A stretch of DNA of 64,000 nt. It comes from Eledone cirrhosa (lineage: Eukaryota). Of the stretch, positions 1 through 64,000 are shown piece by piece (position 1 is the first letter of the stretch; each line of letters starts with the position of its first letter). The DNA lies in contig OZ024740.1 in NCBI GenBank assembly GCA_964016885.1, positions 154,008,001-154,072,000 on the forward strand. Direction: 5' to 3'. The notes below the pieces were generated by a model. It was given only the letters and a program-made list of their open reading frames with translations. It searched no databases and was not told the DNA's origin. Made by a program: the position numbers and the translations under genes.

Positions 1-1134
1 TAACGAGCTAATGCAAACGGTTCAGCGAACTATTCAAAACAACTGTACACAATAGAACAGATTTAAGAAATCAATCAAAGTATTTGTGTTGATGATGATG
101 ATTAGGATGATGGTGATAAGGAGGAGGGGGAGGAGGAGAAGGAAGAGGAGGATGAAATGATGATGATGATGATGATAGGAGGGTGAAAAACGACAATGAG
201 AAGAATGATTAAACAAGGAACTGTATTCTGACAATCCTTTGTTTCTCTCTCTCTGTCAGTCTCTCTCTCTCTCTCTCTTCCACTCTCCCTCCCCCACTTT
301 TCCCCCTCTCTCTCTACATGTCTCACAATATGTGTATATATGTGCCTATATGCATGTGTGTGTAAACCTATATATATATATAATATATATATATAATATA
401 TTTATATATATACACACACATATGTATGAATATATAAATCTGTGTATATGCATGTGTGTGTGCGTGCCTGCGTGCGTGTATTTGGGTGCAATGAGTGCTT
501 TAGAGAAAAATGTTCCTAGCAAAACGAGTTCGCCAGCCAGTTTTAAGTTTCAGCTCAAGGCAATTCATATAATTTAAACCCCTAATGTCCTTAAGAAATT
601 GCACACATAAATATAAAATGTCAGTTATAAAAACCAGTACTAAGAACAATCGTTTCAAATTCTTCTACAAAATCTGCACGACTTAAAGAAAAGTTATAAT
701 GGATTACGCAAACACTGTTTAATAACATATTTCCAGGCACGTTAGTTGGCCAATGTACACAGAAATTCTGAAATAAATCAAGTCACTGAAAAGGAACAAC
801 AGGTATGCTGTCGAGTAAAAATACACAATATACTCATAAAGTATACTACATGCAGCAAATGAACACTGATTATAAAACTGATGAATGTTTCCCCATAAAA
901 TGTATAAAACTGAATACAGAATGTATCAACTTTATCCATAAATAAATATTTAAAATATAGGCACAACACCAGAAATTTGTGAGAAGAGAAACAGTTGATT
1001 ATATCGATCTCTCACTAAGAATGAAAAGCAAGACCTCAGTGGGAATTAAATACTGAACGTACAGAGCCCGACACTCTAACGATTCGGCTACTACACCACC
1101 CTATTTGTATTTTTATTATTAATATACATGACGG

Positions 1135-1875
1135 TGTTAAAATTCCGCTGAGTTAGTTTTGCCTTCCATCCTTACAGGGTCAATAAAATAAAGTACCAGT
1201 AACGCACGGGGCTCAATTTTAGTTGGGGTCGATTTAAGACTTTCCTCTCTCCCAAAATTGTTGGCCTTGTGCTTAAATCAGAAAGCATTATTTATATATA
1301 TATGAGGGCGGTGAATTGGCAGTATCGGTAGAGGGTCGGATGCCATGCTTTCTAGCATAGTTACGTCCCTTTACAGTCTGAGTTCAAATCCCGCCTTTCA
1401 AATAACTTTGCCTTTCATCCTTACGGGGTCGATAAAATAAAGTACCAGTAATGTACTGGGTAATTGCTGACTTTGTACCTAAAGTAGAAACAATTATTTA
1501 TATAGATGGATGAGTTAAAATTCCACAGAGGTTAACTTTGCCTTTCATCCTTCCAGTGTTAATAAAATAAATACCGGTGAAATACTGGAGTCGAATTAAT
1601 CGACTTAACCCTATTCCAATATTGCTGGCCTTGTACTTAAGTTAGAAATATTTATTCATATAAATATAAGGGGACAGTGGATTAGCAGACTCGTTTGAGC
1701 GTCGGATAAGTGCTTAGTAGCTCTTTACATTCTGAGTTCAAATCCCGCCCAGGTAAGCGTTGCTTTTCATTCATCTGGGGTAGATAAAGTACCAGTAGAG
1801 TACTACTCGATTTAATCGATTTTCTATTCCTCTCAAATTGCTGACCTTGTGTCTAAGCTAGAAATAATTATTAAT
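1135..1875 (+). mobile_element. Head-to-tail array of about 4 tRNA-derived SINE copies (Nin/Deu-domain-like core, ATT/AT tail)
   Basis: Repeated units with A-box-like TGGCAGTATCGG (1317), B-box GAGTTCAAATCCC (1380, 1734), core TTTGCCTTTCATCCTTACGGGGTCGATAAAATAAAGTACCAGT and 3' end GCCTTGTGC..AA..AGAAA+(ATT)n. A decayed minus-strand copy lies at ~985-1105. Confidence 0.8.
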
Positions 1876-4247
1876 CTAAATGATCAATGGTGGAGCCCCA
1901 ACATGGCTTCAGCTAGTAGGTTGAGACACGTAAAAAAATAAAAGAGTAGCATAAAAAATTACACTAAAAGGCTGTACGCAAGTTCAAATTGACTGCTACA
2001 AAATTTAATTTGTAGTTAGTGAAATTTATCATTTTTTTACTTTAGCAACCATACTATATATTCCCATAATATGACTAAAATTGGTAACTTATCTTCAGGA
2101 ATATAATGATGTAGACAAATATACCAATCGGATGTCATTATGTGAGTCATATAAAACATTTGGTGTTCTTTTGTTATCCAGTTTTTACATATGATTTATT
2201 CAATGTTTATGACAAATCCCTGCTCTTTGCACCAATAATATCCGCAGGTGGGAATAATAATGCAATAATCAGCTCAAACAGATATCTTGCTATTATGGTC
2301 AGCTGATTCAACTAATGGGGTGCAAGGAAATCTTTTAAAAAGCCTAATTGCATTTTGAAGTGAAATTAAAAGCTTGATGGGCTTGTACGAAAAATAATCT
2401 TGATGTTCTGAATGTAACCATGGACAACAAGCTCTATAACAGTGTTGAATAGAAGTATGTAGCTTTAACTTTAAAATCACAAACAATCTGATTACCTATA
2501 TTTTACAAAGCACAAATACGAAGCATAACAGCATTGGCCTATCTAACCTGAATTGATTTTTCACAAACTATTTTTAATTAAACCCAAAATAACGCCACAG
2601 AATCAGCGTAATTCTTGAACGTGATGCTATTAAAACTGTGTCAGGAAAGTTTACATTACACTTGAGAAGTCACTATAAACACAATACTCCGAGTAATTAA
2701 ACGCAGGGGTTTATTATTTATTTTATATATTTCATCTGTGTACAATATTGTATAACTACTTGGTGAATCCACGGTGAAGTGTTCAACATGTTTGCCAATG
2801 TAGTAATGGTAGAATCATTAGTGGGATCTAATATGTGTAAAACATATCTGAAAGTTTCTTTCGTACTTACCGAAATGTAATAATTTATAGTAATCAATAT
2901 TATTGATTAACATAATGTTGCATATTCCTCGCCGTATATATATATATTGGCTCCAATGACATGTATTTTCTTCACCGCATAAGTATTTTAATGCAAATAA
3001 ATCGAAGTTTAAAGCTCTGAACTTTTGACAGAATTATCGAAGAGCTATAGCTCGAAATATCGGCGTGTTTCCCCCATTACAGCAACCTAACGTACTGAAA
3101 TTCACCAAAATATCCTGGATATACTACAACAGCCATTACCAACACAAACCCACACAGGTTTTCTTAGCATCTGGAATTTATCTTTACAGTAGTTAAATTC
3201 ACGAATTTTACAAATACCATATAAATACAATTCAATTGTATGTTGTATGCTAGATTGATCTTCATATTAAGTTAATTTACTGGCTTTCAGACTTGTAGTT
3301 CTGCTGTGGCAGAGAACATTTATAATTTTCGTGTTCTTGTGATATATTCTTAGTTAAATATTATAATGTGATGCGTGGTATTTTGTTCTTTGTTTAGCAA
3401 GAGTTTCCTTTCATAACAATATTAATATATTCTATTAATTTGAGTTCATTTGGTTCATATAATACACTACATTTGTCATTCGTATTTATATTTGTGGTGT
3501 AAATTATTTTATGTTTTGCCATTTAAGTTTACATATTCATTCAAACATCCATTATTGAATAACATGGTTTTTATCATATTAATAATGTCTTTGTATAATA
3601 ATGCATTTGTGAAGGCGGATCTACATTTCTATCAGAAGAGATTTTATCACTGAGTATTTTGAATTATCATCTTACATGCACAAGCATTGTTGTTATGGCT
3701 ACAAGGTCAATGGATTGTTAGATTCATTAGAGCGCCGGAGAAAAGTCTTTGCTATAATTGTTTTGGTTTTTTTTTTATCTGCTGTGCTCAAATACCAACG
3801 AAGTCGAACTTGTCTTTTATTATTTCGGAACCCATAACATAATGTACCAGTTATGTAGTGAGGTTGATAGAATCGACTAACGCCTTCGCACAAATTTGTG
3901 GTTTTGTGTCTATGTTATAAACAATTATTATTGTTGTTGATGGTGAGTATTAGCTCCAGGCCATTCCTCATAGAACAGATTTTTTATCACAGGCACACCA
4001 GCCTTGACCATCCCGTCTGTTCTGCGGGAGGTGCTATTTAGAATTACATTATCTAATGTGTTCTTTTTTAATTAAAGTGGTTAGATGTTTTTTTAATGAA
4101 ATTTGGCTACTATTTCTGGTAGATCCAACCTCCATGGGCTCCCTCACCTGTTCGATGTGTTTGAGTATTATGTATGGTGGTTGGGCTTCTCTATTTTTTA
4201 AAATCTATATTCATTTCTATATTTACATATATTTGTATCTATATTTT

Positions 4248-4360
4248 AGCCGTGTAGTTAAGAATTTTGCAGTCTCGTGGTTCTAGCTTCCCTCACACTG
4301 CGCGGCACATTGGGCAACTGTATTTTATCATAAAACTGTATCGACCTAAGCTTTATTAGT
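4248..4360 (+). mobile_element. Degenerate CORE-type SINE fragment
   Basis: tRNA-like head (GTGTAGTTAAGAA..GGTTC) followed by CTGCGCGGCACATTGGGCAACTGT, resembling the CORE motif CCTTGGGCAAG. A similar relic lies at ~59665-59800. Confidence 0.4.
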
Positions 4361-5289
4361 AATGATGTATGAACTGTACCTGGAGAGCCGTGGTTTCTTC
4401 CTCTGTCTCCGTTTATAAACCCTAAATATAGTTTGGATGCTGGCCTTCCTATTCTGATTAAGCCGTAAAAACATAATTATAGAATTACCATAAGATTTAA
4501 CCTGAACTAGATTTTTGCTATTGTTTGACCTCAAAAAACCCTTGTCGTGCATATATATGATCAACGGAATTCCAGCTGTGGCCATCCTTATTGCATTTAG
4601 ATATAGTATGATCTAGAACTATACCAATCGAATGTCCTTTACAAATATAATGGCAAGGTATGAATTGAGTGGGTTTGGATGGTATTTCAAGTAAATCAAC
4701 TGACCACATAGTGGGTAACTCGTTAACTTATTGTCTGTCTGCTCGATAAAGTTACTCAATCTGGTCTAAATTAGGTTTTTATAGTTATTTTTTCTTACCC
4801 CAAAATAACCTTATTCGGGTAAATATATGAGAAATAACATCCACCCCACTCGTGATATATCCTATTTTTAGGTAGTGTTTCTTTACCTAATAACGTGTCT
4901 TGTAATCTGAGGAATATTTAGCTGCTATTTCCAACAAATCAACCCTGATAGCGCAAAGTTCGATTAAAAATCAAAAGTGGAGAATTTTACAATTTTAAAA
5001 CGTTATCTCTGTTACACAAATAAATAAATAAATAAACGGTTGAATCGATAAACCAATACCATTTTAAATGTCTTCACCCAGAAGATAAAACTAGGAAAGG
5101 CCTTGAAACATCCATAAGCAAAGAAGCAAATACGAAAATACCACAACAAACAAATAAATAAATAAATATAATAAGATAAAAACAGAAAAGATATATCTTC
5201 AGGAAGAAAAATATTTGTATGTACGTTTAAAGGAAAAGCTGTTCCCTATCCCAAATATATATATGTTTTTTTCTCTCTCCATCTCGCTC

Positions 5290-5590
<301 letters not shown>

Positions 5591-5713
5591 AAACTTAATC
5601 TGTTATTTTAATAAATGTTTGCTCTATGGTTCTTATATATTTGATATATATATATATCCTTATCGAGCCCTCTTTCGATGTTAGTCTTCACATTTATTAT
5701 TATTACTATTATT

Positions 5714-8700
5714 GTTCTTTGAGTCTCAGTCATTGATGTTATTTAACTGGAAAGTTTGTTGAAATGAATATCAAGCCGCTACCTGCAGCCTCAGATATTC
5801 AGGACGTATCGGAGGTTCTTGCTGTGCCTAGCAAGCATGCCTTTTGAAGTGTTCCAAAAAGCGGGGCTGAACTAACTTTCTTTAACCATCCTTGGAAACT
5901 CTTTGAGATAGTACCTAGTGCGCCTATGACAATCGGGACGACTCTGACTTCATGGCAGTTCCAAATCCTTTTTATCTCCCAGTTTAAGTCGTGGTATCGG
6001 TTAAGTTCCCCCCTCTCCTTTTCTTGCACTCTCGTGTCAAATGGGCAGGCTACATCTACAATCAGGCACGATCTTTTATCCTTGTCCAAAACCACCAGGT
6101 CAGGTCTATTGTTTTCCAGTTTCTTATCCGTCTGTATGCTAAAATCCCATAGCACCTTCACCTGATCGTTTTCTATCACCGACTCTGGTTTATGCTCATA
6201 CCACTTCTCAGAATGTGGTAAATTGTTTACTTTGCATAGGTGCCAGTGGATCACCCTGCCCATCACATCATGTCTCCAGCCTTTATAGTGAGTCTGGGCT
6301 AGGTGTTTACACTCGGATATGTGAGCCACAGTCTCCTCTCTCTCTCCACAGGTCCTACACAGTGGGCTAGCCTCCACCTTGTAAATATGGTGTTTCACCC
6401 ACTTCGTTTTGAGTGCTTGCTCTTGCGCAGCCATTAGCATCCCTTCTGTAACCTTTTTAAGGTCTCCTCTTCTCTTTTTAACCAGTTCCATGTCTGTGGA
6501 TCTCTAAATTCAGTTTTCTCAAAGAAGATACTATCAAGGGATTTTTCATGAAGGTTGGTCTTCCTCCTTGTTATTTCCTCCTTGGACATCCCCTGGCCTA
6601 TTGTTCTCTCCTTCAGTACAATTATGAGCATTGGCTCCCTACTGTCGGTCACGTATTTGTGCAGGTTGTTTTTCTCCATCTGAACACAGTCCTCTATGCT
6701 GATAAGACCTCTTCCACCTTCAGATCTCTTTAAGTAGAGTCTATCGACATCACTTCTCTTGTGGAACATGTTGTAGATAGTCAATAGCTTTCTAGTCTTC
6801 CTATCCATTTCTTTTTGTTCAGCAACATTCCATTTCAGAATTCCCGCACTGTACCTAATAATAGACACAGCTCGGGAATTCACTAAACTTATGACATTCC
6901 TAATACGCTTCTTGCTCTCCTAATGTACTCAGATCTTATCAATTCCTTCATTTTTTTGTTCTAGATATCAACTGCCTCCAGAACACATAAATATTTGTAT
7001 CCTTCTTCAGTGTCAATTTCCTTTATCATCTCACCTGTTGGTACCTGGATTCCGTTGCTTCTGCTCAATTTACCCCTCTTCATCACTAGAACTCTACACT
7101 TATTAATCCCAAATTGCATACATATATCACTGCTGAAAATACGGACAGTGTCAACGAGTACATCCAACTTCTTCTCACTCTTCCCAAAGAGTTTAAGATC
7201 GTCCATGAAGAGGAGGTGGTTGATGGTAAGCTCTCCTTTCCCCAACTTGTATCCTGCTCTCACTTTTCGCAATATAATGGTCAGGGGTATCAGGGCAAGG
7301 ACAAACAACAGAGGGGACAGACTATCTCCCTGGAAGATACCTCTCTTGATCTTCACGCCTCCCAAGGATTCTCCACCCGATGTTAATTCTGTTTCCCAGG
7401 ACTTCATACTTTTGCTCAACAACTGTCTGATGTTATCTGCCACCTTGAAGATCTCTAGGCTTTTGGCTATCCAAGAATGAGGTAGCATGTCGAATGCCTT
7501 TTTGTAGTCTATCCATCCCATGGCAAGACCAGTGTGTCTCCTCTCGCAATTCCTCATTACCATCTTATCAATAAGTAGCTGGTCTTTTGTACCACAGGAC
7601 TTATTTCGGCATCCTTTCTGTTCGTCCGGTAACAAGCTGTTTGTGTGGAGGTGATGGTAGATTTCCTCAGACACAATGCTTGTTAACAGTTTCCACATTA
7701 CGGAGAGACATGTGATAGGCCTATAGTTGGTAACATGATTACCCTTGATTCGGTCTTTCATTACCAGGACTGTGGTACTCTTTGTCAACCACTCTGGCAC
7801 CTCACCCAACATCAAGCAGTCATTGAACATGGTTGTCAGTTTCGGGTGGAGGGATGTTATATTTTTAATCCAATACCCCTGCACACCATCTGGGCCTGGT
7901 GATTTCCAGTTGGTTAGTTTTCTGGCCTGCCCTTTAAGAGTTTCAACTGTGATATTTAAATCAGTTTGTTGGTGTGCTTGTTCACTAATCTCCTTTTGTA
8001 CTGTCTCAATCCACACTGCCTGATCATTATATTCAACATCCTGCTCCCATATTCCTCTCCAGAATGTCTTAGTCTGTTCCGCCTCAGGGATCAAGTCGTT
8101 GCCTCTTTCTTTTCCTTCAAGCTGCCCAAACAACATCTTCTGGTTGTTGTCAAACATGCGGTTCTATTTATACTGACTGACTCTGCTCTCATACCGCCTA
8201 ATCTTTGCACTCTTTGCTACAATGCGTTGCTTCAGCTCCTCCATGATAGTATTTAGCTTTTTCCTCCTAGTTTTGTACTTTATTTCCAGTCTATTTTTAG
8301 TGTCTATGTTTTGAAGTGTCCCATTCAGTAGGGACTCAAACTTTCCAATGTCATTTCTCATTTCCCTAATTTGACCATTCAGTCATTTCTTCCACCAAGG
8401 TTTTGATCTTTCTTGTTTGTTGTTTCCTCTCGTTTTATGCCAAGTAATTTCCCCACCGCATTTGCTGTTGCTTTCAGGATATTGTTGCACTGGTGAAGGT
8501 TCCTCGCCTCAAGGTATGGGATGACTTTGTTTACCTTAACTGTTGTTTCTTTTAACTTTTTCCTGTCTACAAATCTTAGGTTCATCGGTTTCCCACTATC
8601 ATTGTTCATTTCATCTACCACTAAGTTTAGGATATCAACCAAATCTTGTCCTAGCCCGTCAGCATTCATTTCCTCAATGGCCGTATCTTTGATCCAGATG

Positions 8701-9320
8701 TTATTTATGTCAGCATTCAGATCATTGTCTGCTTCAGATGCTTCCTCCGATCTCTCAACCTCTTCACATTCATTTCCCACTCGCTCGTTTGCCTGAAATT
8801 CTCCACTCTCCATTTCCAACCTAATCTCTCTTCTCAGTTCCTCCAGTTCCAACTCGCTTATCCATCCATTAGTTCTTATTACCCGGGCCTGCCCGGCCAA
8901 TTTTTGTTCATCTAATTTAAATAGGCCAATCTCGTTCCAGATGTTATGCATCTGTTTCCTATAGCCTTTTTCCTTGGGGTTACTCATCAGGTAACATTGC
9001 ATAACAGTTCTATTCAATTCTTTCGTCCAGTTGGTTCTGGTCCCTTTCCTTCTTTTTCTTCCTCCAACACCATCAGTATTTGGATGACAGCCAGGTCCCT
9101 GCTGCTGGGCTAGGGAGCACCTGCTGGGTGGGAGTCTGTCACATGACGTTCCAGTCCCCACTTCACCGTTATTCGAACTGTTTAGGTTCGACATTTAAAC
9201 ACTCATATCGAGGATTGGTGAATGTATGGTTACATAACCACCGGTAATTTCATCACCCCCAGTGATTTCATCACCCCCGGTGATTTTAGCGTGGCACCAT
9301 CACGCTGTAGACGAACATAA
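5714..9320 (-). mobile_element. R4/Dong-clade non-LTR retrotransposon (Dong-A copy 1), near full length; the 5' end may extend to ~9590
   Basis: Single broken ORF with N-terminal Myb-like motif (RTNWTKELN..VMQCY..GYRKQMHNIW), RT motifs (KSPGPDG, NYRPITCL, DYKKAFD, GIFQGDSLSPLLF, LFMDD), CCHC finger (CRTCGEREETVAHISEC), RHD and PD..D restriction-like endonuclease (RPDLVVLD..IVDVACP). The 3' end joins (TAA)n at 5695-5713. Confidence 0.92.
5791..9194 (-). pseudogene. Disrupted RT + REL endonuclease ORF of Dong-A copy 1
   Basis: ORF-track pieces 8379-9194, 8164-8361, 6961-8157, 6434-6883 and 5799-6491 are collinear parts of one protein, split by stops and frameshifts. Confidence 0.9.
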
Positions 9321-9596
9321 ATAAATAAACAAATAAATAAATAAAAACTTAAAAAAATAAACATAAGTTTCATTGTAATGTTTGAATGTCTGACTTAGTT
9401 TTTTTTTTTGTTTGTTGGTTTTTTTCCTTTGCGTTTTTCGTTTTTCAGTAACATTGGTTACTAGTGTTGTTGTTGTTGCTGCTGCTGCTAAGGGAAGTAT
9501 GGGTTGTTGTGTTCAAAACTTTTGAAATTTGTGTTTGTTGTTGCGTTTGCTTCTGTCTGTGTTCTGTTCTATAATTTTTCGACTTGTCGCTTATCA

Positions 9597-9700
9597 TTTG
9601 GCAGTATCGGTAGAGTGTCGGACACCATGCCCTGAAGCACAGAGCTACGCCCCCTTACGGTCAGAGTTTTAATCCCGCCGACGGTAACCCCGCCCCTCAT
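9597..9700 (+). mobile_element. 5' half of the tRNA-derived SINE
   Basis: TGGCAGTATCGGTAGAGTGTCGGACACCATGC...GAGTTTTAATCCCGCCGA matches the SINE at 47098. Confidence 0.7.
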
Positions 9701-9940
9701 CTTTTTTATTATTATTATTATTATTGAATGCTATGGTTGACGGAGGCTCGGCTCTGTAAGGTATTGTAAATTTTGACCGCTATAACAATTGTAAATTGTT
9801 TAAAACTTTAACCAACTTGTAGACAAAAACATCCTCCTCCTCGTGAGAGGGGTCTTTCTGCCCGTTATTTGGCCCTTCGGGGTTAAATAACTGCTTATTG
9901 GGGTTTTGTGCCCAATATTTATTTTAAACAAAAAAACAAC

Positions 9941-10311
9941 ATGGCTACGAAAAAGAATTTTCATAGGTCACTCCCACTCATTCCGTCTTCTTCTTCCTCA
10001 ATCGTCACTACAGCAGAGAGAAGATTGTCTCTCTCCCTCCCTTCTTTAAATGTGTCTCTCTCCCTCCCTTCTCTTTCGCAAGCGACGACAGAAAAGAAAA
10101 ATCTCGTGCAAAGCGTGCAAGATTTCTCCACGACAACGACGACAACGACGAAACAGGTGTGCAGGAAATACGAAAACCCATTTCATTCGTCTGACGTCAG
10201 GAATAATAGCAGTAGCAGCCGTAATAACAACAGCAACGGTGACAAGGAAAACAACAGTAGCAGCCGCAACAGCATCAGCAGCAGCATAAACAACAGCATT
10301 AGCAGCAACAA

Positions 10312-10356
<45 letters not shown>

Positions 10357-12071
10357 CAACAACCACAGCAACAGCGGCGCCGGCAGTAGTCGTAGTGCCT
10401 GCAGCAACAACAAAAGTAACAGCAGCTCTGACGACAACAACAACAACAGCAGCAAAGAAAAACCAATCTCGTTTGCAGGTATCGCAAAGAACCTGGAAAC
10501 CATCCTCATAACAAATGAGGAATTAGAGGAAGCGAAGAAGATGGTGACAAAAACTGGACACCGAGCAATTTGCAAGGCAGCGGAAAAGTTTTTCGAAACC
10601 CAACAGCACTGTACGGTAACGTACCGTACAGTAAGTACAAAATCCCGTAGGGTTGAAAGAGCCACAGAGGCTCAAATACAAAAAGCCTTGGGGTCTGTGT
10701 GGCAGCGGAAAACGCACATCACCCGAGGTAAGAAATATGCCACCGTAGACGTACTTTTTGCCACACCCCAGGAGGCAAAGGCTCAATCCTTAGTAACCCT
10801 AAGGAGCGAGGAAATGGTATTGGTGCCCTCCTACAGCGGGCAAAAAATTGTGAGGGTCAAACTGACCCCCCCCCCCCCGGGATGGCCCCTTCTTGGCTGG
10901 CCGCGTCTGTCCTCGTCGGAATCGAGGACAAAACAACTGTACTGTACAGAAAAAAGTAAGAGAAGATTGGGTCCGCACCTCCATTGAGACGTTAAACCAA
11001 ACCAACCAGGAGTGCATCGAAGCTATCCCGGATGTGATAGACTTCGATAACGGCACTCAACTGCCCATAAGTGTTGAGGGCAAACGCCCAAAATGCTTTC
11101 GCTGTGGATCGAAGACTCACCTCAGGGCCTTCTGCAACGAGAAGACTCTGAGAAAGGAGAAAACCCCCCTCCTTCCGAAACCGGCTCCACGGCTACCAGC
11201 AACAGGACAAGCGGCAACCAGGAACGATAGGTCCGTGGCACCCATACCCACGCCACGGAAATCAAAAACAGCAGAAGCATTGGAAGTATTAACAACAACA
11301 ACAGCAATACCAAATGCAGCTGCAACAGAGACTCCAGTGCAAACATCACCAACAACAACAAGTGAAAGAGTGGAGCTGGTACCCCTCCCCGACCTCACAG
11401 AATCAGACATGGAGTGTGAGGTGGGAGAGGGATGGCAAAAGGTCGTAAGAAGGCACAAACGCAGAAGCAGCGCATCGTCGCCTTCGAAAAGGGAGGAAAG
11501 AAATGAAAAAAGGGTAAAGGCTACTGCAAAGTGACTCACAGCAGCAACACCACCAACACCATCACCACCCACACTAGCACCACCATCACCACCGGCGACA
11601 ACCCCACCGCCAACAACACCTTCAACACCACCACCACAAGCACCAACATCGCAAACACAACAAAACACACACACACAGCAACAACGACAAGAAAATAGCA
11701 GAACCACACCCCACCCCCAGAAAAACAAATGCACGGCAATAAATACACACAACAAGAAACTAATGACTTACATAATTGAACACACAGACATTTCACAACA
11801 CGACTACATAATACCAGCACCAATCAAAACGCCAACTAACATAAGATTGCTAAAAATAGCACAGAAACAATACACAAACATTAAAACGAAATTCCCCAAC
11901 CCAGTTGGTGATTTCAGAGACCTAGGAGGGACCCTCAATCGAAGTGTATATTCGGACATACTCATAGAAGAGACGACGATCAGCCGAAGGGACGATTCAA
12001 CGGTCCCTTCACCAGACGATCAAGTGAAAAGGGGTGGAAAAACCATCCCTCCTCTACGAAAAGTACGGTAA
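9941..12071 (+). pseudogene. ORF1 (gag-like) of Tx1-A1
   Basis: S/N-rich N-terminus, RRM-like middle, CX2CX4HX4C knuckle (CFRCGSKTHLRAFC), WQKVVRRHKRR basic motif, P/T linker and C-terminal domain. Frameshift near the poly-C at ~10870 and in-frame TGA at 11532. Confidence 0.8.
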
Positions 12072-12106
12072 GTGGTCTTTCCCATCTTTTAAATTCTATT
12101 TTAAAC

Positions 12107-15100
12107 ATGACCTCACTCAGAATAGGCAGTATAAATGCGCGTGGCTTGGGGTCGTCATGGAAGCAGGGTCACCTGCTCAACGACCTCAGGTCACTAAACA
12201 TAGATGTAGTGGCCATCAGCGAGACCAGAATCTCCGAAGCACGGGCCTTCGCACCTCTCTTCGGCGGCTACGATGTGTACGCATCTCCCAGCCGTCCTGG
12301 ATCGGGGGAAGGAGTTGCTGTGCTTTTTCGGAGAGGTTTGGATCTCGCCATACGGGCCATCTTCCTGGATCCAGAGGGTAAGTAGGTGGTGCTGGACGTG
12401 ACCAGCGGAGACGGGAAAGCTTTCAGGCTAGTGGCCGTCTATGCCCCGACAGGAGCAGGGCGGCCTGATTTCATCCGACGTCTGGAGACCTTTCTTGGAA
12501 CGTCCCGCTCTTTAGTGTTAGTGGGCGACTGGAACGGGATCTTAGATGCACGCTGGGACTGTGTGGGATTAGCGGATAGGGTGGAGGGTGCAAGAGCCTC
12601 ACCAACCTGCTCAGGCGTTTTGAACTGTTTGACAGGTACCGATTGGATTTCCCGAATGTACCAATGTGGACTTGGACAAATCGCATAGGGTCATCCAGAT
12701 CATATCTAGATAGAGTATTTTGTAGGGAAATAGATAGGTCTAGCATAGGCTGTCCACAATTCAAGATAGTCAGCTACACGGACCACAAATTCGTGATCTG
12801 TGTGCTTGACTTAGATAGGTTTCATAGACGAGGACCCGGCTACTGGAAGCTAAACGCGTCCTTACCAGCGCGCAAGGCCTACAGAGACCGGATTAGCGAA
12901 CTAGTTAAGCGGGCGTTGATGGGGGCCATCGTCAACAACAAGTGGTGGTTTGCTCTGAAAAGAGCAATTAGAATAGAGTCCATTAGGTTTAGTAAGGCTT
13001 TAGCAATAGAGAAAAATAACGCAGAGGGAGAATTAGTTAGAAAATTAGACGAGGCGCTTAGCAAAGGCATCGCGACCGACGTACTTGCGGCGAAATTGGC
13101 CCTTGACCAATTCTTCAATGCAAAGCACGAAGGCTGCGTTGTCAGAGCTAGGGTGCGTGCTCTCAGACACGAGGGGACGAAAGCCGTTCAATGGGCCCGA
13201 GTGGCGGAGGCGCGTCGTGGCAACAAAGCCACGATCCGGTCTTTGGTGGACCACGACGGGCGCATGCTACTCGATCCCGGGCAAATGTGTGAAGCTTTTC
13301 AGCGACACTTCGCTCAACTGTTCGGGGGCAGTGGCGGGCCGGATCGAGGGATGGACTTTAGTGTCTACCTCAACGGACTGCTACTGAGGCGGAGTGTTGC
13401 GAAAAGCCGATAACAACCGCTGAAGTACGGGATGCAATGACTGGCTGCACAATGGCTATATCGCCTGGTTTGGATGGTCTACCCTATGAACTTTACGTAC
13501 AAATGCCAGACTTGTTCGGAGGCCTCTTGGCGGACGTCTACTGCAACTGGCAACAGAACGGGAGAATTCCCAGCTCTGTGAGCCGAGGAGCGGTGGCGCT
13601 GCTGAGAAAGGATCCGAACAAGGGGGATAACATAGATAATTTTAGGCCCATAACTCTGCTAAACACAGAGTTCAAGATTTTGGCCAAGGTGCTAGCAAAG
13701 AGGTTGGCGTTTGTCGTTGATGGTCTGGTGGGAGAGGCACAGACATGCACCATTCCCGACAGATCCATCCACGACAACCTCCACCTCATGCGATACATCG
13801 TAGAGAGGGTAGCTAGGGAACCTGGCACGGGTGGCTCTTTGATCAATTTAGATCAGTCGAAAGCCTTCGATAGGGTCGACCATCGTTACCTAGCGGCAGT
13901 CCTGAGGGCGGCTGGCTTTGGTCCCGTCTTCAGAGGCTGGATCGCTTCCATGCACAGCGACATCTGCTCTGTAGTGAGAGTGAACGGTCACCTTTCGGAA
14001 CCGTTCAACATGATGCGCTCGGTCCGCCAAGGATGTCCCCTCTCGTCCCTATCGTACGTATTGACTCTCGAGCCATTACTGCAAAAACTGGAGACGTTGA
14101 GGCGGGTCCCGCGCTAACTAGGATGCGGAAGATCCGTGTCAGCATATGCCGACGATGTCACCGTAGTGGTGTCGAACGACAAACACATCGAGGCGATCGG
14201 CACTATACTAAGAGAATACGAAGCGGTGACAGGAGCAATGATCAACCAGGAAAAGTCAGTGGGCCTGCAGCTCGGCACCTGGAGATGCAGGTCCATGCCG
14301 TCCAACAGCGTCGTCAGGCACTGGACGGACGGACCGGTTAAATTGCTAGGGGTCTGGTTCGGTCCAGTCCTCCAGACGGACAAAAACTGGGACGAGGTGA
14401 CGAGCAGGGTGGCTTCTCTCACCCAGAAATGGGCCGAGAGGAAGCTATCCCTGAAAGGTCGAGCGGAGGTGGCTAACGCGTACATCGCGTCCGTCATCTA
14501 CTACCGCCTGACCGTCGTACCTTGTCCTAAGCCCCCCCTGACTGCGTTGGAGCGTTTGCTCTTTCGCTTCTTGTGGAAGGCACGCGCTCCGATAATCAGG
14601 CGGTCCATCTGCTGTCAACACCCGCTATGTGGAGGGCTGGGCATGCCGTGGCTGATGATGCGCAGACACGCGTTCAGGCTACGACATCTACACCTCTTCG
14701 TCGACTGTAATCAGGTGTGGTCGCCGTTTGCTAGACACGTTTTTCCCCAGCTCGTCTCCTTGACGGAGCTGCAGTCCTGGGTCAAGCGAAGACCGAGAGG
14801 GAGCGCTTGGAGACTGGAATGTCTTCAGGCGCTCACAGCCCTCGACCAATCGGGCAATGTGATCGGTGGAAACTCCACCTTGGCGTTCTATAGGGGATTA
14901 GTGGAGGGTAAGAGCGACGACGTACTTGGAGAAACTCTAGACGTCGACGAAAATCAACTAGCCAATCTCTTCGGAAGGACTTTCGGGCCGGGGCCTATGG
15001 ACAACTTCCAGAAATCCCTGGCCTGGCAGTGCTACCGGGGTGCTTTTCCAGTTCGGGATAAACTCTACAGGCATGGAGGTGCCGTCAGCTGGGCATGTCC

Positions 15101-15512
15101 GAGATGCGCACAGGGCGACGAAACCGTCCTGCACGCACACGTCCAGTGTCCGAGCATTGCTGACTTGTGGGTTTATGTCGAACACCTGCTGTCACGTGTA
15201 GGACGGATCCAGCTATCAGCTGAGTCCATCGTGAGGATTTCCCCTCCCTCTTCCTTTAGCCGGGAAGGGCAGGCAGTTTTTATCTGTCTGGTGGCCATGG
15301 CGAAAGAGATAGTATGGTGGACACGTTTGAAAGGGCTGAAGACGAGCACTTACCTCTTCGGTGATGCCCTGATTAACTTTTTCAAATTTCATTTGAAAAG
15401 GAAAATCAGGGTAGAGAGGGAAGTGCTCTCTACCCAGCATTTTGTTGAAAGATGGGTGAGAGAAGCAAGTATGGCCCGAATGAATGGGCCTTCTCTGAGT
15501 ATGTGTCTGTAA
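12107..15512 (+). pseudogene. ORF2 (APE endonuclease + RT) of Tx1-A1
   Basis: SINARGL, ISET, VYAP, GDWN, SYLDRVF, TDH, WKLN (APE); PGLDGL, FRPITLLN, LDQSKAFDRV, VRQGCPLS, YADD (RT); CPRC..ETVLH..C. About 4 disabling lesions. Confidence 0.92.
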
Positions 15513-15755
15513 ATTAAAGGTGGAAAACTGGGAGAGGGCACTTGCCCTGGTGGTCAGGGTCACTGTGGTCTTTTAATGGGCTTTCTCCACAAATGTCCCT
15601 CGGAAGTCTCCCCCCTATTGGGGAATTTTTCTTTGTTATTTTATTACATCCTCTGTTTTTTACACGCAGAAATGCCCATTTGTACCGTCCTGTATTGTCC
15701 TGTACTGTCCTTAATGTCTACTTTATGTAAACCCTTGTGGTTAATAAAGAAAACA

Positions 15756-15800
<45 letters not shown>

Positions 15801-15801
<1 letters not shown>

Positions 15802-16244
15802 AGTTGCATTTATCTTGCTTTATGTTCATACGAGTTATCACCAAGTCACAACCAGTGACCTCAAGAGACAACAAGGTCCGCCATGTTCAAGAAAGAACAT
15901 ACATACTCACACATGCATCTTTAGTGTTTAGACTTGTGATGTACTTATATTGACAGAATCTTCCTTAGTATATGGGCAGTTCCCATTAGTACTATCTTTT
16001 GTATTTCTCCTATACGCGGGTTTCCTGGGATTTGCGATATGTAATCATTAGACCCCTTAGGTATCATTCTCAGAGCGCCTACAACCACTGGTATTGTTTT
16101 AGTTCTCAATTTCCACATTTTTCCAATTTCTATCTCCAGTTCCTTATACTTGCTCAATTTTTCAAATGTTTTTATAGATACATTCTTGTCTATTGGAACA
16201 GACATATCAATTAGCAGGCATACCCTCTTTTTAAAGTCCTTCAA
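15801..16244 (-). mobile_element. 3' fragment of a second Dong-like family (Dong-B)
   Basis: REL C-terminus (CLLIDMSVP..EKLSKYKEL..IPVVVGAL..VLMGTAHILRKIL) plus 3'UTR, with (TAA)n on both sides. Confidence 0.85.
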
Positions 16245-16296
<52 letters not shown>

Positions 16297-16303
16297 GTTA
16301 TTA

Positions 16304-17815
16304 CCCCTTGTGTCTCAGTCATTGATGTTAGTTAACTGGAAAGTTTGTTGAAATGAATATCAAGCCACTACCTGCAGCCTCAGATATTCAGGACGTATCG
16401 GAGGGTTCTTGCTGTTCCCAGCAAGCATGCCTTTTGAAGCGTTCCAAAAAGCGTGAAGGGGCCAATTTTCTTTAACCATCCCTGGAAACTTTTTGAGATA
16501 GTCCCTAGTGCGCCTATGACAATCGGGATCACTTTGACTTCATGGCAGTTCCAAATCCTTTTTACCTCCCACTTTAAGTCCTGGTATCGGTTAATTTTCT
16601 CCCTCTCATTCTCTTGCACTCTCGTGTCGAATGGGCAGGCCACATCCACAAACAGGCACGATCTTTTTTCTTTGTCCAAAACCACCAGGTCAGGTCTATT
16701 GTGTTCCAGTTTCTTGTCCGTCTGTATCCTAAAATCCCACAGCACCTTCACCTGCTCGTTTTCTATCACCGCCTCTGGCTTATGCTCATACCTCTTCTCA
16801 GAATGTGGTAAATTGTTTACTTTGCATAGGTGCCAGTGGATCACCCTGCCCATCACATCATGTCTCCAGCCCTTATAGTGAGTCTGGGCTAGGTGTTTAC
16901 AATCGGATACAATGAGAGCCACAGTCTCCTCTCTCTCTCTCCACAGCTCCTGCACAGTGGGCTAGCCTCCTCCTTGTAAATGTGGTGTTTCAACCACTTC
17001 GTTTTGAGGGCCTGCTCCTGCGCAGCCATTCACATTCCTTCTGTAGCCTTTTTTAAGGTCTCCTCTTTTCAACCAGTTCCATGTCTGTGGATCTCTAAAT
17101 TCAGTTTTCTCAAAGAAGGTACTATGAAGGGATTTTCCTGAAGGCTGCTCTTTCTCCTTGATGTTATTACCTCCTTGGACATCCCCTGACCTATTGTCCC
17201 CTCCTTCAGTACAGTTCTGAGCATTGGCTCCTAACTATCAGTCACGTATTTGTGTAGTTGTTTTTCTCCATCTGAACACAGTCCTCTATGCTGATAAGAC
17301 CTCTTCCACCTTCAGATCTCCTTAAGTAGAGTCTATCGATATCACTCCTCTTGTGGAACATATTGTAGATAGTCAATAGCTTCCTAGTCTTCCTATCCAT
17401 TTCTTTTTGTTCAGCAACATTCCATCTCAGAATTCCCGCACTGTACCTAATAATAGACACAGCTCGGGAATTTACTGCACTTATGGCATTTCTGCTGTTC
17501 AGATGTGACTTTAATACACTCCTTACTCTCCGAAGGTATTCAGTTCTTATCAATTCCTTCATTTTTTTTGTTCTTGATGTCATCAGCCTCCAGAACGCCC
17601 AAATACTTGTATCCTTCCTCAGAGTAAATTTCCTTTATCATCTCACCTGTTGGTATCTGGATTCCGTTACTTCTGCTCAACTTACCCCTCCTCATCACAA
17701 TGACTCCACACTTACTAATACCAAATTGCATACATATATCATTGCTGAAAATACGGACAGTGTCAACAAGCACATCCAACTCCTTCTCACTCTTCCCAAA
17801 GAGCTTAAGATCGTC
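16304..17815 (-). mobile_element. Dong-A copy 2, 5'-truncated at the RT DD motif
   Basis: Closely similar to 5714-7204, with the same 3'UTR. Flanked by (TAA)n at 16245-16303 and 17817-17876. Confidence 0.92.
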
Positions 17816-17876
17816 AATTATTTTTATTATTATTATTATTATTATTATTGTTATTATTATTATTATTATTATTATT

Positions 17877-20800
17877 GGCGACCTATGTAGTAAATCGTAT
17901 CATCGTAAGCTCCGCAAAGGTTTGTTATTTTCAGTTGTTTAGAATTGCCATTTATGGAAACTTTTTATTGTTAACTGTATATAAGTGCACATACATTGAT
18001 TTCTGAAAAGGACACTCAAAAAGATTGGGCCTTGAGCCCAAAATTTAAACTTTTTATAATTATCAAACAAAATAAAATTTCTTTGAAAAATCATGGCCGA
18101 CTCAGAGTCACACCTTCCTCACAAACTAACACCTCACACCGACACCACCATTGTAAATATTACTGCGTTTGCCAGCACTAAAATTATAAGCAGTAGCAAT
18201 ATTTTAAATTTGTCTCAGGCAGACATTCATTTCCCGCCATTACCAATGACTGCAGGTGTTAAAGCCGCCACCCACACCACCACCACCACAGCCACAACAG
18301 AAACAAAAGAAAAAAAGTAAATTAACTCGTGATATCGAAATGAATTCAACCAAAATGAACTCTTCCACACCGAACACCACTGACGCCACCACCACCACAA
18401 CTGAAACTAAAATTAACAATAACAAAAATAACGATAACAACAACAACAATGAAATTAAGAAAACTACCCTGTCTTTTGCGAGAGTAGCAAATACGTGCAA
18501 AGCGATCCAGGTAACTCAGGAGGAATTAGAAGAAGCCAAAAGAATGGTAAATGGAGCATCGTCGCCTATGCACCGTGTCTTATCGAACAATTAACATAAC
18601 ATCGCGCCGAGTGGAACGGGCATCCGAGTCCCAAATCCAAAAAGTTTGGGACATGTGTGGGCAAAAAACCCCCAAATCAGACATGGGAAGAGATATGGAA
18701 CCGTGGACGTGTTCTTTGAAACACCACAGGAGGCCAGGGAACACTCCATGACCCCATTAAGAAGTGACGACTTCACACTCATCCCAAGCTATTGTGGCCA
18801 GAGACTCGTGAAGATCAGGGTGACCCACGTTCCACCGGATATCGAAATTCCCTGGCTAATGGCTGCCGTCCTCGCCGGCATCGAGGCCAACACCAAGATA
18901 ATCGAAATAGCGAAAGAAAAGCAGGAGAACTGGTCCGGATCTGGGATGGAGCTCCTGATACAAGCGGACCATAAAAGTATTGAAGAGATCCCAGAGGTAA
19001 TAGACCTCACTGACGGCAGCCACCTCACTGTAATCGTCGAGGGCAGAAGGCCTAGGTGTGTCGTTTATGGTGAAGGAACCCACCTAAGGGCTTTCTGCTC
19101 TCAGGCTAAAACGTTGAGGCCACCTCTCTTACTCACCCCAGTGACTCAACCATCAACACTACCAGCAGCAGAGATGGCAGCAACAACTGTAGCAGCAACA
19201 ACAGAAGCAACTGTAACAGCAACAACCGCAGCAACAGTGGCAAAACCAACACTACCACCACCCAACGCGCCAGAACTAGCACCAGCGCCTACACTATCCA
19301 CCACGCCACAACCAAAACCATTGCCTGTGGAGGATTTTCCACTCCCCGGCCTATCGCAACTGGAAAAAGATTGTGACGACGAGGAGTGGGAAACGATATC
19401 AGGAAAAAAGAAAAAAAGAAACCCAAAAAGAAAGAATTCTCTTCCTTCCCCCTCCAAAAACAAAATACAGAGGGAAACAAATAAACTATCAAACAAAAAA
19501 GTTAGGACAGATATGCCACCATCCACACCAGCATAACCAATCCCATCACCACAAACACCAACACTATCACCATCATTAACACCAACACCACCATCACCAA
19601 CACCACAAAAGTCACCAAAAAGCGTAACAGAAACAAACCCACAACAAACGCAAACAAAACAAAACAACCAAAACGATACACACTACACAGCATTAAATTT
19701 GAACAACAAGCAATTATTACACTATATCCAACACAACACCAGCATCACAGAAAAAGACTACACAACAACCCAAAAATTCACACCACCTCCACACATACAA
19801 ATCACTCGCATCACACAGAAAACGTACATGACACTAAAACAAAAATTCCCCAAAGACATCGGAGACTTCCGACAAGCACTCTCCAGGAGGATTTATAAGG
19901 ACATCCTTCCTGAGGAGGCCACAAGCAGTGAAACGGATGGAAAAACCGTCCTTCCTCTACGAGAAGTATGGTAAGTGGTCTTTCCCATCTTTTCCTCTCC
20001 TTTTCAACATGACCTCACTCAGAATAGGCAGCATAAATGCGCGTGGCTTGGGGTCGTCATGGAAGCAGGGTCACCTGCTCAACGAGCTCAGGTCACTAAA
20101 CATAGATGTAGTGGCCATCAGCAAGACCAGAATCTCCGAAGCACGGGCCTTCGCACCGATCTTCGGCGGCTACGATGTGTACGCATCTCCCAGCCGTCCG
20201 GGATCGGGGGGAGGAATTGCTGTACTTTTTCGGAGAGGTTTGGATCTTGCCATAGGGGCCATCTTCCTGGACCCAGAAGGTAAGTTGGTGGTGCTGGACG
20301 TGACCAGCGGAGACGGGCAAGCTTTCAGGTTAGTGGCCGTCTATGCCCCGACAGGAGCAGGGCGGCCTGATTTCTTCCGGCGTCTGGAGACCTTTCTTGG
20401 AACGTCCCGCTCTTTAGTGTTAGTGGGCGACTGGAACGGGATCTTAGATGCACGCTGGGATTGTGTGGGATTAGTGGATAGGGAAGGAGGGTGCAAGAGT
20501 CTCACCAATCTGCTCAGGCGTTTTAAACTGTCTGACAGGTACCGATTGGATTTCCCGAATGTACCAATGTGGACTTGGACAAATCGCATAGGGTCATCCA
20601 GATCATATCTAGATAGAGTATTTTGTAGAGAAATAGATAGGTCTAGCATAGGCTGTCCACATTTCAAGATAGTCAGCTACACGGACCACAAATTCGTGAT
20701 CTGTGTACTTGACTTAGATAGGCTTCATAGACGAAGACACGGCTACTGGAAACTAAACGCGTCCTTACCAGCCTGCAAGGCCTACAGAGACCGGATTAGC

Positions 20801-23671
20801 GAACTAGTTAAGCGGGCGTTGACGGGGGCCATCGTCAACAACAAGTGGTAGTTTTCCCTGAAAAGAGCAATTAGAATAGAGTCCATTAGGTTTAGTAAGG
20901 CTTTAGCAGTAGAGAAAAATAGAGCAGAGGGAGAATTAGTTAGAAAATTAGACGAGGCGCTTAGCAAAGGCATCGCGACCGACGTACTTGCGGCGAAATT
21001 GGCCCTTGACCAATTCTTCAATGCAAAGCACGAAGGCTGCGTTGTCCGAGCTAGGGTGCGTGCTCTCAGACACGAGGGGACGAAAGCCGTTCAATGGGCC
21101 CGAGTGGCGGAGGCGCGTCGTGGCAACAAAGCCACGATCCGGTCTTTGGTGGACCACGACGGGCGCATACTACTCGATCCCAGGCAAATGTGTGAAGCTT
21201 TTCAGCGACACTTCGCTCAACTGTTCGGGGGCAGTGGAGGGCCGGATCGAGGGATGGACTTTAGTGTCTACCTCGACGGACTGCCGCGGCTTTCGGCCAC
21301 TGAGGCGGAGTGTTGCTAAAAGCCGATAACAACCGCTGAAGTACGGGATGCAATGACTAGTTGCACAAGGGGTAAATCGTCTGGTTTGGATGGTCTGCCC
21401 TATGAACTTTACGTACAAATGCCAAACTTGTTCGGAGGCCTCTTGGCGGACGTCTACTGCAACTGGCAACAGAACGGGAGAATTCCCAGCTCTGTGAGCC
21501 GAGGAGCGGTGGCGCTGCTGAGAAAGGATCCGAACAAGGGGGATAACATAGATAATTTTAGGCCCACAACTCTGCTAAACACAGAGTTCAAGATTTTGGC
21601 CAAGGTGCTAGCAAAGAGGTTGGCGTTTGTCGTTGATGGTCTGGTGGGAGAGGCACAGACATGCACCATTCCCGACAGATCCATCCACGACAACCTCCAC
21701 CTCATGCGATACATCGTAGAGAGGGTAGCTAGGGAACCTGGCACGGGTGGGTCTTTGATCAATTTAGATCAGTCGAAAGCCTTCGATAGGGTCGACCATC
21801 GTTACCTAGCGGCAGTCCTGAGGGCGGCTGGCTTTGGTCCCGTCTTCAGAGGCTGGATCGCTTCCATGCACAGAGACATCTGCTCTGTAGTGAGAGTGAA
21901 CGGTCACCTTTCGGAACCGTTCAACATGATGCGCTCGGTCCGCCAAGGATGTCCCCTCTCGTCCCTATCGTACGTATTGACTCTCGTGCCATTACTGAAC
22001 AAACTGGAGACGTTGAGGCGGGTCCCGCGCGAACTAGGATGCGGAAGATCCGTGTCAGCATATGCCGACGATGTCACCGTAGTGGTGTCGAACGCCAAAC
22101 ACATCGAGGCGATCGGCACTACACTAAGAGAATACGAAGCGGTGACAGGAGCAATGATCAACCAGGAAAAGTCAGTGGGCCTGCAGCTCGGCACCTGGAG
22201 AGGCAGGTCCATGCCGTCCAACAGCGTCGTCGGGCGCTGGACGGACGGACCGGTTAAATTGCTAGGGGTCTGGTTCGGTCCAGACCTCCAGACGGACAAA
22301 AACCGGGACGAGGTGACGAGCAGGGTGGCTTCTCTCACCCAGAAATGGGCCGAGAGGAAGCTATCTCTGAAAGGTCGAGCGGAGGTGGCTAACGCGTACA
22401 TCGTGTCCGTCATCTACTACCGCCTGACCGTCGTACATTGTCCTAAGCCCCGCCTGACTGCGCTGGAGCGTTTGCTCTTTCGCTTCTTGTGGAAGGGACG
22501 CGCTCCGATGGTCAGGCGGTCCATCTGCTGTCAACACCCGCTACGTGGAGGGCTGGGCATGCCGTGGCTGATGATGCGCAGACACGCGCTCAGGCTACGA
22601 CATCTCCACCTCTTCCTCGACGGTGATCAGGTGTGGTCGCCGTTTGCTAGACACGTTTTTCCCCAGCTCGTCTCCTTGACGGAGCTGCAGTCCTGGGTCA
22701 AGCGAAGACCGAGAGGGAGCGCTTGGAGACTGGAATGTCTTCAGGCGCTCACAGCCCTCGACCAATCGGGCAATGTGATCGGTGGAAACTCCACCTTGGC
22801 GTTCTATAGTGTATTAGTGGAGGGGAGGAGCGACGACGTACTTGGAGAAACTCTAGGCGTCGACGAAAATCAACTAGCCAATCTCTTCGGAAGGACTTTC
22901 GGGCCGGGGCCTATGGACAACTTCCAGAAAACCTTGGCCTGGCAGTGCTACCGGGGTGCTTTGCCAGTTCGGGATAAACTTTACAGGCATGGAGGTGCCG
23001 TCAGCCGGGCATGTCCGAGATGCGCACAGGGCGACGAAACCGTCCTGCACGCACTCGTCCAGTGTCCAAGCATTGCTGACTTGTGGGTTTATGTCGAACA
23101 CCTGCTGTCACGTGTAGGACGGATCCGGCTATCAGCTGAGTCCATTGTGATGATTGCCCCGCCCTCTTCCTTTAGCCGGGAAGGGCAGGCAGTTTTTATC
23201 TGTCTGGTGGCCATGGCGAAAGAGATAGTATGGTGGACACGTTTGAAAGGGCTGAAGACGAGCACTTACCTCTTCGGTGATGCCCTGATTAACTTTTTCA
23301 AATTTCATCTGAAAAGGAAAATCAGGGTAGAGAGGGAAGTGCTCTCTTCCCAGCATTTTGTTGAAAGATGGGTGAGAGAAGCAAGTATGGCCCGAATGAA
23401 TGGGCCTTCTCTGAGTATGTGTCTGTAAATTAAAGGTGGAAAACTGGGAGAGGGCACTTGCCCTGGTGGTCAGGGCCACTGTGGTCTTTTAATGGGCTTT
23501 CTCCACAAATGTCCCTCGGAAGTCTCCCCACTATTGGGGAATTTTTCTTTGTTATTTTATTTCATCCTCTGTTTTTTTTACACGCAGAAATGCCCATTTG
23601 TACCGTCCTGTATTGTCCTGTACTGTCCTTAATGTCTACTTTATGTAAACCCTTGTGGTTAATAAAGAAAA

Positions 23672-23672
<1 letters not shown>
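17877..23672 (+). mobile_element. Tx1-like family A copy 2, apparently full length
   Basis: Broken ORF1 at ~18093-19974 and ORF2 at 20009-23428 (stops at 20849 and 21317), nearly identical to the ORF2 of A1. Flanked by (ATT)n at 17817-17876 and 23673-23730. Confidence 0.92.
20009..23428 (+). pseudogene. ORF2 (APE + RT) of Tx1-A2
   Basis: ORF-track pieces 19928-20851, 20999-21319 and 21353-23428 are in one frame with two internal stops. The APE and RT motifs are intact. Confidence 0.92.
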
Positions 23673-23736
<64 letters not shown>

Positions 23737-23903
23737 CAGAAAATGAAAGAGAAGGGCCAGAGAATAGAAGATAGATTAAAGAAATATGTGTGTATATGGA
23801 CAATATATTATATATGTGTAGGAATCCATACATACATACATACATACATACAAACATACATACATACATACATACATACATACATACATACATACATACA
23901 TAC

Positions 23904-26900
23904 GTTCGCTGAACGTATTAAAACGACAATGTTTAATAAAAAAAAAAAAAAAAAATTAAATATTACGTGTTATTGACGAAATAGGGGATGAATATTTACG
24001 ACGGATAAAAACCCCAACATTTTGGCAAATCAACGCCTGTTTATATGCCTTAGCAACGACAGTGAAGCATTATCTTGGTGATAGCAGAGATATTAACGAG
24101 AACAGAACACCACCAAAAATACCATCATATATAACTAAAATAGTAAAAAAGATTGCTGACCTACGAAAAAACATAGGATATGTGACAATGCTCCTTACAT
24201 GCAAACAAACACAAAAAAACCTCACTCCTCACCAACAAAGAGTGAAAAATAAAATAGAGACGATGTTTGGTAACAGTAGAACCAGAGCTCTCCAATATAA
24301 GCTGATCACCCTCAAACAAGAATTGAGAGCTGTTAGCGAAAACCGCCGATACCTGAAGAAGGTAGATGAGAGAAAAATGCTGAATAAAAGATTCAGACGA
24401 AACCAAACATCAGTCTATAGAGATATGAAGGGCAAAATAATAAGTGTCACTGAGGCCCCATCCCAGAAAGACATAGATTCCTTTTGGAGCAAAATATGGG
24501 GTGAAAAGAAGAATTTCAACCAAGATGCAGTGTGACTAAGAGAAATCCGAAAGAATTATTGCTCCTACACTACAACAAAAACAAACAAAATAAGAGACTA
24601 TGATAGGAAAACTCCAAGATAAGAAAACACCAGGAAGAGACATGATTGTTGGCTACTGGTAAAAAAAACTGATATTCTATCGGAGGTATCTTAACCACAC
24701 TTATACCAGAATAGTTGACATTAGCACAAACATTACTGGTCCCCAAGAACAAAGACACCCACTTGGCAAAAAAACTACCGACCCATTGCATGCCAGAACC
24801 TGTTGTATAAGATGTATACAGCCTGCCTGAACCTATTCCTCCAAGGTCACTGTGAAAATAATAACATCATCACAGATGAACAAGCAGCTGGAAAAAAAAG
24901 GGGGGGGGGGGTAGGGGATGTGCTGAACAACTCCTAATCAACAAAACTGCGATGTCGGAGGTGCGACAACTTAGGTGGAATATGGCTACAGTCTGTCTGG
25001 ACTACAGGAAAGCTTTCGATTCTGTTCTCCACTCTTGGATGATATAGGCCCTCCGACTTGCTAAAGTCTCAGACATTATTGTCAGAGCCATAGAGAGACT
25101 GTCTTCTCCTTGGGCTACTATCCTAAGGTTAAAGACAGAGAGGGAGGACTCTATTTTCACTGATAAAATAAAATATTGCAGGGGTATATTTCAGGGGGAC
25201 AGTCTCTCTGTGATATTATTCATCTTGTCATTAAACCCCTTGTCCTTTCTGCTCAAGAAATGTGAGGGATACATCATTGGCTCACAGGAGGACAGAAATA
25301 CGAACCTAACCCATAATTTCTTTGTGGAAGATCTGAAACTCTATGCCAAGAACATGGATGGGATGAAGAAAAATCTTGACCTGGTTACAACGTTCTCAAA
25401 GGATATAGGAATGGAGTTTGGCCAAGATAAATGCTCATACATGACTGTAAAGTGGGGGGGAAAAACAACCCAATCTAGAACATTGTCATCAATGGCCTAA
25501 CTGTTTCACCGATATCTGATGGGGAATGCTACAGATACCTGGGGATAGTTGAGAACATATCCTATAATGGTATCTGTAATAAAGAACGCGTAACCAGGGA
25601 ATACTACACCCGATTAAGAAAGATCTGGTCATCGGAACTCTCTGCGCAAAACAAAACAGTGGCTCACAATGTGTTTGCTGTGCCTGTCCTAACACCAATG
25701 TTTGGAATACTCAATTGGACGATAGACGAAATCCGAGCAGTTGATGTTGGAACTAAAAAAATACTGAACAACACCGGAAACTTCCACATCAACAGTGACA
25801 TAGACCGCTTTACTTGGAACGTAAGCAGGGAGGCAGAGGCCTAACATCAGTCCAGACAACATTTGAATGTCGCATCATATCTCTCCGACAACATATACTA
25901 ACCTCGAAGCGTAGGAGCCCGTTTCTCGAGCAAGTCTATTTGCATGAAATAGATAAGATCATGAGAGTTGGGAAGGAACTTCTCGAGAGATATTCCCTGT
26001 GTGATAATCAAAAACTCACACCCAGGGATGTCGCTCAGCAGTATCGCAGTGAATCCATGAATGAAAAACTGCATGCTTATCAGCAAAAAAATCATGCATG
26101 GATATGTTGCCAGGAAGCTCCAGAGTGAGAGTAATATAGATAAGGAAAGTAGTCTATCTTGGACCAACAACCGCTATATTGGCTCCCACTTTGAAGTATA
26201 CGCTCTTGCAATCCAAGAACAGGAGATTAACACGAAATACCTGATTCAGAAAAGAGATAGGGATGCTGGCAAAACACCTAGATGTGATAACAAGTGCAGA
26301 CTCTGCAGAACTAACATCGAGGATATCACCCATGTCATCAGCAGCTCTCCAAAGATGTCATCGCGCTACTATCTACCTATGAGGCATGATGTAGTGGCCA
26401 AAACACTGTACAATGCAGTTCTTAAAGAAGATAGCCCCGATAATAAACACATTAAAAGCTACAGCAATGTGGAAGACATCTATATATATAATATGAAAGA
26501 GTACTGGTGGAATGTTCCAGTAAAAATCCCAATAAAATGCAGGCATAACAGACCAGATATTATGATATGGGACAAGGAGAAGAAAGCATGCACAGTAGTG
26601 GAAATTAGCTGCCCAGCAGATGCCAATATCAAAGATTAGTGAAAAGGAAAATATTTATGCAGAACTGATGAGAAATCTGCAGATACTCCACCCTGATTAC
26701 ACCTTCAGATTTATGCCTGTGATTATTGGGGCACTGGGGTATGTTAGTAACTGCCTCAATACAAATCTTGAGAAGCTAGGCTTCACAGGAACAGAAAGAA
26801 CACAACTAGTTAGGAAATTACAAGTACAATCCATTAATGGAACAGTAAAAATATGTAAAACATTCCAAAAATTTTGCATCAAATAACTGCAGATACACAT

Positions 26901-27107
26901 GTACAGATGCAAAGCATATACACATGCACACATACAACTCAAAACATCCGCATCCACACATACAATAACATCCATATCTACACATGCATGCATACGTATC
27001 TACCTAGTTGATGTTGTGTACATTCCAATGAGAGAGTCTTGTGTCTATGTTAGAATCCGACTCTCTCTCTATTGGTAAAACTTTGTGAAATTATAAAACC
27101 AGAAGAA
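23904..27107 (+). mobile_element. R4-clade RT+REL retrotransposon (family distinct from Dong-A), 5'-truncated and decayed
   Basis: LDYRKAFDSV, GIFQGDSLS, FVEDLKLY, CRLCRTNIEDITHVIS, RHDVVAK, RPDIMIWD..VVEISCP and IIGALG. Flanked by (CATA)n at 23827-23903 and 27108-27175. Confidence 0.88.
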
Positions 27108-27199
27108 CATACATACATACATACATACATACATACATACATACATACATACATACATACATACATACATACATAGGCAAGTACAGTTACTTGAAGCGA

Positions 27200-27430
27200 T
27201 GGACTATTCCACAAATCACGACCCACCCACAAGAGTTTTATACAGGACCTTCCTCAGTATCCTGTTATGGCAGAAATGATTCTCCACTCTCACCCCTAAC
27301 AAAGAAATCAAAATTGCCGTTACATATATCAATTCAGAAAAGGCTCCAGAAATAGATGGTATAATACCTGGGACTATTAAGCATACTGGTGATGTAATAG
27401 TTGAGTTTCAGACAACACTCTATTCCCAAG
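27200..27430 (+). mobile_element. Ancient RTE-like RT relic
   Basis: Translates as EIKIAVTYINSEKAPEIDGIIP..IK, resembling the KAPGxDGI RT motif. Confidence 0.35.
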
Positions 27431-28727
27431 ATTGATATCGTTACTTAAATTAAATCAAACTATTTGTAAGGTATTCATCAGTCTGTTGTCGAATCGTTTG
27501 CAAACCTAGTTATGTCCCAACGTTGCCCAGTCTCTATGTGGACTGGTACTTTTCTTTATCGAGGTCGAAAAAAGTTGACATAAGCGGAATTTGAACTCAG
27601 AGAACGTAAATAGCCGGAATGCATACCGCAAAGCATTCTATCCCACTTCCTATGATATTTCCAATTCGCCTTACATATGCTAATAACACTGATTCAGAAC
27701 ACACCTGAAGAGTTAGAAATACTTGCGTCTCACGAAACTACAGTTGATGCATTAAGAAGTTAATTTGTGTTCTGGTTTCAGTCATTAGACAACGGTCATG
27801 CTGGGATATCATTTTGAAGAGATTTAATCTGGTACATATTTTATCAATCTATATTGTCGAACCGTTGTGTTACTTAGCAGACCATGAATAAAAATATTTT
27901 CAACTTATGCATTTATTATTCTTTACATTTGTTTATAACAGCACCAATTAAATTTCTCAAGTACTCTACTACATGTACCGAGTTCTTTGAATATTAAACG
28001 TTTGGTGTCATCTATAAATTTATATCTTAAGAATTCTAGCATTAACTTTAATGCATATAGATATATATGTAAATAGATAGAAAAATAGATGGATACAATT
28101 GTGTATGTTTATATGTATTGTGAAGAAACGTGAAATTGTGGTTAGAAAGTCGAACCCGCGGCCATAAGCTCTTCCCATTGTTCCTTGCCAGTAGTTGCGA
28201 TTGACGGATAGTATCAGCAATGGAAAAACGAATGAAAACATCGTTTCTTTTGTCCGATCGGACGATCAACTCTTTTCCTATGCTTATATGTATGTGAGGG
28301 TATGTGTATTCATTATATGTATATTCATGTATACATGGGAGTATGTATGTACCAATGTATGTATGTGTTTATCCGTACGTGCTTTTTTGTGTGGCTGTTC
28401 ATGTCTTTATGAGCTGTAAAATAGGAGAACTGTATCTATTTCTTTTCTCCTTACTACTGACACACTCATGCGTCATCGTCGCCTCACCATCTCCTGTATC
28501 ATCAACACAACTATTACCATCAAAATCAATTGACGATGAAAGGTTCTAAATAAGCGGTTTGTTTTTGTTTGGAGCCCCACCACAGATTTGTCTGCTTCTC
28601 AGCCATGCTATCCGGCGTCATCAAGATATAGTTTTGTTGAAGTAATTGCCATTTAATCGTTCAAAAATCTTTATGGTGTGGATGTTGTTGTTGTTACTAC
28701 TGCTGCTGCTGCTGCTGCTGCTGTTAT

Positions 28728-29025
28728 GAAGGCACGTGGTTTAGTGGTTAAGGCGTTCGTCTCACGATCTATCGTTAGGTCATGAGTTTATGTTAGATTT
28801 CTGGCGTCGGTTTGTTCAAGACACTTTATCCGTGTTGCTCCAGTCAATGCAGTTGGCATAAATGAGATGTACACGTAAATGAAAAGGCCCGCCTTATTAC
28901 ACACAGAGTGACGCTGAATCTTCCTGAAAAGTTAAGAGTGCCTGTGTCTGTAGAATACTCAGTCACTTGCACGGCAATTTCATGAGCAGGCTGTCCCGTT
29001 CTTCGAACAAAAGGAACAATTGTCA
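28728..29025 (+). mobile_element. Second tRNA-derived SINE family
   Basis: GGCACGTGGTTTAGTGGTTAAGG A-box head and CAAGACACTTTAT core. Related copies at ~59195-59325 (-) and ~45615-45700 (-). Confidence 0.6.
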
Positions 29026-29239
29026 TTAGAATCCACAGAAGTACAACAACAAAAGCAAATATTGCTGTCTTTGTTGTTGCTATTGTTGTTATTCCTCAAC
29101 GAGGTCTAATTTAGCTGACGTATTGATCAAAGTTGACTCCCTTGATGGAAGATAATATTAGAGAAAAGCAATGAAAAATGACATGATACTGAATGAAAAC
29201 AAAAGCAATATATACAAACAAAAGCAATATATACAAACA

Positions 29240-29576
29240 CACACACACTGACCATAACTAAATATGGAATGATACGCGATGGGGCCCCGCCACAGCACCG
29301 GCGGTCAGAATGGAGAAGGCGTTTCCCCGGAGGACAGCAAGGAAGACGCGTTGGAAAAGCCACTCCAACTCGCGAGGCTCACACCTGTGGCTGGCCAGCT
29401 CAACTCCTATGGTAGTGAGAAGGGAGGTAGCCCTAGAGCCAAGAACACCAGAAGTCTCCACTGCCAGGGGTACAACCGCAAACCTGTCGTTTAGCCTCCT
29501 CAGCCCGACGTGCAGCAGAACCCGGGTTAATCGCAGACTGCACCAGGTTGCGGCTGCAGAAAGTGCAAGAGAAGGA
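29240..29576 (-). mobile_element. 3' end of a CRE-clade non-LTR retrotransposon
   Basis: SAINPGSAARRAEEAKR...VETSGVLG...WLFQRVFLAVLRGNAFSIL is the typical CRE REL C-terminus (FQRxSxAVQRGNA). Confidence 0.75.
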
Positions 29577-31270
29577 CAACCCCATCGAAAGCCTTAGACT
29601 GATCCAAGTTGATCAGGGCCCCACCGAAGCCGGGTTTACACCCTACCCTCTCTCTGATGTATCGCATGAGGTGGAGGTTGTTGTGTATGGACCTGGTCGG
29701 GATTGCGCATGTCTGTGCTTCTCCCACCAGGTTTTCGACGACAAGCGCCAGCCTCTTTGCCAACACCTTGGTCCAAATCTGTAAGTTTGTGTTTAGCAGA
29801 GTTATGGGCCGAAAGTTGCCTATGCCATCCCCCTTATTCTCGTCCTTCCTGACTAACGTGACTACGCCCTTGGTCACAGAACTGGGAATTAATTCTCCCG
29901 TTCTGCTGCCAGTTGCAGTAGACTGCTTCCAGGAGACCGGAGAACAAGTCCGGCATTGCTACGTAAAATTCGTAGGGTAGACCGTCGAGACCTGGAGATT
30001 TGCGTTTGCCGCATTGGCTCAGCGCGTCCCCTCTCTCAGCGGCCGAAATCGGCCTTTCGCAGAACTTCGCCTCGCTGTCCGAGAGTCGCGGTAGGCCGTC
30101 GAGGTATGGACCGAAATCCATAGCGCCGCCCTGCCCGAACAGATGAGCAAAGTGCCGCTGAAAGGCCGCGCACATCTGCTTCGGCTCACGTATCACGCGT
30201 CCGTCTTGGTCCTTCAAAGACCGAATCGTGGACTTGTTGCCACTTTTCGCCTCCGTCACTCGGGCCCAGCTAACAGCTTTGGCGCCCTCGTTTCCCAGAG
30301 CACGTGTTTGCTTCTGACAACGCAGCCCTCATGCTTTGCATCGAAGAACTGGTCCAAGGCCGTTCTCGTCGCTAACATGCTGGCTATGTTGCCACTCCTA
30401 AGTGCCTCTTCTACTTTATCTACCAGTTCCCTTTCGGTCTTATTTCTATCTAACACCAATTCTTTACTAAAACCTATCGAGTCTAATGTAACTACTCTCT
30501 TGAGAGAGTACCGCGGTCTGTTGTTGCCAATGGCCCCCGTCAAGTGCTGCTTAACTAAGGTGCTAATCCGTCTACTGTAGGCTTTGCATGTCGGTAACGA
30601 CAAGTTCAGCTTCCAGTAGCCGGGTCCCTGTCTATGGGTTTTCTCAAGGTTGACTAAGCAGGTCACTAGTTTGTGATCTGAATAGGTAACCATGAACGTT
30701 TGTGGACAGCTTAACATGTCCCTATCTTCTTTCTAACTAGAACCCTATCTAGGTACGATCTAGATGTTCCGCTACGATTAGTCCACGTCCACAGTGGATT
30801 AACTGTTTGAGGCTGTTACACCCACCTTTATCGGGACATGCTCCCACATAGTCCCAACGTGCATCTAGAATTCCATTCTAGTCCCCCACTAAAGCAAGGA
30901 GAGGGACGTTCCCAGAAAAGACTCTAGACGTTTGAAGAAGTCTGGCCGCGGGGTCCCGGATGGGGCATATGCGGCTACCAGCCTAAAGGCTCCACATTCA
31001 CTACCGTCAACGTCTAGGACCACCAGTCGACCCTCCGGGTCCAGATGTACCGTCTGTGTTACGAGGTCCAGGTGTTTCCACAGCAAAACGGCAACCCCGC
31101 CCCCACCTCCCGGCTGACAGAGAGAAGCGTAGATCTCAAAGTCGTCGAAGATGGGGTCCAGTTGTCGCTCGCTGTGGATCCTGGACTCGCAAATGGCTAC
31201 TACATCCATACTGTGCGACCTGAGATCGTATAAGAGTTTGCACTGTTTCCAGGGCATCCCCAGGCCGCGT
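29577..31270 (-). mobile_element. Tx1-like family B fragment (B0): APE plus the start of RT
   Basis: Closely similar to 35973-37706. The truncated 5' end abuts (ATCT)n on its sense strand (31271-31323). The 3' part is replaced by CRE sequence. Confidence 0.9.
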
Positions 31271-31323
<53 letters not shown>

Positions 31324-32464
31324 GTGAGATTTCAGGGGCAGTAGTACACTTTTCCTCCTGTTATCCAGTCAGCCTCCTTACCAAACTAAAGGCAGTTTGA
31401 AGCCAACCAGTGATGTTTTTGTTTATTATTTGCATTAGTTACTACACTGGGGAAGGGGTCGATTTAATCGAATTTTTATTCCCATCAAAATTGTTAGCCT
31501 TTGTGCCTAAATCAGAAATCCTTAGCTTTACCTACTCCAATATTCTCCCAAAGATTAATGCCAGAACACAAGAGCCCTGGCATTAAATTGTCTAGCATGG
31601 TAATCTCTAATGGAAGATCTACACATGGACACCCCTCATGCTTCATAGGACCCACTATTTCCCTTATAATTTAAGCCTCACTATTCATATGCCCAATCCA
31701 TATTGTCTTTTCAAAGCACCGACAACCTGACATCTGGGCCTTTTGATTTTATCAAGTCAGGCCATGCCTTAAGGCCAGGATGTTACTTAGTTATTGTAAA
31801 AATTGCTTGGAGACACGAGCGTTTCCTTCAAATCCAGCTACACTTCTCAGAAATCAGGCTCGTGGCTTCCGTTTTTCTACACTCGCATGCGCGTGGGCAT
31901 TTATACATACACATACATACATGTTTACATACATATACGCACACATACACACGTGAGTGTGTATACATATGAGAGAAAGATTTTTATATACATTATTTGA
32001 ACATGCACATAAACAGACACCATATACGTGTGCTGATGAGTGTGTGTATGAGTATATGTGCCTTATGTATGTGTATGTTTGGCTGCGTTTATGTGATGTC
32101 ATAAATATGTGTTTTGTGCCTGTGTAACAATGTGTGTGTACGTGTATGTACCCGTGTGTGTGTGTGTGTGGGGGGGGTGTTTATGTAAATGGGACACAGG
32201 AAACGATGGTAATAGCGAAAGAGGAATACAAACGGGCAAAGAGACAGAGAAACATAACTACAGACAGAAAGTGAGAGAAACTAGTTTATAGCAAGCTTGT
32301 GTATATATTTCCATATATATGATAATCCTATTATAATGAGGATAGTTGAGCCATTTTATCTCTGCACAATTTGTCATTTTGTCTATCAATCTGTCTGTCG
32401 GTTCGTTTTCCTAACTGTCTTCCATCATCCTTCCTAGCTTATTTCCCATTCTTTCTTATTTTCG

Positions 32465-33420
<956 letters not shown>

Positions 33421-33665
33421 TTTATTATATGTATGTAATAAAAGGGTCTCAATGGAACATGCACTCATATTTATGGCCTCATGTGATACATGGAACCTTG
33501 TTTACATATTTACCCAACACAGATTATAGTAAACATAACATGGATTTAAGGCAAATATATTTACGAAAAAAATATTATAGGAAAGTACTTCTGAAGACGT
33601 TTATATTAGAAGAAATAAATTTCGATGCGAATAACAATTACACCTAACTAGCATAATTTATATAT

Positions 33666-33750
<85 letters not shown>

Positions 33751-33751
33751 A

Positions 33752-33802
<51 letters not shown>

Positions 33803-33814
33803 ATATATATATAT

Positions 33815-36800
33815 CTCTCTACCAGACGGGTGTAACTTCGCGGAGAAGTTTCCGTTATTTTATGTAAGAAAAAAACGTGACTTTTCAGTTAAATGTTATA
33901 TTATTGTGTAAATTGACCCCCCGTCTGGACCTTCAGGTGGTGGGTCAACTCATGGTCGCCCCTACAGGGACGAAATATTCGTTTGAAAAATTTTTTCTCC
34001 ATCGAATTTTGGTAAAAATATCGTAAGAAGTTTGATTACGTTATGAACGCTGCGTTCAACGATAATGGTGGTGGAGAGTCCGTAAGAATACATAGCTCGC
34101 AGTCAATATCGTCTTCTTCCCTAGATACTATGGAGATGGAAAGACGAAATGAAATTGTAAAAACAAATTCATACTCAAACAACACAAATGACACCAAACA
34201 GTTCAATGACAACAAAAATAACAACAATAACACCAATAATGATGATAAAAACAACAATGACAACAACAAAGAAAAAAATAAAGACAACACCAATAACACC
34301 AGCATCAAAGACAACAACACCAACACCAACACCAAGCAAAATACGAATAATATCAACATCAGTGACAACAAGAATAACAACAAGAATAACAACAATAATG
34401 ACAACACCACCAACATGGATAATTCTACAAAGAAACCAAAATCTCCTTTGCACAGACAGTTCAGAAAAAGGAGGAACTGACATATCTCGAATAACAAATG
34501 CCGAACAACTTTTAAAGGACGCTAGGAGATATGTCACTTTCGAAAAAAATGGTGCTTTCAGCATCAATTCTCCGATAGTTTTTAGGACAGTTTCCAATTC
34601 TACCCGAAAACCAGTCCAATTGTGACAGAAAAAAATTAAACTGGTTTTCAAAAATTCAATGAATGATATTTCATTCATTCAAAGAAGCAAACTTTTGGGG
34701 AGTATTTCGGTACTCATGAAGGATCAATTGACGGCCCAAAATTACTATGTGTCGCCAATTGTATGCAACCTGTACACCTTTTTCCCTACATACATGAGAA
34801 AAAGGACACAAAAGATTAAAATCACGAGTGTCACACCAAACGTGAACATATGGTGGATACTGTGCGGCTTCATCAATTTTGATGAAGACAGAGTACTGTC
34901 AGTAGGAAAGTCCCCCAGAGATGTATTCAATGAGACTAGCGTTAAAGTTCTGGTGCAAATGAGCCCAGAGCGAATAGCTATGATCCCATAACGTGTACTC
35001 CTGGACGGACTCACTTACATAAACTTTTCGGTTGAGGGTAGGCAGCCTTCATGTTACCATTTCTTTAGCAGGAGTCACCTGAGGGCTTCCTGTCCTAAAT
35101 TAATGAGTTAAAAAAAGGCTCTTCTGTCGACACCCATCAAAACAACACAACCACCAACACCACCACAACAACAACAACACCAACACACAAAAATAACCAC
35201 AACAAACACAGTTCCACCCAACCCCACTCCACCTAAAACCACTGCAAAATCACATACAGACACAACAGCTCCCCAAGACATACCCCTCCCCAATCACACA
35301 GACGATACAACAGATGAGGCTATCTCGCCATCACCCAGTGAAGACGAGCGAGAACCCCATCGCTCGAAAAGAAAGAAAAGACATCACAAAAGCAAAAAAA
35401 ACAGCAAACACTACCACAAACATACAACCACCAACACAAACAACAAAAATAATCACAAACAAAATCCCCACCTCCTGAAAACAAAATACCTACAACAAAA
35501 CGAAAGCACACGCACGAACTACAGACAAAAACAAACACAACACAAGAAAATTACACTTAGACTTACATAAACACTGAAAACAAAACACTAATGGAGACCA
35601 TCAGGAACAACCCTTCGGTGGAAACCGAAGGGAAAACTTTCGCCCACTCTATTAAAATTAACAAAAAACTGAACCTAAAACTGATTAGGGTCCCTATACA
35701 AACTTATAGGTCCCTAAAAGAAACATTTGAAAAGGATGTGGGGAATTCCTGCGTGAAACCACTTAACCGCGTCCTTCTCAAATGTCTCCCCACCCCACCA
35801 AACATCTCCGTCCCCACCCCGCCGGAAACCACCACCCACCCAGACAACCCCTCCAACACCCCCATGGAAATCGTGCAGACTGGTCCCCAGGAGACGAAGG
35901 GTGAGTGATCTCTTTTCCTCTTTTAACTTTTCAGCACCAACATGGCCAATATAAGAGTTGGATGTGTGAACGTACGTGGCCTGGGGATGCCCTGGAAACA
36001 GGGCAAACTCTTAAACGACCTCAGGTCGCACAGTATGGATGTGGTAGCCATTTGCGAGTCCAGGATCCACAGCGAGCGACAGCTGGCCCCCATCTTCGAT
36101 GACTTTGAGATCTACGCATCTCTCTGTAAACCGGGGGTGGGGCGGAGTTGCCGTTTTGCTGCGGAAACACCTGGGCCTCGTAACACAGACGATACATCTG
36201 GACCCGCAGGGTCGAGTGGTGGTCCTAGACGTTGACGGTAGTGAATGTGGAGCCTTCAGGCTGGTGGCCGCATATGCCCCATCCGGGACACCGCGGCCAG
36301 ACTTCTTCAAACGTCTAGAGACTTTTCTGGGAACGTCCCGTTCCTTGCTTTTAATGGGGGACGGGAATGGAATCCCAGATGCACGTTGGGACTATGTGGG
36401 AGCATGTCCCGATAAAGGTGGGTGTAACAGCCTCAAACAGTTAATCGGCCGATTGGACCTGGCCGATAGATATCGACTAGATTTTCCGACTGTGCCACTG
36501 TGGACGTGGACTAATCTCAGCGGAACATCTAGATCGTACCCAGAAATAAGGATAGGGACATGTTAAACTGTCCACAAATGTTCATGGTTGCCTATTCAGA
36601 TCACAAACTAGTGACCTGCATAGCCAACCTTGATAGAACCCATAGACAAGGACCCGGTTACTGGAAGCTGAACTGTCGTTAATGACAAGCAAAGACTACA
36701 GTAGACGGATTAGCACTTTAGTTAAACAGCACTTGACAGGGGCCATTGTCAACAACATATGGTGGTACTCTCTCAAGAGGGTAGTTAGATTAGATTCGTT

Positions 36801-39597
36801 AGTTTTTAGTTAAGAATTAGCGTTAGATAGAAATAGAACCGAGAAGGAACTGGTAGATAAAGTAGAAGAGGCAATTAGAAGTGGCAACGTAGCCAGCGTG
36901 CTAGCGACGAGAACGGCCTTGGACGAGTTCTTCGACGCAAAGCACGAGGGCTGCGTTGTCAGAAGCATAATACGTGCTCTGGGAAACGGGGAGCCAAAGC
37001 TGTTAGCTGGGCCCGAGTGACGGAGGCAAAAAGTGGCAACAAGTCCACGATTCGGTCTTTGAAGGACCAAAACAGACGCGTAATACGTGAGCCGAAGCAG
37101 ATGTGTGCGGCCTTTCAGCGTCACTTTGCTCAACTGTTCGGGCGGGGCGGCGCGCCGGGAGGGGCTATGGATTTCGGTTCATACTTCGACGGCCTACCGC
37201 GACTCTCGGACAGCGAGGCAAAGTTCTGCGAAAAGCCGTATCAGCCGCTGAGATAGGGGACACGCTGGGCCAATGCAGCAAACGCAAATCTCCAGGTCTC
37301 GACGGTCTACCCTACGAATTTTACGTAGGAATGCCGGACTTATTCTCCGGCCTCCTGGAAGCGGTCTACTGCAACTGGCAACAGAACGGGAGAATTCCCA
37401 GTTCTGTAACCGGGGGCGTAGTCACACTAGTCAGGAAGTACGATAATAAGGGGATGGCATAGGCAACTTCCGGCCCATAACTCTGCTAAACACAGAGTTA
37501 CAGATTTTGGCCAAGGTGTTAGCAAAGAGGCTGGCGCTTGTTGTCGAGATCCTGGTAGGAGAAGCGCAGACATGCGCAATCCCGACCAGGTCCATACACG
37601 ACAACCTCCACCTCATGCGATACATCATAGAGAGGGTAAGGTGTAAACCCGGCTTCGGTGGGGTCCTGATCAACTTGGATCAGTCTAAGGCTTTCGATAG
37701 GGTTGACCATCGTTACCTGGATGCGGTGCTCTAGGCGGTAGGCTTCGGACCCGTGTTCAGGGGCTGGATTGCTGCAATGCACAACAGCAACATCTAATCA
37801 AGGGTCAAGGTGAACGGTTACCTCTCGGAGCCGTTCCATATTACGCGATACATTCGACAGGGATGCCCTCTCTTCTCCCTTCTGTACGTACTGACTCTCG
37901 AGCCACTACTGAGGTAGTTGGAGCTATTGCAGGGCATCCCTCTGGAACCGGGACTGCGGAAAGCGGCGTCGGCCCACGCCGACGACGTGACAGTAATGGT
38001 GTCGAGCGCCTCGCAAATCGAGGAAGTCGACACCTTACTGAAGGAATACGAAAGTTTCACAGGAGTGAAGCTGAACCGGGACTAGTCCATCGGTCTGCAA
38101 CTCGGATCGTGGAAAGGCAAACCGATGCCTTCCGATGGCGTCGACGGACGCTTGACGGAAGGACCGGTAAAGCTGCTCGGGGTCTGGTTTGGTCCGGGCC
38201 TCCAGGTGGAGAAGAACTGGAACGAAGTGACAGCCAAGCTGTTTGCACTCACCCAGAAGTGGGCCGAGTGCAAACTATCCTTGAAAGGTCGAGCGGAAGT
38301 GGCGAACACTTTTATAGCGTCCGCCATCTACTACCGCTTGACCGTCGTGCCTTGTCCAGCCAAAACGCTCGCCACAATGGAGCGCGCGCTCTTCCAATTC
38401 CTTTGGAAGAGGCGGGCTCCTTTGGTGAGAAGATCCATCTGCTGCCAACACCCTTCTAACGGAGGGCTGGTGATGCCGTGGTTGACGATGCGCAAACACG
38501 TCCTCAGTCTGCGGCATCTCTACGTATTCCTCACCAGACAACCGGTGTGGTGGGCCCCGTTCGTGAGGCGAGCCTTCCCACGACTCGTCTCGCTGACCGA
38601 GCTGCAGTCCTGGGTCAAGCAAAAACCGAGGAAAATGGGCGACTGGCACATCGAATGTGCTCAGACGCTCACAGCCCTCTGGCAGGCGGACCCGGCGATC
38701 AGTGGAGACTCCACTTCGTCATTCTATAGAGGGTTGATCCGCAGGAACTGCGACGACGCGCTCGGTGAAACTCTAGGCGTAGAGGAACATGAACTGGCCA
38801 GTCTGTTCGGTAGGACCTTCCGCCCGGGACTGCCGGACAACTTCCAAAAGTCCCTGGCCTGGCAGTGCTACCGAGGAGCTCTACCAGTTCGAGACAAGCT
38901 CTACAGACATGGGCGCCCGGGCAGGGACCCTGCAAAAAAGATCTGTCCGAGGTGCGTGTGTAACGAAGAAACCGTCGCGCACGCATTCATACACTGCCCG
39001 GGCGTCACTGACCTGTGGGGCTATGTAGAACGACTATTGTCCCGGGAGGGACCAATCCGGTTGACCACCGAGTCCATTGTCATGATCAAACCGCCACCCT
39101 CCTTCAAAAACGAAGGAGAGGCGGTTTTCCTTTGTGTGATAGCTATGGCGAAAGAGGTTGTATGGTGGACAAGGTTGAAAGGGCTGAGGTCAGACACCTT
39201 TCTCTCCGGCCAACAACTGATTCTTTTTTTCAAATACCACTTTGGAAGAAGAATCAGGATGGAGAGAGAGGTGCTGTACCCCAGCAAGTTTTATGAAAGG
39301 TGGGTGAAACTGGCGAGAATGGCCCGAGTGAATGGGCCTTCTCTCTATATCAGCCTGTAGGTGTAGGAAAAGGAGGAGGAGAGGAAAGGAATACAAACTC
39401 TTCGTACTCCTGGAGATGAGGGTTGCACATTTTTCGGGGGTATGTGTTACCCATATGAACTGTCTCCCCCGATTGGGGAAAATCGTCTAATTTTTTTAAT
39501 TGCATTTGTGATAACATTTTACACGTTTTTATTGTATGTAAACTTCCCCCTTTGTATTTGGCTCCTTCGTTTGTGCCCCTGTGGCTAATAAAGAAAC
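33815..39597 (+). mobile_element. Tx1-like family B copy 1, apparently full length and decayed
   Basis: N-rich ORF1 at ~34043-35908 and ORF2 at 35942-39360 with APE and RT motifs. The 3' end GTGGCTAATAAAGAAAC joins (ATCT)n at 39598-39678, and (ATCT)n/(AT)n lies upstream at 33668-33814. Confidence 0.9.
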
Positions 39598-39598
39598 A

Positions 39599-39678
<80 letters not shown>

Positions 39679-39683
39679 CCTCT

Positions 39684-42600
39684 TTCTGTCTGACGCGTGG
39701 AACATCGCCGGTAAGATTTTTTGTAAATTTATATACGAAAAACAGAACAAATTGTTTAAAAAAACATATTATTTTGTAGATTAACCACGAAGCCAAATTG
39801 TCAGCTGGGTGGCAATACCATTTTTCGCCCCTTTAGAGGCGAAAATTTAATTTAAAAATTGTTTTAAAATATCAAATTTTGCAAACTATAAAACATGAAT
39901 AACACGAAGGGAACGCTGGACAACATCGACAGAGAAAAGAGAGAGAAAGAGGCAGATTTTAACGTTATATCTGCTTCTGCTACTATGGACGTCGCCATAG
40001 ATATGACTGTCAACAAAGGGAAAAGAATATTGCCACTTGAAGATTGTACAATTTCTACCGTCGAAGCAGAAAAAAAAAGGAAAACACAGGAATTAAACCC
40101 ATTAACATACATACAAATGAAAAAAACAACATCAACAACTCCACAGATACATCTACACATAAAGTTTCAGCTCGTCAAGGAACTGAGATTTCCAACACCG
40201 AGGCTAACAACGATAACAACAACAACAACAACAACAGCAGCACCACACAAAAAAAAATGTCTTTCGCTGAAACAGTGAACAAAAAACAAGATTTTATAAA
40301 TCTTGACGTCTCCAATGCAAGAGATATGCTCCAGCAAGGGAGAAAATTTGTAACTTTCGAAGAAAAGGGTGGGTTTAGAATTAACTCACCCTTGAAATAA
40401 AAGAAGACACAGTTCGAAGATCAGTTATCTTTATGACTGTGTCCAATACCACGAGAAAGCCGATATTTGTTAACCAAGGAGATATAGAAAATACCTTGAA
40501 AGAAATTCTAGCAAATATCGAATTTCTCCAATGAGGAAAACAGTACGGAATGTTTCCGTGCTGTTTAAAAGCGAGGAACTCGCCCAAAAATATTCTGTGA
40601 CCCCAATAGTGTCAAAAGCATTCACCTTTTTTCCTACATACATGGGAAAAAGGACACAAAAAATAAAAAATAAAAAATATACAACCAAACATTAACATCT
40701 GGTGGATCTTAGCTGGCTTCGTAGAGCCACTAACTGATATGATTCTTTCGATACGAAAGTCTATTCGACAAAGGTGGGCGGGTACTGATTTGGAGATTCT
40801 GTTGCAAATGAGGCCGGAGAGAATCTCCAAAATACCCGAAAGAGTCGTCATCGATGATAACAACAAAATAAACATTTCGGTAGAAGGACGATATTTCATT
40901 GCTTTCGCTGTGGTAGCACAGCACACCTAAAAGCCTCTTGTCCTTCACAAACACACAACAACAACATCATTAAAAAAACACTATTACCAACACCAACACC
41001 AAAACAACCACCACCACCACGAGTACAACAGACGAAACGAGCAACCACACCAAAACAAACAGCCACTCAACCAACAACAACAGAAGAAACAGAGACAACA
41101 CCCCTGAAGAACACAGTCCCACCCCAACCCACTCCATCAAATACTACCACAAACACACACACACCGAAACACTACCACCACACAATATACCCCTACCCCA
41201 CACCCCTGACGATGATTATTCATCGACGGATGAAGCTGCTTCTCCTTCTTTAAGTGAAGAAGAGAGAGAGCCGCGGAAATCTAAAAAACAAAAAAAGAGA
41301 CACCACAAAACACCCAAAACTCCAATCACCGACACCAACACACAACCACAAACAACACCACATTCAAACATCCCTCTACCAGCAAAATCAACACCAGCAC
41401 CACCCCAAACACAAGCATAAGCACCCACCATAAAAAGAAAACTCCCGGACGAACAACAAACTAAAACAACACAACAAAAACACAAACAACAATACGCATA
41501 CATCAACACAAACAACAAGAGTTTGATGGAGGTCATCTCCCAAAACCCCAAGGTGGAGACGGAGGGCAAAACTTTCGTCAAGGCAGAATCGTCTCCACAA
41601 TTTAAACTTATAAGGGTTTCTATGGAAACCTATAATGAACTGAAAAATAAATTTTCACAGGACGAAGGCAACCCCTTCCAGAACCCCATCAACCGTGTCC
41701 TGTTAAAATGTTTCCCCACCCCACCCAATACCCCATCCAACACCCAAATGGAGATTGAACAACCCGATCTCCAGGAAACGAAAAGGTAAGTGCACCTTTC
41801 GTCCTTTTTTCTCCAACTCTTCTTCACCAACATAGCTGACTTACGAGTTGGAAGCCTGAATGTGCGTGGCCTAGGGATGCCCTGGAAACAGGGCCAACTT
41901 TCAAACGACCTTAGGTCACACGGTATGGATGTGATAGCCATCACCGAGTCCAGGATCCACAACAGGCAGCAACTAACCCCCATCTTCGACGACTTTGAGA
42001 TCTACGCATCACTCTGTAAGCCAGGAGGTGGAGGTGGAGTGGCAGTCATGTTTCGGAAGAACCTGGACGTCGAATTACAGCAAGTACACTTGGAGGCGGA
42101 TGGTAGACTGGTAGTCCTAGACGTGAACAGTACTGGATGTGGAGCCTTCAGACTGGTGGCCGTTTATGCCCCGACCGGCCAATCGCAATCCCGGCCAGAC
42201 TTCTTTTCTGGGAACGTCTCGCTCCTTACCTTTAGTGGGGGACTGGAATGGTATCCTAGATGCACGATGGGACTATGTGGGAGCATGTCCCAGTAGAGGG
42301 GGGTGCAACAGCCTCAAAACTTTAATCGGCCAATTCCAACTGGCCAATAGGTATCGACTGGATTTCCCGACTGCACCACAGTGGACGTGGGCAAACCACA
42401 GCGGGACATCTAGATCGTATTTAGATAGGTTCTTCATTAGAGAAAGGGGCAAGGAGATGTTAAGCTGTCCACGAATGCACATGGTTTCCTATTCAGATCA
42501 TAAATTAGTCGTCTGCTTAATCAACCGTGATAGAATACATAAACAAGGACCCGGATACTGGAAGCTGAAAATGTCGTTGCCGGCACGTTAAGCTTACAGT

Positions 42601-43921
42601 GAACGGATAAGTGGACTAGTCAAGCAACAGTTAACAGGAGCCATCGTCAACAATAGATGGTGGTGCTCTCTCATGAAAGCAATTAGAATAGAATCGATAG
42701 GGTTTAGCAGAGAGTTAGCCTTAGAGAAAACAAACTAGAAAGAGAACTAATAGCCAAGGTAGAGGAAGAACTTAGAAGTGGCAATGCGGCTAGAGTGTTA
42801 GCGTCGAGAACGGCACTGGACCAGTTCTTCGTTGCGAAATACGAAGGCTACATGGTCAGAAGCAAAACACGTGCTCTAGGAAACGAAGGAGCGAAAGCTG
42901 TCAGCTGGGCCCGAGTGGCGGAGGCAAAAAGTGGCAACAAGTCCACGATTCGGTCTTTCAAAGACCAAAACGTACGCGTGCTACTTGACCGCAAGCAAAT
43001 GTGCGCGTCCATTCAGCAGCACTTTGCGCGACTGTTTGAGCAGAACGATGGTGAGCCGAACGGGGCAATCGACTTTAGTTCATACCGCAAATGCCTGCCG
43101 CGTCTCTCGGTCACGGACGCCGAGTTCTGCGAAAGACCGATCACGGACACTGAGATACGGGACGCTCTGGGCCGCTGCCGGAAACGCAAGTCACCCGGTC
43201 TAGATGGTCTACCCTATGAGTTTTACATAAGCATACTGGACTTGTTCTCTGGCGTCCTCGAAGCCGTCTACTACAATTGGCAGCAGAACCGGAGAATTGA
43301 ATGCGCTCAGGCGCTCACAGTCCTCTAGCAAGCGGGCGCAGCAATCAGTGGAGACTCCACTTCGATATTCTATAGAGGGATTGTACGTTACAAGGGTGAC
43401 GACGTGCTCGGAGAGACTCTGGGCGTCGAAGACTATGAGCTCACCAGTCTGTTTGGTAGGACTTTCCGCCCGGGACCTATGGACAACTTACAGAGGTCCC
43501 TGGCCTGGCAGTGCTACCGAGGAGCTCTACCGGTTAGCGGCAAGATCTACAGGCACGGACGCCCCGGCAGGGATCCTTCCAAGAGGACGTGTCCAAGATG
43601 CGCGCAGGACATTGAAACAGCCCTGCACGCAATTGTACACTGCCCGGGCGTAACCGACCTGTGGAACTATGCAGAACAACTGCTGTCGCGTATGGGACAA
43701 ATCCAGTTGACTGCCGAGTCCATAGTAAGGATCAAACCGTCAGCTTCTTTCAAAAACGAAAGAGAAGCTGTTTTTTTCTGTACGGTGGATATGGTGAAAT
43801 AAGTTATATGGTGGACGAGATTGAGAGGACTGAGGACAGATGCCTTTCTCTCCGGACAACAATTGATTCCCTTCTTTAAGTATCACTTTAGAAGGTGAAT
43901 CACAGTGGAGAGAGAGGCACT
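39684..43921 (+). mobile_element. Tx1-like family B copy 2 (diverged), RT internally deleted, 3' end missing
   Basis: The 5' motif resembles B1 (CTTTCTGTCTGACGCGTGGAACATCGCCGGTAAG vs CTCTCTACCAGACGGGTGTAACTTCGCGGAGAAG). ORF1 at ~39895-41789, APE from 41832. The sequence jumps from NWQQNRRI to ECAQAL at ~43298. It starts right after (ATCT)n. Confidence 0.88.
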
Positions 43922-44365
43922 GCATATATATATATATGTATATGCATACATACACATATATTCCCCCTAATAGCTGATTAAACAAACACGTGATTCTTCC
44001 TGTATTTACTCTAGTGTTCATCTTTCTGCTTCATATTTCATCTCTCATTCTATTTCCTGATGACAGATTAACCTCCGAAATAACAAATCTCTTTTCTTAC
44101 TAAAGCAACCGTTAGGATATCTATCTTATTTGTACTGCATCCTTACCCTGTGTTGTTTCTCCGTTTACTTTTCACACACACACATACATACACATTCATA
44201 TAGTTACTGTGGTTATCCTCGATTGAACTTGGAACTATAAATATATATCCATATATACATATATAACGGCTTCTGCTTTTTCCGTCTACTAAATTGTGCA
44301 TACATTACATTTGTCTACCCGAACACAGCTGCGCAAGATACAGCGCGGTTGAACTCAGAAATACG

Positions 44366-44426
<61 letters not shown>

Positions 44427-44444
44427 GCGCGCGCACACGCAGAT

Positions 44445-44537
<93 letters not shown>

Positions 44538-44539
<2 letters not shown>

Positions 44540-44750
44540 ACTGTAAAAGTTCCAAAGCATAACATACACATACATATTCATTTTCCTTTACCAACAAGCG
44601 TGAAAATCATAAGATTTTGTGTAATAGTATCCCTATCGTTTATATTGTACTATATATATATGTGTGTGTGTGTGTCTGTGTGTGTATATGTATATATATA
44701 TATATATTATATATATATATGTGTGTGTGTATTTGTATATAAATGTATAA

Positions 44751-44795
<45 letters not shown>

Positions 44796-44904
44796 AAGAT
44801 AAACGAAAGGGATACTATTACACAGAATCTTATGATTTTCACGCTTGTTGGTAAAGGAAAATGAATATGTACGTGAATGTTATGCTTTGGAATTTTTACA
44901 GTTA
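44538..44904. repeat. ~115-bp inverted repeat around a (TA)n/(TG)n spacer
   Basis: 44538-44652 is the reverse complement of 44789-44904 with few mismatches. Confidence 0.9.
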
Positions 44905-45001
44905 AAATAAAGGTCTGAAAGCATAGCGGTATTGAGTACATTTTCCTTTTGCTTATAAATTCAAAGTGTACATATATATATATGTGCGCGCGCGCCCGCG
45001 C

Positions 45002-45045
<44 letters not shown>

Positions 45046-45734
45046 GGATGGGGATAAGAGAGAGATCTTAATATTTGACGTTAAATCCTAAGCATTGCGC
45101 TAAGTATATCATCCAATGAATAAATAATGTATTTGGCATAATGGAAAATATATCTTGCAGGCTAGTCCGATGAAAACCGCCATTTTGAAATATGATATAA
45201 TGACACAACAACTTAGGTTTATAAATCTTGCTTTCGAATTACTAAACTTACAATGAATGATTAAATTTTTCTATTTACTTTTGCATCATGTGTGCCGTAT
45301 TTTGTTCAATATTAACATTATTTGCTCATAAGCTCGCTTGTCTTTGATGCTTTCTTTATTTATTCAGCATATATAATCTATAATACAGAAGAAAAATACC
45401 ATATTGTTATGGCTGTTGGTTATTAGTTTTATCCCCTGTCCTACGAGTAAAAATCTTCCAACAGTAAGCATTTTTTATTATATTAAGAGTTCTAATCCTA
45501 CTGGTGTAATATTTATCTTTCAAAATGTTAGTGATATATGCATATATATACATGTGTGTGTGTTTTGTGTGTGTGAGTGTGTGTGAGTGTGTGTGAGTGT
45601 GTGTGCTTGTTAGACTTCCGTCGATTTCAAGGACGAGATTTCCAGTACATTGATCAACAGACCAGCCTGCTTCTGAAACTAACGCTCATGTGTGCTGTGT
45701 GGACTGAATTTCTGGAAAGGCTCCTATGCAATGG

Positions 45735-46958
45735 CAATCGGGAGTGATTTCAAAAAGGGAGACAAGAGAGAATGCTCTAATTATAGCAGGATCTCCTTGT
45801 TAAACTCCCCCGGAAAAGTCTATGCTGAATATCTGGCAAAGAGATGGAGGAATACTGTCCAGTCCAAGCTAGCTGATGAACAGTGTGGCTTTCGCCCCGG
45901 ACGAAGCACAGCCAATATTAACAATGCGGAAGTTTTTAATGAAATTTTAGAAATATTGCCAAAAGACGCGTAGTTGTTTCGTAGATCTCACAAAGGCATA
46001 TGGCCTTTTGTCGACGGTTCTTCAGGAGTATGGGAATCGAGGGATAGATTCTTATTGCCCAGATGTCTCTATATTTGATTTCGGGTAAATGGTGCCGTCG
46101 AAACCATTCAAAGTATGTGGATGGCTCCCCAAACGGCACATACTGTCACCTCCCCTATTCATAATCTTCATGGACAAAGATTAACATGTGCAGTCAGGTT
46201 GGAAATGATATCGAGACTGGCGGGTCTAGAATCAGTCGGTTGGAATTTGCGGATGACATGGTACTACTTAACTTGTCAAACGTTGGTCTTTAACATGCAC
46301 ATGATAGGTTTGCTTCCGAGTGCTGCAAGGCAGAAATGAATATATTTACTGCGAAGACTGAGACGCTCGTTCTCTTCAGAAAGCCTGTGCAATGCACTCT
46401 ACATGTGAATGGACTTCCACTGAAGCAAGTGGAGGAGTTCAAGTATCGAGTGATGGAAGGCAGAAGGCTAAATTAAGTGAAAGAATTGCAGGAGCTGGTG
46501 CAGTAATGCACCAACTTCCGCATTCAGTCATCAGAAGAAGGTAAAAAAACCAAACTCGCCATCGTCAATTCGGTATTCATGCCAACCTTTACCTATGGCA
46601 ACGAATTGTGCGTAATAACCGTAAAAAAAACGATCACGAGCACAGATATGTCTTCATCCAAAGGATCTTTGGTTTAACGTTACTAGATAGAGTGCGTAGC
46701 TCGGAGATCAGAGAGTCGCTTCAGGTAGAGCTGCTAACTCTCCGAATTGAGAGAGATCACAGCTCGGGCAAAACTAACCGACAGGAGACCCCAAAATAGA
46801 CCGCGTTCACGATTAACATTCATGAGCTCAGGCAGTCTCGCTTGGGCTTACACCACAATCTATTGGAGACGTTTGCTTCTGACAAGACTCGCTGGAAGGA
46901 ATGCTAGAAGACTGTCACTACGACCCACCCAGCAGTATGTGGGCGAAGAAGAAGAAGA
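45735..46958 (+). mobile_element. RTE-clade LINE, 5'-truncated and decayed
   Basis: KKGDKRECSNYSRISLLNSPGKVYA..EQCGFRPGRST, LEFADDMV and QVEEFKY motifs, with a (GAA)n tail at 46946-46958. Confidence 0.85.
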
Positions 46959-47097
46959 TATGTATTTTTGTATATATCACACACACACATATATATATAT
47001 ATATAGTATTAATTCTGGCAATATTATAACAATATGACCCTCCCCAAATATAACAATATATATATATAACTATTATTATTATTATATATATATATAT

Positions 47098-47293
47098 AAG
47101 GCGGTGGATTGGCAGTATCGGTAGAGGGTCGGACGCCATGCTTTGACGCAAAGAGTTACAGCCCTTTCCATTCTGAGTTCAAATCCCGCCGAGGTTAACT
47201 TTGCCTTTCATCCTTACGGGGTCGATAAAATAAAGTACCATAATGCACCGGGTAATTGCTGGCCTTGTGCCAAAAGTAGAAACAATTATTATT
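47098..47293 (+). mobile_element. Full-length tRNA-derived SINE
   Basis: A box TGGCAGTATCGG, B box GAGTTCAAATCCC, conserved core and (ATT)n tail. Confidence 0.85.
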
Positions 47294-47774
47294 ATATATA
47301 TATATCGAAAACATAAATAAACCAGTGCCAGTGAATAACACATTTCAATAAGGTTATATTAGCAATACGCTTATAAGAAGTTAGAAAAGGAGTTCTGCTT
47401 CCCATGCTATGATATATATTTATATATTTTCTATCCACTGACCACTATTTTTTTCATAACAGCAGAAGGAGTAGTAAAACATAAATATCGTTCTTGAATC
47501 TATTGCTGCAATATATATGCACAAGTTCATGCCATAGCATACACACATAAATCTATCTATCTGTGGTGGTTTTAATTTTCCAAGCAACAAAGACAAGTAA
47601 ATACAAAAAGTAACCGTGAAGCACGCATGTTCAATAAGGAAATATTGTGAACATGAAGAAATACTCTGAACATGTAGCTATATAATATATAGAATACTTG
47701 TACTCATCATGGCATGTCTCTATAAATTTGCACGCTTGTACCTCTATAATAAATTTGCTTTAAAACAAAAGGAA

Positions 47775-47861
47775 CTGGAGCAGTAGCAGCAGCAACATCA
47801 ACAACACAACAAGAACAACAACAAATGCAACCGCAATAACAGCAATGACAACAACAACAAC

Positions 47862-47917
<56 letters not shown>

Positions 47918-48002
47918 CCACATTGGCGGCAGTTACGGCTGCAACAACAACGACGACAACCGCAATAACAGCAATAACAACAACCGCAACAAAAACATGA
48001 GC

Positions 48003-48036
<34 letters not shown>

Positions 48037-48260
48037 CTAACAAGCACAATGGCGGCTGCAATAACAACAGCAACAATAACACCAGTAACAACAACAGCAA
48101 TAACAACAACAATAACAACACTAACAAGCACAACGGCGGCTGCAATAACAACAGCAACAACAACAACAACAACAACAACAGCAATAACAACAATGGCAAT
48201 AACAACAACGGCAACAAGAACAACGGTAAGAACTACAATGGCGACGGCAACGTCAACACG
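47775..48260. repeat. Degenerate (AAC/AAT/AGC)n trinucleotide array with an internal duplication
   Basis: AACACTAACAAGCACAA(T/C)GGCGGCTGCAATAACAACAGCAAC occurs at ~48032 and ~48117. Confidence 0.85.
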
Positions 48261-48679
48261 CACGAACTGATGAATGGGCCTCCAATATAGTACCTTTTCG
48301 TGTACAGACAAATAAAAATAGTATAAATTATCATATAGTTGAAGACATTAACAGCTTCAGATACAGTGGAATACAAGATTAAATATGATTTACAATATAT
48401 AGTTATTTTATATTCTGGGTTCCAAACCAAGTCTAATAATTTTCCTTTTGTTCATTGGTTTCTGGCGGAATGACGTTAAGGTAGTAAAGTGCTTCTCTTA
48501 TTCTCTTGTAGATTTAATTGATTGCCTTTGTTTAAAGCCTCCTTCTGGCTATTGTGTAACTTTAACGGAATTCGCTTTGTTGCAAGCATTCCTACCAAGT
48601 TCTTCGTCTAGCAGTAATTTCTTGCTTTGTATGAATATACTTAATGTAAGAAAGGGAACTTTTAATGTAGTTCTGAAAC

Positions 48680-49310
48680 TATTAATAATAATTGTTTCTA
48701 CGTTAGGCACAAGGCTAGCAATTATCCAGTGCATTACTGGTACTTTATTTTATCGACCCCGTAAGGATGAAAGGCAAAGTTAACCTTGGCGGGATTTGAA
48801 CTCAGAAAGGCAAGGGCCGTAACTCTATACGTCAAAGCATGGCGTCCGACCCTCTACCAATACTGCCAATCCACCGCCCTAAATAAACTATTAATAATAA
48901 TAATAATTGTTTCTACTTTAGGCACAAGGCCAGCAATTATCCAGTGCATTACTGGTACTATTTTATCGACCCCGTAAGGATGAAAGGCAAAGTTAACCTC
49001 GGCGGGATTTGAACTCAGAATGGCAAGGGCCGTAACTCTATGCGTCAAAGCATGGCGTCCGACCCTCTACCGATACTGCCAATTCACCTAATAATGATTT
49101 CTATTATAGGTACAAGGCCAACAATGCGGAGGAGGGGAAAGTCGATTAAATCGACCCCAGTGCATTACTAGTGCTTTATTTTATCGACCCCGTAAGGATT
49201 AAAGGCAAAGCTAACCTCGGCGGGATTTGTCTCAGAACGTAAAAAGCCCTAACTATATGCCGCAAAGCACTTTTTCCGACACTCACACCATTCTGAACCG
49301 CCCCACCCCA
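48680..49310 (-). mobile_element. Head-to-tail trimer of the tRNA-derived SINE
   Basis: Three reverse-complement copies at ~48680-48880, ~48890-49088 and ~49090-49310, each with the core and an AAT tail. Confidence 0.85.
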
Positions 49311-50721
49311 AATAATTCGCTGAAAGGAAGTGAAAAACCTCATAAGGCTACCAAGATCAATTTCTCATCAACGAAACCATAACCGAAGGCTGTTGGACGA
49401 GAAAGAAGTGCGTAAGCATGCGATGCATTTAGAGACGTGAGGCTTTTGACAGTATTCACCATATGTGAATTCTAGAAACATTAGCTATGAATATGGTAGA
49501 ACCACTAATAAGAAGGTACACAAGGAAATGGCAAACAAATTAGCAGATACGGCCAAAACCGGGAATTATAAATGAAGATAAATATTCTGACGGGACTCTC
49601 TCCCTTTCTCCCCCCCCCCCTCTCTCTCTCTCTCTCTCTTTCTCTTCCCCTGTCTGGCACTGACGCTTTTAACTGACATGTTAAAGAAGATTAGATTTTC
49701 ATTCAAATGCTAGGGTAATATATTCAACCACATTTTGTATAATAGCAACCTACGGATGATAAACAAGAAACGCTGCTCGAGACAGTACATAGATTTGCCA
49801 AAATAGTTATATGCGATTCAAATTCGAAATATACACCAATGCAATCATAAAGAGAGATAAATTAATTTAGAAGATTAATATCATACTAGATGAAGAAACT
49901 AAAACATACAAATACTTATGAATCAATGAATTAAAGTATACAGTACACGCATGAATGGAAAGATTAATAAGGGATATTAGATGCATTAATACTTAAAATA
50001 GAGCTAAATACATAAGACATATAAGGTCAAATAGTCATCAATATTTAGGCTGTTCATGCTATTGATTATAGTTATATTCTCAATATAAACGAACTAGCAA
50101 GTCTAGACAGAAAAAAACAAGAAATATGGTGATTACATTTAGACATAAATAGATAATATTTACTATGAATACAAGAAGAAATGGCTCTTTTACAACTAAA
50201 AAACTATTCAGAAATATCTACAATAGAACTATAAAACTATTCAGCGAAAATCATGAAAAACTAATATATAACAAATAAATGAGAAGCTGAAATAACAAAT
50301 AGTTATGAAGAAAAAGATGAAACAATATTAGAAATAGTAAAACGGCTGGAATATATACTAAAAGCCAGCTTCAAAGTGATAAGGTGGTGATAAAAAAAGT
50401 CCCTATATGGCCAATAACTGAAAATTTAACAGATTGATAATAAACAAAGAAAATATGAAAAGGATCAAAGCATTCCCCAAAAAACATGCCATGAAGCATA
50501 TACATTAAGTAATTGAAAAATATATGAATTGGCAAAATCGATAGAGCGTCAGAAAAATGTCTTGTGGTATTTCATGATGACTTTTTGAGTTCTGAGTTCA
50601 AATTTCGGCGAAGCAAACTTTCATCCTTCTAGAGGACAACATTTTTGACTTTCCTTATGACTGACTGGTAGAATTTAATATTAGCTATCAAAGTTTTATG
50701 CCATACTACTGCAAGGTGACT

Positions 50722-50794
<73 letters not shown>

Positions 50795-51633
50795 TCTCTC
50801 TGTCTATCACTATATATATATATATGTATATGTATTTATATATATATATATATATATAGGAACGAGTAGGACCCCGACGGCTGAGCTCAAGCCGTTTCGA
50901 CGGCTAATTCTGGACTAAAATGATATAATATATATATATATATTCCATTCTACAAACTACACAGTCCAAGTGAAATCAAGAGAAAAATTAAAGAAAATAA
51001 TTTTATTGATAAATTCCAACCCAAGCTAAATGAACAATCATAATGCTTAGGGGTATTACTTATACTATGACTACGCCTACGACCATGTCGACTACCACCA
51101 CTAACAACAACAACAACAATAATAATAATAAAAGTGATGTTGATGATTACTGAAGATTTTTTTATAAAAACCCTAGAAAATGCTATTTTCCTCATTTCTA
51201 AAAATAGCAAAACAACTGATGCTTTGGACAGGGTCAAATAGAAGTCGTTAGACATGCTCAACCAACCATGACGCCTAAACCAATCAGCTTTAGTAATCTA
51301 GTGAAACCACACACTGATTGGTTGAAATACAGTTTGCCCCATTTTACTGTATATAAGGCGCAGATTTTAGACATCTCATTACAGTTGAAAATTGCAAACT
51401 TGACTGTCAGCACTGAATATGAACCTGAAGATTGCGAAAGCATGAAAGTACTTGTTCAATTAACATTTAATATTTAATATTCTACCATACTATTTCATTC
51501 TAATATCATTATAATTTTAAATGATTGTAAATAAAACGAGTAAATCAGACAAAGTTGGAATTCCTTTTATTAATATAATCTTCTATACACAATCATACAC
51601 ACCCGTGTATATTTATATATATATATATATATA

Positions 51634-52984
<1,351 letters not shown>

Positions 52985-53919
52985 CAAAAGGTAAACAACA
53001 CAATCGGTACACTATATGGAAGGTATATATTAGGTTAACGCTTGATATAGCAGGAATATATATGTATATATCTTTCTCATTCTTTCCCTCTTTCTCTCTG
53101 TTTCTCCCCCCCCCCCCCCCCCTCCTTCTCCCCTGTCTCTATCCCTCTCGCTCTCTCTCATCCTCTCTCTCCCTATCTTTCTCCATCTCCATCTCTCCTC
53201 TCTCCCTCTTACTCTCTCACTCTCTGTCTAACTCCCCCCTCTCTCTACCTCTTCCCCCTCTCTTTCTCCCTTTCACTCATTCTCTCCCTTTCTTTAACAC
53301 TCTACTTCTCTCTCCCTTGCTCTCGTCTTTTCCTCTTCTCTCTCCTATTCTCTCACTATATCTCTTAGACACTGCCTGACAAAGAATGCCTTCATAAATG
53401 CGAGATTAATGATTCTTACTATTTTTTTCTAATCACTATTCATCATGTATAATCATTTCTTCGGCCCTTCCATTTTAATGTCTCTTCATTTTATTGTGTT
53501 TCATTATAAATGGATGACTAATGTTTAGAGAAGTAATTCATTTCATTTCTTATTATTATCATTATCATCATCATAGTCATCGTTGTTATTGTTGTTGTAT
53601 TTATTATCAATATTATTATTATTAGTGTTATTATAGATGTTATTATTATTCTTTATTTACTTATTATATATTTACTTCTGTCACGCGAAAAATTGCGAAA
53701 AAAAAATTAAACCGGAGCAAGTGAAGAGGAAAATAAAAATACGGAAGTTAAATATTTTTATTATTGAATTGACAGAATCTTTAGAGTACCGGACAAAGTG
53801 TCTTGTGGTATTTGTTACGGGCCTTTGCTTTCTGAATTTAAATCCCACCAAAATCAACTTTGTCATTTATCTTTCCGGTTTTTGTACTTTACAAAATACT
53901 AGTCCCTCATTGAATCTGT

Positions 53920-54005
<86 letters not shown>

Positions 54006-54325
54006 CGACAGTGCTTTGGATTAACAACACCACTTCCCGGATCTGGGCATATCAACGAATTAACAAGGTAAACTTTATTCCACTATTATGTCTCCTTGTT
54101 TTTTTCTGATCAAGTTCTAGCTGCCTGATGGGGTCATAACTATTGTATTATGGTTATCACCGAAATATATATTGCAGCGAATATGAATATACGAAGATAA
54201 TTTTAACCTGTTGACTTACACTTCTTGTTTTAAATTACTCCAGAAGAAATAGACGCACCCGCACACTTTGTTGAATGCTCTAACCTGCATACTGAAGTGC
54301 CGGTAAGCATCCAACACAAACTTAA

Positions 54326-54428
<103 letters not shown>

Positions 54429-54469
54429 GTATAAAAGACTTTAGATGAGTTGGTAATACAACCATATAA

Positions 54470-55335
54470 AATCAAAGAATATTTCAAAGCTCAAATGTGA
54501 TTTTGTAGTCCACAATTTCATCCAATCGGTAAATTTCCAATCACAGTAATTTTCCAATGTCATAGAGAATATATATAAATGAATAAAATAACAAAGAATA
54601 AATTATATTAAATCATTTAATTGATTAACGAACGTTTCGATTAACATAACAGGAATATTCATTCCTACTATATTAATCCCATCAGAATCTATTAAATACA
54701 TTAATATTTACCAACACAAGTCCATTAGACGATCACAAGTCCGAAAATGTACACAGATTCAAAATACAGTTGGAAAAAACGTTAAAATTTTATGGAAAAC
54801 TAAATACGCAATTAAAACGTTATTGGTAATAAAGATACAACGTGCAACAACTAAAAATGTTATGCTAAACGTTTTTGGCTCTAGTAATAATAGGTATAAA
54901 ACTGAGATTATATCTGGGCTACTGGATCTGTAAATTCCTCATCAATGGTTTGTAGATATCCTCTTGTATCTTCCTTAATTTATTAACCTTGAGTGGCCAA
55001 CTGACTTCTACAACAGGGCATATTTTTAATGAACAGTATCAAACAGGGTTTTACCCCACTTCGAAGCGAGTTTTTTACATTTTGCTCCTGCAATATTCTT
55101 TTGAGCCATCATATCAGATTCAGTGTAGTTTGTCACATCGATGGTCACCGTTTTTTCTCTCAAGTAACCATTTACAAGGCTTTATTGAACTGGTCTGCTT
55201 TTTTTTATTTTGATCGAGCATTGAGTAGATTTCAATGTTATTGGGAGAGTTATTTACGCCAGCTTTTATTTCCTATCTGTCCTCAACAGAGGGTTTGGTA
55301 GTATTTCTAATGTACCGATCAATTGCCGAACACTA
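54470..55335 (-). mobile_element. Highly decayed R4-clade REL C-terminus, interrupted by an insertion at ~54570-54876
   Basis: The minus strand reads VVEVSWPL and EDIYKPLMRNLQIQ..SFIPII, matching VVEISCPA and ENIYAELMRNLQIL..FMPVII of the element at 23904-27107. Confidence 0.6.
54617..54695 (-). ncRNA. Type-I hammerhead ribozyme with an 18-bp stem II (variant core)
   Basis: ttaatagatt-CTGATGG-gattaatatagtaggaat(gaat)attcctgttatgttaatc-GAAAC(gttc)GTT-aatcaattaa. All three stems pair, and core position A9 reads G. Confidence 0.75.
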
Positions 55336-55626
55336 ACACACACACACACACACGCACACACACACACATATGTATATGTATATGTCCAGAAATAGCTGTC
55401 GAAACGGCTTGAGCTCTGCCGTCGGGGTCTTGAACACATTTCCCCATATATATATATGTATGTAAAACGAAGGAAGTGTGGTAAGGAACCAGATGGACCA
55501 TAACGCACCAGAGTACTCAATACTTAGGGTAGTAGAGTCGGTAATAGAAAAAAGTTTAACCCCGACGACAGAGCTCAAGCCGTTTCGACGGCTGAAACCA
55601 GTCATGTTCATACTTACATACATACT

Positions 55627-55708
<82 letters not shown>

Positions 55709-56183
55709 AGTATGTATGTAAGTATGTACATAACTGGTTTAGCGACTACGAAAGCGAAAATAAACACCTTCCGGCTCGGAAACTGCCGGTGTCATTGTTT
55801 ATATCGCGTATATATACGACGAAGAATGGCCCTTCAATTTACGTGTGACGAAAAATTCTGTAGCTTTGAGTTGTTGATGGGACTGTGTGTGTTGGTAATG
55901 ATTACTTTGCAAGAATCAACGATAGCGGGAACAGCAACGAAACAAGACAAACCAAATAACAAACAGAACATTTAAAAAAATCTTACTGACAACATTAATA
56001 ACAAGAACAAGAGTTGTTCTGACTTTAGGGTGAGAGAAAATTAACGATGTTCAACTGAGCAGGAAATGAAGAAATATACATGTATGTATGTATGTATGCA
56101 TATATGTATGTATGTATGTTTGTATGTATGTATGTGTGCAGGTACGTATTATGATTAAATGAATGCTACATACACACTCACGT

Positions 56184-56215
<32 letters not shown>

Positions 56216-56272
56216 CACATATGTATATATATATATATATAAATGTGTGTATTATATCAATGTATAATATAG

Positions 56273-56344
<72 letters not shown>

Positions 56345-56563
56345 TATATTATATATAGACATATACACACACATATATATGTGTGCACTTACAAATATAT
56401 AAATATACATATATATACAAAAAAAAGAAAATTATGAAGAGAGATGGTAGCAAATTAAATAAATATGTGTATGTATTGATGTATATGTGCGAGACAGTGT
56501 ATATACATATATACATATATTATATATATATATACATATATATATGCATACACACACACACAC

Positions 56564-56608
<45 letters not shown>

Positions 56609-56614
56609 CGTGCG

Positions 56615-56698
<84 letters not shown>

Positions 56699-57434
56699 TG
56701 TGTGCGTGCGTGTCCGTGTGTGTGTATATAGCGGGAGTGTTTGAAAAATATAAAAGTGTGATGCTACATATATCTATTTATTCGTACGCAATTGTTCCTA
56801 CACATATGTTCCTACACGTATGTGTGTTATTTTTTTTCCTCTATGAGGTGTACAATCACCAAAAAGTCAACAAACACAGATACATAAACGTGCGCGCGCA
56901 CATACCTCTCACACATAGAAACACATTCATAGAATCGCAAAGACTCATAGATACTTGCATATACTATACCTACACAAATAAACTTACACATACAAAGATA
57001 TACATATTTACATGCAGAAACAGATGCATACATACACAAGCACATACCAAACAACAATGAAAACCATCCAACAAACCATCCGACCTACAAATAAATCAGA
57101 ATAGATCCCCTCCCATCCCCGTTAAACTATGCGAAACATGTTTCTGTGACAAACCAAGCCAAAGGGCAAGTAGTATTTTTTCCTCATTCTAATTATAAAA
57201 TCGGGCCACCTTGACAGTAAATATCACTTCGTTGAAAACTAGTTGTTCTCCCATATTATTATTATTATTATCAATATTATTATTTTTGTGTGTGAACATG
57301 TATATCCGCATGCTTGATTGAATCATGCAAGTTTGTGTGTATATTTTCATGTGTGTATATATATATATAAATGCGTTTTTTTCCTTTTTTTTCTTTCTTT
57401 TTCCCTTCTGTTATATTTTTTCTTCCTCTCCGTT

Positions 57435-58100
57435 TTTTTCCAAAATAACTTCCAATAGTTATTGACGCACTGGAGCTAGACATATTGTCTTTAATGTGTA
57501 GCAATGTCCGTGATCTCCAGCAGACAACTGATGATGGGAATGTCCCCCTTTTGTGCTTTCCTCTTATTTCTAAATACCCTTTATTAAGTAACCACACAGC
57601 TCCCTCTTTCTTCTAAAATGTTTATTAATTTGTCGCTGTGACCTGTTCTCTCTTTCTCCCAATCTACTTTGTTGCTATTAACTCTTTCCCTTTCTTTCTT
57701 TCTCTCACTTTCCCCCTCTCTCTCCTCCCTCTCTTTCCCTCTCACTTTTACTCTCCTTCAATCTGCTAGCTACCCTGCTGCTTCCACTTTTCTCTCGCCT
57801 CTGCCTCTTTTTCGCCTACTGTTGCAGAGGTCAGACTTATTTTCTTCGCTCCCTCTAATCCACCGTCAACACAGCCTCACTCTTAAGTCCAGTAGCTAGT
57901 TTTCACTTCGCTCCCTCTCTCTCTCCGGTTCCTCATATACATACATGTTCTTTTTGTGTTTCCCTTTTCGGTATGTTCTCTGCGTTTTTCTTCTTTTTCC
58001 TTCTGCTGTATTTTTCCCTTCTTCCCCCCCCCCCTCAATAACTTCCTATAGTTATTGACACACTGGTGCTAGACATATTGTCTTTAATACATAGAAATGT
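57435..58100. repeat. Dispersed direct repeat (~70-130 bp)
   Basis: CTTCC(A/T)ATAGTTATTGAC(G/A)CACTGG(A/T)GCTAGACATATTGTCTTTAAT at ~57450 and ~58043. Confidence 0.75.
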
Positions 58101-59019
58101 CACAACGTCACAACGAGGTTTCGAGAGCACCATTAGGAAGTACTACACCTCAGTAGCTGCTTGGCCATTGACGCACGAGGTGCTTAGTAATCGACATGTC
58201 TTCAGGCCACAAAGCCAAAGAAATGGTGGAATTGTTTAAATACCTCGAAACAATGGTCTAAGATCTTGCAAATGCATATGAAGAAATATATTAGGAACTT
58301 CTCGCCCTTGTTTCGTTTTGGTCATGTCAGTGGGTGTAACCGTACTTACCATGCTTGGAAAATTGTTCGGTTGGTGAGGCTATTTAACCCATAGTTGGGG
58401 GTATGGTCACCCTTTTTACAGCTCTTGTTTTTTGCGCTGCTCAGGTTATAGCTACTGTCGCTCAAAGAGTGGGATTGGCTCAGTGCACAGTCTTTCCTCA
58501 CTTTAAAAAAAATCTTCACGCACAGGCATTGCACGATAGAATTAATTAATAATTACTAATAATGGTGCAATGACCATACTCGATAACGAGGAGGAAGCCA
58601 TCATCATGATGTATGTATGTATATATATGTATAAAATTAGAAACATTCGCCATAATTTTCACTATATAAAATAGTCTAATAATAACGGGACGTATAAGCC
58701 CACTGAACGGGAAAAGATGGGCATCAGCACACATAGAGGTCGAACACAGACCTCTTTACCTATTGTTATTAACTTACACCTTATAAAAATGACGGAAGGA
58801 GATGAATAGGTTCACTGGCGTAAATATTACCGCATTTTTCCGGCAAACAAGAGGCTTGTGTTTTAGCGGATGCCTCAACATGTCCGGGGTCTCATGGCTA
58901 AAACCAGTTAAAGAATTTTTTTCTCACTAAGAATTTATATATTTTGTATTTCTGTTGCTTTCCTGTGGGCCATGTCACATAACTGTGTAGAGCAGTACTT
59001 TTATACTTCTTGTATATAG

Positions 59020-59540
59020 GTGCACGGTAAATATAACACAGGTAATAATGGCACAGGTAATTACGAAAAAATAGGAAATAATGGCACAACAAAGTTTCTT
59101 TAAGACAGTCAATCTACTTTCGTCAAATCTGACCGAGGAAACAATGTTTCCGTTGGTCTTTCCAATTGTTAGTCCTCTCTATCGGTCACAACTCCAGATA
59201 GAAGGAGTAACGTGAAATAAAGTGTCTTACTCAAGGACATAACGCATCACCCGGTCCAGGAATCGAATTCAGAACCTCCCAACTGAGAATTCAATTCTCT
59301 TACCACTCAGCCACACGCCTTTCTTTAAAAGTGTTCTTAATTTCCAGTACTTTAGTTACTTTCCATAGAAGTAAATTGCAGATATTTGTAATGAATAATA
59401 TATTCATTTGATATTTAATTTTAATGAATATTTTTTAGTTGTGCCATTATTTCATATTTTCCACTTGTTCCATATTTACTTTTGTCGTTTTTACCTGTAC
59501 CATTTTCATCTGTCATTTCACCTGTTCTATTATTACATAA
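59020..59540. mobile_element. MITE-like element with repetitive inverted ends and a SINE inserted inside
   Basis: Repeats of GGTAATAATGGCACA and GAAATAATGGCACAAC on the left mirror GTTGTGCCATTATTTC and TTACCTGTACCATT on the right. Confidence 0.55.
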
Positions 59541-61363
59541 ATTCACAATAATCACCGAGAATTGTTTGCAATCATCTTTTTATCTTTTAAAGGAATTTTT
59601 CATCTACTTAATCTACTTTATGCACGTTTTCCAGTACCACTTCCGTAATCATAGACCGTAAAGAATAGCTGCATGGTTGAAAAGTTCGTTTCACAGCAAC
59701 GTAGTTCTAGGATTGATCACACTGTCCGGCAGTTTACAGGGGTGTTTCTATCAATAACATTGGATTGGTTATAAGAGAAATTTGGTAGGTGGAAATAGCG
59801 AAGTTTGTCATGGATAGACAAGCAGAGTATCAAAGCCTCACAACCTCACAGCCTTATCCAATTATGAAAGGCAATGAAGGAACAATATGTCAACAATGTT
59901 AATAATAAATACTCAATCCTCAAACATAGCATGCCATACGTAAATATCTCAAAGCAACATCAACTGAGATGTATTACTGAGATGAATTGCATATTAGTAA
60001 CTACATATTTGAAACAGAAATAAGGATATAGTCTCAAAGTGACGTCATGAGAAGAGAAGAAGTTTCATCTGTCATCCGATCTCAGAGAAATAGAACCAAA
60101 CTGAGCAATAGATCGACAAGTTTGCAACACGCCGTCTTCTGTTGTTGGGCACCGACAGGAAAACCGTTGATTTTGGAAATGTTTCTCTGGTGATGTAAAC
60201 AAAAAAAACAAACCGGAAATTTGCTGCACATCACCCCATGCCGCCGAATGCTAGCGTAAAAAATTGTTAACATAAGAAAGATTTTTTGTACATTGTTCAT
60301 AAACTCTGTGAAGAATGCTGATCATCCCATCATGTAGCTTGAAATAATGGAATGGTTGTCAGCTTTAATTATGATATAATATATAATGTATATTCTACTT
60401 AACGAACTGAGTACACTTTACTTTGCGGGTAATATTACTTTCTTCGTAGAACTACTTATAACATAATGCAATATAACAGTATATGTGTATTTGTTTGTAT
60501 GTATGTGTCATTGTGTGTGTGTGTGTGTGCGTTGTGTTCGTAAGTTTGTGTACGTGTGTTTATGCGTTTATGAGTGTGCGCGTGTGTGTGTGTGCGTTTA
60601 GGTATGCGTGTGTTTGTGCGATTTTGTCTGCGCGCATGTGTGTGTGCGTTTATGTGTGCGTGTGTTTGTGCGTTTATGTGAGCGTATGTTTGTGCGTTTA
60701 TGTGTGCGCGTGTGTATGTGCATTTATGTGTGTGTGTGTGCGTGTCTTTGTGAGATTATGTGTGCGTGTCTATGTGCGTTTATGTGTGCGTGTGTGAATG
60801 TGCGTTTTGTGTGCGTGCGTGTGTGCGTTTATGTTACGTGTGTGTGGGCGTTTATGTGTCCATGTATGGTGGATTAGAGTGGTGTACTTCATAGTTATTG
60901 TTACGTTTTCTATCCTATCCAAACGGAGACAAATCAAATTATATCCTAGACGTCTCTATAAGAAAGAAAGAAACAAAGAAAGAAGTGAAACATTACGTAA
61001 GCAAATGAAAGAGGATAGAAAAATAGAGAGAAAATTGTATAAATGAAATACAGGAGGAATTAAAGAAGAAAACAACAGAGTCCTTGAAACCTGTGAAACT
61101 TAGAAGAACTACTTCGTGATAAATTCAACACAAGTGGACCTATCGATTCTCTTGCGTATGTGTGTGTGTATATATATATGTGTATATATGTATGTGTGTG
61201 TGTGTGTGAGTTTATGCATATGTATATATGTTTATATATGTATATATATGTATATATATATGTGTGTGTGTGTGTGTATTTATATATATGTATATATGTA
61301 TATATATGTATATATATATATATATACATATATAGATATATATATATATATATACATATATAG

Positions 61364-61394
<31 letters not shown>

Positions 61395-61458
61395 TAGATA
61401 TATATATATATTATAAAGAAAACGAAAAATCAGTGATGCAACTGGACTTAGTTTATTT

Positions 61459-61549
61459 CGTGTTACAAATGTTTCGCCGGCATGTAGCTCGAGCCATGGT
61501 CCTTGTATGGATCTGGCTGATTCTACTTATGCAGGTTCTTTCAGACACG
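61459..61549 (-). ncRNA. Degenerate type-I hammerhead with an extended stem II
   Basis: cgtgt-CTGAAAGA-acctgcat..gtag..agcca..tggct..ctac-atgccggc-GAAAC(attt)GTA-acacg, in a ~200-bp piece between (TA)n tracts. Confidence 0.6.
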
Positions 61550-61626
61550 GGTGTTACGTCCGGATGAATATCGAGTGCTAATTTTGGCACACCGCCTATG
61601 GAAGCACCATAGCTACCACTATACAC

Positions 61627-61979
<353 letters not shown>

Positions 61980-62118
61980 CGTCCAGAATTAGCCGTCGAA
62001 ACGGCTTGAGCTCAGCCGTCGGGATCCTACTCGTTCCTATTACCCACTCTACTACCCTAAGTATTGAGTACTTTGGTGCGTTATGGTCCACCTGGTTCCT
62101 TACCACAATTCCTGCGTT
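61980..62118 (+). mobile_element. Short (TA)-associated repeat carrying the 3' half of a hammerhead
   Basis: Copies at 50859-50916 (-), 55384-55430 (+) and 55470-55600 (-). GAAAC-ggct(tgagctc)agcc-GTC-ggg. Confidence 0.6.
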
Positions 62119-62126
62119 ATATATAT

Positions 62127-62157
<31 letters not shown>

Positions 62158-62161
62158 GTAC

Positions 62162-62278
<117 letters not shown>

Positions 62279-62810
62279 AGACGTAAAATAAGAAAATTTT
62301 AAAAAAAATTTTAAAAATTTAACTTACTAAAATTTTCACTCCAACTAATTAGTTTCTGCAATGGGATAAAGACAGTTACGTAATGACCTGTTGAGAATTT
62401 CATTGCGTCATCATGGAGGTCTATTCTCAGCCAGTCTCCAGGCAATGCGCGGACACTGGAGACTCAAATAAAAATAATAATAATTCGGTAAATGGAACAG
62501 CTATCGGGGACTGGATTCCAAGTACTGAAAATCTCGCTGCCACTGGTCAAATGGCCGATTCTAAACAATCAATCACGTGACAGTGAGGCTAGTCGGTAGG
62601 AGTGGGATGGTAAGATGACAGACGCCTACTAACACACCAAAAATTTAGTAGTGGTTTTGGCAGGTTTGCTCGACAAATCATTGATTTGGAGATAAATATA
62701 GATAATTTAATATATCTACTAACATAAGCGCACAGATGTACGCTTATGCCAGCAAATACACAGGTTATGTCATAGTACCTAGGTGGTTCAATACACACAT
62801 ACACGTACAC

Positions 62811-62851
<41 letters not shown>

Positions 62852-62877
62852 CACACATATATATATATATATATGTG

Positions 62878-63645
62878 TATAATCAAGGTTTAGCAAATAA
62901 GAAAAAGTTTCAAAATAAATTTTTTTCAATTAACTTTACTTACTATGGTTACCTTTACCGAATCGGTTTCGAGTTTCAAAAATAAACGGACAGTCCACAC
63001 GGCATCCGTTGCAAAGATAAACTCTCGTCAGAAGAATCTTTTCACTCGGAGAATATAAAATTCCCGAGTTAAAATTACGAACTGGCGCTATTCAAAATTG
63101 TTCCCGAGATGAGAATAAATGAAGTGGAAGCAATTCTTTCAAGTGCCGTGTGTAAAGATAGAGGCAGAGGCAGGGAGGTCAGTCTGCTCCCGCTATAACT
63201 AGCAGCAGTCAGAACGACCACATTTTTTCTCAACCAAGAGGAGATTAATAATAATAGAGTATATGTTCCCACACGCACAAGGCGCTTAGGGACACATGTA
63301 TTGTCCAACCATATGCCAATGTGGCTCAATGGCAGGTTAATAAATTAACGAGCCAGAACATATATAATCAAGGTTTAGCAAATAAGAAAAAGTTTCAAAA
63401 TAAATTTTTTAAAATTAACTTTTCTTACTATGGTTACCTTTACCGAATCGGTTTCGAGTCTCAAAAATAAACGGACAGTCCATACGGCATCCGTTACAAA
63501 GATAAACTCTCGTCAGAAGGATCTTTTCACTCGGAGAATATAAAATTCCCGAGTTAAAATTACGAACTGGCGCTATTCAAAATTGTTCCCGAGATGAGAA
63601 TAAATGAAGTGGAAGCAATTCTTTCAAGTGCCGTGTGTAAAGATA
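62878..63645 (+). repeat. ~280-bp near-perfect direct repeat (62878-63159 and 63363-63645)
   Basis: TATAATCAAGGTTTAGC...GCCGTGTGTAAAGATA is present twice with a ~200-bp spacer. Confidence 0.9.
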
Positions 63646-64000
63646 TATATGTATATATATATACGCACACATATATAAAAATACTTACACACAGACGCAC
63701 ACACTTGCGTTGGTTCGAGAGAGAAGGTATGTGTTGGCGATGTTAATGACGTTAATGGATGTTGAGGTATGGAGTTGTGCCTTGTGGTGGCGATGGTGGA
63801 GTTGTGAGCGACAAAAATATACAGGATCGAATAATACGATGTGTTACAGGTTAAAAGGTGACATAGGGAACACGGGGGAAAAGGTTTGAGGGGGTATAGC
63901 GATGTGTGTTGTGGTCATGGTGGTGATGAGTTGATATGTTCAATAATATCATTACATGATCAGATGTTACGGTGGTTTATAGGGTAAAGCATACGGAGAG

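What the first reader, a model, noticed from the sequence alone, without database searches (positions are those of the whole stretch)
5695..43921. Retrotransposon families partition microsatellite targets
Seen: Dong-A (2 copies) and Dong-B end in (TAA)n, Tx1-A (2 copies) has (ATT)n on both sides, the R4-like element has (CATA)n on both sides, Tx1-B (3 copies) sits at (ATCT)n, and Penelope pieces sit in (TA)n. 5'-truncated copies (17815, 16244, 31270, 23904) also abut the repeat, so it behaves as a target and not only as a tail. Established: Dong targets (TAA)n, and the Tx1-clade Kibi/Koshi elements target TC/TTC-type repeats. I do not know of ATT- or ATCT-specific Tx1 or CATA-specific R4 families, so these may be new endonuclease specificities (inference).
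Basis: partly seen in the sequence, partly recalled or inferred. Interest (0 to 1): 0.72.

Follow-up and report, generated by a model that had tools for sequence, protein, structure and literature searches.

The report
Retrotransposon lineages target distinct microsatellites
Several families of jumping genes in this animal genome sit almost only in one short DNA repeat each (ATT, ATCT or ACAT) and face one way in it, likely because their own proteins pick that repeat, which extends a known behaviour to repeats I did not find reported and offers close relatives for testing how such targeting likely changes.

Summary
The pattern is real and genome-wide. Other copies abut each family's own repeat, on a fixed strand. 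Full-length 5' ends: Tx1-A (ATT)n 29/29, Tx1-B (ATCT)n 22/29, Tx1-C 27/29. 5'-truncated ends: Tx1-B 13/21, ACAT-R4 14/27, Dong-A (AAT)n 19/27, Dong-B 12/16, but Tx1-A only 1/7. Random positions meet the rule at 0.05-0.3%.

Corrections: (1) 'Partition' holds for lineages, not families. Dong and ATT-Tx1 share one repeat on opposite strands, and at least 3 ATT and 4 ATCT Tx1 families exist. (2) The third 'Tx1-B' is a separate family. (3) Penelope-like stubs lie outside the coordinates, and their (TA)n bias is published. (4) For R4/Dong the likely determinant is an N-terminal Myb-like domain rather than the nuclease.

ATT and ATCT Tx1 split with 100% support, and the endonuclease diverged more than the RT across that split (p=0.0014). 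The ATCT lineage also uses (TC)n, the Kibi target. RNA-end pairing is not excluded. Ten paper searches found no report of these targets; Repbase and Dfam were not available. This scan noted the same families in other windows. Verdict: new variant of a known kind.

The parts
5694..5714 (.). Imperfect (AAT)n at the 3' end of Dong-A copy 1
5715..9590 (-). Dong-A copy 1, full length by its 5' end (3.9 kb), single broken ORF with Myb-like N-terminus and RT
9597..9705 (+). Head of an abundant SINE-like element between Dong-A and Tx1-A
9706..9723 (.). (ATT)n 5' of Tx1-A copy 1
9724..15757 (+). Tx1-A copy 1 (APE, RT, zf-RVT); its 5' 2.3 kb differs from copy 2
15758..15800 (.). (ATT)n shared tail-to-tail by Tx1-A copy 1 and Dong-B
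15801..16250 (-). Dong-B, 5'-truncated (last 450 of 4471 nt); intact 1216-aa ORF in L316
16245..16303 (.). (AAT)n: tail of Dong-A copy 2 and 5' flank of Dong-B
16308..17813 (-). Dong-A copy 2, 5'-truncated
17817..17876 (.). (ATT)n shared head-to-head by Dong-A copy 2 and Tx1-A copy 2
17877..23672 (+). Tx1-A copy 2, full length 5.8 kb: ORF1 with CCHC knuckle, ORF2 APE-RT-zf-RVT
23673..23731 (.). (ATT)n 3' of Tx1-A copy 2
23827..23903 (.). (CATA)n 5' of the R4-like copy
23904..27106 (+). R4/Dong-like RLE element of the ACAT lineage, 5'-truncated (from nt 866 of 4088)
27107..27175 (.). (ACAT)n 3' of the R4-like copy
29571..31271 (-). Tx1-B-like internal fragment (88%), 5'-truncated at (ATCT)n, 3' third missing
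31271..31323 (.). (ATAG)n, i.e. (ATCT)n on the fragment's sense strand
33752..33814 (.). (TATC)12 then (TA)7, 5' of Tx1-B
33815..39597 (+). Tx1-B, full length 5.8 kb
39599..39678 (.). (TATC)20: tail of Tx1-B and 5' flank of Tx1-C
39680..43924 (+). Tx1-C, a separate ATCT-lineage family; 1.25-kb internal deletion, 3' end missing

Best explanation
These are non-LTR retrotransposon lineages whose copies sit strand-specifically in one microsatellite each, likely because each lineage's own protein binds and nicks that repeat to start target-primed reverse transcription. Shown: the flanks, the fixed strand, the fixed register at the 3' junction, 12-14 bp duplications for Tx1-B, and the split of Tx1 into an ATT and an ATCT/TC clade. 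Inferred for Tx1: the APE endonuclease nicks the purine-rich strand (AAT; AGAT or AG), and the ATT/ATCT switch lies in its DNA-facing loops. Inferred for Dong (AAT) and the ACAT lineage: an N-terminal Myb-like domain positions the RLE nuclease. Inferred for both: a few target-like bases at the RNA end help priming, and each insertion leaves repeat on both sides, so copies stack, as in this window.
For: Junction table against random background. Genome-wide, forward strand only: of 13,811 exact Tx1 3' termini, 5,133 are followed within 4 nt by an 8-nt ATT run and 4,005 by an 8-nt ATCT run. A further 101 are followed by an S/W dinucleotide run, and 97 of the first 100 listed rows are (TC)n, although AC/GT runs are about twice as common in random DNA. 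Eight non-periodic duplications among 54 Tx1-B copies, against shuffled mean 2.3, maximum 6. ATT and ATCT families separate with 100% bootstrap in both EN and RT trees. Columns that separate the two groups: 43 of 236 in EN, 23 of 355 in RT; Fisher p=0.0014 against within-group variation. Differences fall at positions aligned to L1-EN surface loops, including the bB6-bB5 hairpin (PMC1950540 passages). Swapping EN domains moves specificity in SART1/TRAS1 (PMC7265360 passages). The Myb-like N-terminus is proposed for R4/Dong targeting (PMC7998251 passages).
Against: No biochemistry, no empty site and no RNA end was observed. Truncated Tx1-A copies found by their own search abut ATT in only 1 of 7 (1 of 13 before dropping 6 internal rearrangements). 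About a third of genome-wide Tx1 termini match neither 8-mer. The EN excess rests on one branch, two families have a single EN sequence, and the stricter 'fixed' count gives p=0.053. The Myb-like match of the ACAT element itself is weak (E=0.14; its homologues reach 9e-5). No informative duplication was found for Dong, R4 or Tx1-C. Samples are the best hits to the window's copies, so they lean to young copies.
Confidence: 0.7

Rival explanations
1. RNA-guided choice: the nucleases are loose, transcripts read through into the flanking repeat, and only nicks where that RNA tail can pair with the primer strand become insertions, so the target is inherited as RNA.
For: Tx1 ends carry AATAAA 4-8 nt before the repeat, and none of 332 3' junctions has poly(A). 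All families begin their 3' flank with 2-5 fixed target-like bases. The model is published for RTE elements (PMC6007223, section 18 read).
Against: Some Tx1-B copies have only 1-2 repeat units before the flank diverges (L086, L087, L088, L090). No switch of target was seen among 7 Tx1 families over about 25-35% protein divergence, although the repeats lie side by side. EN diverges in excess on the switch branch.
Confidence: 0.22
2. Passive pattern: the repeats are element-made tails, and the 5' adjacency comes from tandem stacking, later deletion between repeats, or survival in repeat-rich DNA.
For: Many neighbours are other elements: 14 of 29 Tx1-A copies face a Dong 3' end, and 13 of 29 Tx1-B follow a Tx1 3' end. 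Tx1-A truncated ends are weak (1 of 7).
Against: Strand and unit are family-specific at truncated ends with almost no crossover. The far commoner (AT)n, 3.8% of random positions, is rarely used. Duplications with imperfections occur on both sides. Stacking in a neighbour's tail is itself targeting.
Confidence: 0.08

Closest known systems
Kibi (TC)n, Koshi (TTC)n and crocodilian Tx1 families in (TTCC)n/(TTTC)n (PMC4494074, passages and section 15)
   Same: APE-type L1-group LINEs inserted in microsatellites. The ATCT lineage also uses (TC)n.
   Different: Main targets here are (ATT)n and (ATCT)n, as two sister lineages in one invertebrate genome. Placement next to Kibi or Koshi was not tested because no named sequences were available.
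Dong, DongAg, DongBg and ostracod Dong, (TAA)n (PMC3812793, PMC7998251, passages)
   Same: Dong-A and Dong-B have the same target and architecture: one ORF, Myb-like N-terminus, RT, CCHC, RLE.
   Different: Dong-A and Dong-B are ordinary in target. The ACAT lineage is 31% identical to Dong-B, shares none of its top 120 homologues, and uses a 4-bp repeat.
TRAS1 and SART1 in (TTAGG)n of Bombyx (PMC7265360, passages)
   Same: Two elements enter one repeat in opposite directions, and the EN domain carries specificity.
   Different: Here the pair is an APE element and an RLE element, in dispersed microsatellites rather than telomeres.
Waldo (ACAY)n and Mino (AC)n (PMC3812793, passages)
   Same: Waldo's ACAY target includes ACAT.
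   Different: Those are APE-type elements; the ACAT element here is RLE-type. The repeat is a known target, but I found no report of it for this group.
EN+ Penelope-like elements with (TA)n bias (PMC8557442, passages)
   Same: Inverted stubs in (TA)n with a hammerhead-like core.
   Different: No coding sequence in the window, and the stubs lie outside the finding's coordinates.

Membership tests
Tx1 clade | ORF2 with N-terminal APE endonuclease, RT and C-terminal zinc finger | tested here: met
   Exo_endo_phos, RVT_1 and zf-RVT in P0001
Tx1 clade | RT of the L1 group | tested here: met
   Best solved match L1 ORF2p E=8e-49, against R2 2.5e-18
Tx1 clade | Separate ORF1 with CCHC knuckle (feature recalled) | tested here: met
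   CX2CX4HX4C in P0006 and P0007
Tx1 clade | RT tree placement inside Tx1 rather than L1, near Kibi/Koshi | not testable with these tools
   Homologue searches returned no named references
Dong (R4 clade): Dong-A and Dong-B | Single ORF with RT, CCHC and C-terminal RLE motif | tested here: met
   1216-aa ORF in L316; best solved matches are R2 proteins. For Dong-A only the first 699 aa were read
Dong (R4 clade): Dong-A and Dong-B | (TAA)n target | tested here: met
   Truncated ends 19/27 and 12/16; 3' ends 28/34 and 28/28
Dong (R4 clade): Dong-A and Dong-B | RT tree placement with named Dong or R4 | not testable with these tools
   Homologues unnamed
R4/Dong clade: ACAT element | RT, CCHC and RLE, with no N-terminal zinc finger seen | tested here: met
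   31% identity to Dong-B over 664 aa, E=9e-90
R4/Dong clade: ACAT element | N-terminal Myb/SANT-like domain | tested here: inconclusive
   Aligns to a Dong N-terminal profile with the tryptophans kept, but E=0.14; 12 of 32 long homologues score E<0.01; no Pfam match
Dong family proper: ACAT element | (TAA)n target | tested here: not met
   ACAT at 29/34 3' ends and 14/27 truncated ends, no AAT
Penelope-like elements: fold-back stubs | RT and GIY-YIG ORF | tested here: not met
   No such hit in 93 ORFs; the stubs are non-coding, so this does not exclude PLE origin
Penelope-like elements: fold-back stubs | Inverted ends in (TA)n with hammerhead motif | tested here: inconclusive
   Core motif by pattern at 52690 (+) and 61919 (-); no Rfam hammerhead hit

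The most novel reading that the evidence does not exclude
One genome holds a map of repeat-by-strand niches divided among retrotransposon lineages. A Tx1 endonuclease switched between ATT and a Kibi-like TCT(A/C) register through a few surface-loop changes within 65%-identical proteins, and an undescribed R4-related lineage reads ACAT through its Myb-like domain. Since each insertion duplicates its target, these elements would be major builders of the genome's AAT, AGAT and ACAT microsatellites and of its stacked LINE islands.
Probability: 0.35. Interest if true: 0.7.

Novelty: new variant of a known kind. Interest (0 to 1): 0.5.

Why it matters
How site-specific LINEs change target is a long-standing question and bears on engineering insertion tools. 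Young, abundant sister families with different targets, several families on each side and near-intact natural ORFs make the determinants testable by loop and domain swaps. It would also explain LINE pile-ups and part of the microsatellite load in a probably octopod genome. A 2026 Octopus annotation lists active Dong-R4 and L1-Tx1 families without any target analysis (PMC13282606, parts 1-2 of 3 read).

Tried and rejected
Naming the clades by homologue search gave no useful names. The RLE tree was poorly resolved, with most deep nodes at 50-70%, and is not used beyond showing Dong-like and ACAT-like hits apart. The rooted Tx1 RT tree could not tell which target is ancestral (support 47-62). Counts that include copies met by chance in loci fetched for other families are biased toward the repeat, so the primary-copy counts are used. 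Rows dropped from truncated counts as internal rearrangements: Tx1-A 6 of 13, Tx1-B 3 of 24, R4 2 of 29, Dong-A 4 of 31, Dong-B 3 of 19. Three off-frame alignments were dropped from the EN set. Rfam gave only repeat-driven miRNA matches below threshold. No raw RNA reads were offered, so transcript ends could not be tested. Contigs from four other coded runs hold the Tx1-A 3' region, one with an ATT loose end; I count this as weak. An assembly artefact was rejected because thousands of dispersed copies agree. Supplements of PMC4494074 could not be read; they and its Fig. 3 list further Tx1 targets. PMC4400214 was not held. No structure prediction was run.

Full report
Setting. The window lies in a 3.0-Gb, microsatellite-rich genome. 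I infer an octopod from size, repeat content and the listing of Dong-R4 and L1-Tx1 families in Octopus (PMC13282606); this is not shown. From 5694 to 43937 the window is a stack of non-LTR retrotransposons joined at short repeats.

Genome test. I searched the genome with 3' or 5' ends of six families. Each search scored the best 40 of 581-1,976 candidates; 30 loci were taken each time, and 136 element stretches were extended. Rule: a perfect run of at least 9 nt of a unit within 6 nt of the junction (10 nt for the full-length 5' sets), on the element's sense strand. Background from 54,880 positions in 20 random 10-kb stretches: ATT 0.1%, AAT 0.1%, ATCT 0.05%, ACAT 0.3%, AT 3.8%.

Counts for copies found by their own family's search, window copy excluded. 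3' ends: Tx1-A ATT 26/29, Tx1-B ATCT 20/29, R4 ACAT 29/34, Dong-A AAT 28/34, Dong-B AAT 28/28. Full-length 5' ends: Tx1-A 29/29; Tx1-B ATCT 22/29 and TC 5/29; Tx1-C ATCT 27/29 and TC 4/29. Full-length R4 was 7/7 in all loci. Truncated 5' ends after dropping internal rearrangements: Tx1-B 13/21 (raw 13/24), R4 14/27 (14/29), Dong-A 19/27 (19/31), Dong-B 12/16 (12/19), Tx1-A 1/7 (1/13). With copies met by chance, Tx1-A is 13/24, a biased figure. For Tx1-A the case therefore rests on full-length copies, where 16 of 29 upstream ATT runs are the tail of another Tx1 or SINE and 40 of 45 end in the same register.

Whole-genome counts. An exact 21-nt Tx1 terminus occurs 13,811 times on the forward strand. 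Of these, 5,133 are followed within 4 nt by an 8-nt ATT run, 4,005 by an 8-nt ATCT run, and 101 by a 12-nt S/W dinucleotide run, almost all (TC)n in the first 100 rows. Reverse counts with gaps contain duplicates and are not used. About a third is unclassified. The ATCT lineage thus behaves as TCT(A/C), which overlaps the Kibi target. The reported Tx1 repeats (TC, TTC, TTCC, TTTC; PMC4494074) and the two here are all T-rich as written, so a nick on the purine-rich strand is a likely common rule (inference; I did not check the strand of the published cases).

Duplications. In perfect repeats a duplication is invisible. Tx1-B has 8 of 54 copies with a non-periodic duplication (shuffled mean 2.3, maximum 6). 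Five are clean 12-14 bp cases that start at the same register (L068, L071, L075, L084, L088). Tx1-A's 4 of 60 is within the shuffled range; the other families show none.

Sharing rather than strict partition. Dong uses AAT and Tx1-A uses ATT on their sense strands, which is one duplex entered from both sides. Of 29 Tx1-A copies, 14 face a Dong 3' end; 16 of 62 Dong copies face a Tx1 3' end and 17 a SINE 3' end. At least three ATT and four ATCT Tx1 families were recovered with coding sequence. A second ACAT-ending family (7 of 8 ends) and a non-coding element also sit in ACAT. The published analogue is TRAS1/SART1 in telomeric repeats (PMC7265360).

Mechanism. Tx1-A and Tx1-B ORF2 are 65% identical over 594 aa. 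ATT and ATCT families split with 100% bootstrap in unrooted EN and RT trees. The separating branch is 0.31 in EN and 0.08 in RT, a larger ratio than the 1.5-2.3 on the family stems. Group-separating columns are 43/236 in EN and 23/355 in RT (p=0.0014; strictly fixed 13 and 6, p=0.053). They include EN 61-63, 155-159 and 194. By the L1 alignment position 194 is in the bB6-bB5 hairpin that alters nicking profiles when grafted (PMC1950540, passages). This is one evolutionary event, so it is suggestive only. For the RLE elements, Dong-A and Dong-B carry the Myb-like N-terminus; the ACAT element aligns to it weakly. PMC7998251 proposes this domain as the targeting module. Against a protein-only view: AATAAA lies just before the Tx1 end and none of 332 junctions has poly(A), which fits read-through RNA ends pairing with the target (PMC6007223). 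Both may act.

Literature seen. PMC4494074: passages and section 15, no supplements. PMC3812793, PMC4640811, PMC7998251, PMC3636483, PMC9115989, PMC7265360, PMC8557442, PMC1950540: passages. PMC6007223: abstract and section 18. PMC13282606: parts 1-2 of 3. Kojima and Fujiwara 2004 was seen only as cited. Ten full-text searches showed no report of ATT- or ATCT-specific Tx1, or of an ACAT-specific R4-type element. ACAY is a known target of APE-type Waldo. Repbase, Dfam, subscription journals and unread supplements may hold such notes, so absence from print is not established.

Verdict. A real, strong, strand-specific preference; known in kind, with apparently new targets for two groups. Earlier unreviewed notes of this scan describe the same families in other windows. 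I consulted them after forming my reading; they are not independent support. Interest 0.5.

Noticed in passing
window 47095-47285 (+), 48683-49300 (-), 1310-1490 (+), 9597-9705 (+): Abundant SINE-like element of about 200 bp whose 3' end resembles the Tx1 terminus and is followed by ATT (47 of 97 ends in fetched loci, 1 of 13 in random stretches). It is likely mobilised by ATT-Tx1, and its tail is a frequent landing site for Dong and Tx1.
   Followed up: partly
window 29250-29570 (-): C-terminal fragment resembling a CRE-type RLE element (motif recalled; no Pfam hit), joined directly to the Tx1-B-like fragment at its RT.
   Followed up: partly
L281:1680-2260; also L283, L290: Non-coding element of about 570 bp with (CATA)n on both sides, in tandem; ACAT precedes 24 of 28 heads, and 7 of 8 heads of a related element. 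Its mobiliser is unknown.
   Followed up: partly
L298, L299, L102, L124, L134, L141: 3' end of a second ACAT-ending family, probably R4-like, often directly upstream of the first family.
   Followed up: partly
window 44538-44904, 51608-52963, 55380-55600, 61640-62140: Fold-back stubs in (TA)n, two with a hammerhead-like core; copies in other loci end at (TA)n at two fixed positions. Probably Penelope-like ends.
   Followed up: partly
window 62878-63645: 283-bp direct repeat (97.5%) with a hammerhead-like core on the minus strand at 63031 and 63516; retrozyme-like.
   Followed up: no
window 9724-12022 versus 17877-19926: The two Tx1-A copies have different 5' UTR/ORF1 regions on a 96%-identical ORF2, suggesting 5' swapping between subfamilies.
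   Followed up: partly
window 45683-45970 (+): Short RT fragment (RVT_1 E=0.0011), RTE-like by eye, next to a (TG)-rich run.
   Followed up: no
L074, L085, L371: Tandem Tx1-B copies; in L074 and L371 both copies are truncated at the same position and the repeat plus the first element bases are duplicated, which may be local duplication or double insertion.
   Followed up: no
L312, L316: Dong-B copies with open 1175- and 1216-aa frames, 98% identical: a very young family.
   Followed up: partly
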